Notes under the pieces: generated by a model
Database searches by the model: none
The model's input: the letters and a program-made list of their open reading frames with translations, nothing else
What the model was told of the DNA's origin: nothing
NCBI RefSeq assembly: GCF_056746865.1
Contig: NZ_JBWKMP010000002.1
Strand: one strand, 5' to 3'
DNA from: a plasmid
DNA length: 64,000 nt
Translations under genes and position numbers: made by a program
Shown here: one piece after another, positions 1 to 64,000 of the stretch
How positions within the stretch are numbered: position 1 is the stretch's first letter
How the letters are laid out: each line of letters starts with the position of its first letter

Positions 1-627
1 TATCTCATCAATAGTTCGATGGGCTACGTAACAGGCGGTCTAAAAGGTTTTGGGATCATGAGCCTCGGCTCTTTGTACAGTTCTTCTGACGCCGAATACA
101 TCCAGGTCAATCAATACCTAGTGTTCGTCCCCAATCCAAAAAAATTGCCTTACAATGATGAAAGTTTGGTACGTGAAGGAGCTAAGTATGTTTTTGAGCA
201 TACAAAAGCAACTCAGGCCTCATTTGGATACAACCCTGAAAAACAGAAAGCAGCTCTGGCCACATGTAAAATTGATATGGCAGTCGTCAATAAATGGAGT
301 ACCTGTGATCTGCCCTCTAAGCCTGATGCTGATGTTTTCCCTACAGATTCAATGTACAGCTTTCAGGCGATTCGCCCCGCAACAGGAACCGAAATTCCTC
401 AGCTAAACCTTCCCGCTGGTGATTACGCTGTAATTCGTTATGTGTTCATCCCATTTAAAGGAAACGAAACAAGCGCTGATTTTTCGGGTATCATTTTCCG
501 TTCTGATAGCCCAAATACAACAACTCCAGGGGGTGTTGCAGCCTCCATCAACGGAAAAGATTATTACCTCTTTACCGGTGAATACGGTAAAAAAGGCTTC
601 CCAGAAAAAACATTGAAAGCCAAGTAA
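1..627 (+). CDS. C-terminal part of a hypothetical protein; frame is open to the left window edge
   Basis: The ORF 19..627 frame has no stop between positions 1 and 18, so the gene probably starts outside the window. No motif recognised. It ends at a shared hairpin terminator. Confidence 0.45.
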   Translation, partial: YLINSSMGYVTGGLKGFGIMSLGSLYSSSDAEYIQVNQYLVFVPNPKKLPYNDESLVREGAKYVFEHTKATQASFGYNPEKQKAALATCKIDMAVVNKWSTCDLPSKPDADVFPTDSMYSFQAIRPATGTEIPQLNLPAGDYAVIRYVFIPFKGNETSADFSGIIFRSDSPNTTTPGGVAASINGKDYYLFTGEYGKKGFPEKTLKAK

Positions 628-630
628 TTA

Positions 631-657
631 AAAAAGGGGCCTAACGGCCCCTTCTTC
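631..657. terminator. Bidirectional rho-independent terminator between convergent genes
   Basis: Perfect hairpin GGGGCC-TAAC-GGCCCC at 636-651, preceded by A5 and followed by a T-rich tract. It lies between the stop at 627 and the trhN stop at 656. Confidence 0.6.
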
Positions 658-3600
658 AATATTTCGGCAACTGCTTGCCCGTAACCGGATCCAGCGTAGT
701 TGAACCTACCTCACATATGGCCGGTCGAGGTAAATAGCTACAATCTACATTTTCCTCTTTTATAGCCTGAGCATTTTCTTGTCTGGCCTTTATCATATTT
801 TCTTCACCGCCCATTGCTTCCTTGGTACGTTCTGATGGAAGTTGATAGTTCTCATTCTGGAATGGTAAGTTTTCCACAATTGATTCTTCGGAGAATTTTG
901 AATATTGATCAGGAACTTCTCCTACCTGAACTGCATCATTAATCCACTCCGTCAGATCAATTTTATCGAAATCCAGTTGCTGTATTTGCTTTATTGATAG
1001 CCCCACGCAATTAGAGGCGACAGGGTCTATTCCTAATTGCGGATAAGCTTGTTGCATAATAACGCGTGACAACATGGAATTATAACAGCACATGTCTGTT
1101 GCTTTTTTAACGCATTTCTTTGTGAAACCAACATTCAGATATTTGACGCATCGTTCCGTATCTAATGTAAAACAGGATTTTTGATTCTTATGAATAGAAG
1201 CTTCCATCTCTTTCTGGTCGCATGCTACCAACATTTCTAAAAGCATTTTAGTGACCTGATAGGCTGTATAAATCCAACCGATCACGTTTAATGCAAGCAT
1301 AAAGTTTTGAACCGCAGCCGAGAAGACAACCTCTCCTCCGGTAGTAGCAACGTTCTTAAAGACAAAGTCTCGAACTGTATCTGGTAGCAATTCGTAGGCT
1401 TTCTTCATTGCCATCTGCTTAAGCTGACCTATACCGAAGCTGGACATTGTTTCCTGTGCCAACTGGCCAGCACCTCCTGCCCCTCCAGAAGTTGCGGAAG
1501 ACCCAACTGCCCTGCTTAGATTACCAGCGACGTTTTCATATACGCTCGTTAAGGAGCTCGTGACATTGTTCCACATTTGCCCTACTGTTTTACCAGCTGA
1601 TGCAGTCCACTCACCGACCGCATTGGACATAGAAGCCCATGTACCTGTATCACCGCCGGTCCATTTTATTAGCTGAGCATTAACTCTGGTCCAGTTAGTG
1701 TTTCTGATCATAGATCCGGCAAGCATGATACCTTCAAGTGCTCCTGCGGTTCCCTGCGGTGCTTCGCAGCAGTCCGTCTTTGCCAGGCCATTTACAAAGC
1801 CTACTGAACGACCACACCATTCAGGTTTTCCTTCAAAGACAGAACAGGAATTGGCATCGTTAGGGTCTTCGCATTTGGCTTCGCCCTGCATGTACTGAAC
1901 CATGTTTGAATAAGCCGCAACTTTTCCAAAATCGTTGTTCTCTTCCTTTGGCCCAGTTTCGCATGTTCCTCCAGAACATGGGATCATGCCAACACAGGCA
2001 TTTGTAGAAGATTCAACCTCACGAACTACATCCTTACCTCTGTCACAGGTGTATTTCTGTTCATACATGTAGCAGCTGTTAGTGCCCTCATCGAACCAAC
2101 CCTCTGCACATGTTTGTTTATCGAGTACACATGCTGCATCATTTTTATAAGAACTACATGCATCAGGCATACTCTTAATTTCTTCGTAGTTGTAACAGAG
2201 GTCCTTTCCATTAGCGTCTTTCATAATTTTCCCACTGGCGTCATAAGAGCAAATCTTGTCTTTAGCCAATGGATCACAAAAATAGCCTTCAAGGTTAGTC
2301 TTCCAGGTAAGAAAGCCTTTATCGCCTTCATACAGCGGCTTTGCCATAGAAAGCACGCTTTCCGGAAGCCGCTTCGTGCCAACATCCATATCTTTAAACC
2401 GATCGAAACGGCAGAATGTATTTGGTGTTTGTACAGCATCGTAACAACCAGCTGGTTCCTGGACGTGCTTATCTTCGAGCTTCATATTTTCAAACGTCAG
2501 CTCAACCTCAAAGTACCCTTCACCTCCCCCACCAACCCAGACTCTGGATGCCATTGTCACTTCACGATCAGGTTCTTCATAAACTGATTTTCTGACCTTT
2601 TCAGTTACATCGTATACTTTGTCGAGTTTCCACGATTTTTTTAACTCCCAAGATCCCTTTGGAGCCGGATAGTCACTTTCTCGATATGCACCATCTATGT
2701 GAGCAAAAATCTGCGTGCCATCAAGTGTTACCCGCATGTGGTCATCCCACTCCGCGTTAACAATCTTTGCTGAGGCCAATTTTGCATCCGGATGGAATTT
2801 TAATGTCAGTTCGTTATCAAATACCCCGTCACTCCAGTAGTTGTCATCACGGCGACCAAACCATATACGCACACAATTATCGCCGCACATCGACATGTCT
2901 CCGTTTCCGCCTGAAATGTATACAGGAACAGAGAAGTCACGAGTTATCGTGCAGCTGCTGAAGTTATCTTGCTTAGGCGAGTTACAGTAGAACTCTTTGT
3001 AATCAGGATAGTGTGTGGTTATTGTTTTTTTGGAGGTCTCAACATTACAGTTCTGAAGCCAGTTTCCAGTACCAGCAACAGCATTGGTTATCTCATTTCT
3101 CCCCGCAGTAAACATGGGATCGTTAGGCTTTACAGACGATGCCGGGTTGTCCTTGTTAGCATTTACGAGGGTGCGGTAGGCAACGCCATCATAACTTTGA
3201 GCATCAAATAACTGGCTTTTCCGATTCTTTATATCGTTAACAAAGCCATCCTCATCCCCATAACGATCTGCGGCGTTGAACTTTATATCGCTGTGCTTTT
3301 GCTCTGAGCTGAAAATCTCTCCCGTATTTGTTTTGGTTCCAGGAGTAGTATTGGGATTACTGCTTATACCAATGTTGCCATTAGCATCACGAGAGAGCAG
3401 CTTTGCCCCTTCCTTGGTGTAGTTTGAATTGATTGTCCCTCCAGACATACTCGGCAGTTGTACGGCGCTACCAATAGACTTTCCATCGGATGCGGCATTT
3501 TTCATGACACTTTCATTAGAGTTCCCTGCCCCATACTTCCCGAGATTAAGATTAGCGGATTCGGCTTTACCCACGTATTTCTCGGTGATCTTCCCACTGA

Positions 3601-3844
3601 CATTCTCGCCTGAATCCGCGTTCTTGTATTTCTCCACAATGTCCTGAGCACTGGTGGTTGCATTGCGATTTGCGTTAGGATTTGCAAGGTTAAAATTATT
3701 TTCGAGCTGGTCAAATATAGCGTCAGCAGCGTAAACACGTGGTGTCATTACCATGTTTATGAGTGTGACATAAAAAGCCCAACTCATAGTATTGGCAACC
3801 ATTGATGCAATAATCGCTGAGGTGATTGTTTTTCTAAGTTTCAC
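656..3844 (-). CDS. trhN: TraN-family mating-pair stabilisation outer-membrane protein (IncH TrhN type, long form)
   Basis: 1062 aa with an N-terminal signal/TM segment and a very Cys-rich C-terminal two thirds typical of TraN. It is last in the trhP-W-U-N order. The N-terminal ~250 aa is an N/S/G/K-rich extension. Confidence 0.85.
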   Translation of the reverse strand: MKLRKTITSAIIASMVANTMSWAFYVTLINMVMTPRVYAADAIFDQLENNFNLANPNANRNATTSAQDIVEKYKNADSGENVSGKITEKYVGKAESANLNLGKYGAGNSNESVMKNAASDGKSIGSAVQLPSMSGGTINSNYTKEGAKLLSRDANGNIGISSNPNTTPGTKTNTGEIFSSEQKHSDIKFNAADRYGDEDGFVNDIKNRKSQLFDAQSYDGVAYRTLVNANKDNPASSVKPNDPMFTAGRNEITNAVAGTGNWLQNCNVETSKKTITTHYPDYKEFYCNSPKQDNFSSCTITRDFSVPVYISGGNGDMSMCGDNCVRIWFGRRDDNYWSDGVFDNELTLKFHPDAKLASAKIVNAEWDDHMRVTLDGTQIFAHIDGAYRESDYPAPKGSWELKKSWKLDKVYDVTEKVRKSVYEEPDREVTMASRVWVGGGGEGYFEVELTFENMKLEDKHVQEPAGCYDAVQTPNTFCRFDRFKDMDVGTKRLPESVLSMAKPLYEGDKGFLTWKTNLEGYFCDPLAKDKICSYDASGKIMKDANGKDLCYNYEEIKSMPDACSSYKNDAACVLDKQTCAEGWFDEGTNSCYMYEQKYTCDRGKDVVREVESSTNACVGMIPCSGGTCETGPKEENNDFGKVAAYSNMVQYMQGEAKCEDPNDANSCSVFEGKPEWCGRSVGFVNGLAKTDCCEAPQGTAGALEGIMLAGSMIRNTNWTRVNAQLIKWTGGDTGTWASMSNAVGEWTASAGKTVGQMWNNVTSSLTSVYENVAGNLSRAVGSSATSGGAGGAGQLAQETMSSFGIGQLKQMAMKKAYELLPDTVRDFVFKNVATTGGEVVFSAAVQNFMLALNVIGWIYTAYQVTKMLLEMLVACDQKEMEASIHKNQKSCFTLDTERCVKYLNVGFTKKCVKKATDMCCYNSMLSRVIMQQAYPQLGIDPVASNCVGLSIKQIQQLDFDKIDLTEWINDAVQVGEVPDQYSKFSEESIVENLPFQNENYQLPSERTKEAMGGEENMIKARQENAQAIKEENVDCSYLPRPAICEVGSTTLDPVTGKQLPKY

Positions 3845-3862
3845 TTATTTTCTCCTTAGAAA

Positions 3863-4924
3863 TCAAACGCCTGGAACGTAGCGAACACAACAGTCATTGT
3901 AACGCCACAACATATAGACATAATTATCGTTGCCTATTTTTTTGCGCCCACCTTTAAGGGTTGACCAGTCGTGTACCGAATCACCAAGACGATGACAGCA
4001 ATCCGGTCCCTTCGCCTCAGGAGTAGGGAAAAGCATTGAAAGCCGATACTGGGAACGTGGTGTAAAGTATTCCCACGTTTTCTCACACATTGCGTCTGCT
4101 CCCATCGTTCGCATCAGCATGCCTTGGCGATGTAGTTTTGTCAGAAGACGCTGGGTAATCAGTGAACTCGTCCTTACAGCGTCATCATTTGCGTAAATGT
4201 GGCCGGTTAATGGGTAAAGGTTGCCATCGCATCCGGCACAAAAGTATGCAGCGAGATTATCCTTTCCTGCTGTTACTGCTACACAGTCAGCAGCGCACAC
4301 CATTGAGGCAATTGGGTTTGCAAAAACTACTGCCTCGGGATTCAGGACGAGTGTAAGCAGATCACTTTCCCACATAGGGTCCACTTCGCTTATATAGGTC
4401 AGGCTGGCATCTATATAGGGTTCAGCAGTGCACTCGCCAATAATCAGTAATTTGAGCATTGTCATGATTGGGAACTCCCAAAGATGAACATCGTAAAATC
4501 CGGCTTCAGTTGCTGTCATTGGCTGATTAGTGTTGCTTTTACCAATATCAAACTGCGATTTTTGAAGCATCGTGCCTTCAAGAAAGGGGCTGCACCAGGG
4601 GCTCTTTACAACTTCTACAATCTTCACCGGCTGAAAGAAGCTCAATTGCCAACCTATTTCCGGTACGCCGTTCTGATCTGTGCAGTAGCAACCCGGACGT
4701 GAAGGTGCAGCGCCTTCTGGAGCAGCCCCTATGCCCATTATCCTCATGGGAAAAATGCAGCTCCAACAGATATTCTTAATCAAGCCCTGCCACACTCCAG
4801 CTGACTGACACATAGCCCCAGGGACTCCAGCATCTGCTGCCATAGCCATACCAGGTATAGAAAGCGAAAGCATAACTGCTACAATGAACTCTAAAAGTAA
4901 CTTTTTGAATTTTTTCACCATCAT
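3863..4924 (-). CDS. trhU: TraU-family pilus assembly / DNA transfer protein
   Basis: Signal peptide MMVKKFKKLLLEFIVAVMLSLSIPGMAMA and conserved Cys pattern (ICWSCIFPMRIMG). It sits between the traW-like and traN-like genes. I start it at the internal ATG ATG (4924); the track ORF start at 5023 adds 33 unlikely residues. Confidence 0.85.
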   Translation of the reverse strand: MMVKKFKKLLLEFIVAVMLSLSIPGMAMAADAGVPGAMCQSAGVWQGLIKNICWSCIFPMRIMGIGAAPEGAAPSRPGCYCTDQNGVPEIGWQLSFFQPVKIVEVVKSPWCSPFLEGTMLQKSQFDIGKSNTNQPMTATEAGFYDVHLWEFPIMTMLKLLIIGECTAEPYIDASLTYISEVDPMWESDLLTLVLNPEAVVFANPIASMVCAADCVAVTAGKDNLAAYFCAGCDGNLYPLTGHIYANDDAVRTSSLITQRLLTKLHRQGMLMRTMGADAMCEKTWEYFTPRSQYRLSMLFPTPEAKGPDCCHRLGDSVHDWSTLKGGRKKIGNDNYVYMLWRYNDCCVRYVPGV

Positions 4925-5062
4925 GCTCACTTGGATGTAATAAATGTTGCAACACTTTCGATATAGTCGACGGCTTTGGTAAAATAACTTCTCATCTGGT
5001 CCGGATAATTTAGCGTCAGCCATGTTGCAAAGAGAGCGCCTATAATAAATCCGAGTTTCATA

Positions 5063-6586
5063 TTATTTTTCCTCTGAAAGATTTGGGGCTCCGATTCCAC
5101 GGACTTCTGCCTCGCTAAACAGGGTGATCCGGAATTTATCTTGGTCAGTAGTTATAAGCGCAGGTGTATTTTTAATCTGAAAGCGTGAGATAATCTGTTC
5201 GTTTACTTTAAACACCTTACCGTTAAATTTTTCACGTAAATCATTTAGGTGATCCCATCCATTATCTTTTTGGATACGGGTAAACATTGGCATTACTTTT
5301 CCACTACCCAGACGTTGTCGATACTGCTGCTCAGCCCATACCAGCTGGCCCGGATTGAGTGGATCGAAAATTATCATCGTCAGGTTTTGAGGAAATCTCG
5401 AAAGTGGATTAATCAACTCACCGGCGGAAGCTATTACACGGCCCTGCTTATCTTTTACGTCCTGAGTGACCCTCACTGTAGGGTCAATTAAAAATTCTTT
5501 GTGTTCCTGGGCAGGAGGGAGATCGACCATCCATTGATTTTTCCAGGTGTCCGCAACGGCCCTTTTTTTTGCACCTTCCCAGTCATATTTTTGTGCGCGT
5601 TCTTCCAGTTCTTTAATGATGCTCTTTTCTTCAACGGGATAAATCGTACCAGCAACAGGAAAAATGTCCTGATCGGGTTTTTTAGCAAGTTCTCGCTGAA
5701 AAAACTCAACGTTGAAGGACCCTACCATTTTTGCAAAACGAGCTTGCTCCCGAGAAATAATTGTCGGTACTTGAGTTACTTGATACTGACTGAAGCTATC
5801 AGGATCAATTGTAATCAAAGGAGATTCAAATTTTCCTTTGACAATCATTTGGTTTATTGCTGCCTGTGTCTCTGGTAGCCGAGTAGTTCCTTTCTTTAGA
5901 CCATTGAAAACTACACGAGCTTTATGCTCTGAGGCCGTACGTAAAAGGTCTTCCAGTACATAATCCGGTAAGCTAAATGAAGCAAAGATCGTTATACCAT
6001 TTTCAGTTGATAGTGCTTCTTCACGTGTGCTATCCATTTTTCTTTCGAAGTCAGCAGCTGTGATGCCCGAGGAACCAAACAATTTTTCGATATTTTTAGA
6101 TTGTCCTCGCATGACTTCCGGCTTATTTTCCACAGCTTTCAGAGCCGCTTCATTAAGGCTGGCGTTTTCCTGAATTTCATCACGTCTTCTAATTATATCG
6201 TTGACAGCATCAGAGTTATTACTTTGGGCCCTTATAGCCTGGGTATGGTCTATAACTGCTTGAACACTATCCGCATTCATACCGGGCACGTAACCACGGT
6301 TTGTTTGCCTGCTCAGGTCCTGGTTTTTTTTGAGTGCTTCAGCTTGCGCAATGTACTTCTGCACATCTGGTGAATTTAGCGTAGCATCAAGGCTAAGAGC
6401 CCCATCTGGCTGCTGTGCACCTTTAGCCTGAGCGCCAAGCCCTTTTGCTTGCTGAGCGATTAGGTCAGCATCATGTTGATACTCAGTGCTTGCATTTGTA
6501 TTACTTAAAACTGCACATAACGCAAGTCCAGGAAGTATTGGTAAATATTTTTTATTTACATTAAAAGATCGCATATGTTTTCCCAA
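5063..6586 (-). CDS. trhW: TraW/TrbC-like periplasmic pilus assembly protein (IncH TrhW)
   Basis: 507 aa with signal peptide LCAVLSNTNAST. It sits between the peptidase gene and trhU. From memory, IncH TrhW is a TrbC-TraW fusion of about this size. Confidence 0.7.
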   Translation of the reverse strand: MGKHMRSFNVNKKYLPILPGLALCAVLSNTNASTEYQHDADLIAQQAKGLGAQAKGAQQPDGALSLDATLNSPDVQKYIAQAEALKKNQDLSRQTNRGYVPGMNADSVQAVIDHTQAIRAQSNNSDAVNDIIRRRDEIQENASLNEAALKAVENKPEVMRGQSKNIEKLFGSSGITAADFERKMDSTREEALSTENGITIFASFSLPDYVLEDLLRTASEHKARVVFNGLKKGTTRLPETQAAINQMIVKGKFESPLITIDPDSFSQYQVTQVPTIISREQARFAKMVGSFNVEFFQRELAKKPDQDIFPVAGTIYPVEEKSIIKELEERAQKYDWEGAKKRAVADTWKNQWMVDLPPAQEHKEFLIDPTVRVTQDVKDKQGRVIASAGELINPLSRFPQNLTMIIFDPLNPGQLVWAEQQYRQRLGSGKVMPMFTRIQKDNGWDHLNDLREKFNGKVFKVNEQIISRFQIKNTPALITTDQDKFRITLFSEAEVRGIGAPNLSEEK

Positions 6587-7073
6587 TTACTGAATTCAGC
6601 TTTACTGTTCCCCAAAAACGGGAATCCCATGAGTGATCGGTTTGCCCAATTAGGAAAACTTCGCCTTCAGGAATTATCAATTCTTTTTCAATCAAAATGG
6701 ACGGAATACTGTATTTCTTTGAAATACGACGTGCATTAGCTTCAAAAAATTTGTCCCCGTTATAAACCCCATCCATTGTTACTTTGAGTTTGTCACCGCC
6801 CACACCGGCAACAATTTTTATGACTCGTTCATTTTCTGGGATAAAACGAACCGATTTCGGCATGTTGAAAGCTATGAGTTCACCAGTTTTAATAGTTTTA
6901 TCCGAATGATCAATCATATAAAAATCAGCAGGCAGGCACCCATTCAATAAACCGTATCCAAATGTATAACGGGTGAAAAAGACACACATAACGAGAATCA
7001 GCAATAAAATATTAATGGGGACATACCAATCCAGTATAAGCAGCCCTCTCTTTTTAGGTATGTAGTCGCTCAT
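6561..7073 (-). CDS. trhP: S26-family conjugative signal peptidase (RP4 TraF-like pilin maturase, IncH TrhP)
   Basis: 170 aa with one N-terminal TM helix. The C-terminus LIGQTDHSWDSRFWGTV is typical of the LepB/TraF peptidase fold. It overlaps the trhW start by 26 nt. Confidence 0.8.
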   Translation of the reverse strand: MSDYIPKKRGLLILDWYVPINILLLILVMCVFFTRYTFGYGLLNGCLPADFYMIDHSDKTIKTGELIAFNMPKSVRFIPENERVIKIVAGVGGDKLKVTMDGVYNGDKFFEANARRISKKYSIPSILIEKELIIPEGEVFLIGQTDHSWDSRFWGTVKLNSVIGKTYAIF

Positions 7074-7257
7074 ATTTTTCTCACTAGCACTGAAGAATAT
7101 TTTTACTAAGTAGATACACCTCTATCCAAGTAACTATTATCCATGTTTTTCAACGCTCGGAAGTCTGCAAACTAACCTAATATTAACCTATAAGGATGTT
7201 AATTTCTCAGCATGTAGACGCAGCCTTGTTAGCGGCCATGAAAGATACCTTTGTAGC

Positions 7258-7268
7258 AAAGTTACTTT
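7258..7268. promoter_or_regulatory. Copy of the dispersed palindrome AAAGTTACTTT, ~185 bp upstream of trhP
   Basis: Exact 5+1+5 palindrome in the rsp-trhP intergenic region. It belongs to the AAAAGTNACTTTT family listed in the findings. Confidence 0.4.
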
Positions 7269-7303
7269 CCGGTATTAATTTTTCAAAGGTCCAATTGTTG
7301 GGC

Positions 7304-7336
7304 ATAAAAAAGCCGGGACAAAATGTCCCGGCTTTA
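7304..7336 (-). terminator. Rho-independent terminator after the Ig-like protein gene
   Basis: Perfect 8-bp stem AGCCGGGA / TCCCGGCT (7311-7318 and 7326-7333) with a 7-nt loop. On the minus strand it is followed by a T run (A5 at 7306-7310). Confidence 0.65.
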
Positions 7337-7350
7337 TATTTAAAAATTTA

Positions 7351-10300
7351 TTACTCACTGCTTGGTATTGATACAGTGTTTTCAGACTTACTTGCCTCTT
7401 CAGCCGGTCCGAAAACTGTCACGTGCTGCGTTGCAAAGTCTCCACTATCATCATAAGCAATTACTTTTATGTCCTGCTTACCACGGTTAAGGTTTTTAGA
7501 AAGTGTAGCCGTACTACCGAAAACGTTCCTTAATTCGCCGTTGATGAACCATTCATATCTAACCATTTTTCCATCAGTATCATCACATTTATTGGTAAAG
7601 CTCCAGCTTAGGTTGGTTTCCGTGTAGCTCAATGTACAATTAGGCACTGCGTTTTTAACGACATCAAACTCAACAGATGCTGAACCTCTCTGTCCAAGTT
7701 TACTAACAACATCAATTGTGATCTCGTATTTCTTTTCTTTTAAACCCGAAATCAGTTGAGCCCAATAATTTTTGCCGCTGGGTATTACCTCACCGTTCAC
7801 CTTGTATGTGACCGTATCTATCGAGTCCGCCGAATGAGATAGCTTGATGTTTGACCTTAAGGTTACATCGAGTGGAGCTCTCATATATTTGTTAGAGAAC
7901 TTGGGTGTCATCTCAACGTTCATTGGCGTTTGTTCATCGACAACAAAGGTATTTTCGATACGCTGTTCATTGTTGCGGTTATCTTTGAAAACAACCATCA
8001 ATGTATATTTGCCAGGATTTTCAATTGTAAATTCTTTGGTGTCACCTTCATCTTTAGTGATTACCAGATTCTCTTTGTCGTAAATCCATTCTCGGGAATA
8101 AGTAACACCAGGATAGTCTCCATCCTTAATACCGCTCAACGCAACGCGTAGGGTGGTCGGTGCCATGTCGTATTTAAGTTTGGAGCTTATTTTCATTTCG
8201 GGGAATTTATAAACCCACGATTTGACAGAAACTCTACGGGTAGAAACCGTATTCTCCTTATTGTCCGCTAACCATGCACTGTATTCAAAAGCAGCATATC
8301 CCTGTTTATCCAACATTTGCTCAGTAAGGGTAACAGACAGTGTAGAGCCTTTAAATGTCTGGCCATCCGGTGTTTTCCATTCTTCAACTACGTTATTACC
8401 ATTCTGGTACTTACTGTTAGGGTTCGTGAACTTACCTTCCAAAGTAACTTTTTGACCAACCTCTACCTTAGAAACCCCCGTTACCGAGACAGAAAGGCGC
8501 TTGGGTTTTGCGGCTGCCAACCGAGCAGACGTTTCCTTCCATGAAGACTCCTCTGCCAGTTCATCGAAATCAAGGTAACGCATCCGGGCATAAATCGTAG
8601 ACGGTAGGGTATCAGCTGAAGCCACAGTGTAAGTTGTATCTCCCTGCACCCAGTTGACTTTATCCTCTGACCAGAGAACCTCAGCGGTGCCTGCTGGTAT
8701 AGGCTCATCGTTATCAAGCAGGGTTACAGGTACATCTGAGCCCTGAAGAATGTCTGTCACATCTATACTGAGCTTAGGCTGCTTGTAGGTAACTACCGTT
8801 AAGGCATCTGTGTAGGAAACCTTAGATGTGAATTTATTGGTCATTTTTGCCCTATAAAGCCACTTTCCTACTTCTGTCTTTTTGATACTTACACTTCTCT
8901 TTCCGGTCATGTCGGAAAGCATATTCCAGGTTTGACCATTATCAGAGGACTGCTGCCATTCGGTGGGGGCAAGTGCGTCAGAGTTAGCAGTACTGGCAGA
9001 TTTGAAGCTTACCAGAGTACTAAGTGGGATCCTTCCGATAATAAGGCTTTTCGACAGGTTACCCTCCAGTTCCTCACCTTTATAGATTCGAATGCCTACA
9101 GCACTGGTCTCACGTTTCATTTCAAAATCAGAGAATGGCGATCTGACCTTAGCCACACCAACCAGACGCATATTACCCAGATCCATATTTTCAATTTTAA
9201 TCTTGGTTTCGACAATGCCCGCATCATTGACCGGCAATGCTTCAGTCAGCGCAGTTCTTTCGTATGTAGTTTTATAACGGCCTGTTTCTGGATCTTTGCC
9301 GTATACACTTTTTTGCGAGTATATCGTGACGTCCCATTCTCCCATTGTTTTACGGTCAAATGCACTTTTACGTGTGGAGTTGTTATAACGCCCCACTGTT
9401 ACCTTTAAGGGCACTTCAAGAGATGTGGCTGTTTTTCTGTCATCCACTTCCATCGATGCTCGAATATTGAAATCAGGCACCGTATATACGTTGAGTGTGT
9501 CTGTAGTTCTTAATTCTGGATCCTTTGAGTATTCTACAGCTATGTCAAAGACGTTCTTTGTCCACAATGGTGCAGCAGCAACCTTAACCCTTTGTACAAA
9601 GGTCGTTGCATCGTTGTTTGAGGAACGATTTTTAAATGACGTTTTGACAGCCTCAGAGCCGTTTTGAGAGACGATCATCGTAACGTCAGCTGGTACCACC
9701 TTCGCTAATATTCGAGCGGCCTCCCCCCCGGTCGTATAAGCCAGAGCAGTGTTCGGATTGATGCCAGCTATGACTTTATTCTTTTTGTAAGAGATGATCG
9801 GGTTGTATGGTAATTGTGTGGTCAGAGTACGGCGATTCCTTGCGGATACCGCTTTAGAGCCCTTCCCGTTAATCATATAGACTTGATAGTCGAGCAGATT
9901 CTCACCTGTTTTATTAAAGAATCCAGTTAGACCCGGGGTACGTCCTTTAAAATAGAACTCCAACCCATCAGGGACATTGTTCCACTGAGGGTAGCATGCT
10001 GTAACATCTGATTTTTCCCCATACCAGGCGAGGTAAGCATTCGCATTTTCCTCTGTGGTAAACAGAGTGCATTTATCACCAGCTGTTTGACTAAGCAGGT
10101 CCGTATACTGACGTACACGCGAGTAAAGAGTTACGTTTTTTTCCAGATTCTTGAGAGTGAATCCAGTAGGTTGATAAGTGAAAACGGTACTGAAATTAAC
10201 GTTTTTTCCATAAAGGTTTTCAGCCACCACAGTAATCTCGTGATCCGAATTAACTGCTAAATCGTCTCCAACCGGCAGGTAGTAAATACCTCTATAATTT

Positions 10301-11655
10301 GTAGGTGTTAACGAAACTACTTTGTTGTCTATTGTTACTGATTTTATGTCAGCAACCCCAGCCTGCCCCTGGAAAGCTGCAACGATAATCTCGTTCAGGA
10401 AGTATACGGGTGCTCGTTTAGTTAATACCTGCCCATCTTTGAGAACCATAAGCGTTGGGTTATCAGACAGCATCAGTTTGCTTTCAGGCTCAGTGTACGT
10501 AGAAGAGTTTTTGCTCGTATTTTCTACTGTAAAAGTCGCTGCGTAGGACCCGTTTATAAGATCCGTTAAGTCGAAGATATAGAGGTACTCATCACCGACT
10601 TTTTGAGGTCCACTTACCGGCTGTAAAGTTCTACGTAAAGGGGTTGCCCAGGACTGTTTGAAATCAATCTCAGTGCCATCATCTAAAGTCACTTTAGTCG
10701 TCGGTTTAAACACGCCATCCGGAGTCATAGTGAGCGACATAGCTGTTGGGAGCCACCATTCACCTTCTGTTTCTTGCTGGGGTACCTTAACGGCCACAGC
10801 AACGGTTTTGGCTCCGGTATAGATGTCCTGGCCACCTACTTTGATTGTTTTAGCCTCATCGGTAAAATTCCAAAGTGTATGGTCTACTACAGGAGGCCGA
10901 TAATCCCAGTTAACAACAAGCTTTTTGGATTCAGGAGGTGCGAAATAATTATTCTTAGAGTTTGCTGTAATTGTGATATCACGTGAACCCAAAAGTTCAT
11001 CTGTATCACTGGCCTTAATGCTTCCAACTTCAATGGTACAGGAAGTTCCGCCAATAGGAACTTCACAGGCGGAGCCTGAACCTATTGAGATGTATTGAAT
11101 ATAATTGCGGGGCTCAACAGAAACAGCGATATCTTTGATCGCTTCATCCTTTAAATACGATTTGAAAGAAAAGCCGTCATAGACTAATCCGTTCAGGGAT
11201 GATTTAAGACCGGTGATAGTAGGTTTTACCGGTGCCACACTTTTGATTGAATATTCACCTTTTACTATTTCAACTTTTTTCCGTTCAGAACCAGAGAAGT
11301 AAGAAATCTTGTAAGGTAGTTTTAAATCACCGGTGGTGTTGGGAACGCCTGAAAGAGTGAAACCGTTAGAAGTAAATCCCAAGGTATTGGGTAACCACTC
11401 AAAAAAACAAACGAGGTTATCAACAGAGGAAGTCGCTCGATCATCAACCGTTACATTACAGGCTGTGCCTGCACCTGAGGCAGTGATAGTGTTAGAATTA
11501 ACGTATGCAACAAAGTCGCCCGGCCCCGGGTCAAAGGATACGGCTGGCAAATCAGCCTGTAGCTTTCCTGAAATCATAATCGCTTCGGCATAGACCGCTT
11601 TAATCGGAGCAATTAAAGAAAACAACAGGGCTAAACCTAAACCTGATTTTCTCAT
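7351..11655 (-). CDS. rsp: Giant secreted repetitive beta-rich (bacterial Ig-like) surface protein, RSP-like
   Basis: 1434 aa with signal peptide MRKSGLGLALLFSLIAPIKAVYA and long T/V/S/K-rich beta-strand-like repeats. It is embedded between the htd-position genes and trhP, as I recall for R27 RSP. Confidence 0.6.
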   Translation of the reverse strand: MRKSGLGLALLFSLIAPIKAVYAEAIMISGKLQADLPAVSFDPGPGDFVAYVNSNTITASGAGTACNVTVDDRATSSVDNLVCFFEWLPNTLGFTSNGFTLSGVPNTTGDLKLPYKISYFSGSERKKVEIVKGEYSIKSVAPVKPTITGLKSSLNGLVYDGFSFKSYLKDEAIKDIAVSVEPRNYIQYISIGSGSACEVPIGGTSCTIEVGSIKASDTDELLGSRDITITANSKNNYFAPPESKKLVVNWDYRPPVVDHTLWNFTDEAKTIKVGGQDIYTGAKTVAVAVKVPQQETEGEWWLPTAMSLTMTPDGVFKPTTKVTLDDGTEIDFKQSWATPLRRTLQPVSGPQKVGDEYLYIFDLTDLINGSYAATFTVENTSKNSSTYTEPESKLMLSDNPTLMVLKDGQVLTKRAPVYFLNEIIVAAFQGQAGVADIKSVTIDNKVVSLTPTNYRGIYYLPVGDDLAVNSDHEITVVAENLYGKNVNFSTVFTYQPTGFTLKNLEKNVTLYSRVRQYTDLLSQTAGDKCTLFTTEENANAYLAWYGEKSDVTACYPQWNNVPDGLEFYFKGRTPGLTGFFNKTGENLLDYQVYMINGKGSKAVSARNRRTLTTQLPYNPIISYKKNKVIAGINPNTALAYTTGGEAARILAKVVPADVTMIVSQNGSEAVKTSFKNRSSNNDATTFVQRVKVAAAPLWTKNVFDIAVEYSKDPELRTTDTLNVYTVPDFNIRASMEVDDRKTATSLEVPLKVTVGRYNNSTRKSAFDRKTMGEWDVTIYSQKSVYGKDPETGRYKTTYERTALTEALPVNDAGIVETKIKIENMDLGNMRLVGVAKVRSPFSDFEMKRETSAVGIRIYKGEELEGNLSKSLIIGRIPLSTLVSFKSASTANSDALAPTEWQQSSDNGQTWNMLSDMTGKRSVSIKKTEVGKWLYRAKMTNKFTSKVSYTDALTVVTYKQPKLSIDVTDILQGSDVPVTLLDNDEPIPAGTAEVLWSEDKVNWVQGDTTYTVASADTLPSTIYARMRYLDFDELAEESSWKETSARLAAAKPKRLSVSVTGVSKVEVGQKVTLEGKFTNPNSKYQNGNNVVEEWKTPDGQTFKGSTLSVTLTEQMLDKQGYAAFEYSAWLADNKENTVSTRRVSVKSWVYKFPEMKISSKLKYDMAPTTLRVALSGIKDGDYPGVTYSREWIYDKENLVITKDEGDTKEFTIENPGKYTLMVVFKDNRNNEQRIENTFVVDEQTPMNVEMTPKFSNKYMRAPLDVTLRSNIKLSHSADSIDTVTYKVNGEVIPSGKNYWAQLISGLKEKKYEITIDVVSKLGQRGSASVEFDVVKNAVPNCTLSYTETNLSWSFTNKCDDTDGKMVRYEWFINGELRNVFGSTATLSKNLNRGKQDIKVIAYDDSGDFATQHVTVFGPAEEASKSENTVSIPSSE

Positions 11656-11774
11656 GACGAATACCTGTTTTTCTGAGCAAAATTAAACTCACTTTACGAT
11701 GAAAAACAGAAATATCCGTTCGTATAACATTTAAAAAAACCTGTATTTTTCCATGTATTCCGTATGTTAATACG

Positions 11775-12329
11775 CTATTTTGAATTCTTGGCTTCAGATA
11801 AGCGAAGCGCGGTAATTATAGACTCGGAGCTTACCCAAGGCGTTTTTTGAGCAAGATATCCAAGTATGTAGAGGCCAATTTTAACGCAGTCCATTTGTGA
11901 GACGGGGACCATGTGCATGAAGGGTTTTAAGCCGTCTTTATCGACTGGAACTATCCCTGCTGATAACAACAAACCGCCCCTCTCGTTTGGGGTAACGCTT
12001 ATATTTTTGTATACGACGTGGCCATGATGTGAGGTTTTCCTCTTATCAATTTTTAAAGTATGCATGATTCTAAGAAATACAGATGCCATCTGCATAACTT
12101 CATTCGTCGACAATTTTAGAAGTACAGAACGGTTTGAGCCCCAGTCATAATCTTTTTTGGCGTTCCTCGGAGCGACGTGCAATGTAAGATAATAATTATC
12201 AATCTCATTTGAAAAAGGTGAAGGTTTTGATGAGCTAACATCTTCATTGTTCATCTCAATGACAAGTGCTGCATCCTGACCAAAAGCTTTTACATTATGG
12301 TTTTTAAGAGAGAAGTCTGAAGTTGCCAT
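11775..12329 (-). CDS. Hypothetical protein, third gene of the transfer operon that ends in trhN (htd-gene position)
   Basis: The track ORF runs to 12356. I prefer the ATG at 12329 (MATSDFSLKNH...) because the extra codons are the AAAAGTCACTTTT palindrome that overlaps the upstream stop. No family recognised. Confidence 0.5.
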   Translation of the reverse strand: MATSDFSLKNHNVKAFGQDAALVIEMNNEDVSSSKPSPFSNEIDNYYLTLHVAPRNAKKDYDWGSNRSVLLKLSTNEVMQMASVFLRIMHTLKIDKRKTSHHGHVVYKNISVTPNERGGLLLSAGIVPVDKDGLKPFMHMVPVSQMDCVKIGLYILGYLAQKTPWVSSESIITALRLSEAKNSK

Positions 12330-12332
12330 ATA

Positions 12333-12345
12333 AAAAGTCACTTTT
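12333..12345. promoter_or_regulatory. Dispersed palindrome AAAAGTCACTTTT at a gene junction
   Basis: Perfect 6+1+6 palindrome immediately 5' of the ATG at 12329, overlapping the stop of the 141-aa ORF. Its extended context ATCAAAAGTGACTTTTTAT matches the sites at 34319 and 45500. Confidence 0.45.
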
Positions 12346-12763
12346 GATAAAACCACATACCACCTAATGATTCATCATCGGCAAGATGCTTGAAATTTGA
12401 GAGTGTATATCCTGTTTTGGTTTCAGAAATCACCATGCTGTAAGATGCCGTATGTACAAGGCGAGAATTGTTTAGATCAAGATCATCACAAAAACCAGGG
12501 CTTTTGACGGGGTCAGCCTTTTCAACAAAAGTTACTTTTGAAGCGATGCCGTTGATCACGATTTTCTCGTTATCAGCAATTTTAATGTTTAAAGAAGGCG
12601 AGCTTTTATCACATGGCAGGAAGAGTGATGTCTTTTTAAATGTGTTTCCAGTGAAGTCCAAAAGGTCAGGTTTAACCGGAACATTGTTTAGGATTTTATA
12701 AACTCCAGCAAATGCACATATCACAACAAAACCAGATAAAACATATCTAATCTTAGACTTCAT
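12338..12763 (-). CDS. Hypothetical membrane-anchored or secreted protein
   Basis: 141 aa with an N-terminal hydrophobic segment (YVLSGFVVICAFAGVYKIL). Overlapping ends suggest translational coupling to its neighbours. Confidence 0.5.
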   Translation of the reverse strand: MKSKIRYVLSGFVVICAFAGVYKILNNVPVKPDLLDFTGNTFKKTSLFLPCDKSSPSLNIKIADNEKIVINGIASKVTFVEKADPVKSPGFCDDLDLNNSRLVHTASYSMVISETKTGYTLSNFKHLADDESLGGMWFYQK

Positions 12764-13088
12764 CCCCCAGTTCCTCTCCTAAAAGTTTTAACGCACTTAC
12801 GCACATAAGCCTCAACTGATACAGTAAGTTATCAGCGGTTATTCCACCAACGAAGGTAACTGTACGTCGTATTGATGCTCCGCCAGGCTCGCACTGGATA
12901 TGGCCGATACCAGAATCACGGAGGAAGTCATTTTCTGCACTTACAAGGTCTGACTCTACAGGTGGAATGATAACTTCAATGAGTATTGTATCAACTGGGG
13001 CCCACTCCCAATCGAACTTAAGAGAGGAAATTGGGGATATAGAAACAAGAAGCTCATCAATATTAAAAATTACGGGTTTTATTCCCAT
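12753..13088 (-). CDS. Hypothetical protein, first gene of the operon (positional equivalent of IncHI htdA)
   Basis: 111 aa, preceded by a 520-bp AT-rich non-coding region. No motif recognised, so the assignment is by position only. Confidence 0.4.
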   Translation of the reverse strand: MGIKPVIFNIDELLVSISPISSLKFDWEWAPVDTILIEVIIPPVESDLVSAENDFLRDSGIGHIQCEPGGASIRRTVTFVGGITADNLLYQLRLMCVSALKLLGEELGDEV

Positions 13089-13530
13089 AACCTCAGACTG
13101 AATGAAGCGGCTTTCTAACCATAACTACCGGAAACTCTGAAATAGTCAGAACTCCGATTAACTGGTCTCGGCGTAAACCATGTATTAGTGAGTTGCGAGA
13201 TAGCATTCGATCAGCCTTTATTATAATAATCAAACATTTGGGACAAGAACAAAAGGGATTACAGAAACGAAGATTCTACATGAACATCGTTGTCAGTGAC
13301 CTTAGGTCCATCGGGTATAAGGGTATCAAAAAATCCTTACATAACCATTAAAGCACAGAGACTTTATAAGTAAAATAATAATTAAGTACCAGATTTATTA
13401 AGATAATTCTTAGGTTTTTTACAAATTTAGGAAAAATCCGCACTTCCTGTAACAGCACCCAAATTAACCTAAAATACCGTTTCATTAACAGTAATTTTAC
13501 ATACCCAGGTGAAGCCTGAAATTATTATAA

Positions 13531-13560
13531 CAAAAAAAAGGCCAGCAAGTATGCTGGCTT
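13531..13560 (-). terminator. Rho-independent terminator after parR
   Basis: Stem GCCAGCA / TGCTGGC (13541-13547 and 13552-13558) with loop AGTA. On the minus strand it is followed by T8 (A8 at 13532-13539). Confidence 0.7.
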
Positions 13561-13609
13561 TCCTGGTAAGACAAGTTGGAACTCAGAAGTCGATTGTACT
13601 GTCTCTCAC

Positions 13610-14248
13610 CTATCTTGCCAAAGTTGCCAGTCGCTTGTTTGCCTTAGCTTTAGATTTTATGCTTATGGAGGCGGTTTGATTTTCATCCGATACTTTTTCT
13701 AGCACTGGCACCACAGCGGAAATGGACTTTTCTTTTGAAATTTTGGATGCATCTGAAGAAAGTGGGCTTTCAGATGGTATAGAGGTATCGCTTCCCTCAT
13801 TTTCAATCTTCACACCAAAGCAGGCATGTTCCTTTTGTACAAGGAAGGTTTCTTTTACAGAAACAGAATCCTGCTTTGAATTATCTAATTGTAGAGGTGT
13901 TAAATACTCCTTAAACTTTTGATCTAAGACATTCTCTAGCAATACATTAATAGGAGGCTTAGGTTCAGTATCTATAGTATTTCCATCATTCAGAAACCTA
14001 TTAAGATCTGCAAGTGTTAATCTTTCGTTTAAACCATTTATAAAATTTGCCAAGTCAGGAAATAAATTATTCAATACCAACCCGGTACTAATAGCCGACC
14101 TAATTAAATCCAGTTGGTCACCCCTATGAGAAAGTTCTGTTTTTTTCAAGAAACTATAAACATAGGGTGCTTTTCTTTCGGATATCCAGAAAGACCGGAT
14201 CTGAATCCGGTCGTTATCTGCCTTATTTGAGATAGGGTTTTTAGCCAT
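13610..14248 (-). CDS. parR: Putative ParR-type centromere-binding adaptor of the actin-like partition module
   Basis: 212 aa, 12 nt downstream of parM in the same operon. The call rests on position plus a basic N-terminus; no sequence motif was verified. Confidence 0.5.
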   Translation of the reverse strand: MAKNPISNKADNDRIQIRSFWISERKAPYVYSFLKKTELSHRGDQLDLIRSAISTGLVLNNLFPDLANFINGLNERLTLADLNRFLNDGNTIDTEPKPPINVLLENVLDQKFKEYLTPLQLDNSKQDSVSVKETFLVQKEHACFGVKIENEGSDTSIPSESPLSSDASKISKEKSISAVVPVLEKVSDENQTASISIKSKAKANKRLATLAR

Positions 14249-14259
14249 GTTCTAGCTCA

Positions 14260-15297
14260 TTATTCTGAATAAATAGTATCAGCAATTGCCAAAGATAATG
14301 CGAACTGCGGATTGTCTACCATGATAACTTTAGCCGTTTCAAAATGTTTACGAATAGCTGTTTCGATGAGATATGAACCTCCCCCAACAAGGAAAACATT
14401 ATGAGGCCTCTCTTCGACTTGTGTAACCGCTCTGATTACTTTACTTTGCAACTTCTGTACCGCAGAGTTTACCGCATCAAAAACACCGTCACGCTTGTCC
14501 TCTGCAACCTTCAAAGCTGATTTATCATGACGATTATCAACAAGATGATGAATGTAAGCATTACTCGTATTCAGTTTCTCAGATTCAAGATACCTGCTGA
14601 TCTCATCGTAAACAATAGAACAACCAATACGGTCAAAACCTTTTACTTTCGAAATCTGTTCTAATTGCCCAGTAATACTTGCAACATCAAGAGTAGTACC
14701 ACCAAGATCAATTACCAAACTTGATTCAAATGAAGCAATATCCTCAATTTCATCTGCCCGGGTCACAGCTGGTAAAGATTCAGGGAAAACAGTCACAGAC
14801 AAAACGTTGAAAGAATAGCGTTTACCGTCAAGATAACGCTCAACTGGTTTCATCAGGTTATCTTTTTTTCTCTGAATATTTTCAATATTCGTTTCCCCTA
14901 AAGCAGTATAGAACTGGCTAAGAGGTAAAGTAACAAAGAGGTGAACATCCTGAGGAACTAAACCAGAAGCATGAAGTGCATGGTGAACATTTAACCGGCT
15001 AATTTCATCGTATTGGTGAGATACATCAGTCGATTCCAGTGAGTTACTAGATTCGCTGTGATGCGAAAACCTTTCCAGCCCATCAATAAGATAGTTAAAA
15101 GGATTGAGACCCTCATGGCGAACACGGAAATCTGGAACAAAACTATTTTGTGTGAGCAAGGGAACTAATTCGTTTCTTTCATTAAGACAAACCAGTTTTG
15201 CAGCTTTACTTCCATCATCGACAACGATTTTTAAAGCTTCAGTGATATCCTGCAATGATTGTGAAACAGGACTTTCAGATTTTAATAGTTCAGCCAT
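14260..15297 (-). CDS. parM: ParM/StbA actin-like plasmid segregation ATPase
   Basis: 345 aa. The actin-fold phosphate motifs VIDLGGTTLDV and VFLVGGGSYLI are visible, and size and pairing with a downstream small gene fit a type II par module. Confidence 0.8.
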   Translation of the reverse strand: MAELLKSESPVSQSLQDITEALKIVVDDGSKAAKLVCLNERNELVPLLTQNSFVPDFRVRHEGLNPFNYLIDGLERFSHHSESSNSLESTDVSHQYDEISRLNVHHALHASGLVPQDVHLFVTLPLSQFYTALGETNIENIQRKKDNLMKPVERYLDGKRYSFNVLSVTVFPESLPAVTRADEIEDIASFESSLVIDLGGTTLDVASITGQLEQISKVKGFDRIGCSIVYDEISRYLESEKLNTSNAYIHHLVDNRHDKSALKVAEDKRDGVFDAVNSAVQKLQSKVIRAVTQVEERPHNVFLVGGGSYLIETAIRKHFETAKVIMVDNPQFALSLAIADTIYSE

Positions 15298-15494
15298 AAA
15301 AACTCTCTTTTATTAATAGGACCATATTAGATATTAACTTTATACATTAATGGTGACCTATTATCAACATCAACACTATTAAAAAAATACGTAACTCTAT
15401 GTTATTTCAGCATCCTTCCATTTTAAATACATTACCGTTAAATATCCTGTATTCATGAAGTAAACATGTTTATAAAGGAGCCAATTATAATCAG

Positions 15495-15505
15495 AAAGTT
15501 ACTTT
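15495..15505. promoter_or_regulatory. Dispersed palindrome AAAGTTACTTT in the divergent parM / 315-aa gene promoter region
   Basis: Exact 5+1+5 palindrome, ~190 bp upstream of parM and ~160 bp upstream of the gene starting at 15661. Confidence 0.4.
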
Positions 15506-15660
15506 GCATCCTAAGTATGAACTGTTTGAGAGCCAGGACTGGAGCCTTTACCAGTAAGTAACAAAGGTCCTTAGGCTTAGAATCCAAAATGACGCCTTTA
15601 TGTAAAAAAATCATAGCTCGAAATACCGTATCATCGATGTAAACATACGTAGAGGAATTT

Positions 15661-16608
15661 ATGGCAGCTGAGCACGTCCAAACTATAGACCTTACAAACT
15701 TCTCGGGAAGGATTTTCTTTCTGGCAGATCCTCATGGACATTACTCTGCGCTGTGCAACTTGATTCAATCAGTTACAAAGCCAGAAGAAGAGATAGTAAT
15801 TTTCTCTACTGGAAATTTGTTTGACTATGGGCCGGAACCCATAGAGTTGATGAAGGCGATAAACAGTGGCTTTTTCGATGGACGTTTTGTGAGGCATTTC
15901 TCAGCTGCCGGAGCCGGAGAAGAAATGTTAAAAAAATTGTTACCATTAAACAAAGACCGGAGAACATTTTACCCCAGCACATACCTCAATGAGAGATGGT
16001 GTGTAATGGGCGGAAAGTGGCATAAAGCTGTAAATCGTTACTATTTAGAGGAAGAGGTAAAAAAACTTCTTAATACCCAGCTTGGTACGATGATGCAGAT
16101 TTTACTCAAAGGCGATATAAAAATTGGGGTTTGCCCTTCTGATTACGCCCCTATCCGCACATCATTCACTGATACTTATAATGCGCTTCAAGCATTCAAC
16201 TATGCCAATGTGAATATTTTTCAGAGCCAGTTTCTATTCGGTATGGACCATGCCGTAATACCAATGATGATAAATGACGTCAACCTTATGGTCCTAGGTA
16301 GGAATCCTGTAAACAGCATTCGAAAAGCCCATGGTCGTACTCAAAACAATCTTCCAGTACTGATCGGTAATTGTTTACATATAAATACTGGATCACTCTA
16401 TATGTCAAAATTAGAAGACCAGGTAATAGTTGCTCCGGGTATACCGCCAACTGACTCACCAGCACTTACATTAGTAGAAATAATCATGAAGAACAATCCA
16501 GTTTTATTGTGTCATCAGCTAATACAAACAACAAACAAGTTTTATTCACTTAAAACCTATCCGTTAGAACTCGATTCGATTGAAAACAACATTGAGGTAA
16601 CAAGATGA
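15661..16608 (+). CDS. Lambda-phosphatase/PrpA-like metallophosphoesterase homolog with degenerate catalytic motifs
   Basis: LADPHG matches GDxHG. GNLFDYGP replaces GDxxDRGP, AGAGEE replaces GNHE, VMGGKW matches MNGGDW, GRNP replaces GHTP, and HINTGS matches YIDTGA. See the findings. Confidence 0.5.
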   Translation: MAAEHVQTIDLTNFSGRIFFLADPHGHYSALCNLIQSVTKPEEEIVIFSTGNLFDYGPEPIELMKAINSGFFDGRFVRHFSAAGAGEEMLKKLLPLNKDRRTFYPSTYLNERWCVMGGKWHKAVNRYYLEEEVKKLLNTQLGTMMQILLKGDIKIGVCPSDYAPIRTSFTDTYNALQAFNYANVNIFQSQFLFGMDHAVIPMMINDVNLMVLGRNPVNSIRKAHGRTQNNLPVLIGNCLHINTGSLYMSKLEDQVIVAPGIPPTDSPALTLVEIIMKNNPVLLCHQLIQTTNKFYSLKTYPLELDSIENNIEVTR

Positions 16609-17132
16609 AGATAAAATGGAAGATTATCTCAATTTCAACATTACTTTTGCATCTTCACGCAGCAGCTGCACCACATCAAGAGAAAGAGCAAAGAAAAGAT
16701 GCTTTTTCTTCTGCCGCTCAGAAAAGTGATTCACTTATATCTGCTAAAGCGGAGCTTATAAACGGAAGGTGGTTTATAAATGGTAAATATAGGCCTGTTC
16801 TAAAGACCAGCATGACCAAAACCAATTTCTTAGAAATCATGAATGTTTCAAATAAAGAATCACTTTTTATGGTGATACCGAAACTTGAGTATAATATCAT
16901 TGCCAAAAATAAAATCTTACTAAATGAAAAAATTGCATTAAGCGAAGGCACATCCGGAAAAAGCATTATTTGGGTCGAGCCTAAATCAAGTATAACTATA
17001 TCGTTTATAAATGACCTTGCTAATACGCCCCTTCAGGCTATCGTTTCGATCACAAGAAACAACAAAGATGTAATTGCCATCTTTGGACCGGATCAGGGTA
17101 AAGGGTTTACTCTTCCCGGGAAAGACATCTAA
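16605..17132 (+). CDS. Secreted hypothetical protein
   Basis: 175 aa with signal peptide MKIKWKIISISTLLLHLHAAAA. ATGA start/stop overlap with the upstream gene. Confidence 0.55.
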   Translation: MKIKWKIISISTLLLHLHAAAAPHQEKEQRKDAFSSAAQKSDSLISAKAELINGRWFINGKYRPVLKTSMTKTNFLEIMNVSNKESLFMVIPKLEYNIIAKNKILLNEKIALSEGTSGKSIIWVEPKSSITISFINDLANTPLQAIVSITRNNKDVIAIFGPDQGKGFTLPGKDI

Positions 17133-17442
17133 TGATCAAGTGTCCGTTCCTGACGATTCTGATCTAAATATAAAAAAACTTAACATACCTCAAAGTGTTG
17201 GTAATTCAGTAACCATCAATCCTAAAGAGAAGAATTACCTCTTAGTTGGACAAGTAAAATATAAAATCTTATCTCTTCCGAAATATCAACATTTAGAATT
17301 TTCTGAACCGGTTTATATTGAGAAAAGAAAAGATATCCTCGGTGGTTATCGTTATTGGACGAAAGAAACAATTCTCTACCCCGGTGAATCATTATCTTTT
17401 ATAACCAGCGCCAAAAACAATCTAAGGAAGCGGGATGATTAA
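17074..17442 (+). CDS. Hypothetical protein; uncertain start or frameshifted continuation of the previous ORF
   Basis: It overlaps the upstream ORF by 59 nt, and both frames read PGK at 17115-17124. It is either one gene with a 1-nt indel near CCCGGGAAA or a separate gene starting at GTG 17140. Confidence 0.4.
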   Translation: MPSLDRIRVKGLLFPGKTSNDQVSVPDDSDLNIKKLNIPQSVGNSVTINPKEKNYLLVGQVKYKILSLPKYQHLEFSEPVYIEKRKDILGGYRYWTKETILYPGESLSFITSAKNNLRKRDD

Positions 17443-17956
17443 AGTTATCACACTTTTATTGTTTGCATTACTGACTGGTTGTCAGTCAGTAGAAAGTAAA
17501 ATCGAAGAACTCCCGATAGTTGGTTTTGACCCTATTCTATACAATAAAAGTGAGGCCTTTACTGACGGAAAAGTTACTTTACGTGTCGAAAGTTCAGGAA
17601 CTGATGTTTGGCTTGTCGCCAAGAATGGAACCAGAAGTTTTATTGAGCTTTCAGGCCTAACGCTAGGTGGTAGTCGTTGTGCTTACAATGCCCGTAGTAA
17701 GCAACTTTTGCCCCCAGGCAGCGTAAGCACATTCGTAGTTCCTACGGTTGGAATGCTTGGACTTTGCTTCAACAATGAAGATCAACTTATGTTTATTAAC
17801 CGTGCTTTTAGCAGAATCTCTCCCAAAGCAAAAGGAAAAGATTCTCTTTCTCTTTTATTTTCTGTTAGTTACGATTTTCCCGGAAAAGCGGACCTAATTA
17901 ATAACCACGATTTTCAAGAGTTATATCTTTTATTTTTGAATGAGGATAATCTATGA
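17435..17956 (+). CDS. Lipoprotein, function unknown
   Basis: 173 aa with lipobox LLTGC at the end of signal peptide MIKVITLLLFALLTGCQS. Confidence 0.6.
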   Translation: MIKVITLLLFALLTGCQSVESKIEELPIVGFDPILYNKSEAFTDGKVTLRVESSGTDVWLVAKNGTRSFIELSGLTLGGSRCAYNARSKQLLPPGSVSTFVVPTVGMLGLCFNNEDQLMFINRAFSRISPKAKGKDSLSLLFSVSYDFPGKADLINNHDFQELYLLFLNEDNL

Positions 17957-18273
17957 AAAAAACATTAATTGTTATTTTATTATGTTTTTGTCACTCAGTT
18001 TTAGCATATCCATACCGTATCTATACTGTCCCGGAAGGGGCATTAGTAAAAAACATACTAACTAATGAATATCTAGGAAAAACCCCTGTGGTTGTGGACG
18101 TGAGCAATACCGAAGCTGGTTCTACTTTTGGGATTTCTTTATTTAGACATGAAAATGTTGCTATAAAGATTTTTACAGTAATGCCTTCAGCAGAAAATAA
18201 TTTTGCTGTTTCTGGACTCAGATGTTGCAACTATGTCATTGCCGGGCAAAGCACCTTTAAACGTAGTAAATGA
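17953..18273 (+). CDS. Small secreted hypothetical protein
   Basis: 106 aa with signal peptide MKKTLIVILLCFCHSVLA. ATGA overlap with the upstream gene. Confidence 0.55.
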   Translation: MKKTLIVILLCFCHSVLAYPYRIYTVPEGALVKNILTNEYLGKTPVVVDVSNTEAGSTFGISLFRHENVAIKIFTVMPSAENNFAVSGLRCCNYVIAGQSTFKRSK

Positions 18274-18404
18274 TGGGAATGGCGCTTCTGTTCATATAGA
18301 ACTAAGACCTTATATGTCTGAACCTGCGCACACCCCATATTAATATAACAAGAAATTAAAAATATAAATCATATGAACTGCATCATAAAGATGCAGTTCA
18401 ATAT

Positions 18405-19409
18405 TTATTCTGATACTTTTAATTTTTCTTTTATGAACTCCTCTAGCTCCTTAATAAAACCCGCACTTATCCTATTGAATTCAATGCGAATTTTTCTTCC
18501 AGTATTGTTTTTACTGATTCTTGCATACTTATCTTTGTTATCAAAAGTAATAAGATCACTTGTTTCCCATTTTGTGGAATAAGATTTTTCACAAACACTT
18601 TCCACAGATTGTGTGATTTTCTCCATTACAACTTTTTGGGCAACTTGGAAGATCTCCAATGTCTAAATCTTTTGTTTCCTCTTTAACATTATCTATTACT
18701 TCATCTAAAGGAAATAGATTTTTTTGCACATATTTCTGTAAACGAGACAAGCGACTATAATAGGAGTTCGGTATTCCTTCATAATCCGGGAATAAAGAGA
18801 TCAATGTTTCGTCAATACGTGCCGCCTGGATTCTTTTGGCTACCGATACATGACTAATCCCAAGATATGCTGCGAGTTCTTCATTAGTAGAAAATCCCTT
18901 TTCTTCCATTTTCTTGATAAATTGAAACCCAACTTCTCTATATGAAAATTTTCGAGATGTTTGTGCTGCGGATATAATTGAATTTATATCATCTTCGGTT
19001 AGTTCATCCGGTAGTACCCACAGGGGAGATCCTTTTCTGCCTTTATACAGCAGAAACGTCTGCGACTTCCTTCTATTAATAAATAAACCCCATCTCTTTT
19101 TACAGCGATCCCTTCGGTATCGACCCCTCTTTCTTCAATCTGCTTAAGAATATCTCTAACAGAATAATCTGTAAGGGCTTCTTGATTTCGTGGGTTTGCT
19201 GGATGGACTAAGGTCTCCTTCTCCACTCTCTGGGCTGGAACAATCACATGTTCCGCTTCAAGTCTTCGGCCCTTATGAAGAGTGAATAACTTTTTTATGC
19301 GAGGTGCTGTTTTCAAACCCGCAAGACCTGAACGGTGACCGACTTCTGTCCGCTTTGGTGCGTTTAAATATCGAGATTTATCATTCCCGATATGTTGCTC
19401 ATCGCTCAT
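18405..19409 (-). pseudogene. parB: Type Ia ParB (P1 ParB/SopB-like) centromere-binding protein, interrupted by two 1-nt frameshifts
   Basis: Three consecutive ORFs (18999..19409, 18589..18909, 18405..18659) together read as a ~335-aa ParB. The GSRRR motif is followed by a frame change at CCCC (~19030), and a second change lies at A5 (~18626). Confidence 0.7.
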
Positions 19410-20659
19410 GCGTTAACTCCTTGCTTAGCTGAAAAACTTTTTATTTCATTTATAAATTGTTGATATACCTGTAATACAGATTCTTCTGCGACATCAAGTT
19501 GCTTTGCGGAACAAAGTTCCTCTGATTTTTTGATATCAAGCACTGTACGCCCTTTGGAAGCAGCTGCCTTAAATGCTTCAGAATTTTTTATGTTAGCGGA
19601 CATCAAAAGGTCCTGAACAGTTCTGATTAATTTATCCAAAACTATTCTTTCATATGGACTTTTGTCATCAACATTGACAGCAAGAACTTTGAACCATTTT
19701 AAATTATCGCCCTTACTTGGTGATTGTTTAAACCTTTCACTTATTGTAAGCATGAAGTCTGTAGTAGAGGCGTAATCATATTCACGTGGTGACACTGCGA
19801 CAAGAATCCCATCGGCCGCTTCGTCAGCAGCCCAGATCAAAGGTGAATCTTCAGGTGGAGTGTCTATAATAATCAAATCATAGTTCTGCTTCAGTACCGG
19901 TAAGATAACTTCCTTGAAACGTAGTAACAAAGACGTTCGTTCTTCTCTAGAACATTGCCAGTATTTATCTTTAAAACGAGCATCTGTCGGAAATGCCGTT
20001 ATCACGTCCAAGTTTGGCAGATGCGTTGAAAAAGGCATATTAGTGATGATTTCTTCTTCAGAGAATCCTGAATCTAAATATTTTTTATACTCAGAATTTT
20101 CTTCATAAATTCCAAGGATTGCATCAATTGCTGTAAGGAAGACATCATCTTCTGAGACACTTTGAATCATGCTGCTTCCAATCGAACCTTGTGGGTCCCA
20201 TTCGATCATTAATACACGTGCATTCAGTTGTAGATCTAAAGCAGCTGCTACTGCTAAAGCTACAGATGTAGTGCTTTTCCCTGTACCGCCTTTATGATTC
20301 TGAGTAACAATAGCTCTGCTAAAGTAATGATCGCGGTACTTGGGATAACCCAGGGCATCCATTATTTTTTGAACATCCCAGCGGGTGTAAAGATGATTTT
20401 TGTTTTGATAAATAGGTGCACCAACAACTTCTTTTTCTTCTAAGTCCGAAAGTATTTTATTGAACGTTACTCGTGACTTCCCAAAAAAATCAGAGAGATT
20501 TTTTTTATTTAAACAGTGGTTGTAGATCAGTCTATCAACACCATCAACACTATCATCAGAAACAGATACTCTTGATGAAGCCATCAGAGATTCCTTAAGA
20601 GAAATCTGCTCGCTTTTCATGCGCTGACCAACGAGGGCGATCTTTTCAAGTAAATTCAT
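19406..20659 (-). CDS. parA: Type Ia ParA partition ATPase with N-terminal DNA-binding extension
   Basis: 417 aa with the deviant Walker A KGGTGKSTTS. It has a ~110-aa N-terminal extension as in P1 ParA/SopA and an ATGA overlap with parB. Confidence 0.85.
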   Translation of the reverse strand: MNLLEKIALVGQRMKSEQISLKESLMASSRVSVSDDSVDGVDRLIYNHCLNKKNLSDFFGKSRVTFNKILSDLEEKEVVGAPIYQNKNHLYTRWDVQKIMDALGYPKYRDHYFSRAIVTQNHKGGTGKSTTSVALAVAAALDLQLNARVLMIEWDPQGSIGSSMIQSVSEDDVFLTAIDAILGIYEENSEYKKYLDSGFSEEEIITNMPFSTHLPNLDVITAFPTDARFKDKYWQCSREERTSLLLRFKEVILPVLKQNYDLIIIDTPPEDSPLIWAADEAADGILVAVSPREYDYASTTDFMLTISERFKQSPSKGDNLKWFKVLAVNVDDKSPYERIVLDKLIRTVQDLLMSANIKNSEAFKAAASKGRTVLDIKKSEELCSAKQLDVAEESVLQVYQQFINEIKSFSAKQGVNA

Positions 20660-20690
20660 GGTTATGACCTTTTTGCACTGAAAACCGACT

Positions 20691-20725
20691 TTTACGCATA
20701 TATGTAAACTTTACGCATAATGCGT
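20691..20725. promoter_or_regulatory. Candidate parA operator (parOP-like repeats)
   Basis: TTTACGCATA occurs twice (20691-20700 and 20710-19), and the second copy is part of the perfect palindrome ACGCAT-A-ATGCGT. The region lies 30-65 bp upstream of the parA ATG. Type Ia ParA proteins autoregulate at such repeats. Confidence 0.5.
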
Positions 20726-21054
20726 CCATTTCATTGTTATACGTACAATTCTATCCTTTGTTTCAATCCTAAGCTAATGTTTGTTTACTTTTTTATGATT
20801 TTTTGTGAGCTTAACTTGCAGATGAGAGCTCAGACTCTCTAGTCCTTAATGCTCATTCTTTTTAAACCACGATTCTTGTCGACTTCTCTACGCTTTGACG
20901 TTATGAGCTCCATTAATGAATCTTAGCCTACCCTATTTCTTGCTTAAGAATTTAATTCTTCTCTCACCGGTGTGCTGATTTAAGTTTTCCTAACTGTGAA
21001 TCGTTGTCGTCAGTCCAGTCTAAAGATATGAGGTGTCATTTTCTTTGAGTAGGC

Positions 21055-24047
21055 CCACTACGAATTATGGGAGCAAAGTTAGCGACCTAGCCCAGAACTG
21101 AAACCCAACTTCAGGAGGCAACCCCAGTGTGGCGATTGGAGTTAATCTGCCAGCGGCTGACAGTGTCCTGGCTCCTTTCTCCGTGGCCCACCACGCCCTG
21201 ATTAAAATCCCCTGCCCGGTATTGTATGGAGCGAAAAAAGCCCGTGCATTTGTGTCGGCAGACCGGCATGAAGGAATATGACGTTAATCTGTATCAGCAG
21301 GCACTTTTCGCATGATGGGAGCAAGTGATAGCAACCCCGCCCAGAACGGAAGGCCAGCATCAGGACAAAACCCAAGTTTGGCGATTAAGGGGGTTAAATT
21401 TGCAAGCGGATGACAGTGCCCCAGCTGCTGCTCAGTCACACCACGCCCTGAGTAAATCTCTCGCCAGGTCTTGTTATGACCGAAAATAGCCCAAGCACTG
21501 GTGTCGGCAGACCGGCATACAGGAATATGACGTTAATCTGTATCAGCAGATACATTTCGCATTATGGGAGCAAGAGATAGCAACCCAGCCCAGAACTGAA
21601 GGCCAGCATGAGGACAGAACACCAGTTTGGCGATTAAGGGAGTTAAATATGCAAGCTGCTGATAGTGCCCCAGCTCCTGCTCAGTAACACCACGCCCTGA
21701 TAAAATCTCCTGCCCGGTAATGTAATGACCGAAAAAAGGCCGTGCACTGGTGTCGGCAGACCGGCACGCAGGAAAATGACGTTAATCTGTATTAACAGAC
21801 ACATTTCGCATTAGGGGAGCAAGTGATAGCCACCCAGCCCAGAACTGAAGGCCAGCATCAGGACAGTACCCCAGTTTGGCGATTAAGGGGGTTAAATCCG
21901 CCAGTGGCTGTAAGTGCCCGAGCGGTGTATAAGAAATATTTCCCGAAGGACAATCTTTCGCTCGTACGATGAATAAAGTGTTCAACCCGGGAGCGGGGAT
22001 CACTTACCTGCTTAGCCTAAATCTTACGTCATTCTTAAACGGAGTTTAAGCTTAATGGTCCTTAGAAAGTTAAAAGGACTACCCATAATGACGTCTTGAG
22101 ATGGCGAATAAAGGGTTTTAATCTGCCAGCGGCTCAACAGTGCCCCAGCTTCTGCTCAGTCACACCACGCCTGATTAAATCTCCCGCCAGGTCTTATTAT
22201 GACCGAAAATAGTCCCCGTGCACTAGAGTCGTAAGACCGGCATACAGGAATGAAGCTTAAATCTTTATCAGGTTGCAAGGTTCGCATCATGGGAGCAAGG
22301 GCCTTGAACTGTAGGTTAACATCAGAAAATCCCAGATTGGCGATTAAGGGGGTTAAATCTGACAGCGACTGAAAGTGCCTTCAGATGCTGCTCAGGTATA
22401 TTACAACCTGAAAAAATCAAGCGTCTGTTCATGCGAATATCGAAAAAAGCTATGCACCAGTTTCGGCAGACCGGCATGGAGTAATGAGACGTTAATCTGT
22501 ATCAGCTGGCGCATTTCGTATCATGGGAGCAAGTGTTAGCAACCCTGCCCAGGACGGAAGGACACTATCAGGACTGATCCCAGTTTGGAGATTAAGGGGG
22601 TTAAATCTGCCAGTGGCTGACAGAGCCTTCTGAGTCAGACATACTATGAACGATAAAATCACCCGTCCGTCCTTGTGATTATCGGAAAAAGCCATGCCCA
22701 GTCGGCAGATCGGTATGCAGTAATGTGACTTTAATCTGTATCAGCAGGCGCAATGGGAGCAAGTGTTAGCAACCGAGCCCAGGACGGAAGGACACTATCA
22801 GGACTGAACCCCAGTGTGGCGATTAAGGGGGTTAAATCTGCAAGCGGATAACAGTGCCCCAGCTGCTGCTCAGTCACACCACGCCCTGATTAAATCTCTC
22901 GCCAGGTCTTGTTAGGACCGAAAATAGCCCGAGCACTGGTGTCGGCAGACCGGCATACAGGAATACGACGTTAATTTGTATCAGCAGGTACATTTCGCAT
23001 TATGGGAGCAAGTGATAGCAACCCAGCTCAGAACTGAAGGCCTGCATGAGGACAGAACACCAGTTTGGCGATTAAGGGGGTTAAATCTGACAGCGGCTGA
23101 CAGTGCCTTCAGATGCTGCTCAGGCATACTACTCTCCCTGATATAATCTCCCATATGTTCTTGAGATTCGCCCATGCACCGGTGTCGGCAGACCGGTATG
23201 CAGTAATGTGATTTTAATCTGTATCAGCAGGCACATTTCGTATCATGGGAGTAAGTGTTAGCAAACCGAACCCCGCCCAGCACGGAAGGTCAATATCAGA
23301 CCAGAATCCCAGTTTGGCGATTAAGGGGGTTAAATCTGCAAGCTGCTGACAGTGCCCCAGCTTCTGCTCAGTCACACCACGCCCTGATAAAATCTCCTGC
23401 CCGGTAATGTGATGACCGAAAAAAGCCCGTGCACTGGTGTTGGCAGACCGGCACGCAGGAATATGACGTTAATCTGTATCAGCAGTTACATTTCGCATTA
23501 TGGGAGGAAGTGATAGCCACCCAGCCCAGAACTGAAGGCCAGCATCAGGACAGTACCCCAGTTTGGCGATTAAGGGGGTTAAATCCGGCAGCGGCAGTAA
23601 GTGCCCGTGCTGTGTTAAAGGAATATTTCCCTAAGGACAATCTTCCGATCGGCCTTTTGTATAAAGTGGTCACCCCGGGAGCGGGGATCACTTTACCTGC
23701 TTAGCCTAAATCTTACGTCAATCACTATCCGGAATTTTAGCTTAATGGTCCTGAGCAAGTTAAAAGGGGTACCCCTAATGACGTCCCCAGATGGCGATAA
23801 AGGAGTTAATTCCGCCTTCGGCTTACAGTGCCGCAGCTGCTGCTAAGGAACACCACGCCCTGATTAAATCTCCCGCCTGGCCTTGTGATGACCAAAAATT
23901 GTCCGTGCACTGGCGTCGTAAGACCGGCATACAGGAATGAGGCGTTAATCTTTATTAGGTGGAAGGATTCGCATCATGGGAGCAAGGGCCCTAGAACTGT
24001 AGGCTAACATTAGAAAATCACAGATTGGCGATAAAGGGGGTTAAATA
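21055..24047. repeat. Non-coding tandem array: 13 units of ~249 bp arranged as a 1.69-kb higher-order repeat
   Basis: The core GGCGATTAAGGGGGTTAAATCTGC recurs at 21131, 21380, 21629, 21878, 22103, 22339, 22587, 22818, 23067, 23316, 23565, 23793 and 24027. Copy n and copy n+7 are 1687-1690 bp apart. No conserved ORF. Confidence 0.9.
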
Positions 24048-24413
24048 AGTTAAAAGTCTTCGGTGAGCAAATTGGATAAATTTTCATAAACCAAAGCGTT
24101 AATATTAAACTTTTAGAAGAATGATTAAAGGATATTAAGTTTTGTATGCAATATGACACCAGTGATCTGTTTTCACTAATAATGCCGCGCTCCTTTGATT
24201 ACCTTTGGTAAACAAAAATGTAATTTACGTGAATTTCATCTTATAAAGTCAGTATTGATGTTATAAATTTTGTTTACTTAATGCGTACACAACCTAAATG
24301 CGATTTGTAATTATGTCACTGTTTTTAAGCCATATTAATTATAAAACCAAAATTTGCAGCACAGTGATGAACTCATTAAGTCATAACCTCATTTGTTTAC
24401 TTAAGGCATACAA

Positions 24414-24445
24414 TAAAAAACCAGATTCTTATGAGACATCTGGTT
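24414..24445 (-). terminator. Rho-independent terminator after trhC
   Basis: Stem ACCAGAT / ATCTGGT (24420-24426 and 24438-24444) with an 11-nt loop. On the minus strand it is followed by a T run (A6 at 24415-24420). It lies 30 nt after the trhC stop. Confidence 0.6.
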
Positions 24446-24473
24446 TAATTGTTTTTGCTTGAAGATATTTACT

Positions 24474-27146
24474 CTACGCGGCCAAACCCGCTGCTACTTC
24501 TTGAGCATAGAGAATTTCTATTGCCTCGCCATAGCTACAATTCTCGCGGCTTTGAATTTCCCATAATTTACTCCTGTCAGCACTATCCGTAGTAAAACAA
24601 AGCTCCATTTTCCGGTCTACGTATAACCGACAGATCTCGTAAGTTTCGAACCTGACTAACATCTCTGAAAACACCTTTTTGACTGTACGAATATTTTTCA
24701 TTCGTTCATATTCTGCATCTGAAGTAGAAAAATATTTATTAGCCTTCATTGCTTCAATGCTTTCTTTTTCTTGTTTCATGATTATCTTCCAAGGCGAGTT
24801 AGCAGTCAGGGCCCGGCCAACAGAAGAAGTAAAATAATCTTCAAACGACTGTGTGATACAGATGCCAGCGCAGTTTGTTTTCCTGAACCTACGCCATGCC
24901 GCTTCGAGGAAGGAAGAGAAGAATTGGTTTGATTGATTTCCGGCACCTGATGAATTATCAGGACGAATGTACTCCCAAGCTTCATCTAGGATGAACAAGC
25001 GACGACGCCCATCTTTTTTGATGAACATTGCATGCTGAGCAGCCTGAATGATAGACATTAAAACAACTGTCTGAAGGTGGGGGGTGCCTTTTAGCTCCTC
25101 CAGTTCCAAAACAATAAATCTGCTGTCTATTGGAGGCAACGTATCGGTAAACCGGTGCCCATAAATTCCACCTTCGCACCATGCTCCGAGTTGCTCCCCA
25201 ATATCCTTTATACGTTTGTCTTCATGCTTCTTGCAACGCAGAGCAAAGCCGGTTATTGAACCGGTCCGACCTGATTTTCTGGATTCCTGGTACTCTTCTG
25301 CAATAAGCTGAAGCATCACTGATTGTTGATAATCATCGATAAGGCCTTTCTCTGAAGCCATAATTTTTAGCTGATTCAGAACCATTATGGTCTGAGCAAC
25401 TTTGTCTTTTTCTGCATCGTTTGAAGTTGATTCACCGGTAAATTCAGGTGCTTCGTTAAATACATCGTCGTTAACAGTGATGTCAGTTAGGAAGGCAAAG
25501 GGATTTAGGGTGAAGTCAGGGGTTTTACCGAAATCAATAAATTGACTGTTTGTATATTGTTCCGCAATCCCCTGGTAAGAACGCCCCACGTCCACTACAA
25601 AAACTTGAGCACCATCAGGATCATCATCTGGGTATTCGTTTTCTAAAAAATGCTTAAATGTTGAGCGATAATGAACGAGGTTATTAGATCGCGGTCCAGC
25701 TCCAAGATAGTTATTGATTAGATATGCTGTCCAGAATGACTTGCCTGCACCTGACGTTGCACCAATAACCATGTTATAGCTTGCAGAAGTCTTGAAAATA
25801 TCAAGTCCCATGAGTTGACCTTCACGAGAAACTAAACTCAGTACTGGTCTATCTGTATTACCTTTCCAGGGCCCAAAGATCGGCGTCATATGAGCCGCTC
25901 CGGTGTTGCTCACTACTTCGGATCGGTCAAGGTCGAAAATTGTCTTTGGGTCATTGCACATTGGCAGACATGACATAAATGACGGGAAAACGATAAAGGA
26001 ATCATCTGCTACTTTGACCCGGCTTTCGAGGTAAAAGGATTTGAGATCGTTAGCTGCTGTCTGCACAGAATTGGCATTACTACCCATAACAGTGAAAGTA
26101 AGATACCCTCTTAAAAGCTTTGCGCCATCCTCAAGCTCGCGAGTTACGGCCATGTAGTCATTATCCATATCCCGCAGGCGAGGGCAGAATGTGACAACTG
26201 AAGGTATACTTGCCTGTTTATTAGTGATTGCTTTGTAGCGGACGTTTTCTTTTGACAACTTGAGCGGATCGGCAAACTGAACAGTCTGAGTGATCATAAA
26301 TGGGCTGAAAATTGTCTTACGTCCATGCATCCAGTTAACTACTAACTCATACATACAACCGAAATTGACGTATTCAGGAAACTTTACAACGGAAAGTTGT
26401 TTGAAGTAACGATGCTCAGATTCGTCGTCACTTTGTGTGACTGATGAGAAATGATTTTCTGTGACTGTATACTTACGGCCGGGAACGTTAACTTGTTCAT
26501 TAAGCCTTTTCATAGTGTTAACGTCTATAAAACCTTCAGCCCACCGAGAGTTCTTTCCGGGGTTTACGACCTTATCTATACAATAGAGCCAGTTTTCTGC
26601 ATCGACCTTAAACGGATGCAGTCCAATCGTAATTAACTTACTTACAAGTTCAGAGTAAAGTGAATCGATACGCGAATGTTCCAGCTCGGTAGGAAGGGCA
26701 GACTGTAAAGGAATCGATAGCGAGATCCATACCTGAAAATCCCTCAACATAAGGTTATCATGATCAGGTTTTAAAGGCTTATGCATACTTCTGTCGTAGT
26801 AGTCCAACTGATAACCATTAAGCAGATCTGCTTTAAGCTTATCGTTCCCAGTCATACGCCCACCTCGCACAGCTGACCAAGCACTAAGCTGTAAAGTCAA
26901 GTCTGGCAATGCAGTCAGAGATATTTGACAGACAGTATCTGTAGGAAAATCCATTTTGAACATTTCAGCAAGAACATCTTGCTGATTATCAAAAACTCCA
27001 GGTGATGGATTACAGATAAACATAAACCCTAATCTGTTGCCATCAATCAAAAAATAGTGAGTCCCTGCTAATTGATCGTAAACAGGGATAAACCCACCTA
27101 ATTGATGGCGATTTAAACCGCTATTGTAATTATTGATAGCTTCCAT
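24474..27146 (-). CDS. trhC: TraC/VirB4-family type IV secretion ATPase
   Basis: 890 aa with Walker A GATSGAGKS and a Walker B-like RLFILDEAW. Position after traV fits. Confidence 0.9.
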   Translation of the reverse strand: MEAINNYNSGLNRHQLGGFIPVYDQLAGTHYFLIDGNRLGFMFICNPSPGVFDNQQDVLAEMFKMDFPTDTVCQISLTALPDLTLQLSAWSAVRGGRMTGNDKLKADLLNGYQLDYYDRSMHKPLKPDHDNLMLRDFQVWISLSIPLQSALPTELEHSRIDSLYSELVSKLITIGLHPFKVDAENWLYCIDKVVNPGKNSRWAEGFIDVNTMKRLNEQVNVPGRKYTVTENHFSSVTQSDDESEHRYFKQLSVVKFPEYVNFGCMYELVVNWMHGRKTIFSPFMITQTVQFADPLKLSKENVRYKAITNKQASIPSVVTFCPRLRDMDNDYMAVTRELEDGAKLLRGYLTFTVMGSNANSVQTAANDLKSFYLESRVKVADDSFIVFPSFMSCLPMCNDPKTIFDLDRSEVVSNTGAAHMTPIFGPWKGNTDRPVLSLVSREGQLMGLDIFKTSASYNMVIGATSGAGKSFWTAYLINNYLGAGPRSNNLVHYRSTFKHFLENEYPDDDPDGAQVFVVDVGRSYQGIAEQYTNSQFIDFGKTPDFTLNPFAFLTDITVNDDVFNEAPEFTGESTSNDAEKDKVAQTIMVLNQLKIMASEKGLIDDYQQSVMLQLIAEEYQESRKSGRTGSITGFALRCKKHEDKRIKDIGEQLGAWCEGGIYGHRFTDTLPPIDSRFIVLELEELKGTPHLQTVVLMSIIQAAQHAMFIKKDGRRRLFILDEAWEYIRPDNSSGAGNQSNQFFSSFLEAAWRRFRKTNCAGICITQSFEDYFTSSVGRALTANSPWKIIMKQEKESIEAMKANKYFSTSDAEYERMKNIRTVKKVFSEMLVRFETYEICRLYVDRKMELCFTTDSADRSKLWEIQSRENCSYGEAIEILYAQEVAAGLAA

Positions 27147-27154
27147 ATTTGACC

Positions 27155-28105
27155 TTACAGTTGTCTAACAATGCCGTTCGAAGAGACAGCTTTAGTTGCT
27201 TTTTGTTGCTGCTGCATATTTTCCCGGGCCGCATCCTGTACTTCTAAAGGAACTATGCGAGCTGGGTTTGAGGTCGAATTCTTGCCAGCAATCCATGTTT
27301 GCGGTTTTACGTTGACATAAACGTAGCCGGGAAGATTAAGCGCATCGTTATCATCGGTATAAGGTGCAAAAGTAATTCTCATTACTTTCCCCTGTTGCAG
27401 AACAGCAAGTGGTTCAGGAGCCACTACAGCTTGTTTATAACCTTGCGAACGGTATTGCTGGATCTGCCCAGTGTTGAGAGTAGGGTTAACGGGCTGGCCA
27501 TTGTAAAGAGAGTACATATCCTTGCCAGGGCTGATATCAGAATTAGGTGCAACGTAGCGTGGTGCATTTCCAGCAGAAACCGGATAGCTTGTTTGTTTAA
27601 CGACTTCCGCAGCCGGATGAACGAAAGGGTTACCAGCTGAAGAGGCAGTGCTATAACTGCTAGTCATCCTTACGTTTGAATTAACCGGTACACCAGAAAT
27701 AGGCCGTGGTCCAATGGATGAAGTAGGGGCACCCATTTTTAAAGTTTTATCGTACATGACAGGTAACTGACCAACTGGCTTAATTTCGGTTTTTGAATAA
27801 GCCACAGGCTGATTTTTAAGGGTTGTAGACTGTGGATATTTGACTTCCCCTGGAGGGCTAATTTCAGTTGGATAACGGCTGTCATTGACAGCCGATTTCT
27901 CCTTTCCCGATTCCGACTCTTCCCCCGCAAGTGCAGACAGATCATCTCGATTATTAGTTAACTCCATAACTTCGCGAGGACCTTTACAGATAACGCCCTT
28001 TTCAATGCCTGGACATTCGGATTCGGAACTCCCGATGGAGCACCCCGTAAGATATGAGGATGTACCTACAACCAGAGCACTGAGTACCAATCTTTTGATG
28101 TTCAT
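27155..28105 (-). CDS. trhV: TraV-like outer-membrane lipoprotein of the T4SS core
   Basis: 316 aa with lipobox YLTGC and a long P/S/Q-rich low-complexity body. It lies directly upstream of traC, as in F-like and H-like systems. Confidence 0.7.
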   Translation of the reverse strand: MNIKRLVLSALVVGTSSYLTGCSIGSSESECPGIEKGVICKGPREVMELTNNRDDLSALAGEESESGKEKSAVNDSRYPTEISPPGEVKYPQSTTLKNQPVAYSKTEIKPVGQLPVMYDKTLKMGAPTSSIGPRPISGVPVNSNVRMTSSYSTASSAGNPFVHPAAEVVKQTSYPVSAGNAPRYVAPNSDISPGKDMYSLYNGQPVNPTLNTGQIQQYRSQGYKQAVVAPEPLAVLQQGKVMRITFAPYTDDNDALNLPGYVYVNVKPQTWIAGKNSTSNPARIVPLEVQDAARENMQQQQKATKAVSSNGIVRQL

Positions 28106-28114
28106 AAACTAGCC

Positions 28115-28972
28115 TTAATTTGTCTCAAATGGATTTTTTAAGAGAGGTTCAACGCTTTGGTTCAACCAGTAGTCGAAATCTTTTGGAATGCCATTACCAG
28201 CCAAACCATCCTGTCTGACAACTGAAGGTACACCCTGCAATTTATAAATTCCTGCGAGCATCAATGACGCTACCAAAGGTTCCGCCGGACATTCTTCTGC
28301 TTCTTTTTGAGAGAGCAATCTTTTTTCAATGTCGGATTTGCTTCCCATTAGCCAACGAAGAATATCGAGGTTGTTTATTTTTCCTTTTTCTTTACTACAC
28401 CAGAGCCTTCTAAGCTCTTCTTTTGGCTCACCGGGTGAGGGAACTAAAACAATATCTATCCGATACTTGTCCCGATCTGCATAAAATTTCTTAACAAGTT
28501 CCATGCAACCGTCACAATCAAGTGTTAAGAAAATGGCTGCTTGTCTCTTAAGCTTTGAATTTCCCAGATGAATGGACGCTACAGTTTCCAGAGGGAAGGG
28601 GGCCTCATCAAGACTAATAAAATAGGAATTTCTGATTTCTTCTACAGTCAGAACAGGTTTACGTTTAATTACATCAACAAGGCTTCCCCCAGTAAGGGAG
28701 TATCGGCCATCGGTCGTTACTGCCATTAGCTGCGAACGCTCGTCCTGAAAGAGGTATAGCCCACCAGAAGGAATGTATATGGCATCCTTAGGTTTATATC
28801 CTTTCATTTTTGATAACGCACCCGAGATCTGACTGGGTGAAACGCCGCCTTCCTTTGCCTTTGCCATTAACGCAGCAGCATCACTATTAGTTAGGACCTG
28901 CTCTGAAGCATAAGTGACCGTATTCGCCATAATGGCGAAAGCCGCCATTAAAGGGAAAAGTAACTTTTTCAC
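28115..28972 (-). CDS. DsbC/thioredoxin-fold periplasmic disulfide isomerase-like protein
   Basis: CxxC motif (LDCDGCMELV) and signal peptide VKKLLFPLMAAFAIMANTVTYA. I start it at GTG 28972, preceded by AGAGGG. The track start at 29098 would overlap the upstream gene by 113 nt. Confidence 0.65.
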   Translation of the reverse strand: MKKLLFPLMAAFAIMANTVTYASEQVLTNSDAAALMAKAKEGGVSPSQISGALSKMKGYKPKDAIYIPSGGLYLFQDERSQLMAVTTDGRYSLTGGSLVDVIKRKPVLTVEEIRNSYFISLDEAPFPLETVASIHLGNSKLKRQAAIFLTLDCDGCMELVKKFYADRDKYRIDIVLVPSPGEPKEELRRLWCSKEKGKINNLDILRWLMGSKSDIEKRLLSQKEAEECPAEPLVASLMLAGIYKLQGVPSVVRQDGLAGNGIPKDFDYWLNQSVEPLLKNPFETN

Positions 28973-28985
28973 TATTGGGTGCCCT

Positions 28986-29468
28986 CTACTTCTTTGCATT
29001 ATAAGAACTTGATTGTACCGCTTCAGAGCTATCTTCAAGTTCCATATAAGTGACGATTTCAACACTATCCGGTACAGTAACGGCAAGCGTTGCATCAATA
29101 ATTAAATAGCCACGGTCACGGTAGATCTTCATTAATGTTCTGAAATATTCTTCGAATTGAGTTCTATCATTGTCAGCAGTACGGCCTCCGTGATGCTTGA
29201 AAAATTCCTTACGTAATTCAGGCATGTCAAGCACTGCAATCTTGTACGAAGGCTGTGATTGTTTATTGAAGTAATCGTAAACATTCATAAAGCCTTTATA
29301 ACCATAAATAATGACCAAAACGGCAAAGGCGAAGAAAAATAAATACTTCAATATTTTTTCAATATCAATTTCGAAGGTAATTTTTTTTGTTGTCCTTTCT
29401 CGCACCATTTTTTTAGTGATTTCAGGTCCAGCTGATTCAGTCGATTCTTTTTTTTCTAAACTATCCAT
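28986..29468 (-). CDS. Hypothetical single-pass membrane protein
   Basis: 160 aa with TM segment YLFFFAFAVLVIIYGY. It lies in the operon between traB and the dsbC-like gene. Confidence 0.5.
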   Translation of the reverse strand: MDSLEKKESTESAGPEITKKMVRERTTKKITFEIDIEKILKYLFFFAFAVLVIIYGYKGFMNVYDYFNKQSQPSYKIAVLDMPELRKEFFKHHGGRTADNDRTQFEEYFRTLMKIYRDRGYLIIDATLAVTVPDSVEIVTYMELEDSSEAVQSSSYNAKK

Positions 29469-29475
29469 TTAAACC

Positions 29476-30843
29476 TCAGCGACTGGTCAGATTCGTTGGA
29501 ATTGTAGTTCCGGTCTGAACGACAAATGTAATAGCTCGGCCAGGGCTAATTTCTACGATTGGCCACTGTTGTTCTGCAATTGCGGTGTAGTAATCGACGA
29601 GTCGATTAAGGCCACCTTGAGCTGCACCAGCCCCGGCTAATGCCCCAAGTGCACCAAAATTAGGGGACTGATACTGAGCCTGTGAATTAGGGTCGATGTT
29701 AAGTGAAGATACCTTACTGGGGCTTAAGCTACCGGCAAGTGAAGAAAGTCCACCGGCAAATGCAGCTCCTGCAATTGCGTTACCATTTCGGCTGATAAGC
29801 GTGCCTCGGATCCCATTTTTTCCGTCATTTTCACTTACAGCATATGCTTCCAGTTTTACGTCAAAAGCTTTCCCTTTTGAATTAACACAAGAGATAGAAG
29901 TGGCACGTATGTAAGCACGCTGTGACGCCAAATCACCAACAGCTGAACCCAGAAGGTTACAGTCACGCAAATCCATGGTGAAATTATTGGGCATGATGAC
30001 ATCTTTTTTAATACGCATTGTTACTGGCATTGGTTCTGATTTGGAAGAAAGGCTTGTAGGCGCTTCAAGCCCGGTAATCAGAACACCAGTGATAATAGAT
30101 GTTGCCGGAAGAAACATTTCATCTTTTCGGGCAGCATGCCGCGCTTTGCTATCAACTGGCGCAGTACCATCACCTCGTACAGTCCGAGTAGGCGCTTTAT
30201 CTCCTGCAATGACCTCTCTGCCTTCCTTGATTCTGTTTTCAGACACGGGCATAACCTGAATGACACCATCGGTACCATTAGTCTTAATGGAACTTTGTGT
30301 GATTGTTCTCATCGGGCTATTACGCGTAGGTGTGATAGACGCGTAATTAGGGTTTACGCCATTAATCGGCGCATTAGCATTAAGCTGATAAGGAGCTGCC
30401 GGTGCCTGCTCATTAATCGTTTTACGCGAACTACCAGCATCCAAGTTACGATTGCCGTTTCGATTAGTCTGCATATCATTAATTTGCTGAGACAGTTGCT
30501 GAAGTTGAGAAGTTAAACTTGCAACTTGGGCTTTAGTTTCCTGTTGGGCTTTTTCTGCTTTTTCGCGGTCCTCTTTCGCCGCATTTTGATCAAGTCGGTT
30601 TTGCTTAACCATTTCCTTATATACTTTCTGGCTTTCTTCATTACTCAATTTGTTCATTTGCGAATCATCTAACAACAAATTGGTCTGCATGTCTTTTTTC
30701 TGTGTTTTCTTTTCTTTCTTAACTGGTGTGGAAAAAATAGACTGGCTAATAATATAAACAATCACTACCAGCAGAGCGCCAATAACAGAAAGTCTGACGG
30801 TCTTATTTTCCCAGGCCTTTTTAATGTCCATGATTAGCTCCAC
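29476..30843 (-). CDS. trhB: TraB/VirB10-family T4SS inner-membrane-spanning core protein
   Basis: 455 aa with an N-terminal TM helix, a coiled-coil Q/K/E-rich region, then a conserved C-terminal beta domain. It lies after traK. The start could instead be ATG 30831. Confidence 0.8.
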   Translation of the reverse strand: MELIMDIKKAWENKTVRLSVIGALLVVIVYIISQSIFSTPVKKEKKTQKKDMQTNLLLDDSQMNKLSNEESQKVYKEMVKQNRLDQNAAKEDREKAEKAQQETKAQVASLTSQLQQLSQQINDMQTNRNGNRNLDAGSSRKTINEQAPAAPYQLNANAPINGVNPNYASITPTRNSPMRTITQSSIKTNGTDGVIQVMPVSENRIKEGREVIAGDKAPTRTVRGDGTAPVDSKARHAARKDEMFLPATSIITGVLITGLEAPTSLSSKSEPMPVTMRIKKDVIMPNNFTMDLRDCNLLGSAVGDLASQRAYIRATSISCVNSKGKAFDVKLEAYAVSENDGKNGIRGTLISRNGNAIAGAAFAGGLSSLAGSLSPSKVSSLNIDPNSQAQYQSPNFGALGALAGAGAAQGGLNRLVDYYTAIAEQQWPIVEISPGRAITFVVQTGTTIPTNLTSR

Positions 30844-31282
30844 TTGTAGGTTTCTGGAATCGTTTAATTTTTAGATTTCGTTCGCTGTCAGACATCTGAG
30901 GAACGATATAGGGATCACCTGCTCTGGCCCAGTTTTCACGAACAGATGGATGATTCATTTCAGCTTTATCTATCTGGCTCGTTCTAGATATTTCATGTTT
31001 GTAATTAGGTTCCAAAACGTTACTTTTGTGATAGTCAAAAGCATTCTCCTCATTAATATTGTCCTCTCCTACAAATTTATCAATAAGAGTTGGATCGTTC
31101 ATTATTACTGTCTGAACGGGAAAAGCGTTACTGCCATCTTCGATACTAATGGGTGCGTCCGGAACGATTAATACACTCCTTTTTGGTATATATTCTGACC
31201 TGTAGTAAAAGCTGGTTAAAGCAAATACGACAAAACCAATCACGGTGGCCCCAAGCAGAGCAGGCAAAGTAACTTTTCCCAT
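30821..31282 (-). CDS. Hypothetical membrane-anchored protein
   Basis: 153 aa with N-terminal TM segment LPALLGATVIGFVVFALTSFYY. Its start codon overlaps a copy of the AAAGTAACTTT palindrome. Confidence 0.5.
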   Translation of the reverse strand: MGKVTLPALLGATVIGFVVFALTSFYYRSEYIPKRSVLIVPDAPISIEDGSNAFPVQTVIMNDPTLIDKFVGEDNINEENAFDYHKSNVLEPNYKHEISRTSQIDKAEMNHPSVRENWARAGDPYIVPQMSDSERNLKIKRFQKPTSGANHGH

Positions 31283-31283
31283 A

Positions 31284-31769
31284 TTATTTTCTGATTAGAC
31301 TTGGTCTGGTTGTAACCCGGGCCTCGCGTTCCTTGAACAATTTATCCCGGACTATGTAAAGCTCTGTTTCTTCTCCCGGTTGCAGGTATGCTTTATCAAA
31401 TAAAGCACTTGCAATAACGCCTTCTGCCATACACTGCTGATCAGCAACGATTTGACCGTATGGTTTATCGTTTTTCACAAGAATTACATCAATAAGTTCA
31501 CGTGAGCCAACCAGTCTCTGACCGAGCTTTGCATACATATTAAAGTTACATGGGGACTGCTCTGACGCAGGAATACGAGAAAGTCGGTCCTGTTGTAAAC
31601 TGAATCCTGAAGGGACCTCACCAAGAGCCACAGGAGTCAATAAATCAATGATTCTTTGTTTATGATCGTCTTGTTTTGGATCCGATGGAGCCAGTTCTTC
31701 TGACTGGGAGCGGGCCAACATTTCCTCATAGTTTTGCTTATCCAATGAGGTTTCACGTTTGGCTTGCAT
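31284..31769 (-). CDS. Hypothetical protein
   Basis: 161 aa between traK and traB in the same operon. No motif recognised. Confidence 0.45.
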   Translation of the reverse strand: MQAKRETSLDKQNYEEMLARSQSEELAPSDPKQDDHKQRIIDLLTPVALGEVPSGFSLQQDRLSRIPASEQSPCNFNMYAKLGQRLVGSRELIDVILVKNDKPYGQIVADQQCMAEGVIASALFDKAYLQPGEETELYIVRDKLFKEREARVTTRPSLIRK

Positions 31770-32559
31770 AGATGGGCTTAAAGATGTCAGTAACTGAAAT
31801 CATCGCACCGGGAACATCAAGCGGTACCAGGGTCAGGTTATAGGTCGATTCAGGTACCTGATCTTCCGACAACATAATCCCGATTGGTTTATCGGTATTA
31901 GTTGAAATAAAGACATCGCCACCATTAACAAATATGCTTGCCTCTTCAGCAGGGGTAGAAGTGCTGACAGAAGCATTCTTGAAGCTGGTCGATATTCTGT
32001 TTTGAAGTCCTCGTGAAACTGGCAGTACCACATTCCCACCAGGCGGCACATTTACACGCTGAACTTCTTTATATCGGTTACGAGCTTCGACATAAAGTTC
32101 ATCGGCTTTTGACGTGGCGGTCGCATTGGTTGCATTCTGCTGGGAAGAGGTACCTGTTGGTCTCCCATAGCTATCAATTGCACCAGAGCGGGTCTGTGCG
32201 TCAAATCCGGGGAGACTAGGATTATTTGATAATGCTCCAGTAATAGCGCTTACCGCAGGCGAAGCATTGCTGGCTGGGGAAAGTTGCACGGTAGGGAGAT
32301 CAGTTGTAGGTTTTTGTCCCTGCGCATTACCGGCTTCACTAAGGTTTGTTTGTGCACCTGACTGTTCAGAACCAGCTTGACCCGGAATAATGGCTTTTGC
32401 AGCTCCATTCTGAAATCCGTCAGCACCAACTGGCATTACAACCGGGTTATTAATTGTTGCTGGCAATTGGTATTCTTCAGCGATTACGCAGTTCGAAGTC
32501 GTGAGCATGATCAATGCGGTAATTGCGTTGAACCCTAAGCCCTTTTTTTTAATCATCAC
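31753..32559 (-). CDS. trhK: TraK/VirB9-like periplasmic T4SS core protein
   Basis: 268 aa with a signal peptide. The order traL-traE-traK-traB is conserved, and there is an ATGA overlap with traE. Confidence 0.7.
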   Translation of the reverse strand: MMIKKKGLGFNAITALIMLTTSNCVIAEEYQLPATINNPVVMPVGADGFQNGAAKAIIPGQAGSEQSGAQTNLSEAGNAQGQKPTTDLPTVQLSPASNASPAVSAITGALSNNPSLPGFDAQTRSGAIDSYGRPTGTSSQQNATNATATSKADELYVEARNRYKEVQRVNVPPGGNVVLPVSRGLQNRISTSFKNASVSTSTPAEEASIFVNGGDVFISTNTDKPIGIMLSEDQVPESTYNLTLVPLDVPGAMISVTDIFKPIYASQT

Positions 32560-33344
32560 TTGTTACCTGTAGACGGTGGCGGATTATCCAGCGTTGCCAG
32601 TTGCTCTTTGCCGTTTATCGTAATTTTTTTAATATTCGGTGTTCCGGAATATTGATTTACATATGCAATTCTTGGGCGACCATTTTTCATCCCGAGAACC
32701 CATTCATAAGTCCATTTCGATGATTCAGTTTTGTCCGGAACATTTACAAGTCGAGTCGTTTTGGTACCCCAGACATAGACCATGTCATTTTTTGGATCAA
32801 AGTAAATATCATTAGGCTTAAAGGTCTGCTCAACACCACGAGCCTGCATGATATTTATCTGCTCCTGTAAAGACTCACTCGTTTTAGCCTGTAGTTCAGG
32901 TGAAAGGGCATCGAGGACATAGGCCGTCACAAAGGAAATATTAGTTGGATTAATATTCCCTAAAAGGGTACTAAAAAAGAGAGCCCATTGTGTTTTATAA
33001 GATTCCGATGCTTTGTTACCAACAACCGTGATCTCTTCATTCATGTTTGGAGGGGTAACAATCGTCACTGGGTCAGTGAAAAAAAGAATCTTTGCAACCA
33101 ATAACCCAATGACGGCTATTGAAACAGTATTAATGCGGATAAGTTTTGTATCACGATTAATCAGGGCGCTGTATGTAATTCCAGCACCTGACGCTTCAGC
33201 TTGTGGGCTAAATCGTTTTTTAATGTCCAAAAAACGTCCCTTAGCACTTTCATCTTTCTTTACGTATGACTGTTCAAGATCACCGTTTTCATCCTTTTTA
33301 GATTTTTTGAAAAAAGGGATGTTAATGCCACTTAGCATTTTCAT
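32556..33344 (-). CDS. trhE: TraE/VirB8-like bitopic inner-membrane T4SS protein
   Basis: 262 aa with a single TM helix (IAVIGLLVAKILFF) after a basic N-terminus. It lies after traL. Confidence 0.75.
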   Translation of the reverse strand: MKMLSGINIPFFKKSKKDENGDLEQSYVKKDESAKGRFLDIKKRFSPQAEASGAGITYSALINRDTKLIRINTVSIAVIGLLVAKILFFTDPVTIVTPPNMNEEITVVGNKASESYKTQWALFFSTLLGNINPTNISFVTAYVLDALSPELQAKTSESLQEQINIMQARGVEQTFKPNDIYFDPKNDMVYVWGTKTTRLVNVPDKTESSKWTYEWVLGMKNGRPRIAYVNQYSGTPNIKKITINGKEQLATLDNPPPSTGNK

Positions 33345-33355
33345 TCATAGCTCCA

Positions 33356-33673
33356 TCAAGAATACAAATCTCTGATAAATGGATCGTTGAAATAACGGCT
33401 ACTAAAAACTGCTTTACCTGGCAAAAAACCGAGCCACCAGAGTCTGTGTTTTAGCAATCCTCTTATTCCTGACTCAGCTGCTTTGTTATACGCAATCCAA
33501 TATACAACCGCTACTACAACAGAAAACCCGAAGCATTCGAAGATATTCCCAAATGCAACCAGAATGAATGCAAGCCCTATTTTTTTTGCATCCCAAAACA
33601 AAATCAGTAGAGGCATGTTGATCCTGAAAGGGAATCTATAGGTATGCTGAGGAACGTCGTTCTGCTTACTCAT
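33356..33673 (-). CDS. trhL: TraL/VirB3-like small membrane T4SS protein
   Basis: ~105 aa from ATG 33673 (MSKQNDVPQH...) with two hydrophobic segments. The longer track start at 33706 would read through the intercistronic hairpin. Confidence 0.7.
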   Translation of the reverse strand: MSKQNDVPQHTYRFPFRINMPLLILFWDAKKIGLAFILVAFGNIFECFGFSVVVAVVYWIAYNKAAESGIRGLLKHRLWWLGFLPGKAVFSSRYFNDPFIRDLYS

Positions 33674-33674
33674 T

Positions 33675-33704
33675 AAAAATCCAGAGAGGGGGATGAACCC
33701 CCTC
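33675..33704 (-). terminator. Intercistronic stem-loop after the pilin gene (partial terminator or mRNA stabiliser)
   Basis: Perfect 7-bp stem GAGGGGG / CCCCCTC (33686-33692 and 33698-33704). On the minus strand it is followed 6 nt later by T5. It lies between the trhA stop and the trhL start. Confidence 0.5.
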
Positions 33705-33723
33705 ATGCATGATTAACAATAAA

Positions 33724-34077
33724 TTACAGCGGTACGCCAGCATCCATAAAGGTGCTGATAATTTTCTCGCCGTTGGCCATTACCAGCATCATGAATAATG
33801 AAACCAGTGCCAGGCCCGGGTTAGACTTAAGGACAGAGAAATATACGCTTGAGATCAACATCGCGGCTGCCAGAATTTTGCCCGGAGCTCCAGTCATACT
33901 TTCACTCATGTATGACCAAATATCTCCCAGTGCCCCATCATCTGAACCCGCATATGCCAGACCGCAAAAAAGCACGGTCAGCAGAACAAACAAAATCACT
34001 TTTGCGCTTTTTGTTTTAAAAAGTGCAGCCGTGTTAGATTTCTTTTCACTAAGGCCAATATTTAAAGAAAGTTCCAT
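33724..34077 (-). CDS. trhA: Conjugative prepilin (IncH TrhA; RP4 TrbC-like type processed by a TraF-like peptidase)
   Basis: 117 aa from ATG 34077, with GGAG 6 nt upstream. It has a long leader and then two hydrophobic helices. It is the first gene of the traL-E-K-B-V-C operon. Confidence 0.75.
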   Translation of the reverse strand: MELSLNIGLSEKKSNTAALFKTKSAKVILFVLLTVLFCGLAYAGSDDGALGDIWSYMSESMTGAPGKILAAAMLISSVYFSVLKSNPGLALVSLFMMLVMANGEKIISTFMDAGVPL

Positions 34078-34318
34078 AATTACTCCGTGTAGATTTGAGT
34101 TCACGTAAACGCGAATGAATAATACTTTTTTATTCCGATCCTTCCGTTCGCATAAACCCCCTTTTTTTAACGTTTAGCGATTGGTGAATTTTTAAGCAAA
34201 GGGGCCTAAAGCATAATCTTTGAAAAGTACCAGTGAACGCTTAGTAAAAGTTTGAAAGAGGGGAGGGGGTAAGATTACGTTAAGCTCAATCCTGAAGCTG
34301 ATGAGACTCCTCAAGCAT

Positions 34319-34331
34319 AAAAGTCACTTTT
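34319..34331. promoter_or_regulatory. Dispersed palindrome AAAAGTCACTTTT upstream of the pilin operon
   Basis: Perfect 6+1+6 palindrome ~240 bp upstream of the trhA ATG. On the gene strand the context reads ATCAAAAGTGACTTTTAT. Confidence 0.45.
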
Positions 34332-34503
34332 GATGGTTTGAAAAGCTCTAACTAGATATCGGGCAGGTAACTAAGCTTCATATCTAATCTTTTTTGTTCC
34401 CTTAATATCTATCTCTTGATTCTGAGAAGGCCGCATATCACTGTGCTCCCTGGTTCGGCAACTATCAGTTGGAGAAACTACATACAATCCTCGGCCGGTG
34501 CGT

Positions 34504-35090
34504 CATTCATCTAAATGCCTTTTACACCTCTGGGCGTGAGTGGGACTTTGTCTTGTCCATATGAACATCATTCATTCGAATGCTTTTGGCCAATGCTATT
34601 TAAGCAAATGCTTTCTGGCTGAGTCCTTTTGCGAATGAGTCTTTGATATAACTGCATGAATTTTGGGTTGTTTGGTGTACTAACAAAACAAAGGCATTTC
34701 TTTGAATGCCATTGGAGTTGTGATGCTTCTGATATTTTTTTGATCTCATATCAAACACATAGTCCTTCTGATGCCCAATGTCATAGATGTCTTGGACCAT
34801 TCTCGCTCTTAACAAAGCTGTACTGTGTGTCATTCGACCTAATGCCATTCACCAAAATGCCTTTTTATACCACTGCATAGCTATGCTCGGGATACAGTGG
34901 CAAACAAAAGCATTTCAATGAATGATTTTTTGGGATACCGACATCAAAAGCATTTGTATGAATGTAAGAGGCGTAATCCACAAAAGGCATTCACGTGAAT
35001 AGAGTGCGCACGAAACCATCTTGCTCCACGGCATTTAATGAATGGGCTAGCATGTACGCTTGAGCCAGAAAGGCATACAGATGAATAGTC
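34504..35090. repeat. Iteron field downstream of the first rep gene (~11 copies, both orientations)
   Basis: Consensus AAAAGGCATTTnnATGAATG or its complement CATTCATnnAAATGCCTTTT. Copies lie at ~34504, 34569, 34691, 34840, 34906, 34946, 34982, 35028 and 35068, among others. Confidence 0.75.
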
Positions 35091-35225
35091 AGGAGTTCGT
35101 TTGAAAAGTTACTTTTTTGCACATTAAGCCGAGATGTAAGACCAGTAGTAAAAGAAGCACTAAGCATAGCACTGATAAATAACTTATTTTTCAGCATGTT
35201 ATAACCAGTGCATACCTGGTAGCTT

Positions 35226-36101
35226 TCAACCTTGTTTGGCGAGGGCCAGCTTAGGGCTTCTTTTGAAGATCTGAAATTGTATGTCGCGACCTTTCTTAAC
35301 TTCTTGATAATCGAGATATCCGATAGATTCAAGTTCCCGCATTGCTTTACGAATTATCTGGTTTTGCGTACGAATAGGGGTTGTAAGAAGCAACCTTTCC
35401 CTCAACCGTTTCATATTAACGAACAACGTACCAGCTGGCATTGCTTCAAAATAAATATAGAGAGATTGCGCAGCTTCTTTTTTAGCCAAAATGTATAGAA
35501 CCTGAAGGCTTAACAATGTCTTATGGTCGTAACGATACAGTTCCCACATAGAAGGATCCCCAACCAACTCAACAGTATCGCTTTTTGGATCAATCATAGC
35601 CTTCTGCACCAGATGCGTTACTGTGAACCGACCACTCCGAGAGTCTGAGAAGGCAAGCACTACCGATGCAAGGTTCATTAATGACTCTTTAAAGCGCGCA
35701 CGAGTTCGTTTGTTGATGTTTGTTGAACTGATACCACACATCTTCGCAAACTCGTTAAAAGTCAGGGTAATCTTCTCGGAAGTAAAACCATATTTACTGA
35801 AAGCCATGATGATCCCGAGCCAGCACTTAAAGTCGGTAGACATAGATAGTTTGACACCAGTTATCTTGATGTCGTCATAACCCTCCGATCTTGCAATTTC
35901 CATACACGAAAGCTCATCAGAGGCATCAACTTCAAAGTTTCGGTCGCGGTTTTCTTTTGTGCCGACAGGGGTAAATACACTCAATCTCAACAGGGCCACG
36001 GGCTGAACCGACTTGGACGAGTTAGGCGTCAGTTGATAAGTCTTACCTGATTCATTACTGGTTACGTCAAAAGGATGGATTAACTCGTTGTTTTTAATCA
36101 T
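35226..36101 (-). CDS. repA: Iteron-binding replication initiator (RepA of a RepHI-type replicon)
   Basis: 291 aa flanked on both sides by iterons and next to a GATC/AT-rich region. It is clearly paralogous to the second Rep at 49297..50383 (LRLSVFTP / MRLGLFVP and WELYRYDHK / FELYQYDHK). Confidence 0.8.
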   Translation of the reverse strand: MIKNNELIHPFDVTSNESGKTYQLTPNSSKSVQPVALLRLSVFTPVGTKENRDRNFEVDASDELSCMEIARSEGYDDIKITGVKLSMSTDFKCWLGIIMAFSKYGFTSEKITLTFNEFAKMCGISSTNINKRTRARFKESLMNLASVVLAFSDSRSGRFTVTHLVQKAMIDPKSDTVELVGDPSMWELYRYDHKTLLSLQVLYILAKKEAAQSLYIYFEAMPAGTLFVNMKRLRERLLLTTPIRTQNQIIRKAMRELESIGYLDYQEVKKGRDIQFQIFKRSPKLALAKQG

Positions 36102-36154
36102 TAACTTAACTCGTCGGTGATAAGATTTTCATTTGGCAAACTGTTTATAACATA

Positions 36155-36262
36155 TTCTTGCAAATGCTTTTTACGCATTAACCTAAATGCCATAAGCATT
36201 CCAGTAAATGCCTTCCTTATTCATTCAAATGCTTTTCGCATGCATCCGAATGCCGGATCCTT
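36155..36262. repeat. Five direct iterons upstream of repA (origin core)
   Basis: (C/T)AAATGC(C/T)TTT cores at ~36161, 36186, 36207, 36228 and 36249 with ~21-22 bp spacing (two helical turns). Confidence 0.75.
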
Positions 36263-36296
36263 TCATAAAGTCACTATAATCAATGAGTTAAAGATG

Positions 36297-36360
36297 CCGT
36301 GATCTTTACTTGAACTCTATTGATCTTTAGTGATCTAAAGAATTGATCTATCCTGTTGAA
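36297..36360. promoter_or_regulatory. Putative DNA-unwinding element: GATC-initiated 13-mer-like repeats
   Basis: GATCTTTACTTGA, GATCTTTAGTGAT, GATCTAAAGAATT and GATCTATCCTGTT begin at 36301, 36322, 36332 and 36345. They resemble the oriC GATCTnTTnTTTT 13-mers and lie adjacent to the iterons. Confidence 0.6.
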
Positions 36361-36577
36361 AACAATGATAAGTCCATATAAAACAAGGAATAGCGCTCCT
36401 TTAACAATATCTACAGATCGCAAACGGAAATGAACGAGGGTCTACTATCATTGTTTTATTCAAGACAGTTTTTATTTTAATTTTATTAAGCAAATTTTTT
36501 GAGTTTACCTTTTAGATGTATCAGCCCTATTTGGCAAATTTGAGGTTCATGTATCATGTAGTAAACAGGAGGAAGAT

Positions 36578-37633
36578 ATGAACAACAGCAAACATACAGT
36601 CATTGAAGTGGATACTAATCTAGTTGAAATTGAAAAGGGATTTAATCCCCGAGAGGCGGTAATCGGAGATTTGTGTTACGAACAAGAACCTGTCAAGTCG
36701 ATGATTGTGTCAATCAAACAAGCCTTTAAGGAAGGAAGGCAGGTTGATATGATCAAGGTCGTAAAAAGAAAAGGTAAATATTTAGTTCGTCAAGGTCATA
36801 CTCGTTTTCATGGCTTAAAATTAGCAATTTCTGAAGGTGCTAATATTCCAAAATTATCTGTTATCCTAATCGATTATAAAAACGAAATTGAAGAATACCT
36901 TGAGAACCTCGATGGTAACAGAAGCAATGGGCTAAATCCGGTTGGGCAAGCTCATGCATTAGCTCATGCTGTTAGTCTCGGGTATTCGGTTGAAGAACTA
37001 GCAATGCGATATCAACGATCAACTACCGCAATTCGTAATATGCTAAAAATCCTTGATATGCCATTAGAGCTTCAACGTTTGATTAGCCTAAATCTAATCA
37101 AAAAAACGCTCGCCATTGAAATAATGTTAAAATATTCCAACGATCACAAAATGGTTTTAAAACATATAGAAGGTTTCTTACCTGGCGTTAAGAATATTGA
37201 GACTACAACGAGCAAAATTGTAGGCATACCTGAACACAATGCAGCTGGAGCAGGACCAGACACCTTAAATAAAGGCGGACCAGAAAAGAAAAATTCGGCA
37301 GTCACTCGTAAGACTTTGGGTATTAAGCGCCTCTCGCATAAGAAAACAGAACGGCTAAAATCTGAATTTCTTGAGCTTGTGGAAAGTACACATACGGAAT
37401 CTATAACGAATACTCAAACAGAACTAAAATTTGGTAGAGATAGTGCACACTTGTTCAAAAATGTTAATAGTAATAATGTAATATTTTCCAATGATGGTGT
37501 TCAAATAATCTTGAATGATGAAAAGCTAAATATTTTATTGTCTTTACTTAACGACGAAAATACAGCAATCATTGTTTCTAAACCAAAATTAGAAGAGCTT
37601 CTGGAAATTCGAGATCTCCTTAAGGAATATTAA
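36578..37633 (+). CDS. ParB/KorB-like N-terminal-domain DNA-binding protein (not part of a parAB pair)
   Basis: 351 aa with AGGAGG upstream. It has the ParB-N-like signature GFNPRE ... KYLVRQGHTRFHGLKLA and is paralogous to 40844..42007. Confidence 0.6.
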   Translation: MNNSKHTVIEVDTNLVEIEKGFNPREAVIGDLCYEQEPVKSMIVSIKQAFKEGRQVDMIKVVKRKGKYLVRQGHTRFHGLKLAISEGANIPKLSVILIDYKNEIEEYLENLDGNRSNGLNPVGQAHALAHAVSLGYSVEELAMRYQRSTTAIRNMLKILDMPLELQRLISLNLIKKTLAIEIMLKYSNDHKMVLKHIEGFLPGVKNIETTTSKIVGIPEHNAAGAGPDTLNKGGPEKKNSAVTRKTLGIKRLSHKKTERLKSEFLELVESTHTESITNTQTELKFGRDSAHLFKNVNSNNVIFSNDGVQIILNDEKLNILLSLLNDENTAIIVSKPKLEELLEIRDLLKEY

Positions 37634-37650
37634 AAACGAGGATTAGTTGA

Positions 37651-37851
37651 GTGATTAAACCTATAAAGCTGACTCTTATCGATAATTATAGTGATTTGCT
37701 TCTAACTCATGAAGTCCTTAAACGCAACATGGAAGAGTTAGAACACGGTAAACGTTTTGATCAATTTCCTGAAGGGCATGACCACTATGAAAAAACTGTG
37801 AAAGAAGCTGTAGCAATCGTAGAGGCACGTTTGGAGGTGTTTCGAAAATGA
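37651..37851 (+). CDS. Small hypothetical protein
   Basis: 66 aa with a GTG start and GAGGA upstream. ATGA overlap with the next gene. Confidence 0.4.
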   Translation: MIKPIKLTLIDNYSDLLLTHEVLKRNMEELEHGKRFDQFPEGHDHYEKTVKEAVAIVEARLEVFRK

Positions 37852-38564
37852 AATCTCTTTTCTTTACTCTTGATGGTCATATGGTACCAGCCTCAGTGAA
37901 TGTATCACTTAACGGAGATGGAAATTATTATGCACCTATCGAAAGAGAATGTAACGAATGTGCGGGCACAGGCCACAAAGGGGCTGATTTATGTGAAAAG
38001 TGTCATGGGGTACAAACAGTTGGACCCATTATTGAAAAATTAGTGGCACTAGAGCCAATTACCTTTCTCGATAACATTCCGGAACTGCGTGTTAACCCAA
38101 CACTCGAAGCATGGAAATCCAGAAACCACGTCCTTATTGAGAAAGCAAAAAAGGCTAACACTAAGTTTTCTAATAGTATATTGGCGCAATTAGACAATAA
38201 CCGTTTCTTGACAGAACGCCAGCTGGATTGTTTCTTTACAACTTTTGATGTGATGTTGTCTGAAACTCCGGAAAATGAACAAGAAATTTTAAAACATAGC
38301 TACAATATCGGCCAGGTCATAAGCATTGAACTAACATTTACTGAAGTCAGGGCCGCGTACGCAAAAAGTAAAGGGAGTTATTTTTTTACATTTACTGGTA
38401 AAGTTAGAAATGACGGGATCGCTTTAACGGCCGATAAACAGGATCACATTTTATTGGGTGAACGTTATCATTTGACTGGAAAAGTCAGAAAATTCTATGA
38501 ATTTGATTCGAAAAATTATGCTGCAATAACAGTTTTTAAGTTAAATAAACTCCAAGACAGTTAA
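37848..38564 (+). CDS. DnaJ-type zinc-finger (CxxCxGxG) protein, function unknown
   Basis: 238 aa containing CNECAGTGHKGADLCEKCHGV. It is paralogous to 61247..61717 in the zinc finger and a downstream SIL-QL...L(T/S)(E/D)(R/K)QL segment. Confidence 0.55.
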   Translation: MKSLFFTLDGHMVPASVNVSLNGDGNYYAPIERECNECAGTGHKGADLCEKCHGVQTVGPIIEKLVALEPITFLDNIPELRVNPTLEAWKSRNHVLIEKAKKANTKFSNSILAQLDNNRFLTERQLDCFFTTFDVMLSETPENEQEILKHSYNIGQVISIELTFTEVRAAYAKSKGSYFFTFTGKVRNDGIALTADKQDHILLGERYHLTGKVRKFYEFDSKNYAAITVFKLNKLQDS

Positions 38565-38795
38565 ATGTTTTTGCTGCTTAAATATAGAGCCAAGACTTTA
38601 ACTGTCGTTAGGACTCACTCACGTAATATTGTTGCTTACGCAATGGGTTTTATCCCTCATAAAGATCTGCGAGTATAAATCTTTTACATTTAAATTCCCC
38701 TCTATCAGAACCTTTTCTATTGTAAAAAAATGATAATCTTATTAATTATAATTTTAATTTTTTGTATACCAATACCATACAGTTAAGGCTAAAAG

Positions 38796-39653
38796 GTGAT
38801 GATGGAGATGGACTTTAAAATGCACAATGATCTGGGTCTCGGTTTCATTTGTAAAAATGCAAGAACATCGTCAAAGCCAACGTTAAGAAAAGTTACTTTT
38901 CCGGTAAGCGCATATGAAACGTCTAAGCTTTCTTTAACCGGTTTTCAATGCCCCACAGCCTGCCGTTTTCCTTTTTTTGTGCTATGCATGATAATCCATA
39001 ACCATCTTTCGTCTGCATGCCCTATCACCCAAAATGAATGTTCAAATCATATCTCGCAATTTTCTATCGACATTAAAGTACAAGATTGGCTTAGCCGTTC
39101 AAGAGTAGCGTTTATTGATTTCCATAATCTTAGAAATACAGATAAAACCACTTTAATAACAGTGAACCATCTTGAAGCTTTACTTACTGTTATGTCGACT
39201 ACTCTTGTCGCTTATGTTCCATATTCAAAAAAGAGACTAAACTTTAGCTTTCTAAACTCATTCACTTTGTCTAAAACTTCTCAAAGTTACACATTAACTT
39301 TCCCGGTAGTTCTCAGTCCGCTTTTAGATGCTCTTGGCGACTTCATTCAGGAATGCATAACCGAAAAATTGTTAAAACGACGAAATTCGAATTTCATGGT
39401 TTACGAGTATCTTAAACGTTCAGGCCAGAGCTCTCATAAAGTGGAGGACATTAATAACGACTTACAGCTTAAAAGTCTAAATATAAGACTTATGAGCGTC
39501 CTTACTGGCCTTTCTCAGCAAGGACTCATTTCATTTATTTGCGAAGGAAAGAGGGGCGACCGGAGAATAGAAGAGCTTCAGTTTATACCTTATGTTCAAC
39601 GAACTTACCCTGAGGTATTAACTTTTGAGGAATGGATTAGCCTAGTTGATTAG
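38796..39653 (+). CDS. Hypothetical protein with a possible Rep-like winged-helix C-terminus
   Basis: 285 aa. The C-terminal pattern VYEYL...LSQQGLISFICEGKRGDRRIEELQFIP resembles the Rep C-terminus LYIYF...LESIGYLDYQEVKKGRDIQFQIFK. Start uncertain, because a palindrome site lies at 38888. Confidence 0.4.
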   Translation: MMMEMDFKMHNDLGLGFICKNARTSSKPTLRKVTFPVSAYETSKLSLTGFQCPTACRFPFFVLCMIIHNHLSSACPITQNECSNHISQFSIDIKVQDWLSRSRVAFIDFHNLRNTDKTTLITVNHLEALLTVMSTTLVAYVPYSKKRLNFSFLNSFTLSKTSQSYTLTFPVVLSPLLDALGDFIQECITEKLLKRRNSNFMVYEYLKRSGQSSHKVEDINNDLQLKSLNIRLMSVLTGLSQQGLISFICEGKRGDRRIEELQFIPYVQRTYPEVLTFEEWISLVD

Positions 39654-39661
39654 AATTTACT

Positions 39662-40495
39662 CTATTTCAGCACGGCCAGTATTTCTGTTTCCGTTTTCCG
39701 TGTATTCGGCTTACTTCCTACGGATCGGTAAGCGCTGAGTCTGTGTATGACGAATCCACGCTCTTCATAGAGGCCCAAAGTGAATGATGTCAGGCTATTT
39801 GATATCGCAACAGCAGCGCCTTTTCTGTGAGCGTCAACGAGCATATTTGCTAACAGCACGTGGTCGCTTTGGCTGAACGGTTTACCATCGTAACTGACAA
39901 AACTAGTTTTGCTTGTTTTGTCATATGGCGGATCACAGTAAATCTGATCTCCTTCACCGGTTGCGGCCAGAGTCTCCTCAAAACCAGCGGTGATCAGTTC
40001 AATACCTGAAAGACGAAATGAAAGGTAGTCTATTTTATTGAGGTCAAGCTTCAGTTCTGTATGTTTCCCCCACGGCACTGAATAGATTCTTTCTGAGTTA
40101 TAGCGGCACATACCGTTATAGCCCAGGCGATTCAGGGAGTAAAACAAAGCCGCTCTTTGAAGCGATTGACCAGAAATACAGGTTTTGTTGAAACGGTCCC
40201 TCATCTCATAGTAGTCCTTTTCGACAAAGGTTTTATCCGCCAAGTTTTGGACCTGATTTATAAAGTTAGTTTTCTGTCTTTGAATAGTCCTGTATAGGTT
40301 GATCAAGTCTGGATTGCTATCTGCAAGCAATGCATTTTGTGCAAACATGTTCAGAAAAACGGCACCACCGCCTATAAAGGGTTCTACCCACCGGCAACTA
40401 TGATCGTGTGGGTAGTGATGGCTGATGAAAGGCATCAGTTTCGTTTTTCCACCAGCCCATTTGATTATCGGCATGTGTCTGAGATGTCGAGTCAA
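39662..40495 (-). CDS. dam: Dam-family N6-adenine DNA methyltransferase (GATC-type)
   Basis: 277 aa that aligns by eye with E. coli Dam along its length: IKWAGGK, VEPFIGGGAVFLN, LNRLGYNGMCRYN, and the DPPY motif IYCDPPY. Confidence 0.85.
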   Translation of the reverse strand: MTRHLRHMPIIKWAGGKTKLMPFISHHYPHDHSCRWVEPFIGGGAVFLNMFAQNALLADSNPDLINLYRTIQRQKTNFINQVQNLADKTFVEKDYYEMRDRFNKTCISGQSLQRAALFYSLNRLGYNGMCRYNSERIYSVPWGKHTELKLDLNKIDYLSFRLSGIELITAGFEETLAATGEGDQIYCDPPYDKTSKTSFVSYDGKPFSQSDHVLLANMLVDAHRKGAAVAISNSLTSFTLGLYEERGFVIHRLSAYRSVGSKPNTRKTETEILAVLK

Positions 40496-40843
40496 AGTGT
40501 CTATACCTGAGAGAGAAATTTAGGTGCTGGTATCGTACCTAACCACGGGCTTTAACTAATAACTTAGGGAGCAAAAAAAAGTTGTTTAAGACGCACAGTT
40601 TTGACTTTCAGCATTTCGGATTTATAAGATTTTTCCTCACTTATACCTGAACTTTATGTTTTGGATTTATGTATTTGTTTATGAAGCGATTTTTATGCCA
40701 TCACAAGTAATGGGGAGCCACCTTTTTTTGTAAAAAATCAGAATAGGCTCAAAAAGTACCTTTTTTGCGAAAAATTATGAATTTTTTTTTCGGTAGTATC
40801 CCCGCTACGCAGAAAGTAAGCAGAAAAATGTAACGGAGCCCCT

Positions 40844-42007
40844 ATGAGTGTTTTACTGACAGAACCTACACAGCAAGCTAATGACAAGGTCTTTAAAACG
40901 GCCCATGTTGCCTTTTCAGTAGTTACTGGCACAGGCCGTTACGTCACTGGGCTTAAAGAGTTCCGTGATGCAAACCCTGAACTTTGTACTGAAGTAAGTG
41001 ACCAGAAAGCATGGGCTATCCACCCTTCAGTAATTCAGGTCACGCCAGGCTTCAACTCCCGCGAAATGGGAATGGGTGACGATTACTATAAGCTCCCTGA
41101 GGTTGAAGAACACATCTACAACATCAAGAATGCCTACATTCGAGGTGACTATGTAGACCCTATCCGAGTACGTGTCATTGATGGGGTACCTTTTGTTCGC
41201 CAGGGGCACTGCCGTTTAAAAGCCGCAATGATGGCATGTGATGAAGATCATGACATCACAATCCTTTGCGTTGAGATTAAAGAAGATGAAATTGGCTGTG
41301 AGCTCGCGACCATTGATGGTAACCGTGGTCTTGCGCTTTCTCCTGTTGCGCTTGGCGAGTCCTATCGTCGCCTACATTCTCTTGCTGGCTGGTCACTCGA
41401 ACGAATTGCTCAACGTGAAAATAAAAGCCCGACGACCATCAGTTCTCTTATCCGCCTGACAACCTGTTCTGTTGTTATCAAGAAATGGATTCATGCTGAC
41501 GCTATTTCGTATGTTAACGTGCTTTCACTGATCGATGAGCTCGGCGAAACAGAAGCAATTTCACGTATCAAGAAGATGATCGCAGAACTTGAGCAGGCCG
41601 ATGCGAATGGCATCACGGTGAAAAAAACCCAACATGGTCAGGTACGAGTCAGACCTTCAGACTTCAAGCCAGCACGGATTCCGCCGGTTATTGCCACAAA
41701 AGCCGTAGAAGGCGTCAAACTCATCACCACCAGCTTATTACAGAAACTGGGGGATATTGAATTGCCGGAGCTGACAGATTCAAGTGCTGACGAAGAAATC
41801 AACATTACGTTGAACCGCAGTACTCTGGAGATGTTGAGAAATCTTTCAAAAGAGATCACAGAATCAGAGAACAAGCAGCTTCGCCGTGCGGAGAATCGTC
41901 AGGCAAAACTTAATGGTGAGAAGCCAAAATACCCACGTAAAAAAAATGCTAAGAAGGCAGGGGAAGAGACCGATCAGGATACTGACCCACAGCCGGACGC
42001 AGAATAA
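40844..42007 (+). CDS. ParB/KorB-like N-terminal-domain DNA-binding protein, second paralog
   Basis: 387 aa with GGAG upstream. It contains GFNSRE ... PFVRQGHCRLKAAMMA and has a K/E-rich acidic tail. Confidence 0.6.
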   Translation: MSVLLTEPTQQANDKVFKTAHVAFSVVTGTGRYVTGLKEFRDANPELCTEVSDQKAWAIHPSVIQVTPGFNSREMGMGDDYYKLPEVEEHIYNIKNAYIRGDYVDPIRVRVIDGVPFVRQGHCRLKAAMMACDEDHDITILCVEIKEDEIGCELATIDGNRGLALSPVALGESYRRLHSLAGWSLERIAQRENKSPTTISSLIRLTTCSVVIKKWIHADAISYVNVLSLIDELGETEAISRIKKMIAELEQADANGITVKKTQHGQVRVRPSDFKPARIPPVIATKAVEGVKLITTSLLQKLGDIELPELTDSSADEEINITLNRSTLEMLRNLSKEITESENKQLRRAENRQAKLNGEKPKYPRKKNAKKAGEETDQDTDPQPDAE

Positions 42008-42096
42008 TTTACTTTTGGCAAAGTGCTGGTTTTGTCAGAGTCATTAAGGATTCAGGCTTTTTGCCCGCCTTTTTTAAACCTCCATGTATCGTTCTT

Positions 42097-42123
42097 GCCC
42101 CGTTTATGCGGGGCTTTTTTTTT
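42097..42123 (+). terminator. Rho-independent terminator
   Basis: GCCCCG-TTTATG-CGGGGC hairpin followed by T9, 90 nt after the stop at 42007. Confidence 0.75.
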
Positions 42124-42254
42124 GCTTCTTTCTATGAGTTGACATCTTTAAGTTTTATTCAGAGACATAAAAAACTTTTTCGTGTCACTGAACCTATTAG
42201 GTTACTGAGCGACGTTGCTATCCTGGTAAAAGTTTTTTCTAAAGGACCGGTAAA

Positions 42255-43346
42255 ATGTCATCTCTTGATTCTGAAGCTAAACCCGATAATGCAGGTCACA
42301 GCGTACTGGCTTTAACAACCTCTCATAGCCTGGTGGTTAGCTCTCCTGAAACATTTCTTCCAGATATGCGCAAAGAGCTCGGCATTATCGCGGATCTTGT
42401 TGAGTCCTATAATGATGAACTCTGCTTGTTGAAACTCATGGCTGTCCAGTTCAAAACCCACAATCACCAGAAACTTTATTCTTATCTCTCAGGCTACAAC
42501 CACAGCATCTCAGAAGCGGATGCTTTGTTCGCAGAAAACGCTCTGAGATCAGAATACTGGAAATGCGTTATGGCACTCACTGATGTTTTGCCTATCATGT
42601 CGGATGCCAAACGTAACGAATGGGATAAGCAGTTTACGGCCGACCGTTATATTATGCCGCCTCAGGTGATCCCTGATTTCACAGCTGACGCTGTAGTGGG
42701 CACAGTCGTTGCTTTGCTTAATGACCGCAATCAATTTATTAAAGAAAGGGTTTACGACGTCTTCCAGTCTCTGAGCCGCAGTCACAAGACAAACAAAGCT
42801 TTTGGGTTCTCCACCCGCATGATCACTACCGGAGTTTGCGAGCCGTCTAAATACCCCTGGCAGAAATTAAGGGTGGATTTTAAAGAGTCTGGCATTTCAC
42901 CGCTGAGCGAGCTCCGCGTTATATGCGCATTCTTCCGTGGCGAACAGGTGAAGGCGATCCATAACACCAAATCATTGGTTGAGGCGTTGGTCGAACATGA
43001 GGGGTTCAGAAAATGGATCTGCATCGATGGCAACAGTATTCGTTTCAGGGTTTACAAAAATGGATCAATGCATATTGACGTCCACCCTGATATCGCCGAG
43101 CGGCTTAACAATATTTTATCAGCTATCGTACCGCTGGCATTACCTGCCGACCGTATGGCTCATAGCAAGAAATCTTTGGAGGCATTCCCTGTACTTAAGC
43201 AGTGCATCGACTTTGATACCCGGATGCAGCTTTCTGAACTGATGTTTAAAAATGACGGGGACAATAAATGGAGTTGCTGGACATCTTTAGGGTCTCTAGC
43301 CAACGCAAATCTTCGAGTGTTGCCGCTGACACCCTTCGGTTCTTAG
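42255..43346 (+). CDS. Hypothetical protein upstream of, and overlapping, a methyltransferase gene
   Basis: 363 aa with AAGGA upstream. No motif recognised. Its 3' end overlaps the start of the methylase reading frame by 79 nt. Confidence 0.5.
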   Translation: MSSLDSEAKPDNAGHSVLALTTSHSLVVSSPETFLPDMRKELGIIADLVESYNDELCLLKLMAVQFKTHNHQKLYSYLSGYNHSISEADALFAENALRSEYWKCVMALTDVLPIMSDAKRNEWDKQFTADRYIMPPQVIPDFTADAVVGTVVALLNDRNQFIKERVYDVFQSLSRSHKTNKAFGFSTRMITTGVCEPSKYPWQKLRVDFKESGISPLSELRVICAFFRGEQVKAIHNTKSLVEALVEHEGFRKWICIDGNSIRFRVYKNGSMHIDVHPDIAERLNNILSAIVPLALPADRMAHSKKSLEAFPVLKQCIDFDTRMQLSELMFKNDGDNKWSCWTSLGSLANANLRVLPLTPFGS

Positions 43347-43946
43347 GGGCAACAGTAACAAAATACGATGTGACATTTTCCTATGATCCGTGTGAGGTTA
43401 TTCGTTACATCGGCCAGATAGGGGAGATGCCTGATATTGTATCGCATCAGTTTTACCCTTCATCTTGCCGAATCAGCGAATATGATATCTTCCCTGCTTG
43501 GTGCAGGGGAAGGGGATACCCTCCTGGAGCCTAATATTGGCCATGCGGATTTGCTTAAATCATTCCCTGCCGGTGTGATCGTTACTGGCATCGAGCTTGA
43601 TACTTTGAATTGCCTTATCTCCCGGGCTAAGGGATACGATACGACAGAAGCTGACTTCCTCACATGGTCTAAGTCTAATCAACAGAAGAAGTTTGATTAT
43701 GTCGTGATGAACCCACCTTTTGCCGATAACCGGGCCAGGCTGCATCTCCAGGCAGCTGCATCTCATCTCGCAGCCGGGGGATCTCTAGCAGCCGTTCTTC
43801 CATTATCTCTTCAGGGGCTCGATAACCTTTTGGGGGAAGAATTCCGGACGGAATGGATGGACGTTTTTGAGAACGAGTTTGAAAACACGACCGTTTCGGT
43901 TCGCATCCTGTACGCCGAACGTATTCAACAAGAGGAAGTCCTATGA
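43268..43946 (+). pseudogene. N6-adenine (NPPF) DNA methyltransferase interrupted by one frameshift
   Basis: HQFYP (frame of 43268) continues as HLAESANMISSLLGAGEGDTLLEP ... VTGIELD ... FDYVVMNPPF (frame of 43437). Deleting one T near 43458 restores collinearity with the intact paralog at 56255..57016. Confidence 0.65.
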
Positions 43947-44119
43947 GCAACCAACCCACCAGCCTGCCAGAAGAAGATATTGAGTTTGTTATGGATACCT
44001 TTCAGAGGAGCATGGGTAAATCCAAGCCTGTCAGGGATACTCAACTAGAGGGTGAGAAACCGCAAAGTAAAGAGTCCGCAAACTCAACTGAAAACCCCGG
44101 TTATGAAGAATTCTATTAA
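43943..44119 (+). CDS. Small acidic hypothetical protein (below the ORF-track size cut-off)
   Basis: 58 codons, MSNQPTSLPEEDIEFVMDTFQRS... Its ATG overlaps the methylase TGA (ATGA coupling). Confidence 0.35.
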   Translation: MSNQPTSLPEEDIEFVMDTFQRSMGKSKPVRDTQLEGEKPQSKESANSTENPGYEEFY

Positions 44120-44167
44120 TTACGCTCATGATATCCTGGTGCAGTTATTTAGAATGATATTTGAGGG

Positions 44168-44629
44168 ATGGGGGACATTGTGATTAAAAGGCGTAACATT
44201 CGACGATCAGTTTATGGATTGCTTATTGTTCTTATCGCCGGAAATGTGTGGTTAGGCCTTAGAGCTGATAAAATTCATAAAGTGCGTTATCAGGATTTCT
44301 GGTCACCGGCAACTGTGATTAAAGTAACTGTAATGCCTTCAACGAATGAAACCCAGCTCAGTGGTAAAATCCCTAAATCGGTAAGAGTTTCAAACAATTA
44401 TGTTGAGTACTCGTTACCGGGCACACTCTCGGCCAAGACCATTTACCGAAGCGTGTTAGAAGATGAGATGCTCACTTTGCTTAATGCTGGAGGTCAACTT
44501 GAAGTTAAATACACTCTGGACAAGCAGACAAATCGAACTAAGGTATGCACTAAGTGCTTACGGGTGATTAAAGATATTAACCATCAATATTCAGCCACTG
44601 AGGTAAAGCATGGGCAGTCCAAAATTTGA
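44168..44629 (+). CDS. Membrane-anchored hypothetical protein
   Basis: 153 aa with N-terminal TM segment VYGLLIVLIAGNVWLGL. The start may be GTG 44180, which is better spaced from GAGGGA. Confidence 0.5.
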   Translation: MGDIVIKRRNIRRSVYGLLIVLIAGNVWLGLRADKIHKVRYQDFWSPATVIKVTVMPSTNETQLSGKIPKSVRVSNNYVEYSLPGTLSAKTIYRSVLEDEMLTLLNAGGQLEVKYTLDKQTNRTKVCTKCLRVIKDINHQYSATEVKHGQSKI

Positions 44630-44891
44630 AATTGCTGAGCAAATTAAAATGTGGATCGTTGTTTATCTAGTTTGCTTTTTAGCACTTTACTGTGTGTTAA
44701 GCGCTCTACATGCGCTTTATGATCCGCTAAATTTACCAGCCCTGACGTGGCCTATCAGCTGGTTCCTGGTGCCTGAAATGACAAGTTTTGGCAGTGCATT
44801 ATTAGCTTTTGTCCTAACGCCAGGCCTTTGCTCTATAATTGCTGTTTTATTCGGTAAGTCTATCTTTAAAAAAGCTAAAACAAAAATATAG
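44610..44891 (+). CDS. Small integral membrane protein
   Basis: 93 aa with three predicted hydrophobic helices. It overlaps the upstream gene by 20 nt. Confidence 0.5.
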   Translation: MGSPKFEIAEQIKMWIVVYLVCFLALYCVLSALHALYDPLNLPALTWPISWFLVPEMTSFGSALLAFVLTPGLCSIIAVLFGKSIFKKAKTKI

Positions 44892-44921
44892 AGTTAATTA
44901 GATTGGTGGCTCAGGTTTATA

Positions 44922-44950
44922 AAACCTCTCACTAGTGAGGTTTATTTTTT
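44922..44950. terminator. Bidirectional terminator hairpin
   Basis: AACCTC / GAGGTT stem (44923-44928 and 44937-44942) followed by TATTTTTTATTTT. It lies between convergent genes. Confidence 0.5.
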
Positions 44951-45341
44951 ATTTTTGGCTGAGATTAACAGCGTTTTCCATAAATGTATCAATAACAACC
45001 GTAAGAGACTGGCTGGTACCATGGCTATACTCAGGCCAGGGTAAAAAAGGATATGAAGAATACGCCATCAACATGATACTGGTTGGGCAACGCCAGTCCG
45101 TTGGAACACCTTTACTGTAATGGACAATCATAGCCGGGCGACTACAATCAATATCTCCAGCGTTTTTATCGAGTACGAAAGTAGCCAGAACGCCGGTGTC
45201 CTTCTGGGATACGAAAACAAGGCTGTCAGTAAAAATAAAGGCCATTAAGGAAGAGGCCAGGAAAGCGCCAGTAAATAAGGACTTCTTCTCTTTCCAAACG
45301 CGTCGAGCATATAACCCCATTAGCGCTACCGCTGAAACCAT
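44949..45341 (-). CDS. Hypothetical membrane protein
   Basis: 130 aa with two N-terminal hydrophobic segments. It is preferred over the overlapping 61-aa plus-strand ORF. Confidence 0.4.
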   Translation of the reverse strand: MVSAVALMGLYARRVWKEKKSLFTGAFLASSLMAFIFTDSLVFVSQKDTGVLATFVLDKNAGDIDCSRPAMIVHYSKGVPTDWRCPTSIMLMAYSSYPFLPWPEYSHGTSQSLTVVIDTFMENAVNLSQK

Positions 45342-45499
45342 TCCGTACCACTGATAACATTGGGTTTCCTCAACCTAGAAGTGATGGTTTCCCTGTTATT
45401 TTACATAAATTTGACTCAACAGATGCTTTTAAAATCTCGCTTCCTTGAATTTACAAACATATCAGCACAATTGGCAAACATAAAGGAGCAGCGTCTATC

Positions 45500-45577
45500 A
45501 AAAGTTACTTTTATGATTGGTTGAATACTCATTTTGAAGGCTAAAATCCAAAAAAGTGGATACAAAAAGTTACTTTT
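45500..45577. promoter_or_regulatory. Two copies of AAAAGTTACTTTT, 65 bp apart, upstream of Ig-like paralog A
   Basis: Perfect 13-mers at 45500-45512 and 45565-45577, which are 233 and 168 bp upstream of the ATG at 45733. Confidence 0.45.
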
Positions 45578-45732
45578 GCGTCATCCAGATGCACTGCCGC
45601 CATTTTGCATTCTGTACGTTGGTTGCTTTCTCACTTGATGTCTCTTTTAACAGGCAAATTATCACTTTATCCGACCGGACCTTGTAGGCTGAATCCGTAG
45701 AATAAGGCTATAACCTATTCCCGGAGCATCAT

Positions 45733-48189
45733 ATGCGTAAAACTCTAATTGGCTGCATGGTTGCAACTGCCCTTGCTACTGTATCTTCGGCACATGCTCA
45801 GGTATTTAGCTACTCATTTACAGATACCAATAAGGCTGTTCGGAATATCAAACCTGCAACACAAACATATCTTAATCCCGCTGGTGTTTTGACTCTGAAC
45901 TTGATATCGGGTCTTGATCGGTACGAGCGAGTGACGGTCACACGAGACAGCGATAAAAAGGTTATGTATTCCTCCGTCTCGACCAAAACGAGCGTTGCAG
46001 ATCGTATCGTTGCTGCCGATGGAACAGAATACTATGGAAAGGATATGGTTCTACCGGCGCTCGGAGAAGGGACCTTTACTGTAGTCAATGAAACTCTGGA
46101 TATTCGCCAGACTGTAGTGAGCACATCTACTTATCATTTCATCGTTGATACAACTCCTCCACGCTATAAGAGTATTTATCCGAGTCAAAACGCAGGTTAC
46201 GACATGGTACTTTCTGGGCCACTTTGGGAGTTGGGCCGAGGCGGTAGTGGCCAGTTTTCTATATTTGCAGACGGTATTGAGGATGCTAGTGGAATTGACA
46301 AGATCCGTCTTGTCATTAAACGAAGTAATGGTTCTGTGGTCTCCGACAATAACCTGAGTTATGACACAGCCAATAAACGTGCGTTCTATCCGTGGATTAA
46401 AGATATGAACACCCAGGCTGGCATGCCCTCAAGTGATCTTGATGAAGAATTCACCTTCAATTTCATCGTTACGGACCTGGCAGGAAATACGCTTAACATT
46501 CCTCCCCAGCGGTTTTTATATGACGATCAAATGGGAGAATTTACGCCATTTGCAGTTCATGACTCACGTGTAAGCACCAGTGTTGTACCCGGCATTTCTT
46601 CGGGATACGTCCCGTTTAAACGAGGCCTTACAGTGCTGGAAAACCCCTACAAGTTGGTTATACGTATCCCAAGAACTAACTGGAAGCCATATCGAAATGG
46701 TGGCATGAGCATTACCAATAACTATGGCGGAGTACAGGTCCTTTCCGAAGATGCCACCTATGTCTACGTGGAAGTTAAGCTGCCACAGGGTGCCTTAGAT
46801 GGAAACTACTATAGACCTGTGAATACATATCAATGGTCTGGAGGAGATCTTGGTCAGTATGCCAGCTGGCTCAACTGGGATCCTGCCTCTGTAAAGAGTC
46901 CGGCTTGGGGAAGTTCACCCATAGAACGACAAAAGGCTGATGGAACATGGTTCAACAGCGTAAACTGGAACCTGTTCAAGGCATCTGATATGCCTATAAA
47001 ACTTACTAATATCCGATTCAATGTACAGGCCAGGCCATATGATCAAAAAATCACTGGCGGAGCAACATGCAGTATTCCAGCTGGCTCAACAACCTGTACC
47101 GTCTCTTTGCCCCAGGATATTATAAATGGCACTACCGGTTATCTTCATAGTGGCTATGAAGTAAGGTCAACCACCGAAGCAACCTTCTTTGCCCCTATAT
47201 GGGAGAATATAGCCTGGCATACACTGGGTCCCTCCGTCACTGGATTTGATTACAATGAAACCACCAACATTCTCCAGGTTTACGTGAATCAACCTGGAGA
47301 TGGTTCATATTTCGACCATGTTTATGTAAATCGAGTTTGGTTGTCAGATAAAAACCGTAACAACGCAGAAATAAGCGTAACCGGCAAACAAACAGGTAGA
47401 AATATGGCGTCTGGGAACTACACGTATGAGTTCAACATGAAAGAGGTACCAGAAGGCAGTTATAACGTGGTGATTAATGCCCAAGATACATTCAACAATA
47501 CCGGTAACCTCCCTTATCAAACAGTTGTCGTTGATAATACAGCACCATCTGTAAGTATTAGCTACGAAGGAAAACCGATCAGCAAAAACGTAACAGTATA
47601 TGGGCTGGAGAACGTCCGTATACAGCTCACCGATGCTCTAACTAAACCATCCTTAAGCCGTATGACTCTTCGCGGTGGCCCTGTTTCTGATGCGGTGGAA
47701 TTGTCTTGGGTGAATCTGGGAAACAACCTGTATGCACCTAATTATCCCAAGATCTTTCCGTCTCTTAATGAAGGCGAAACATACACTCTCACAGTTCAGG
47801 CCAAAGATGAGATGAACAACGTTAAAGAAAGCTCAGTCGAATTTAACTACCTTCCAAACAATCTCGTCAGGCTAGAGAATCTGAAAACCTTAGCTGTCAA
47901 TGCTTCTCTCAAAACATCTGACAATACTGCTCTGGCTGTTCTGTATGCCAGCCAGCTGCGTAAAAAGGATGGTTCAATCGCTACAGGGCTTCAGGACGCA
48001 GTGCTTACTGTCCGTAAGGACGCTGCATTCGGCGTGACTGTAAATGGCGTTTCTGCGATGCCAGGTGAAAGCAAAGAGCTTCAACTGGATTTGGGGCTCG
48101 GGGACAGCCGTAGCTTTCCTATTTTCCCTGCTGTATCCGGCCTTACTGGCAGATCTGAGTTCATGATTAACATTGAAGAATTAAAATAA
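45733..48189 (+). CDS. Secreted ~810-aa beta-rich (Ig-like/adhesin-like) protein, paralog A
   Basis: 818 aa with signal peptide ...LATVSSAHA. Conserved N-terminal (F-DTN, LISGLDRY, LPALGEG, VDTTPP) and C-terminal (YLPNNLV-LENLKTLAV ... TVRKDAAFG) blocks are shared with paralogs B and C. Confidence 0.7.
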   Translation: MRKTLIGCMVATALATVSSAHAQVFSYSFTDTNKAVRNIKPATQTYLNPAGVLTLNLISGLDRYERVTVTRDSDKKVMYSSVSTKTSVADRIVAADGTEYYGKDMVLPALGEGTFTVVNETLDIRQTVVSTSTYHFIVDTTPPRYKSIYPSQNAGYDMVLSGPLWELGRGGSGQFSIFADGIEDASGIDKIRLVIKRSNGSVVSDNNLSYDTANKRAFYPWIKDMNTQAGMPSSDLDEEFTFNFIVTDLAGNTLNIPPQRFLYDDQMGEFTPFAVHDSRVSTSVVPGISSGYVPFKRGLTVLENPYKLVIRIPRTNWKPYRNGGMSITNNYGGVQVLSEDATYVYVEVKLPQGALDGNYYRPVNTYQWSGGDLGQYASWLNWDPASVKSPAWGSSPIERQKADGTWFNSVNWNLFKASDMPIKLTNIRFNVQARPYDQKITGGATCSIPAGSTTCTVSLPQDIINGTTGYLHSGYEVRSTTEATFFAPIWENIAWHTLGPSVTGFDYNETTNILQVYVNQPGDGSYFDHVYVNRVWLSDKNRNNAEISVTGKQTGRNMASGNYTYEFNMKEVPEGSYNVVINAQDTFNNTGNLPYQTVVVDNTAPSVSISYEGKPISKNVTVYGLENVRIQLTDALTKPSLSRMTLRGGPVSDAVELSWVNLGNNLYAPNYPKIFPSLNEGETYTLTVQAKDEMNNVKESSVEFNYLPNNLVRLENLKTLAVNASLKTSDNTALAVLYASQLRKKDGSIATGLQDAVLTVRKDAAFGVTVNGVSAMPGESKELQLDLGLGDSRSFPIFPAVSGLTGRSEFMINIEELK

Positions 48190-48554
48190 AGCAGGGCTGT
48201 TTTGCTGAAGCACAACGGCCGCCTTCTGATGCGCCGTAGCCCATGTTGTTGCAAATCAGTCCGACGTTCATTGCGTAAGTAACGCTTACTGCGGACCATG
48301 GTAGTGATTAGACTCACTACCATGGTCATTTCACCACATATCTTCTCTGCATTGCTCTTGTTGGGCAGACTAGTAACTCGTCACTAAATTGCAGCTTTTG
48401 TCTTGCTAAGTCGCTGGTATAACTGCACTACGAAATCGTCAAAAGATTTTATCCCTCATGTAGATCCAATAAATGATCCCAAAGGTGCCAGAGAGTACAA
48501 AGAAGATCCCGGTACGCTGTAGGCCGCATGGTTACTGGGCTGGAGCATTGTCAC

Positions 48555-49078
48555 TGACAACAGTAGCGACATAAGTGACAACGGGAGTGACTTAAAAGAC
48601 AATGGTAGAGACTATTTCGACGTTGGTAATGATTTTAAGTGACAATGGTAGTGAGGTTAGACTTAAACTTCCACTGTGAGGTAAGGTGACTCGCATTATT
48701 TAAATAAATCATTACTTTCAATTACTTGCGACACGAGTCTGCATGTATGCTTCTATTTCTCAAAAATTTATCCACCGAAAATGCCTGTGGCTGTGATTTA
48801 GCTTTGACGACAGTTTTTATCAGGGAGGCAAGTTGAGACCTGTATAAGAACTAAGCATTTATTTATCCCCATTTTCCACAAGGTAGTTCCAATAATTAGT
48901 ACCTTAGTGTTCCTGATAGATCAAAAGAGATCCCCGCTGCCTCCAGGCCAGACGGCACAAGGCCTGAGACGTGATCAGTGACAACAGTAGTGATTATTTT
49001 GACATTAGTAGTGATTATTATAACGTTGGTAATGAGTTTTTTGACATCAGTAGTGATCAGAGCGACAATAGTAGTGAC
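48555..49078. repeat. Origin region of the second replicon: two clusters of five direct iterons flanking DnaA-box-like sites
   Basis: Iterons (G)TGACAAyrGTAGTGA at 48555-48656 and 48978-49078 with 21-22 bp spacing. DnaA-box-like sites are TTATCCACC (48768), TTATCCCCA (48863) and TTTTCCACA (48872). Confidence 0.75.
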
Positions 49079-49087
49079 TTTTCATTA

Positions 49088-49225
49088 GATCTTTTTAACT
49101 TGATCTGATCCGTTGTTGATAAGAGTTGCAGGTCATTGTATGCAAAGAGTTTTTGCCAAGTTTTAATGAGTGGAGTCGTTTTTTTAGGTAGAACTTATGC
49201 ACAGATATGGATCATCACAATGATC
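49088..49225. promoter_or_regulatory. GATC-rich AT-rich segment next to the iterons (putative DUE / Dam-SeqA target)
   Basis: GATC at 49088, 49102, 49107, 49210 and 49222. It lies immediately between the iterons and the rep start. Confidence 0.5.
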
Positions 49226-49296
49226 CATCCAGTGACATAGAGTTCGCTGGGGCTTACTATTCACCAATCTGTTTACACATTCAGTGATAACTTATT

Positions 49297-50383
49297 ATGA
49301 CTAAAGAGAAAGATACTGAGCAGCAGGACCTGGTCACCAGGGCTTTCTCTGTTAGAGAGAAAGAATCAGGTAAAGACATCATTTTGCGTCCTAACAGCAA
49401 CCGTACGGTGCAGTCTATTGCTTTGATGCGGCTCGGGCTGTTCGTCCCATCACCAAAGAGTGTGGGGCGTCAAAATCGGGAATATAAAACGGTTGGCTTT
49501 GACGCAACGAAAGAGTTACAGACGCTCTCTTTAATGGAGAGCGAGGGGTTCACCAATATTTCAATTGTCGGTGAGCGTCTTAATATGTCAGTAGATTTTA
49601 AGACGTGGATGGGCATCATTCGAACCTATGCCAATCATCCGATTAACAATGACACGATAAGCTTAAAATTCACTGAATTCCTCAAGCTATGTACGCCTGA
49701 AAATTATCGCTCATCTACAGCGTCCAGAAAACGTATAGACGCCTCCTTACGCAGGTTAGCATCCGTTACCTTGTCGTTCACCAGTAATAACTCGTCCAGT
49801 CTATACAACGCATCTGGTACAGTCTGCCCTGTTAGACCCGGAATCAGATCAGGTTGTCCTTCAGGTTGATCCTAAGATTTTCGAGCTCTATCAATACGAT
49901 CATAAGGTTTTGATGCAGCTGAAGGCAATTAAGGAGTTGGCCAAGAAGGAAAGCGCCCAGGCTCTCTATACGTTCATAGAGTCATTACCGCCAAATCCTA
50001 TACCGATATCCCTTACTCGGCTGAAAAATCGTCTGAACCTCAAAACACGAGCAAATAGTCAGAATGCTACCGTGAGAAAGGCTCTTGAAGAGTTGGCATC
50101 GATAGGATACCTCAAGTACACCGAAATTAAGAAAGACGGAAAAGTATACTTCCAGATTCATAAGCGGGATCCCGATCTGAATTTGAACAATACTCAGCCT
50201 CCTTTAGAAGTGGTTGAAGATGAAGAAGAGAACTCAGGGTCTTCTGTTTTAGAAGGTGAGTTATGCCCACCAGCTGACCCGATTGACGGCGATGATGTTC
50301 TTACCGTCCATGATTTAACCGCTGAAGAACTGCGCTATATTCGTAGTCTTCGAAGCCAGAAAAAGAACAGCAACGCCAGCTAA
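49297..50383 (+). pseudogene. repA: Second iteron-type replication initiator, split by one frameshift
   Basis: ORFs 49297..49869 and 49910..50383 are the N- and C-terminal halves of a Rep paralog. Reading +1 from ~49795 gives [38 protein letters not shown], collinear with Rep1. Confidence 0.7.
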
Positions 50384-50454
50384 AGTTAACCCGGCGGTTT
50401 AGGCTCCGGGTGCTAAATTACTTCTTCGATTTTCGTTAGTCCCAGCCCGCTCTT

Positions 50455-52230
50455 TCACGTCAACGGTAATGAGTCAAAAGTCATTACCGTTGTCATTGTT
50501 CTCTACCACCCTATGTAGATCGAGATTGCGAAATTCAACGCTTTCTCCTGAGTCACCTGTTAACACCCGGTTTCTACGCTTTACTTCATTGGCCAGTACA
50601 TCCAACGGAAAATATCGTAACGGGGTGACAATGGCAGTGAGTTGACCCACTCACTACCATCGACATTCAAATCCCGGCTTCTCTGGTAGCTATAGTGACA
50701 ATGGTAATGATGTGTACCTTACTGGCATTGTCATTGTCCTCCGAGTGTGCGTTCAGCTTTGGGAGGACACCGGAACTTAATGCGGCGAGTCACGGCCATT
50801 GTGAATCTCGATTGGATTGGCGAATACGGCTTCCGGTTGGGCCAGATGTCAATGGTTATGCTTCATCCAGCTCATTACTGTAGTCATTGCCGTTCAGTTG
50901 AGCTGATGCTCCTCTCATTCTATATGGCGACAACGGTAGTGAGCCCAGAAAGTGACTACCGTTGTCATGGCCGTCCAGTAGAGCGGGTCAACCTCTTAAC
51001 TCACAGGGTGACAACGGTATTGAGCCCAGAAAGTCACTACCGTTGTCATGGCCGTCTGGTTAAGCAGATCATCCTCTCAATTCACAGGGTGACAATGGTA
51101 GTGAGCCTATTAAGTCATTACCGTTGTCATTGCCATCCAGAAGAGCGGATGATCCTCTCAATTCATACGGCGACAATGGCAGTGAGCCCAGCAAGTCACT
51201 TCCGTTGTCATAGCCTTCCAGAAGAGCAGATGAGCCTCTTAATTAACAGGGTGACAACGGTAGTGAGCTCATTAAGTCATTACCATTGTCATGGACGTAC
51301 AGCTGAGCTGCTCATCCTCTCAATTCACACACCGACAATGGTAGTGAGCTATTAAAGTCACTACCATTGTCATATACGTCCAGTTAAGTGGACCATCCTC
51401 TCAATACACACGGTGACAACGGTAGTGAGCCATTAGAATCACTACCGTTGTCATTGCTTTTCAGGTGCACTGATAAGGCTCTCAATAGACACGACGACAA
51501 TGGCAGTGAGCAATTAGAGTCACTACCGTTGTCATTGCTTTCAGCTGAGCTGATAAGGTACGTCATTTACACGATGACAATGGCAGTGAGCCAATCGAGT
51601 CACTACCGTTGTTAATGCCGACCAACCGAGGGAAGGGTCCGCTCAAAGAACTGAGTGACAACAGTAGTGAGATCATCCAATCACTACCATTGTCAGCTTA
51701 AACCTGTAGGACGAAGAGGCTTGTCCGATAAAATGACGACAATGGAAATGAGCCTATCCATCACTACCACTGTCATTAAAGTCCAGCGGTTCAACGTTAA
51801 TCAGTAGCTCCGGATGACAATGGTTGTGAGTCAGGCAATTCCCAAGCATTAGGTGACAGCAGCGTAACACCTCTAAGCTCACTTCTGTTGTCAGGGGTTA
51901 GGGTATTGAGTCTCTACCGTCGTCAGTGTTTCTGAGACACCAGTATTGCAGATCACTACAATTGTCACTTAAATATCGACGGGGGAGTAGATGCAAGTGA
52001 CTGGCTAACCAGTACCAGTTTAGATTCAAAACGATCCCATCTTTGTGGATGCGCTTGAGTAAGCTCGTATGACGATATGTCAGAGAAGTGACAACAGGTG
52101 TGAGTTGCCGGACTCACTCCCGTTGTCATCCCCGGTTGAAGGAAGAGAATCCCCGGGGCTGTATATTTACCAGGTATCCTTACTCAAGGGGTTCGACACT
52201 CACTCCCATTGTCGTAATCAACGAGTATGC
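50455..52230. repeat. Array of ~20 palindromic iteron pairs with an 81-bp phase
   Basis: The unit is GTGACAAyGGTAGTGAG-N7-9-(G)TCACTACCGTTGTCAT plus a conserved spacer. The GACAAyGG core sits at 50929, 51010, 51091, 51172, 51253, 51334, 51415, 51496, 51576, 51657, 51738 and 51816. Degenerate copies lie on both sides. Confidence 0.85.
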
Positions 52231-52380
52231 ATTGTCTTTTGAAAGCATCGCTGGAAACGTACGATTAAAGTAACTTTTCTTTCGGTTCTTCCTTGCGAAT
52301 CTCTGAAGACGTACTGGCTGATCGGAGTCGAGGAGGGCAGTAAAATTGAAGCCGTCAGTTTTACTGTCGGCTCCGGGTAG

Positions 52381-54801
52381 TTACTTCAACTCGTCGATCT
52401 GAATCATGAATTCTGAGGTGCCAACTTTCCCATTTTCGGAAGGATAAACGGGTAACAGAAGATTATCCCCCTGGCCCATATCTATTTGCACCTCAACTGA
52501 CTCGCCTGGAGCCGCCTGTGCCCCATTAAATTTAATACCGAAGGCTGCATCCTTCCGCACAGTCAGCGTTGCGTTCTGGACCCCTTTAGCAATTTCTCCA
52601 TTTGTCTTACGCAGAACGTTAGTGGACAGGTACGCAAGTGGTACGCCATCTGTCGTTTTGAGAGGTGAACTGACCGACAATGTGCGTAGATTATGTAACT
52701 GCACAAGGTTATTCGGTAGATAACTGAACTTCTGAGTATAGGTTTTGGTATTCGACTGACTATCGGCAACTGTTACGCTAATTGAATAATTTTCAGATGG
52801 TTCGAAATTTGGGAACAGCCTCGGATACTCAGGCATGTATGTATCTTTGCCTGCCGGTGACCACGTAAGCTCAACGTTATCAGCTGTGGGGCCACCTACG
52901 AGCTGAAGACGGGTTATCCTCGGGGTTGTCAGATTATCTGCCAGAGCGATCCTGAGGTTCTCCAGGCCGTACACTACCGTATCGTCTTTTACCGGCTTTC
53001 CGTCGAATGTTATGGCCACTGTCGGAGGAGTGTTATCCAGAGCAATTTCTCCGAAAGTTTTATTGGTCTGGTTCTGGAAGAAGTCCCTGATGTTGACCTC
53101 AACGTTGTATTTTCCTTCAGACTGACGGGATAAATCATAAGCAATCGTGTAGTTACCTGAGATACGAGATTTGATTACGCCTGTTGGTGACATCCGGGTA
53201 CCGGTGTTCTTATCGGAAAGATAAAATTCCCTCAATGAGACCGAGTCGAACCAGTTACCATCGCCTTCAAGTGACGCCAGTACATCCAGCTGCTTGTTAG
53301 TCTCGTCATATGATATCGAGTTTATTACCGGCAGTTGTTTATTGTTCCAGCGTGTCATAATCCATTGCTCAGACCGCAAAATGGGATTGCTGATGCTGCG
53401 AACGAAGTAAAGGATTCTATTGTAGCCCTGGGTACCCAAGGCCATATCAAACGTCTCAGGCGCTTCACACGAGGTTTTTCCTGCCGGAATGGTGCAGGTC
53501 GCCTTACCGCCGATCTCCTGTGCAAAGGGCCGGGCTTCAACGTTAAAACGAAGTCGGGAAATTTTAATTGGCAGTCGTGATGAAGCCACACTCTCAAAAT
53601 CCTTCCACTTAACCCAGTTCCCCTTATCATCGAGGAAATCTACCCAGGTACCCGCAAATGCAGGCGTTTGGTTTGCAGATGGGTTTAGAACGAGGCTGTA
53701 TGACGGATAATACCCTCCCCACTGGCCAAAGTTCGCCATACGAGCCATATCCCCATTAATTGAGCCATAGGGAAGAGTCATTTCAACATAAGCATAAGTG
53801 CTGTCTACAGCTATCTCTTTGGGGGCGGAATATTGATTGATGAACTGAAGCCCACCTTCTGAATAAGCACGGTAGTTAGATTTTGGGATCCGGTAGACTA
53901 ATCGAATAGGGTTTTCGTTAACGACCATACCGGCTTTGTAAGCCGGATAATTAGAAACCCCGGGTACGACGCTGGAAGACGTATTTGGATCATGAACGGC
54001 CCACAGTGTCATCTCACCCAGCGTGTTGTCGTAGCGAAATTTTTGAGTTGGCAGCGTTCGGCTATTACCTGCGTTATCGAAGATAACAACTTTTGCAGTA
54101 AAGTCTTCATCCAGGTTGCTGTCTGGTATTCCGGTTCCCTTAACTGAATTCTTAGAGTAAGTGTGGTACATCTTTTGGCCGGATACGTCATACTGCATCT
54201 GTGTAGTGCTGTAGAGGCTACCGTCCTGCCTGTAAATATATATTAGGCCCTTATCAATACCATTTGCATCACTTACGCCCGAAGAGGTGAAGTCATACTG
54301 CCCCGTTGCCTCTAATCCAAGCTTCCACACGTCACCAGCGGTAGAGCCAGAACCAGTATTAGCGGTAAGAGCATTTGCCGCTGGAGGGGTGACATCAATT
54401 AGCCAGTTATAGTTATAGGTCGCTACAGGCTTCTGATTGAGATCTAACACGTTTATCTGAACGACAAATTTGCCTTCACCCAAAGCAGGCAAAGTTACTT
54501 TTTTGCCGTAGAACTCACTACCGTCAGCAGCTGTTAGTCGGTCTGATACACCCGTCCGTGTAGTCGTAGTATTAAGAATGACAGTTCCAGTGTCTTTCGT
54601 GACTTTGACATTAACGAAACGATCAAGACCTGAAATAAGTGTCAAAGTTACCGGTGATGCCGGATTAAGCATAAGACGAGAAGACGGGGCGTGGATCTCA
54701 ATACCGTTCGTGTCCTTAAAGGCCGATTCATATATCTGAGCTGGGGCCTGAACAGACATACCGAGTCCGGCTACAGCAGTAATAAAAGCGAGATGTTTCA
54801 T
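52381..54801 (-). CDS. Secreted ~810-aa beta-rich (Ig-like/adhesin-like) protein, paralog B
   Basis: 806 aa with signal peptide ...GMSVQAPA and AGGGGA upstream. It is collinear with paralogs A and C and ends in the same ...EFMIQIDELK tail as paralog A. Confidence 0.7.
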   Translation of the reverse strand: MKHLAFITAVAGLGMSVQAPAQIYESAFKDTNGIEIHAPSSRLMLNPASPVTLTLISGLDRFVNVKVTKDTGTVILNTTTTRTGVSDRLTAADGSEFYGKKVTLPALGEGKFVVQINVLDLNQKPVATYNYNWLIDVTPPAANALTANTGSGSTAGDVWKLGLEATGQYDFTSSGVSDANGIDKGLIYIYRQDGSLYSTTQMQYDVSGQKMYHTYSKNSVKGTGIPDSNLDEDFTAKVVIFDNAGNSRTLPTQKFRYDNTLGEMTLWAVHDPNTSSSVVPGVSNYPAYKAGMVVNENPIRLVYRIPKSNYRAYSEGGLQFINQYSAPKEIAVDSTYAYVEMTLPYGSINGDMARMANFGQWGGYYPSYSLVLNPSANQTPAFAGTWVDFLDDKGNWVKWKDFESVASSRLPIKISRLRFNVEARPFAQEIGGKATCTIPAGKTSCEAPETFDMALGTQGYNRILYFVRSISNPILRSEQWIMTRWNNKQLPVINSISYDETNKQLDVLASLEGDGNWFDSVSLREFYLSDKNTGTRMSPTGVIKSRISGNYTIAYDLSRQSEGKYNVEVNIRDFFQNQTNKTFGEIALDNTPPTVAITFDGKPVKDDTVVYGLENLRIALADNLTTPRITRLQLVGGPTADNVELTWSPAGKDTYMPEYPRLFPNFEPSENYSISVTVADSQSNTKTYTQKFSYLPNNLVQLHNLRTLSVSSPLKTTDGVPLAYLSTNVLRKTNGEIAKGVQNATLTVRKDAAFGIKFNGAQAAPGESVEVQIDMGQGDNLLLPVYPSENGKVGTSEFMIQIDELK

Positions 54802-55265
54802 TCTTATTCCCCTTTAGGTTTGGTGTTATTTTAAGCTTTTCCTAAAGGTCACTATGTTCGTAAAAGTATAAAAAACTTCTCCATATGGTGCTCGAAATTA
54901 CAAATCTATAATTTGCCTTTCGACAAACCTTATTGTGCGTTCAGGACGTAAATCTTTCTTTTTGGAATTACATCTGACATTGCTGTGGTATCCAAACTGG
55001 CAACGATTGCAAAACTTATAACATTAGCCTGAAACTATCGGCATCCACATATCGCATTAAGTGATGCTTTTACTTTGTGTAAAAAAGAATCAGGATAAAT
55101 TAGGTATGACAGATATAAATGCGTTAACGGACGGCATATATGAATCAAAACCTGGCGGTATTACGCCACCAGTCGAGAGGGGAGTGAACCTCAGTCAGTA
55201 CGTCTACCTTCGTTCCGCAAGGCGCTTCTTGTTGTGAATTACAAACTGCCCTGGCGAGAACTGCA

Positions 55266-55877
55266 TCATTTCACCCCCAGCAACACACGTGCCTCTTCAA
55301 CGGTTTGCCACGAAGGCATTGCTACGCCAGATTGACTGCCGTTGCCTCTGCGCTCACCGGTGTCACATTCTACATAAAGACGCATCAGCATCGCTTCTAT
55401 TTCAGCGGCCCGGCTATTATCCATTACCAGTTCTGCTGCGCGTCGTAGCTGTTCTGGAATGTCATTCCACATTCCCGCACCACTTCTGTCTTTGTTAGTG
55501 AGCAAGTCTTCAATAGCAGATGAAGCCATGTTAAGCAGGTCAGCCGAAACTAAAGGCATCGGCGGGGCGGTATAGAGGATTCGACGTCTTCCGCGTCTGT
55601 CTGGATCGTATTTATCATAAAAAGCTTTGTTCACATCTTCCCAGTGCCACTGAAGTTGCCCGGTTGCGTCATGGTGGCAAAACTCGCACTGATAAACAGG
55701 CGCAATCGACATAACTGCCTTTCCAATACGTGCCAGTACAGCAACTTCGTCAGCTCTAAGACTCATTGCTTCGCTTGGGTTACTACCCTCGGAAAATTCC
55801 AAAATTTGTTCAATACGTTCTGGTGTGAAAGTGGTCATAGGCTTTGAAAACATATTTTTTCCAGTTGTGCTTACCAT
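55266..55877 (-). CDS. Hypothetical protein
   Basis: 203 aa in a block that looks GC-richer by eye. No motif recognised and the start is uncertain. Confidence 0.45.
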   Translation of the reverse strand: MVSTTGKNMFSKPMTTFTPERIEQILEFSEGSNPSEAMSLRADEVAVLARIGKAVMSIAPVYQCEFCHHDATGQLQWHWEDVNKAFYDKYDPDRRGRRRILYTAPPMPLVSADLLNMASSAIEDLLTNKDRSGAGMWNDIPEQLRRAAELVMDNSRAAEIEAMLMRLYVECDTGERRGNGSQSGVAMPSWQTVEEARVLLGVK

Positions 55878-55897
55878 ATCATCAGGCCTTAAGAGCG

Positions 55898-56161
55898 TTA
55901 GCGAATAATTAACAGGTCAGGACCAAAACTAAATCCTTCCCCCATACGGTCTTCATGACGGGAGACATATGCCTTACCGTATTTCTCCAGATCCTGTAAG
56001 CGATCTTTTGCCAGATTCCACGAGTATTCCTGGCCCCACACGGGTCCGTCACGCCCGTCAAAGCGGTCAGGTTTACAATTTGCTTTCAGAAGTGCGTAGA
56101 CATGCTCCAGCGTGGGTAGCTGCAAAGCACTATTAGCCTGAGAAACGGCAGTATGCGTCAT
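55898..56161 (-). CDS. Small hypothetical protein
   Basis: 87 aa in the same operon orientation as its neighbours. Confidence 0.45.
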   Translation of the reverse strand: MTHTAVSQANSALQLPTLEHVYALLKANCKPDRFDGRDGPVWGQEYSWNLAKDRLQDLEKYGKAYVSRHEDRMGEGFSFGPDLLIIR

Positions 56162-56254
56162 TTCTGTTCACTCTTTATTGATTTAGTCAGTTAAGCCGGT
56201 CAGGTAACTTTAACCGGCTACTCGTATTAAGATTTCTTTCCGGTTGCTTGTCAG

Positions 56255-57016
56255 TTAGCGGCGAAGATCAATTTCAAGGCGGGCTGTTTTGACCTTTGTT
56301 CCGGACTCCCTAAATGTATCATCCGGAAGAGGCGAAATTTGTCCGCCAAGTTGTTTGACTCGCTCCCTGAGCGCTTTTGTCAGTGTGTCTTCCCGGAACA
56401 ATACCCCAGCTGACAGAATGGCCTGTAAGCGACCTCGCTTAGCGAGCATTGCGATGGCATGCATGACATGTTTAACGTCAGAGCGTTTAAGGAATGGTGG
56501 ATTCATAACGATAACATCAAAAGTTTCATCGGGCTGGTACCCAAGAAAGTCGGTATGCACCAGCTCGGCCCCTGTGCTAAGGACACTATCGTTCTTCACT
56601 GCAAGGAATCGCTCATCGTTCAATTCGATCCCGGTAATCAATGCATCCGGAGCCGCCAGTTTTAAGGCTTTCAGAATGCGGCCATCACCAAACTCAGGCT
56701 CCAGAACACGTTCCCCGGCAGCTGGTTCAGCGCGTAGAACCATATCTGTGACTAAATTCTCAGGGGTAGGGAAGAAATTGAACAAATCACGTGGGATGTC
56801 GACCGAACCTGTCAGAATGATTTGCTCGATACGCTCAGCTGCATCCGCCGTAAAAATATGTGCCTGCTCTTTTCGGTTCCATTTGCCACCGGCAGCTTCC
56901 AGCACTTTGTTTGTCTTAACATAAATGCTGCGGTCGAGCTGGTCGGCCAGGAAAAGAAAGTTCCCTTCAGCACGGCAGCGAGATAAGACGTTCAGAACTT
57001 CAGTTGAGATTTGCAT
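56255..57016 (-). CDS. N6-adenine (NPPF) DNA methyltransferase, intact paralog
   Basis: Motifs FFPTP, VLEPEFGDG and FDVIVMNPPF. I start it at ATG 57016, which has GGAG 5 nt upstream; the track start at 57079 adds 21 codons. Confidence 0.75.
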   Translation of the reverse strand: MQISTEVLNVLSRCRAEGNFLFLADQLDRSIYVKTNKVLEAAGGKWNRKEQAHIFTADAAERIEQIILTGSVDIPRDLFNFFPTPENLVTDMVLRAEPAAGERVLEPEFGDGRILKALKLAAPDALITGIELNDERFLAVKNDSVLSTGAELVHTDFLGYQPDETFDVIVMNPPFLKRSDVKHVMHAIAMLAKRGRLQAILSAGVLFREDTLTKALRERVKQLGGQISPLPDDTFRESGTKVKTARLEIDLRR

Positions 57017-57096
57017 TAAAACTCCATTAAGAGGATTTACCCGCCTGGCGGCAGCGGGTTGGTTACTTAAACAGGACAATTCAGATTTGGCCTTGG

Positions 57097-57861
57097 TTAG
57101 TCGGCAGACAACAGCAGGGATGGGCTGTTATAAGCGAAGCGGTCAACGGGAGCCTTCTCAAATCGCTGACCGCTTGCATCAGGGGTCAGAACGAGTCCGT
57201 TATGGGCGCAATGAATGTGGAGCAACATATCCCCGCCGGTGTTGATGTGTAAGGCAGGCACACCCTGATCGATTTCGAACATGACACCAAAACAGGGGTT
57301 ACCTTCCTTGTTAACAACTTCACAGTGGATGTTATGTTGGCCGGTAACGCTGACCTGATAGGCCTGACTGTCCTCTTCTCTCAGTGTTTCCTCCTCCAGG
57401 CGCCAGTCCTGAAGTGTGAGGCTAATTTCAGGGGTATCATGCTCCTTCTGAAGAGCCTGGATACCTTTACGGAACAGCTGCATCATTTCATGAGTAAGGC
57501 AGTCTTCCTCAGCTCCAAAATGTTCTTTCCAGCCTTCAGGATCTGCATACATCCAGACGTTTTTAGCGAGCGAAGGTAAGGAAGCATCAGGCTCTACAAG
57601 GAGGTGAGGGATGCTCTCTTTGATTCCGAGATAACGTACTGGCTGGCCGTTAAGCGGTAACCCATCCGGCACTGTAACTTCAGCTCCTGGCAAGACGACG
57701 CTGTTTACCAGACCTCCACAATGTTCTGCCACCACCCGGCCTAAATCTGCCATAAACATCCGATGCTTTTCTGGTGAGTCCAGCTCACCAAGGAGTTCAG
57801 GTTTAAGCAGTAAACCGGTAATAATCTCAGTCAGTTCACGAGGAGATACTAATTTATACAT
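57097..57861 (-). CDS. Hypothetical protein
   Basis: 254 aa and the first gene of the four-gene minus-strand block. AAGGAAA lies upstream. Confidence 0.5.
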   Translation of the reverse strand: MYKLVSPRELTEIITGLLLKPELLGELDSPEKHRMFMADLGRVVAEHCGGLVNSVVLPGAEVTVPDGLPLNGQPVRYLGIKESIPHLLVEPDASLPSLAKNVWMYADPEGWKEHFGAEEDCLTHEMMQLFRKGIQALQKEHDTPEISLTLQDWRLEEETLREEDSQAYQVSVTGQHNIHCEVVNKEGNPCFGVMFEIDQGVPALHINTGGDMLLHIHCAHNGLVLTPDASGQRFEKAPVDRFAYNSPSLLLSAD

Positions 57862-58190
57862 TTTGTTTTCCTTTTCTGTGTTGGCTTTATATTAACAATC
57901 CAGATGCACGAGCTAATAACCTCCAGACAACTTTTTCAAAAATTATATACTTAAAGCAGGGGCTAATATGCGCAAGAAATGAATTTAGGAAGGATGGCTT
58001 CAAATTTAACTTTTTGGTTTTTTATTTTAGACGGACTTTAAAATAGCATCGCTGGTAAAATAATAAACATGGTTTATTTTTTGTTTGTATTGACAATCAA
58101 ATGGGTAAAAATTAATTTACTTACATGGCGTATATTTAATGCCACCGTCCCGGCGGCACCGGGCATAAAAGGAAAACCATCTTGAAACCA

Positions 58191-58349
58191 ATGCTCAAAA
58201 AAGATTTTTTTTCAGCTATTGAAAACCTTCTCAAAGCTGGCTTTCAACCTCGCTTTTACACTGTTAACAGTGGACGAATCGGTCTCATTACATTCACTGA
58301 TAAAAATGGAACAAAACAGGTCCCGCCGGGCAGAAAAGAAAAACATTAA
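58191..58349 (+). CDS. Possible small protein upstream of paralog C (below the track cut-off)
   Basis: 52 codons, MLKKDFFSAIENLLKAGFQPRFYTVNSGRIGLITFTDKNGTKQV... The composition is more protein-like than that of the overlapping TTG-start 62-aa track ORF, but the SD is weak. Confidence 0.3.
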   Translation: MLKKDFFSAIENLLKAGFQPRFYTVNSGRIGLITFTDKNGTKQVPPGRKEKH

Positions 58350-58421
58350 AATTAGCTATTTTCCCGAAAAGATCTCGAACACTGAAAAAGTATCATGGGG
58401 AACCTGATCAGGAGACAACCC

Positions 58422-64000: not shown

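Follow-up and report, generated by a model that had tools for sequence, protein, structure and literature searches.

Background

Does a short palindrome found near the pilin operon, an htd-position gene and an Ig-like gene mark a link confined to these three units, or does it belong to something larger? The window (that is, the whole 64,000-nt stretch of DNA analysed here) is IncHI2 plasmid backbone, and its backbone segment is present in 1119 PLSDB records. A first-pass annotation had proposed that three copies of the palindrome share an identical extended site, the 18-mer ATCAAAAGTKACTTTTAT, and that the genes concerned--trhA, a gene for a 184-aa protein and a gene for an 818-aa Ig-like protein--may be co-regulated.

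Results and Discussion

The three quoted sites

Two of the three copies match the 18-mer exactly, one upstream of trhA (34317-34334 on the minus strand, ATCAAAAGTGACTTTTAT) and one upstream of the 818-aa gene (45497-45514 on the plus strand, ATCAAAAGTTACTTTTAT). The third, however, reads ATCAAAAGTGACTTTTTAT, with five T's, and fits the 18-mer only with two mismatches or one inserted base, so that the asserted identity extends to two copies rather than three. Because the same five T's occur in a reference IncHI2 plasmid, this copy is not a sequence error of the window. It does end, as had been stated, in the start codon of the 184-aa gene: the ATG at 12329-12327 is the start of this htdK homologue (the quoted 24-nt string running from 12350 to 12327, not from 12349 to 12329), and the TGA at the palindrome's centre terminates the htdF homologue upstream.

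The trhA and Ig-like copies also agree outside the 13-mer (ATC to one side, ATG to the other), but this flank sharing is not significant (P=0.14): when 10 sites were simulated, some pair had a run of shared flanking bases of that length or more 14% of the time. Nor are the flanks conserved in R27, whose orthologous sites carry others (CCAAAAGTCACTTTTCCC at the trhA site and AGAAAAGTTACTTTTCTT at the Ig-like one), an outcome that the annotation itself had named as counting against its proposal. R27 has no counterpart of the htdK-start site.

A sharply defined palindrome family

The 13-base palindrome AAAAGTNACTTTT occurs in 10 exact copies within the window, against 0.01 expected, and its 11-mer core AAAGTNACTTT in 19 copies, against 0.23 expected; dinucleotide-preserving shuffles of the window yield approximately none. 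This over-representation goes together with sharp specificity: the mismatch spectrum of the window comprises 10 exact and 8 one-mismatch copies (the mismatches lying mostly at the outermost positions), two-mismatch copies are near background, and no other palindrome is enriched in the window, in R27 or in the Klebsiella locus. Within a logo built from 88 sites of three plasmid lineages, information is confined to positions -7 to +7, which read gAAAAGTWACTTTTc. The three quoted sites are thus ordinary members of a much larger palindrome family, not a special extended class. (The sites form no stable hairpin, with z-scores of -1.7 to +0.1, and the motif has no Rfam match. No mention of it was found in the searchable literature, outside which lie key older papers that may hold an earlier description.)

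Distribution of the sites

In window coordinates, and with no strand assigned, the leftmost site is an exact 13-mer (AAAAGTAACTTTT) at 4893..4905, whose centre falls 19 nt past the first base of trhU; its position is the same in R27 (+19), in the IncHI2 reference and in the Photorhabdus plasmid (+14). An 11-mer core at 7258..7268 lies between genes, 190 bp ahead of trhP (annotated trhF); its R27 orthologue, at -189, falls within lacZ fragment b, a fragment showing promoter activity, and the Photorhabdus plasmid has two sites at this position. Two cores, at 8441..8451 and 10685..10695, lie inside rsp, which encodes a 1434-aa Ig-like protein (R27 orthologues at 12743 and 14987). Exact 13-mers follow at the junction of the htdF stop and htdK start (12333..12345, the quoted copy with five T's 3' on the minus strand) and inside the htdF homologue (12527..12539; R27 orthologue at 16833). 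The core at 15495..15505, within the divergent parM/Z-operon intergenic region, has no exact R27 counterpart; in the Klebsiella plasmid two 13-mers lie between htdA and the Z operon. A further core is found inside a Z-operon lipoprotein gene (17570..17580; R27 orthologue at 22122), an exact 13-mer in intergenic DNA 94 bp upstream of htdT within the AC operon (28956..28968; R27 orthologue at -95), and a core over codons 2-5 of htdO (31266..31276; MGKVTL), for which R27 has the one-mismatch version AAAAGTAGCTTTT.

The quoted trhA copy (exact 13-mer, 34319..34331) lies 248 bp upstream of this pilin gene; its R27 orthologue, at -287, is identical at 13 of 13 positions within flanks that are 47% identical. 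Exact 13-mers also occur about 115 bp downstream of the RepHI2A stop codon (35104..35116; R27 orthologue at 39447) and about 95 nt inside an R0040-like gene (38888..38900, the gene spanning 38799-39653), the R27 orthologue of the latter, at +74, again being identical at 13 of 13 positions. Upstream of the 818-aa Ig-like gene there are two exact 13-mers: the quoted copy (45500..45512, at 227 bp) and, 65 bp downstream of it, another that had previously escaped notice (45565..45577, at 162 bp), and both are retained together in IncHI2-type contigs from six Enterobacterales species. The remaining sites are cores about 110 bp downstream of an 806-aa Ig-like gene (52267..52277; R27 orthologue at 55582), inside the 5' part of that 806-aa gene (54491..54501; R27 orthologue at 56937) and inside an 805-aa Ig-like gene (59311..59321; R27 counterpart not found), and an exact 13-mer in intergenic DNA, 254 bp upstream of an ORF starting at 63739 (63479..63491; R27 orthologue at 67018).

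An intergenic bias is evident both in the window, where 9 of the 19 sites are intergenic (P=0.006), and in R27, where the intergenic share is 46%, as against 20% non-coding DNA. In R27, sites are over-represented in the 300 bp preceding gene starts (P=0.009) and in the first 150 bp past stop codons (P=2e-4). Sites stand upstream of many backbone units--trhA, trhP, htdT, traH and trhR around oriT, and Ig-like genes--while other copies occur at gene ends and within genes. All 46 R27 copies are within the backbone; there is none between 72,189 and 85,557, which holds Tn10, nor between 128,808 and 140,898, which holds a citrate/tricarballylate island.

Conservation across plasmids

At 15 of the 19 window sites the exact 11-mer is found at the orthologous R27 position, within flanks only 41-77% identical; overall, the 13-mer is 93% identical between the window and R27, as against 58% for the ±60 bp flanks. 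This positional conservation makes the intergenic sites islands of identity (their flanks being 41-57% identical). Four site positions in Tra1 are common to IncHI2 and R27, and site positions recur in the Photorhabdus plasmid too. In a Klebsiella IncHI1B-type plasmid with protein identities of about 36%, 39 kb contain 23 copies, including four upstream of trhA and one 34-85 bp upstream of each of four Ig-like genes.

These patterns make it barely tenable that the motif is an artefact of coding or composition (reflecting KVTL/KVTF peptides or paralogous Ig-like repeats) or a methylation or restriction target. Admittedly, 13 of the 25 intragenic R27 copies encode KVT[FL], some of them in Ig-like genes, and the backbone encodes several orphan adenine methyltransferases. 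But about half of the sites are intergenic, the 25 intragenic ones use all three reading frames (13, 5 and 7 copies), shuffled sequences yield almost no copies, and the islands of intergenic identity by themselves largely refute the artefact variant. Moreover, genomes as a rule avoid restriction targets instead of accumulating them, and positional conservation is left unexplained by methylation alone.

That a scattered motif is kept at the same places in distant relatives suggests instead the docking site of a DNA-binding protein. Hence the gAAAAGTWACTTTTc family is probably kept by selection, plasmid-wide, as the duplex-DNA binding site of a sequence-specific dimeric protein, which is most likely encoded by the plasmid itself. 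An identical motif across very divergent plasmids could point instead to a conserved protein of the (Enterobacterales) host, whose sites IncHI-type plasmids would have accumulated, and a slowly evolving host factor does explain more easily why the motif is identical in lineages with proteins only 30-50% identical. However, the motif is absent from the sampled stretches of IncC, Rts1 and two other MOBH plasmids--among the backbones sampled, it is restricted to the IncHI type--and IncC, Rts1 and the Serratia MOBH plasmid are large plasmids of related hosts, which renders a host factor quite improbable. This consensus is not, to our knowledge, that of any E. coli or Salmonella regulator.

Expression of site-associated genes in R27

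In an R27 microarray, loss of htdA at 25 C raised expression of trhA 8.5x and of the Ig-like gene R0045, the orthologue of the 818-aa gene, 8.35x, along with that of Ig-like RSP2/R0055 (9.7x), trhP (28x) and rsp (26x) (PMC7366339 supplement). The postulated co-regulation is therefore seen for trhA and R0045, both up by about 8x, but it is not specific: 139 of the 181 expressed R27 genes are htdA-responsive (PMC7366339 supplement), and co-derepression is accordingly not peculiar to the trhA, htdK and Ig-like units. The expectation that the three units would be correlated in their response to temperature fails in R27, where trhA changes 14.4x, R0045 -1.2x and htdK -1.5x (PMC7366339 supplement). 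In a broad sense, a role of Ig-like proteins in conjugation does find support: RSP2 is already known to bind the pilus, and R27 depends on it to conjugate efficiently in liquid medium (PMC8730810). Thus, while exact sharing by two sites and the parallel derepression of trhA and R0045 are what one might expect of an 18-mer operator subclass linking only the pilin operon, the htdK-position gene and Ig-like paralogue A, such a subclass is very improbable given the inserted T of the third copy, chance-level flank sharing, a logo lacking information beyond ±7, differing R27 flanks, the absence of the htdK site from R27 and the uncorrelated temperature responses.

The motif could, alternatively, be the DNA box of the TrhR/TrhY activators that HtdA counteracts--that is, the cis element of the known conjugation circuit. 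This circuit operates in the same plasmids and shares many promoters with the motif (AC, H, trhP and Ig-like genes), and the effect of htdA loss is plasmid-wide, as is the distribution of the motif. There are sites ahead of trhA, traH and trhP, and also ahead of the R0002->R0198 block, whose derepression amounts to 19-115x; induction at 25 C is stronger for R27 genes that carry a site between -350 and +60 (P=0.019); and each of the three motif-bearing lineages has TrhR homologues. A box of this kind should, however, be present at the F, Z, AC and H promoters and absent at R, whereas R27 has sites at AC (-287) and H (-192), none upstream of the F and Z operons even at two mismatches, and a perfect one at -81 of trhR in the HtdA-independent R operon. 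More than half of the sites, moreover, are intragenic or at 3' ends, and TrhY has a C-terminal CxxC...CxxC zinc ribbon that is reminiscent, by analogy, of FlhC; FlhDC-type boxes are long and bipartite, unlike a 13-bp palindrome. The TrhR/TrhY box is, on this evidence, an improbable reading. (For the reading favoured below, that of operator or loading sites of a plasmid-encoded protein, the stronger induction of site-bearing genes at 25 C is evidence in favour. Two other R27 results speak against it: at the gene level, the association of sites with htdA dependence is not significant, P=0.12, and the site-carrying fragment 9061-9440 had no promoter activity.)

Candidate binding proteins and comparison with known systems

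If the motif is a protein-binding site, as we favour, then a dimeric protein would bind, or load at, its dispersed copies, as KorB does at OB or the IncC ParB at parS; the sites would serve as operators or loading sites, and the bound protein would coordinate expression or organisation of the whole backbone. The lead candidate for this protein is an orphan ParB/KorB-fold protein of 387 aa encoded at 40844..42007 (plus strand), the homologue of R27 R0042. Its gene has a conserved site or near-site about 100 bp upstream in three lineages, represented in the window by the conserved one-mismatch variant AAAAGTACCTTTT at 40752..40764, within a conserved promoter-like island; in R27, R0042 is highly expressed and is induced under conjugation-permissive conditions. 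The recognition helix nevertheless differs in the Klebsiella orthologue (SEMAVRQIISL against SPTTISSLIRL) despite the identical motif there, and the IncC homologue is without a dispersed site family of its own. A second orphan ParB-like paralogue, of 351 aa (36578..37633, plus strand; homologue of R27 R0037), is a weaker candidate: the Klebsiella lineage lacks a separate orthologue of it, and in R27 R0037 expression is low. HtdA is unlikely to be the binder, its predicted fold (type III secretion chaperone/YbjN/ExsC-like) being one that would bind proteins rather than DNA.

A close formal parallel is with KorB/OB of the IncP-1 plasmid RK2, as in both cases a short, near-invariant palindrome occurs in multiple copies both near to and remote from promoters, and the plasmid encodes a ParB-family protein with an HTH DNA-binding domain. 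The sequences differ, however, as do the numbers (about 46 sites in R27 versus 12 OB); the IncHI orphan ParB-like genes lack an adjoining ParA partner; and the CTP-binding GERRxRA motif, canonical for the N-terminal domain of ParB and tied to its sliding-clamp mechanism, is degenerate in their products (GHCRLKA in the 387-aa and GHTRFHG in the 351-aa protein). VirB, an orphan ParB-like H-NS anti-silencer of the Shigella virulence plasmid, has few sites, and its likeness is one of analogy only. A Comamonas plasmid has a dispersed palindrome of its own.

IncC plasmids are related to IncHI plasmids through their MOBH relaxase and MPF_F. In IncC/IncA, 14 palindromic parS are scattered over the conserved backbone, mostly in intergenic DNA with four in ORFs; one overlaps the parA promoter, and ParB binding was shown by EMSA (PMC10954446). 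The IncC parS, AAAC-TTTCACATGTGAAA-GTTT, has an outer half-site, GAAAGT, that resembles the IncHI half-site GAAAAGT, but it is 22 bp long with an even centre and is absent from IncHI, just as the sampled IncC stretch lacks the IncHI motif. This precedent raises the question of whether the IncHI sites are dispersed parS centromeres of Par1, serving segregation rather than transcription. The Par1 ParB, which would bind them, belongs to the P1 ParB family (PF08775) and is among the better conserved proteins across lineages (48-71% identity). Yet it is unrelated by BLAST to the IncC ParB; in the IncHI2 window, R27 and the Klebsiella locus, the par1 operon, its promoter and its immediate surroundings are free of sites even when one mismatch is allowed, whereas parS sites lie within or next to the par operon and usually in its promoter too, as does the one overlapping the IncC parA promoter; a motif-free tandem array (249 bp x10) beside parA fits the role of a conventional centromere better; and the htdA circuit leaves parA and parB unchanged. 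A Par1 centromere function is accordingly unlikely.

Implications

For the preferred reading, that of a plasmid-encoded dimeric binder, one might go further and envisage a ParB/KorB/VirB-like R0042 homologue that, at about 46 sites, sets or relieves H-NS/Hha silencing. It would then constitute an unrecognised plasmid-wide layer of control alongside TrhR/TrhY-HtdA, coupling pilus, Ig-like adhesin, oriT-proximal and maintenance genes to temperature and growth phase; this we put forward tentatively, as a possibility that is rather doubtful in its full form.

IncHI1 and IncHI2 plasmids rank among the main carriers of multidrug resistance in Salmonella, E. coli and Enterobacter, and the coordination of their transfer and backbone genes is only partly understood. 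A single sharp motif that stands at promoters of pilin, relaxosome, regulator and Ig-like adhesin genes, and that IncHI1 shares with Klebsiella IncHI1B-type and Photorhabdus plasmids, offers a concrete way into this question. Its sequence (in probe form, GGAAAAGTTACTTTTCC) can be used as bait for the binding protein or as a titration decoy, and its site-by-site mutation provides a handle on thermoregulated conjugation.

A dispersed family of palindromic sites

The 13-bp palindrome AAAAGTNACTTTT occurs ten times in the window, where 0.01 copies are expected, and its 11-bp core, AAAGTNACTTT, occurs 19 times against an expectation of 0.23; no other palindrome of this size class is enriched. The mismatch spectrum is sharp: besides the ten exact copies, eight deviate at a single base, in most cases an outermost one, and copies with two mismatches are near background. 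A logo built from 88 sites yields the consensus gAAAAGTWACTTTTc and carries zero information past ±7 (a motif-bearing duplex is GGAAAAGTTACTTTTCC; AAAACTNAGTTTT is an example of its core-mutant version). The complete sequence of the IncHI1 plasmid R27 contains 46 copies of the 11-mer and 26 of the 13-mer, and none of them falls in the regions containing Tn10 or the citrate/tricarballylate island. The motif family is real, and it is apparently previously undescribed in the searchable literature, where keywords found no description and the literal sequence returned unrelated matches only. To our knowledge, none of the consensus sequences of IHF, Fis, OmpR, Tus/Ter or P1 box A fits the motif.

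A palindrome of this kind might instead function as a hairpin or an RNA element; this reading is rejected, given the absence of both a stable hairpin fold of the motif and a matching Rfam family. The motif is a DNA-level element. Its 25 intragenic copies in R27 are spread over all three reading frames, and 46% of the R27 sites are intergenic versus 20% of the DNA being non-coding; within the window 9 of the 19 sites are intergenic (P=0.006). Sites in R27 are enriched both in the 300 bp before gene starts (-300 to -1; P=0.009) and up to 150 bp past stop codons (P=2e-4). At R27 2015-2038 there is a double site, in which an 11-mer (AAAGTAACTTT) and a 9-mer (AAGTTACTT) lie 15 bp apart.

Conservation across plasmids

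For 15 of the 19 window sites, the exact 11-mer is found at the orthologous position of R27. Identity between the IncHI2 window and R27 is 93% over the 13-mer versus 58% over the ±60-bp flanks (just 41-48% for the flanks upstream of trhA and of the Ig-like gene), a contrast that is partly due to ascertainment, because only pairs with a site in each plasmid were compared; despite this ascertainment, ten specified bases would be expected to survive at 58% identity about 0.4% of the time. Within Tra1, sites of the IncHI2 plasmid at traH -186, trhR -88, trhR +353 and trhH +28 have R27 counterparts at traH -192, trhR -81, trhR +359 and trhH +34. More distantly, a Photorhabdus IncHI-like plasmid still has the sites ahead of trhP, where trhU starts and at the stop codon of dsbC, and a Klebsiella IncFIB/IncHI1B plasmid, the proteins of which are ~30-65% identical, carries 23 copies in 39 kb: four are upstream of trhA, two separate htdA from the Z operon, and four Ig-like genes have one site apiece, 34-85 bp upstream.

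The motif is absent from the sampled parts of IncC, Rts1 (IncT), a Serratia MOBH plasmid and a Comamonas plasmid. When one genome per species was scanned for paired sites, the matches within Enterobacterales were to IncHI-type contigs only. The same scan also returned many unrelated iteron-like arrays with a AAAAGTNACTTTT core in Bacteroidota, Firmicutes and others; those in Prevotella, Lachnospiraceae, Clostridiaceae and Halothece are tandem arrays, mostly with units repeating every 21-22 bp (two loci have periods of 32 and 52 bp). Such arrays are a different phenomenon, probably the independent use of a similar binding site.

Gene layout of the window

From 33000 to 36000 the window is 99-100% identical to 1119 PLSDB plasmids (types IncHI2A, MOBH and MPF_F), and it is collinear in gene order with the Tra2 side of R27. 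The minus-strand genes trhN, trhU, trhW, trhP, rsp, htdK, htdF and htdA (656 to ~13180) are followed by parR/parM, the Z operon and parB/parA, and then, between parA and trhC, by a tandem array (21064-23606) of about ten 249-bp units (10.4 copies, 68% matches), which may serve as a Par1 centromere or incompatibility determinant. Beyond it are the minus-strand trhC...trhA (AC) operon (24474-34077), RepHI2A, a block comprising two ParB-like genes, a zinc-finger gene and a Dam methylase, and three Ig-like paralogues of 818, 806 and 805 aa. The RepHI2 region includes an array of 81-bp period (50872-51612; ~9 copies) with inverted TCACTACCGTTGTCA / GACAACGGTAGTGA units, which are probably iterons. 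Three orphan genes of adenine-methyltransferase type, located at 56255-57079(-), 39662-40495(-) and 42255-43946(+), comprise an N6_Mtase, a Dam family enzyme and a DUF4942 protein.

Relative to a reference IncHI2 plasmid, one-base indels disrupt htdA (at 13117-13118, with a stop after ~38 codons and the reading frame resuming at 13088), the first and second Z-operon genes (at 15705 and 17118) and parB (at 18649 and 19023). These indels may reflect errors of sequencing; a genuine htdA frameshift would leave the plasmid derepressed for transfer.

The trhA, htdK and Ig-like gene sites

The first-pass annotation had proposed that an identical extended site links, and may co-regulate, the pilin operon, an htd-position gene (the htdK homologue) and the gene for the 818-aa Ig-like protein. 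Two exact copies of ATCAAAAGTKACTTTTAT are indeed present, upstream of trhA at 34317-34334(-) and upstream of the Ig-like gene at 45497-45514(+), but the third site, at the htdF/htdK junction, is not identical to them because it has five T's, one more than they do (ATCAAAAGTGACTTTTTAT, a form that is present unchanged in the reference IncHI2 plasmid). At this junction the htdF homologue ends at the central TGA of the site, and the ATG at 12329-12327 begins the 184-aa htdK homologue. The 13-mers of the two exact copies lie at -248 of trhA and at -227 of the Ig-like gene, which has a further site at -162. The evidence from the shared flanks is weak: among ten 13-mers, some pair shared an equal or longer flank run in 14% of simulations, and the flanks of the orthologous R27 sites differ. 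Scanning the surroundings of the trhA and Ig-like gene sites for promoters turned up no convincing sigma-70 promoter adjoining either one, and an oriented alignment of promoter-proximal sites, judged by eye, revealed no constant -10 spacing.

Expression data from R27 bear on the proposed co-regulation. Without htdA, 139 of the 181 expressed genes are derepressed at 25 C, including trhA (8.5x), trhP (28x), rsp (26x) and the Ig-like genes R0045 (8.35x) and RSP2 (9.7x). Because both respond to htdA loss, the Ig-like genes do rise together with the pilus genes, but the response extends to most of the plasmid; and in response to temperature the three units diverge rather than correlate (trhA 14.4x, R0045 -1.2x, htdK -1.5x). 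The extended site and a specific three-way gene link are thus not supported; instead, these three sites are members of a large conserved family of putative binding sites.

Relation to known regulation in R27

R27 genes with a site at -350 to +60 show higher mean induction at 25 C (P=0.019) and an htdA dependence that is not significantly greater (P=0.12), where R-numbers were assigned to coordinates approximately, by inference from the order of genes and from anchor genes. Downstream of the double site lies a long minus-strand block, R0002 to R0198, that spans the origin (about 167978 to 1718). No other part of R27 is repressed as strongly by HtdA (19-115x up on htdA loss) or induced as strongly at 25 C (up to 23x).

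The motif is not simply a TrhR/TrhY box: it is absent from the R27 F and Z upstream regions, and a perfect copy occurs at -81 of trhR, which is HtdA-independent. Two site-bearing fragments differ, in that one has promoter activity and the other has none. TrhY itself (9710-10222 of the R27 stretch L005) has no significant Pfam match; its C-terminal zinc ribbon (CxxC-X13-CxxC) is reminiscent of FlhC and of AcaC/SetC of related elements. R27 HtdK (16077-16640 of the R27 stretch L003; window homologue 11775-12329) matches Pfam Whirly, a family of single-stranded-DNA-binding proteins, with an E-value of 2.5e-5, just above the gathering score, a hint that this protein may handle the strand being transferred.

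Precedents and candidate binding proteins

The architecture of the motif resembles that of the KorB OB sites on RK2, which are 13 bp long with a single central base and occur in ~12 dispersed copies. On IncC plasmids, 14 palindromes scattered over the backbone are parS sites bound by ParB, one of which overlaps the parA promoter (PMC10954446). The Comamonas thiooxydans plasmid NZ_CP083939 (L053) has its own dispersed 16-bp palindrome, TTTTCGCATGCGAAAA, at 8793, 16165, 16201, 19789, 20936 and 27958, including copies upstream of an orphan ParB-like gene and of parA; this plasmid carries an IncC-like parA-parB-HTH operon.

The window encodes two orphan ParB-like paralogues of 351 aa (36578-37633, homologue of R27 R0037) and 387 aa (40844-42007), with 30% mutual identity, and the 387-aa ParB/KorB-fold orphan is the lead candidate binder. 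Upstream of its gene, amid diverged DNA, is a conserved island (window 40700-40843, R27 45040-45190) of the form GGAATAG.C.CAAAAAGTACCTTTTT..CGAAAAA...TTTTTTTT.CGGTAGTAT, probably the promoter and operator of this gene. The island contains a near-site, AAAAGTACCTTTT, whose position is -92 in IncHI2 and -96 in R27; the orthologous Klebsiella gene has an exact 11-mer at -112. Moreover, R0042, the R27 homologue, shows high expression and is induced in all conjugation-promoting conditions. Counting against this candidate are its degenerate GERRxRA motif, a recognition helix that differs in the Klebsiella orthologue, and an IncC homologue with no site family of its own.

Par1 ParB is of P1 type and is 48-71% conserved across lineages (the Serratia and IncHI ParB proteins, at 26% identity, have diverged too far for a useful comparison); no site lies within or adjoining par1, and the Par1 tandem array, considered as a motif carrier, was rejected, having no copies of the palindrome. 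HtdA was rejected as the binder because of its predicted fold, and Pfam identified no further DNA-binding domain among the other scanned window ORFs. The best reading of the motif is as a putative operator, or loading site, for a global DNA-binding protein encoded by the plasmid, which would bind or load at the sites dispersed over the backbone.

Follow-up and report, generated by a model that had tools for sequence, protein, structure and literature searches.

The 64-kb window, by which we designate the whole stretch of DNA analysed, carries on its minus strand the Par1 partition genes of an IncHI2 plasmid, parA (19406–20659) and parB (18405–19409). ParA is a 417-residue type Ia Walker ATPase with an N-terminal extension. 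Its Pfam AAA_31/CbiA domain starts at residue 115, and the protein is 25% identical to P1 ParA from residue 62 (E = 3e-17) and 100% identical to the IncHI2 ParA of more than 1,100 plasmids. In the window, parB harbors two 1-bp homopolymer indels, near positions 19027 and 18650, and the resulting frameshifts were shown by alignment to the intact parB of plasmid pD90-1. The intact IncHI2 ParB of pD90-1 shares 28% identity with P1 ParB over 306 residues (E = 4e-31), with conservation of the GSRRR motif, and matches PDB entries 1ZX4 and 2NTZ (E = 4e-16) and the Pfam family PF08775. The homology with P1 ParB extends from end to end and covers the two DNA-binding modules whose structures were solved in complex with parS (1ZX4, 2NTZ), the helix-turn-helix domain and the C-terminal B-box-binding domain. 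The locus displays two of the features that define type Ia ParABS systems of the P1/F class, namely a ParA of about 400 residues with an N-terminal extension and, encoded directly downstream of parA, a ParB with an N-terminal arginine-patch motif, a central helix-turn-helix, and a C-terminal domain for dimerization and DNA binding.

The region extending from parA to the trhC stop codon comprises a tandem array (20998–24046, minus strand) flanked by two unique AT-rich segments. The array had been described as filling the whole trhC-parA gap, which proved incorrect, since about 340 bp toward the parA promoter and about 425 bp toward trhC do not belong to it. The leader and promoter region of parA (20660–20997, minus strand; 35% GC) contains a direct repeat, TTTACGCATA, at positions 20691 and 20710, and a palindrome, ACGCATAATGCGT, at positions 20713–20725, which together form a candidate ParA operator. 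Outside the cores described below, positions 20694–20802 are the only stretch that the window shares with R27 and pCFR-eb27 (74–75% identity). On the other side, the segment that separates the array from the trhC stop codon (24047–24473, minus strand; 29% GC) has no homology to the repeat units. It contains, at about 24421–24450 on the minus strand, a hairpin (CCAGAT..ATCTGG) followed by a T-run, which is likely to be the trhC terminator.

The limits of the array were defined with a profile built from its own units, and its organization was analyzed with TRF, nhmmer searches based on the unit profile, anchors combined with an identity matrix, and an alignment of the units. TRF reported a single array (21064–23606; period 249, 10.4 copies, 68% matches), and the unit profile detected no further copy in the 64-kb window. 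Anchoring on TGG[CA]GA located 13 cores starting at positions 21130, 21379, 21628, 21877, 22102, 22338, 22586, 22817, 23066, 23315, 23564, 23792, and 24026. The number of cores and the spacings given in the earlier note (249, 249, 249, 225, 236, 248, 231, 249, 249, 249, 228, and 234 bp) were thus reproduced exactly. The array consists of ten standard units of about 249 bp, two others whose body is unrelated, and, at the end proximal to parA, a partial unit. All cores have the same orientation relative to parA, the units forming head-to-tail direct repeats with one core each. A search with a 24-mer core allowing up to three mismatches retrieved nine cores, versus none expected by chance; the degenerate cores are those of units 1, 5, 12, and 13 (21130, 22102, 23792, and 24026). 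Alignment of the units confirmed the existence of additional conserved blocks in each unit. No small open reading frame is common to the units; strand and frame vary, and unit lengths differ by values that are not multiples of three.

A different internal segment, previously attributed to two units per super-repeat, is indeed present in units 4 and 11 but occurs once, not twice, in each duplicated block. The variant body of unit 4 (21902–22101) displays 49–59% identity to other units and 85% identity to unit 11, and its homology to the standard spacer was undetectable in an nhmmer search with the standard unit (E = 0.09). The variant body of unit 11 (23589–23791) is its paralogue (84% identity over 197 bp). 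Variant bodies were found in IncHI2 plasmids only, generally as two copies per plasmid. Outside of IncHI2 arrays, homologues of the spacer and of the variant body were detected neither elsewhere in the window nor in 72,556 plasmids.

The existence of a seven-unit super-repeat, reminiscent of eukaryotic satellites, had been proposed on the basis of the offsets between copies n and n+7. These offsets are indeed 1687–1690 bp, but the identities between units do not fit a regular super-repeat. Units separated by seven positions are 82% (1/8), 76% (2/9), 94% (3/10), 85% (4/11), and 84% (5/12) identical, and unit 2 is 96% identical to unit 8, at an offset of six units. The identity matrix delineated a duplicated block of about four units (3–6 and 10–13). 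Among the IncHI2 plasmids compared, the distance separating the pair of variant-body units, and hence the duplicated blocks, was 729, 1205, 1454, 1703, or 1717 bp, and array length ranged from 1.6 to 3.3 kb. Higher-order satellites are defined by a multi-unit block that recurs at a fixed super-period, which the IncHI2 array lacks, with far greater identity between blocks than between adjacent units. Assignment to this class fails because only units 3–6 and 10–13 are duplicated, unit 2 matches unit 8, and the distance varies from 729 to 1717 bp. The array has instead undergone one segmental duplication within a repeat that is variable in copy number.

The core, 20–21 bp in length, reads ATTTAACCCCCTTAATCGCCA in the orientation of parA. 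A perfect copy of this candidate ParB site is located at 22817–22837 on the minus strand. The core comprises two arms, ATTTAA and TTAAT, on either side of CCCCC, and an overlapping box-B-like motif, TCGCCA. No other 21-bp window of the unit is as conserved, although some spacer blocks come close to it within IncHI2. Ten matches to the core motif were found in the 64-kb window, versus 0.15 expected, all of them within the array; none was present elsewhere in the window, including downstream of parB. Comparison of two IncHI2 lineages revealed similar proportions of differences in the core (3/273) and in the spacer (41/2770; p = 0.79), a test devoid of power because these lineages are 98.5% identical and therefore too close to discriminate.

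The 20-bp sequence TTTAACCCCCTTAATCGCCA is invariant in 10 parAB lineages that have unrelated flanks and produce ParB proteins 65–100% identical. In all of these lineages, the core is arrayed on the parA strand 200–500 bp upstream of parA, with a unit length of 43, 52–56, or 249 bp, the latter solely in IncHI2. The remainder of the IncHI2 unit, about 228 bp, has no homologue outside IncHI2. The array is linked to parAB rather than to trhC, as pCFA1707-1 and the IncHI5 plasmid p11219-IMP have other genes upstream. More distant relatives harbor a co-varied core, AAAACAACCCCCTTGTTCGCCA, which is arrayed in some of them and forms single sites on both sides of parAB in others. The core is AAAACAACCCCCTTGTTCGC(CA/AG) in the IncHI5, Providencia, and Xenorhabdus relatives and AAAAAGGGGGGTTTTTCCCCA in a Vibrio relative, the inverted symmetry of the arms being retained in all versions. 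The recognition helix of ParB shifts with the core, from SHVSV[AS]K to S[VT]ESVRK and then to SIVTIRK. Relatives with single sites have exactly two of them, one about 130–140 bp upstream of parA and the other about 65–170 bp downstream of parB. Thus, the array accompanies parAB into different gene contexts, conservation across lineages is restricted to the core, and changes in the core are paralleled by changes in the recognition helix of ParB. This comparative evidence supports the earlier proposal of a multi-site centromere or incompatibility determinant.

The motif TCGCCA had been put forward as box B of P1 parS, and it is annotated as such in P1. In the array, this motif lies inside the invariant core, is present in every well-preserved copy, and overlaps the right arm of the inverted pair, as do A3 and B2 in P1. 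In contrast, the assignment of ATTTCGC as box A could not be retained, since this motif belongs to the spacer, which is specific to IncHI2, and does not occur in IncHI1 units. By analogy, the core arms ATTTAAC and CTTAAT would be better counterparts of the P1 A boxes (ATTTCAC/ATTTCAA), to which they are similar but not identical. P1 parS-small is annotated as ATTTCAAGGTGAAATCGCCA, and the IncHI2 core appears to parallel this A2-A3-B2 arrangement, with inverted arms and TCGCCA over the right arm, although the arms and the central spacer (CCCCC in IncHI2) are not the same. The two systems also differ in layout: P1 has one composite site, with an IHF bend, downstream of parB, whereas IncHI2 has 13 tandem sites upstream of parA. 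The central IHF site and the single composite site downstream of parB that define the P1par family are not found at this locus. We also considered an IHF site in each unit, as in P1, and rejected it, as a single match to the consensus was present in the whole array.

Among the closest known systems is Par1 of the IncHI1 plasmid R27, which occupies the same Tra2 position, between trhC and parA, and encodes ParA and ParB proteins 89% and 71% identical to those of IncHI2. The 21-bp core is identical and has the same orientation upstream of parA, each R27 unit containing ATTTAACCCCCTTAATCGCCAG. However, the R27 array has about 24–30 units of 52–54 bp, forming two blocks with about 0.7 kb of unique inserted DNA between them, versus 7–14 units of about 249 bp in IncHI2. 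The cores and the parA promoter are the only sequences common to R27 and the window in blastn comparisons. A profile of the R27 unit matched only the cores of the window in an nhmmer search, leading us to reject, at that sensitivity, the possibility that the 249-bp unit comprises five degenerate sub-repeats of about 50 bp. The IncHI5/IncHI3-type locus of p11219-IMP, designated parABC (PMC6339943), is more distant (64% and 47% identity for ParA and ParB, respectively). It also has a very large array upstream of parA, with 42 units of 67 bp and a higher-order period of 334 bp, but differs by its core specificity, AAAACAACCCCCTTGTTCGCAG, by its flanking genes, and by the presence of a second array of 14–15 units downstream of parB.

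The sopC centromere of F spans about 0.5 kb and consists of 12 tandem repeats of 43 bp, with a single SopB site in each. The IncHI2 array resembles sopC as a head-to-tail array of direct repeats with one site per unit in a type Ia system, and relatives of the IncHI2 locus have units of 43–56 bp. In contrast to sopC, which is downstream of sopB, the IncHI2 array is upstream of parA, and both its unit and its total length are about six times longer (3 kb versus about 0.5 kb for the array). Comparison of IncHI2 ParB with solved structures returned P1 ParB, which was the closest, and VirB, and SopB was not matched at E ≤ 0.01. Thus, the 43-bp unit, the downstream location, and the SopB-family protein of sopC-type centromeres are not found in IncHI2. 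The array most likely belongs to a known type, its format of about 13 sites of 20 bp spaced by 249 bp being unusual.

From these comparisons of sequences, we consider that the array is probably the parS array, i.e. the cis-acting centromere, of the IncHI2 Par1 ParA/ParB system, and a determinant of partition incompatibility. We infer that ParB binds to the core, that the arms and box B are recognized by distinct ParB domains, that the array has centromere and incompatibility functions, and that the spacer is neutral. Each unit would provide one ParB site of 20–21 bp. The helix-turn-helix domains of ParB would read the two inverted arms, acting as A-box analogues, by analogy with the complex of P1 ParB with parS-small, and the C-terminal dimer domain would read the overlapping TCGCCA, also by analogy with P1. 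About 9–13 competent sites distributed over 3 kb would load many ParB molecules to form one large partition complex, which nucleoid-bound ParA would position. Titration of ParB by the array would lead to partition incompatibility, probably extending to IncHI1 plasmids because their core is identical and their ParB has the same recognition helix. The array may also reinforce autoregulation or silencing of the parA promoter, located about 300 bp away. The remaining 228 bp or so of each unit are most likely passenger DNA, co-amplified with one site and homogenized by unequal recombination.

Several observations were counted against the identification of the array as a centromere: the location of the sites upstream of parA, unlike those of P1 and F, the near-core conservation of some spacer blocks, the similar length of the two variant units, the lack of measurably stronger constraint on the core than on the spacer between the two IncHI2 lineages (a comparison too close to discriminate), the frameshifted parB of the window, and the lack of a recurring IHF consensus.

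Conservation of the spacer raises the possibility that the entire 249-bp unit is functional, its length being selected and its spacer providing auxiliary sites. These might be half-sites resembling A boxes, for example AGATTAACG and GAGATTT[TA]ATCAGG, or might bind a nucleoid protein of the host or of the plasmid. Under this hypothesis, each unit would be a selected module organizing a defined nucleoprotein particle, in which ParB, perhaps with a host factor, would occupy the core and the A-box-like half-sites of the spacer. The blocks CTGATACAGATTAACGTC, ATGCCGGTCTGCCGAC, and GGGCACTGTCAGCCG are kept in unit subtypes whose overall identity is only about 75%, and two of these blocks contain ATTAAC or ATTTAAT, which are similar to the core arms. 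In addition, about 1,130 plasmids have a stable 249-bp format, and the variant units have nearly the same length (about 225–228 bp) despite their unrelated sequence, which could hint at a constraint on spacing. However, all other lineages with an identical core, whose ParB proteins are 65–74% identical, use units of 43–56 bp devoid of these blocks. Moreover, the spacer has no homologue outside IncHI2, concerted evolution alone predicts conservation within the array, the IHF consensus does not recur, and the R27 unit profile revealed no hidden sub-repeats. We therefore regard a function of the whole unit as unlikely. If the unit were nevertheless modular, IncHI2 plasmids would carry a phased, chromatin-like centromere, in a format selected for very large plasmids (200–400 kb) or for discrimination from co-resident IncHI1 plasmids with the same core.

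P1 ParB silences genes flanking parS, and the presence of parS in cis strengthens repression of par. The array immediately follows trhC and precedes the parA promoter by about 300 bp, and it could accordingly act mainly in regulation, silencing, or insulation, ParB spreading from it to tune the parA promoter or to shield the par operon from trhC read-through, with the true centromere elsewhere. Since the 64-kb window contains no second copy of the core, even downstream of parB, no alternative centromere is visible. Furthermore, regulation and a centromere role are compatible with each other, and the motif flanks the operon on both sides in single-site relatives, an arrangement no less consistent with a centromere than with an operator. 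A mainly regulatory role is thus very improbable; a parS array could also act as the silencing or spreading platform envisaged in the earlier note, but this effect would be secondary. Finally, repeated structured RNAs, small peptides, or an iteron or replication-control array, which a long, conserved, unannotated non-coding region containing small open reading frames might suggest, deserve almost no credence, since Rfam gave no match at E ≤ 1, fold z-scores were +0.12 and +0.89 for the two strands, promoter-like and terminator-like sites were not enriched (4 versus 7.3 and 4 versus 4.5 expected, respectively), open reading frames are not maintained between units, and the array has no adjacent rep gene and moves with parAB.

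The same array architecture was found in 1,129 plasmids of PLSDB, which belong to IncHI2, and the array was present in 275 of 5,426 complete E. coli genomes (5%), where it is left unannotated. This recurrence rules out an assembly artefact, which had been raised as a caveat. In a divergent IncHI2 record, NZ_PP376100, the locus is truncated and rearranged. We found no description of the array in the full texts searched for a centromere, parS, or tandem repeats of IncHI2 and IncHI1 plasmids; direct repeats upstream of parA were reportedly noted in a study of R27.

IncHI2 plasmids rank among the main vehicles of mcr-1, mcr-9, ESBL, and carbapenemase genes. Narrowing the likely centromere of these plasmids to a 20-bp site provides a concrete target for ParB binding work, for curing or incompatibility strategies, and for annotation. 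IncHI1, IncHI2, and several unclassified enterobacterial plasmids are predicted to share one partition specificity and IncHI5-type plasmids to have another, which in turn predicts the plasmid groups that would show mutual partition incompatibility. The P1-type system has usually been studied with one site. The series formed by this family, from single sites to arrays of 43–67-bp units and to arrays of 249-bp units, could serve to examine the influence of site number and site spacing on the loading of ParB in such a system.

The window carries backbone DNA of an IncHI2 (R478-type) conjugative plasmid, in which an array of tandem ~249-bp units is located upstream of parA (19406-20659, minus strand) and is followed by trhC (24474-27146, minus strand). 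The array region (20660-24473) matched 1,129 PLSDB plasmids, mostly typed as IncHI2A and found in Escherichia, Salmonella, and Enterobacter; a single match covered at least 80% of the query in 561 of these. Across 1,128 plasmids, the standard unit body was counted 11,169 times, or about 10 in each, and of the 5,426 complete E. coli genomes, 275 carried the array. An assembly artefact, raised as a possibility in the earlier note, is excluded by this recurrence across plasmids and genomes. In the IncHI2 plasmid pD90-1, the neighboring genes are annotated as ParA, ParB, a TraC-family protein (trhC), trhV, and htdT, and the 3.8-kb interval containing the array has no annotated feature. IncHI2-type parAB and the array were also detected on an Enterobacter hormaechei B17-3 record labelled 'chromosome' (locus L012), and 38 of the E. 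coli matches sit on chromosomes, which suggests integrated IncHI2 plasmids.

Tandem Repeats Finder detected one array (period 249, 10.4 copies, 68% matches). A profile of the units placed its limits at 20998-24046 and found no copy elsewhere in the window. Anchoring on the core, the 20-21-bp proposed ParB site of each unit, identified 13 copies from 21130 to 24026 and reproduced exactly the spacings previously read from the sequence. Nine cores matched the 24-mer with at most three mismatches, none being expected, and four were degenerate. Within the unit, conservation peaks at the 21 bp of the core (2.06 bits per column versus 1.3-1.8 elsewhere). The GC content is 49.5% in the array and 35% and 29% in the unique flanks on the parA and trhC sides, respectively. 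The open reading frames, all short, fall on both strands, and none is common to the units, as had been noted. No rep gene adjoins the array, and a scan of the array found promoter-like and terminator-like motifs at or below expectation. The likely trhC terminator, a hairpin (CCAGAT-N11-ATCTGG) followed by a T-run at ~24421-24450 (minus strand), directly follows the trhC stop codon and was missed by the terminator scan because its loop exceeds 8 nt.

The unit subtypes are ordered A A A D C B B A B A D C (B), D designating the variant-body units 4 and 11. The earlier note described 1.85 copies of a seven-unit super-repeat. Units at offset 7 were 82, 76, 94, 85, and 84% identical, unit 2 was 96% identical to unit 8 (offset 6), and only the block A-D-C-B was duplicated (units 3-6 and 10-13). 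Nine other IncHI2-type loci have arrays of 1.6-3.3 kb (some 7-14 units) with D-to-D distances of 729, 1205, 1454, 1703, or 1717 bp, one plasmid having a single D unit. The duplication of a single block, the unequal offset identities, and the variable D spacing (729-1717 bp) therefore led us to reject a maintained super-period. Unequal recombination produces such patterns in any tandem array. The shortest IncHI2-type array, in an Atlantibacter hermannii contig (L018, 2792-4410; 1.6 kb, ~7 units, one variant-body unit), represents either the state before block duplication or a deletion between duplicated blocks. Longer periods also occur in relatives, 162 bp (3 x 54) in R27 and 334 bp (5 x 67) in IncHI5; in p11219-IMP, the latter five-unit period is present at 90% identity in the array upstream of parA.

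To compare lineages, arrays were oriented with parA on the plus strand. All are located upstream of parA: ~249-bp units in IncHI2 (ParB 99-100%); ~24-30 units of 52-54 bp in two blocks in the IncHI1 plasmid R27 (ParA 89%, ParB 71%); 10 x 54 bp in pCFR-eb27, Pantoea, and Pseudocitrobacter (ParB 74%); 5-7 x 56 bp in pCFA1707-1, Kluyvera, and Serratia (ParB 71-72%); 4-5 x 55 bp in Lelliottia, Phytobacter, and Scandinavium (ParB 69-70%); and 10 x 43 bp in Buttiauxella (ParB 65%). ATTTAACCCCCTTAATCGCCAG, present in every R27 unit, is the reverse complement of the core seen in the earlier note, and the consensus TTTAACCCCCTTAATCGCCA is invariant in 10 of 10 lineages, the ten flanking bases on each side being different. 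A profile of the R27 unit detected only the cores in the window, and blastn against R27 and pCFR-eb27 found in common only the cores and a parA promoter stretch of ~100 bp (20694-20802). The genes upstream of the array are unrelated to trhC in pCFA1707-1 and in the IncHI5 plasmid p11219-IMP, indicating that the array travels with parAB rather than with the neighboring genes. The R27 array is split (at 4880-5480 in L002) into blocks of ~7 and ~23 units by ~0.6-0.7 kb of unique DNA absent from IncHI2. An uncultured Buttiauxella contig (L027, 4077-4463) has ten copies of the same 20-bp core in 43-bp units, the unit length of F sopC.

The ~228-bp spacer making up the remainder of the unit may itself be functional: some of its blocks are well conserved among subtypes, two of these hold arm-like ATTAAC or ATTTAAT, and the unrelated D bodies are similar in length. 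However, nine sister lineages sharing this core manage without it, and plasmid searches found no homologue of the spacer or of the bodies of variant units 4 and 11 outside IncHI2 arrays.

A second specificity class is formed by IncHI5-type plasmids (ParA 64%, ParB 47%), in which 42 units of 67 bp precede parA, another 14-15 units follow parB, and the core is AAAACAACCCCCTTGTTCGCAG. In p11219-IMP (L003), these arrays (3766-6600 and 9315-10277) together form a putative centromere of ~3.8 kb. The relatives in Providencia and Xenorhabdus (ParB 53-54%) lack an array and have AAAACAACCCCCTTGTTCGCCA exactly twice, once on the upstream side of parA and once on the downstream side of parB. In a Vibrio relative (ParA 49%), AAAAAAAGGGGGGTTTTTCCCC(A/G)CAA occupies these two positions. 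The core arms vary (TTAA/TTAA, ACAA/TTGT, AAAAA/TTTTT), are always inverted around a C/G run, and are followed in every class by a TCGCCA-like hexamer. When the ParB proteins were aligned, their predicted recognition helix read GISHVSV[ASF]KR for the first class, either ISVESVRKR or ISTESVRKR for the second, VSIVTIRKK for Vibrio, and LSQAKVTRA for P1. This helix changes in step with the core arms, and the C-terminal block KDxYAR...GRK...EFNR is conserved throughout, like the hexamer. No other computational evidence argues as strongly as this DNA-protein co-variation for recognition of the core by ParB.

The intact IncHI2 ParB is 28% identical to P1 ParB over 306 residues (E=4e-31), including the GSRRR arginine patch, and matches Pfam PF08775 and the P1 ParB(142-333) chains crystallised on parS (1ZX4 and 2NTZ, E ~4e-16). 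The 417-aa ParA belongs to the type Ia ATPases and is related to that of P1. The P1 genome record annotates in parS box B (TCGCCA), box A (ATTTCAC/ATTTCAA), and an IHF site. The IncHI core ATTTAACCCCCTTAATCGCCA is laid out like the P1 parS right arm ATTTCAAGGTGAAATCGCCA (A2, inverted A3, and B2 overlapping A3), with ATTT.A in common on the left and AATCGCCA on the right. Thus, the box B proposed in the earlier note agrees with the P1 annotation and is relevant to the core; its box A, ATTTCGC, sits in the lineage-specific spacer and is not the conserved element. By analogy with P1, ParB domains may be assigned to the boxes. Unlike P1 parS, which is a single site, the IncHI2 locus has many sites, upstream of parA, and no recurring IHF consensus.

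Regulation or silencing by spreading ParB would fit a parS array, but it cannot stand in for the centromere reading, as the window holds no copy of the core outside the array. An array of structured RNAs, also proposed in the earlier note, is disfavored, since there was no Rfam family match and the unit folded no better than shuffles (z = 0.12 and 0.89 on the two strands).

The parB of the window (18405-19409, minus strand) is split into three open reading frames by two 1-bp homopolymer-type indels (GGGG against GGGGG near 19027; GGAAGA against GGAGA near 18650, the latter restoring the frame) and is otherwise identical to that of pD90-1. These indels may be long-read sequencing errors or mark a recent pseudogene. 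The core of the parA-proximal unit 1 (21130-21150) is degenerate, TGGCGATTGGAGTTAATCTGC, and is perfect in pD90-1 and other IncHI2 plasmids (compare ~6498 in L001). Thirty-nine of the 61 differences from pD90-1 fall within 20800-21300, and no database record was more than 98.5% identical to the window array.

Tandem centromere arrays are a known kind, exemplified by sopC. The searchable literature yielded no description of the identity of the site, of a P1-like composite layout repeated in arrays that precede parA, of the family series from single sites through 43-67-bp to 249-bp arrays, or of the IncHI2-specific 249-bp format. An earlier partial description is likely, since key primary papers lie outside that literature and authors working on IncHI5 already use "parABC" (PMC6339943). 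The R27 Par1 module is cited as a functional partition system in PMC4489591 and PMC13245405.

Just upstream of parA, 20691-20725 contains the direct repeat TTTACGCATA twice and the palindrome ACGCATAATGCGT, which are candidate ParA operators and lie within the sole promoter segment conserved with R27 (20694-20802, 74% identity). At each core, a P1-type ParB dimer would load and bind, and 9-13 competent sites over 3 kb would assemble one large partition complex, which ParA would position on the nucleoid. The array would be expected to express strong partition incompatibility, which would extend to IncHI1 and other first-class plasmids, because they share the core and the recognition helix, and not to IncHI5-type plasmids.

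Follow-up and report, generated by a model that had tools for sequence, protein, structure and literature searches.

The window analysed here, a 64-kb stretch of plasmid DNA, carries beside its second replicon a long array of palindromic repeats that resemble the iterons of the neighbouring replication origin. This raises the question of what so large a bank of initiator-type sites does outside an origin, and whether its regular spacing has a meaning of its own. Scanning with a position weight matrix derived solely from the 10 origin iterons, which themselves score 15.2-23.7 bits, we recovered 38 further sites of 14.5-23.7 bits, all of them within 50457-52215. The only extra sites are a pair at 48292 (+) and 48313 (-), and the remaining matches across the 64-kb window reach 12.1 bits at most. 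Matches of at least 10 bits numbered 54, compared with approximately 12 in shuffled sequence. The palindromic iteron array described in an earlier note on this DNA is thus borne out, as is the additional palindromic pair that had been reported on the other side of the replicon. The origin, the initiator gene and this isolated pair are arranged as follows.

48292-48329, no strand assigned: isolated convergent iteron pair upstream of the origin; arms offset by 21 bp with a 4-nt gap, scoring 15.3 and 18.7 bits
48554-48655, plus strand: five direct distal origin iterons spaced 21-22 bp apart; the 5+5 layout is also found in a sister replicon whose Rep is 86% identical
48656-48977, no strand assigned: interval separating the two iteron sets; contains DnaA-box-like sites and a stretch rich in AT
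48978-49078, plus strand: five direct proximal origin iterons spaced 21-22 bp apart, overlapping the best promoter-like site
49297-50383, plus strand: repHI2 initiator gene, present as ORFs 49297-49869 and 49910-50383, which are split by a 2-bp deletion near 49797

The interval that separates the iteron sets looks like an origin core in its sequence features: the AT content is 75% around 48690, boxes with one mismatch lie at 48768 and 48863, and TTTTCCACA occurs in perfect form at 48872-48880. Perfect DnaA-box-like sites in the origin region lie at 48872 and 49195, and the best site of the promoter scan (49041-49069, 10 of 12 matches) lies inside the origin-proximal direct iterons. The isolated pair is found at the matching relative position in pSTM6-275, pQC11_1, p24359-1 and R478. 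Searches of Pfam, NCBIfam and the sequences of solved structures gave no usable match for RepHI2. Because no Pfam or NCBIfam model matches it, its domain layout rests on 43% identity to the paralogue Rep1 of the same window, for which Pfam Rep3_N and Rep3_C (the first and second winged-helix domains) score above their cut-offs.

The array starts 74 bp past the rep stop codon, lies between repHI2 and Ig-like genes, and falls into three parts.

50457-50887, no strand assigned: left decayed part, with pairs 50457/50480 and 50625/50650 and single arms at 50695, 50789 and 50871
50927-51776, no strand assigned: regular core of 11 convergent full-length iteron pairs with an 81-bp period
51814-52215, no strand assigned: right decayed part, with single arms at 51814, 51878, 51910, 51952 and 52199 and the pair 52088/52113

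The plus-strand arms of the core and its right border start at 50927, 51008, 51089, 51170, 51251, 51332, 51413, 51494, 51574, 51655, 51736 and 51814, which reproduces exactly the spacings claimed before for twelve cores (seven times 81, then 80, 81, 81 and 78 bp). Every plus arm from 50927 to 51736 is followed 24-25 bp downstream by a minus arm, and the one at 51814 has no partner. Tandem Repeats Finder likewise reports a period of 81 with 9.2 copies, 77% matches and 0% indels. The estimate of about 20 units agrees with our recount of approximately 22, which comprises 14 intact pairs (the 11 regular ones and those at 50457, 50625 and 52088) and about eight half or decayed units. A regular unit consists of a 17-bp arm, an 8-nt gap, a second 17-bp arm and a 39-nt spacer, with the arms offset by 25 bp, and the units are mutually 70-85% identical. 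The two arms carry 1.66 and 1.71 bits per column, the gap 1.03 and the spacer 0.93. A conserved spacer had also been proposed; conservation is indeed present, but it is weaker than that of the arms and declines towards the right-hand units, in which the arms are still present. Local alignment of the spacer gave at most four matching bases, so that no decayed third iteron was detected there. A 243-bp higher-order repeat was hinted at by the Tandem Repeats Finder scores and was rejected, since unit identity merely decays with distance.

The array is already known. The window is an IncHI2 plasmid, and its array is the region of "80-81 bp iterons" that has been published for resistance plasmids of this group, R478 among them. 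The R478 locus (NC_005211) aligns with the window from end to end, with 49 substitutions over approximately 2 kb, a difference of one 81-nt unit and one 1-nt indel. In both plasmids the array lies between repHI2 and the downstream Ig-like gene and has the same iteron arms; R478 has 12 regular convergent pairs and the window 11. Citing papers describe twelve 80-81 bp iterons beside repHI2 in R478 and credit them to Gilmour 2004 and Page 2001 (PMC8490738; also PMC4980987), and a secondary statement there calls these repeats functional as suggested by cloning experiments (PMC8490738). The same sequence serves in PCR-based replicon typing, in which the listed target of the HI2 primers is 'iterons' and the product is 644 bp (PMC3936901). 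One of these primers has an exact site in the window.

50542-50566, plus strand: site of typing primer HI2_F, an exact match inside the left part of the array

The reverse primer HI2_R matches the left arms of the window with two mismatches at best, whereas R478 has an exact match that gives an expected product of 647 bp; the unit bearing this exact site is missing from the window. That the array is a published and routinely used HI2 typing target was not mentioned in the earlier note. Literature searches on 81-bp repeats in IncHI2, on RepHI1B iterons and on the curing of IncHI2 plasmids through incompatibility brought up no work on what the array does.

The palindromic units had previously been read as inverted half-sites of the kind bound by Rep dimers. 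This was not confirmed, as both arms are full-length 17-bp iterons that are conserved throughout, at both ends of the 17-mer and across positions 3-17. A Rep-dimer autorepression operator was likewise considered and rejected, because the arms are full-length and the array is located downstream of rep, more than 1 kb beyond the promoter region.

The next point concerns the 81-bp period, whose strictness had been taken to suggest a higher-order nucleoprotein structure. The comparison with related plasmids does not bear this out, and we conclude that the period was left behind by the tandem duplication of a single unit, consisting of a convergent pair and its spacer, and is not a functional phase. 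Among IncHI2 plasmids, array length differs from that of the window only by whole units, namely by -81, +81 (+80 in R478-type records, which is one unit net of the 1-nt indel) and +162 bp. The number of regular pairs is 12 in R478 and 13 in p24359-1, and unit number ranges from 10 to 13 across the plasmids compared. An ordered filament or wrapped structure built by regularly spaced pairs would be in keeping with the preservation of whole units in all length variants, but unequal crossing-over yields the same kind of variation. The seven consecutive 81-bp spacings without an indel, in units that are only 70-85% identical, could also speak for such a phase, although small indels are rare in the whole region (one compared with 49 substitutions between the window and R478). 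Moreover, the sister lineage, with a Rep that is 86% identical and the same iterons, retains the convergent pairs without the 81-bp period, its pairs being spaced at 57, 145, 145, 142 bp and so on. In the window itself the array has irregular flanks, a 243-bp higher-order pattern is absent, and 81 bp corresponds to 7.71 helical turns and the 25-bp offset to 2.38, whereas the origin iterons lie 2.0 turns apart. The mean density of one site per 40.5 bp is similar to the 40-41 bp period of the downstream array of an Enterobacter IncFIB replicon and is the remaining point in favour. Taken together, a functional 81-bp phase appears unlikely.

The period also accounts for an open reading frame that had been noted as mimicking a repeat protein.

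50747-51355, plus strand: 202-aa ORF, the one stop-free frame of the 81-bp unit; not a gene

The ORF is present as described; it results from the single frame of the 81-bp unit that lacks stop codons. In favour of a real repeat protein, a hypothetical protein is annotated at this place in some records. However, the pairwise differences between units at codon positions 1, 2 and 3 number 44, 86 and 34 and are thus fewest at position 3, which argues against coding, and no Pfam family scored above its cut-off (the sole match reached 22.5 bits against a cut-off of 27). Alternatively, the palindromes might act as hairpins or cruciforms, or as structured or terminating RNA. Each unit is a 42-bp imperfect palindrome, the segment 50461-50492 directly after the rep stop codon resembles a terminator, and the isolated pairs at 48292 and 50457 have derived bases common to both arms (GACCATGG in the case of the 48292 pair). 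On the other hand, the arms of one unit are no more complementary to each other than to those of other units (1.64 mismatches within and 1.60 between units, permutation P = 0.63 for the 11 regular units), which means that there is no compensatory change. Terminator-like sites are no commoner than in shuffled sequence, and the Rfam search yielded only a chance-level match to a microRNA family (E = 0.8). We therefore regard both the RNA or hairpin readings and a translated protein as very improbable.

Full-length iterons in such numbers call for a comparison with the homologous replicons. The sister replicon has 5+5 origin iterons and approximately 32 downstream sites. In the Enterobacter IncFIB replicon, whose Rep is 55% identical, we counted 5+6 origin and 15 downstream sites with an iteron sequence of its own, and E. 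coli FIB has five upstream sites (5-6 at the origin) and six downstream. The Rep1 replicon of the window has four upstream and about 11 downstream sites in both orientations. Its iteron sequence is different, and there were no cross-hits between the two iteron types. Judged by these sequences, a downstream iteron cluster is a trait of the family, each replicon having its own iteron sequence. The unusual size that had been attributed to the array is confirmed in this comparison, with 38 downstream and 10 origin sites compared with 6 and 5-6 in E. coli FIB, 15 and 11 in the Enterobacter IncFIB replicon, and about 11 and 4 for Rep1.

The array is the downstream iteron cluster of RepHI2, and we consider it probable that it acts as a Rep-binding locus controlling copy number, handcuffing and incompatibility. 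This agrees in part with the earlier proposal of a Rep sink or a handcuffing and incompatibility locus: the iterons are those of the replicon's own origin, they lie outside it and downstream of rep, and the position is matched in the homologues. What did not stand were the half-sites and the functional phase. The array is also not origin-like, with no DnaA-box-like site at up to one mismatch and an AT content of 52.7%, compared with 60.3% in the origin region. As we envisage it, the array would be a non-origin bank of approximately 38 full-length predicted binding sites for the RepHI2 initiator. In the manner of P1 incA, F incC and the RepFIB EFGHIJ repeats, Rep bound there would pair with Rep on the iterons of an origin, either that of its own plasmid or that of a sister plasmid, and initiation would be shut off by this handcuffing as copy number rises, while the array would additionally soak up Rep. 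Every plasmid that shares these origin iterons would be subject to its action, and for this reason the array would also be what chiefly determines the incompatibility of the RepHI2 replicon. Rep binding and the effects on handcuffing, copy number and incompatibility are inferred here from the arrangement of the sites and from related systems. Experiments on FIB showed that the downstream block EFGHIJ displaces the replicon by itself, which the upstream block does not do, and the authors propose handcuffing (PMC11983097). In a Klebsiella virulence plasmid, zero, one and two copies of the downstream iteron region resulted in copy numbers of 3.0, 2.43 and 1.33 (PMC9602619).

If control by the array is the probable reading, it has to be weighed against a largely neutral, satellite-like expansion, which in the window plasmid would be a relic beside a broken repHI2, with Rep1 carrying replication. 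The frameshift in repHI2 would fit such a relic and, if real, would mean that no cognate Rep is made in cis, so that the array could act only on Rep from another IncHI2 plasmid. However, the 2-bp deletion is shared by 0 of 1125 other plasmid records, and an assembly error may lie behind it. Evolved IncHI2 plasmids are still maintained after the loss of approximately 165 kb including repHI2 (PMC9599605), and unit number drifts between 10 and 13. Several conjugative IncHI2 plasmids furthermore have insertion sequences in the tail of the array, but the insertion that we checked, ISKpn18 in the right tail of pMTY18780-1, sits in degenerate sequence and leaves repHI2 intact and 12 regular pairs in place. 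Against neutrality, conservation is far higher in the arms than in the spacers, the arms being present even next to decayed spacers, and approximately 32 sites are retained in the sister lineage. In the comparison of the window with R478, the substitutions located to the right of 51100 give no signal of purifying selection at such a short distance, as seven of only 21 fall in arms that cover about one third of this stretch. Overall, a neutral relic seems improbable to us.

A smaller origin cluster next to which numerous palindromic initiator sites are arrayed in tandem also brings to mind oriP of Epstein-Barr virus, in which a family of repeats lies next to a dyad-symmetry origin element. By analogy the array might be a segregation or pairing element, either a centromere-like site or a tether. 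This has hardly any likelihood in our view, given that the arms consist of Rep iterons instead of a motif of their own and that no partition genes adjoin the array. A ParA-like gene at 19406-20659 lies 30 kb away and has a separate 249-bp repeat array, and the partition systems listed for IncHI2 are parAB and parMR (PMC5955447).

Neither the FIB nor the Rep1 arrays have convergent pairs at a fixed offset of 25 bp, a geometry that the copy-control model leaves unexplained. Since the pair survives in both RepHI2 and the sister lineage despite the different period and spacing, it may be a conserved working unit. That this unit is formed by two full-length convergent iterons with a constant offset of about 25 bp, rather than by the single iteron, is a tentative and rather doubtful idea. 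The pair could then reflect a distinct binding mode, such as two Rep molecules head to head or, alternatively, a Rep dimer bridging two complete iterons. If this were true, the approximately four-fold excess of control sites would behave unlike the direct-repeat control arrays of P1, F and FIB.

The practical relevance of the locus comes from its host plasmids: the IncHI2 group is a major vehicle for mcr and ESBL resistance genes, and the array is the sequence by which these plasmids are typed. Changes by whole 81-bp units in this bank of about 38 sites explain how typing amplicons can differ in size. The array would also be a natural cassette for the curing of IncHI2 plasmids by incompatibility, as has been shown for the downstream iterons of FIB. 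Biologically, it adds little beyond a large example of a well-known control design.

Among known systems, the RepHI2A iterons of R478 are the same locus and differ from the window by 12 instead of 11 regular units, by the unit with the exact HI2_R site and by the frameshifted repHI2 of the window. The inverted symmetry derived from the iteron sequence is shared with the Rep-dimer operators of RepE of F, pi of R6K and RepA of pPS10. Those operators consist of partial iterons, overlap the rep promoter and occur once, whereas the array has full 17-mer arms, lies downstream of rep and comprises about 20 copies. With P1 incA and F incC, it shares the logic of extra iterons beyond rep, with approximately 38 sites compared with nine and five. 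The extra iterons of incA and incC are dispensable for initiation, lower the copy number and exert incompatibility through titration and handcuffing. The copy-control and incompatibility logic of FIA incC is echoed in published work (PMC11983097). The 'iteron-1 region' of the Klebsiella pneumoniae virulence plasmid resembles the array in having tandem iterons at the 3' end of rep (repA) that expand by duplication, and its dose is inversely related to plasmid copy number (PMC9602619); compared by its description, it differs in consisting of ten direct 34-nt repeats in 413 bp, with no inverted pairs. The RepFIB EFGHIJ block (F, P307, pO157) belongs to a homologous Rep of approximately 52% identity. 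As in the window, rep lies between iteron blocks, of which the downstream one corresponds in sequence to the iterons of the origin, and experiments identify EFGHIJ as the block that controls and displaces the replicon; unlike the array of the window, it has only six irregular sites, mostly in one orientation, without convergent 25-bp pairs or an 81-bp unit.

The repeats beside repHI2, the RepHI2 (IncHI2) initiator gene, were located by scanning both strands of all 64 kb with a position weight matrix for which only the ten direct iterons of the origin were used. The features concerned are as follows.

48554-48655 and 48978-49078: direct origin iterons, 21-22 bp apart
49297-50383, plus strand: repHI2
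50457-52215: array of paired iterons
45733-48189, plus strand, and 52381-54801, minus strand: convergent paralogous Ig-like genes bracketing the RepHI2 replicon

The origin iterons score 15.2-23.7 bits with their own matrix. Thirty-eight further sites of at least 14.5 bits fall in the interval 50457-52215. Another two, at 48292 and 48313, correspond to the pair that the earlier note had placed across the replicon (48296-48328); no position in the rest of the 64-kb window exceeded 12.1 bits. Matches of at least 10 bits numbered 54, compared to about 12 in shuffled sequence. The array was found as first described: between the '+' arms of the stretch 50927-51814 the spacings are 81 (seven times), 80, 81, 81 and 78 bp, exactly those reported before, and each of these arms up to 51736 has a '-' arm 24-25 bp downstream, the one at 51814 being without partner. 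Tandem Repeats Finder returned 9.2 copies of period 81 with 77% matches and without indels. With the decayed units on both flanks included, the array has about 22 units; in 14 of these the two arms are intact. The isolated pairs at 48292-48329 and 50457-50496 have derived bases common to both arms (GACCATGG, and GGTAATGA), in which the regular units differ; the latter pair (stem 50461-50492), 78 bp past the rep stop codon, also scores as a terminator-like hairpin.

The array is a real feature and was well described; the locus is, however, an ordinary one and already known. Over 4.2 kb around it, hundreds of IncHI2 plasmids of Escherichia, Salmonella, Enterobacter and other hosts are 100% identical to the window, with the gene therein annotated "IncHI-type plasmid replication initiator protein RepHI2". 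The corresponding locus is present in the reference IncHI2 plasmid R478 (NC_005211), where our scan gave exactly 12 regular pairs; a passage of PMC8490738 citing Gilmour et al. 2004 describes twelve 80-81 bp iterons in R478, another, citing Page et al. 2001, describes these repeats as active, as suggested by cloning experiments, and a passage of the review PMC4980987, citing Page et al., mentions unusually long R478 iterons. In PCR-based replicon typing, the target of the HI2 primer pair is given as "iterons" and the product as 644 bp (PMC3936901). The forward primer of the pair has an exact match in the window, at 50542-50566; the reverse primer, which consists of a left arm plus flank, has two mismatches in the window and is exact in R478, where the two primers lie 647 bp apart. 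The R478 unit matching HI2_R exactly (4629-4650 of the R478 locus L009) is missing from the window lineage (50924-51431), in which every candidate site has at least two mismatches; products of 485, 566, 728 or 890 bp are predicted in place of one of about 644 bp. Several conjugative IncHI2 plasmids have an insertion sequence in or beside the array (ISKpn18, IS1203 or IS2); in pMTY18780-1, the one plasmid checked (locus L011, 2535-3883), ISKpn18 sits in the degenerate right tail, with repHI2 and 12 regular pairs intact. In the fetched stretch of the Salmonella Cubana plasmid NC_021845.1, a mercury-resistance transposon abuts the array and takes the place of repHI2 and the left array part, so that the right two-thirds remain but have no rep gene next to them. 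The two Ig-like genes carry DUF4165, Big_3_2 and Big_3_3 domains and are 41% identical over their full length; proteins of this class were reported to be necessary for IncHI conjugation (PMC6764697).

Each unit consists of a 17-bp arm, an 8-nt gap, an oppositely oriented 17-bp arm and a 39-nt spacer. Information content over the 11 regular units is 1.66 and 1.71 bits per column in the arms, compared to 1.03 in the gap and 0.93 in the spacer. The 17-mer is conserved at both ends, so each arm is a complete iteron rather than a half-site. The spacers are highly similar only in the left-central units (72-79% between neighbours); in most comparisons with right-hand units the value falls to 21-38%, while the arms of these units remain good. 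This pattern is the mark of an old tandem array with maintained arms and a drifting spacer. The strict 81-bp phase had been taken to suggest a higher-order nucleoprotein structure, an explanation that is not needed here. Comparison of array length among IncHI2 plasmids revealed that the interval from rep to the next gene differs by -81, +81 or +162 bp, corresponding to 10, 11, 12 or 13 units (+80 in R478-type records, i.e. one unit net of a 1-nt indel), and such whole-unit steps are exactly what unequal crossing-over produces. Moreover, the sister lineage keeps the convergent pairs (offsets 24-26 bp) but spaces them by 57, 145, 145, 142 bp etc.; 81 bp correspond to 7.71 helical turns, with origin iterons 2.0 turns apart; and small indels are rare in the region (49 substitutions and one small indel between the window and R478). 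Unit-to-unit comparison gave no 243-bp super-period.

Selection for a hairpin or cruciform would require arms matched within units, yet within-unit and between-unit mismatches are alike in the regular units (1.64 vs 1.60, P = 0.63); an Rfam search of the array found nothing, and terminator-like sites occur at chance level. The 202-aa ORF proposed to be mimicked by the array is present. Unit differences of 44, 86 and 34 at codon positions 1, 2 and 3 are the opposite of a coding pattern and no Pfam family scored above the cut-off; the ORF is rejected as a real protein. A centromere was likewise rejected, given that no partition genes are adjacent and that the ParA-like gene has its own array.

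19406-20659, minus strand: gene for a 417-aa ParA-family ATPase
21064-24040: large tandem array upstream of it, period about 249 bp, at least 10 copies, 68% matches

This 249-bp array has no relation to the RepHI2 iterons; it may be a site for partition or incompatibility.

In this window, a 2-bp deletion near 49797 (CCAAAGT to CCAGT) shifts the repHI2 frame and splits the gene in two. It occurs in none of 1125 other plasmid records with this segment and is either a private mutation or, as may be the case, an assembly error. If it is real, the plasmid depends on Rep1, the second initiator in the window, which is plausible in view of the persistence of evolved IncHI2 plasmids after loss of repHI2 (PMC9599605), and the array would then have no other Rep to act on than that of an incoming IncHI2 plasmid.

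RepHI2 is approximately 50-56% identical to RepFIB-type initiators and 43% identical to Rep1, which matches both winged-helix domains of the Rep_3 family. In all relatives examined, the origin iterons precede rep and a second cluster follows it.

Iteron sites in related replicons (upstream or origin; downstream)
Citrobacter p26019-2, sister replicon (Rep 86% identical): 5+5; about 32
Enterobacter IncFIB (own, different iteron sequence throughout): 5+6; 15
E. coli FIB: 5; 6
Rep1 replicon of the window: 4; about 11, in both orientations

The Enterobacter downstream sites form two opposed blocks with a period of about 40 bp. The Rep1 replicon is arranged as follows, with iterons of the form CATTCAnnnAAATGCyTTT.

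34504-36237: Rep1 replicon
34504-35087: the downstream iterons, irregularly spaced
35226-36101, minus strand: rep1
36153-36236: the four upstream iterons
36578-37633: ParB-like gene

The sequences of the Rep1 and RepHI2 iterons do not cross-match. Downstream sites co-vary with origin sites, as expected if one Rep binds both. Full iterons convergently paired at about 25 bp are a conserved trait of both RepHI2-type lineages that the FIB and Rep1 arrays do not share; this pairing is the only part of the locus with some residual novelty.

The array does not look like an origin: it lacks DnaA-box-like sites, perfect boxes being found in the origin region at 48872 and 49195, and it is less AT-rich (52.7% vs 60.3%). 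We consider it probable that the array is a Rep-binding control locus acting in handcuffing and incompatibility. In FIB, displacement of the replicon was obtained with the downstream block alone but not with the upstream block, and handcuffing between the two iteron sets was proposed (PMC11983097). For a Klebsiella virulence plasmid, copy numbers of 3.0, 2.43 and 1.33 were reported with 0, 1 and 2 copies, respectively, of the downstream iteron region (PMC9602619). The analogy with operators bound by Rep dimers does not fit, since the array arms are full iterons, the array follows rep, and the direct origin iterons contain the best promoter-like site (49041-49069), as in P1-type autoregulation.
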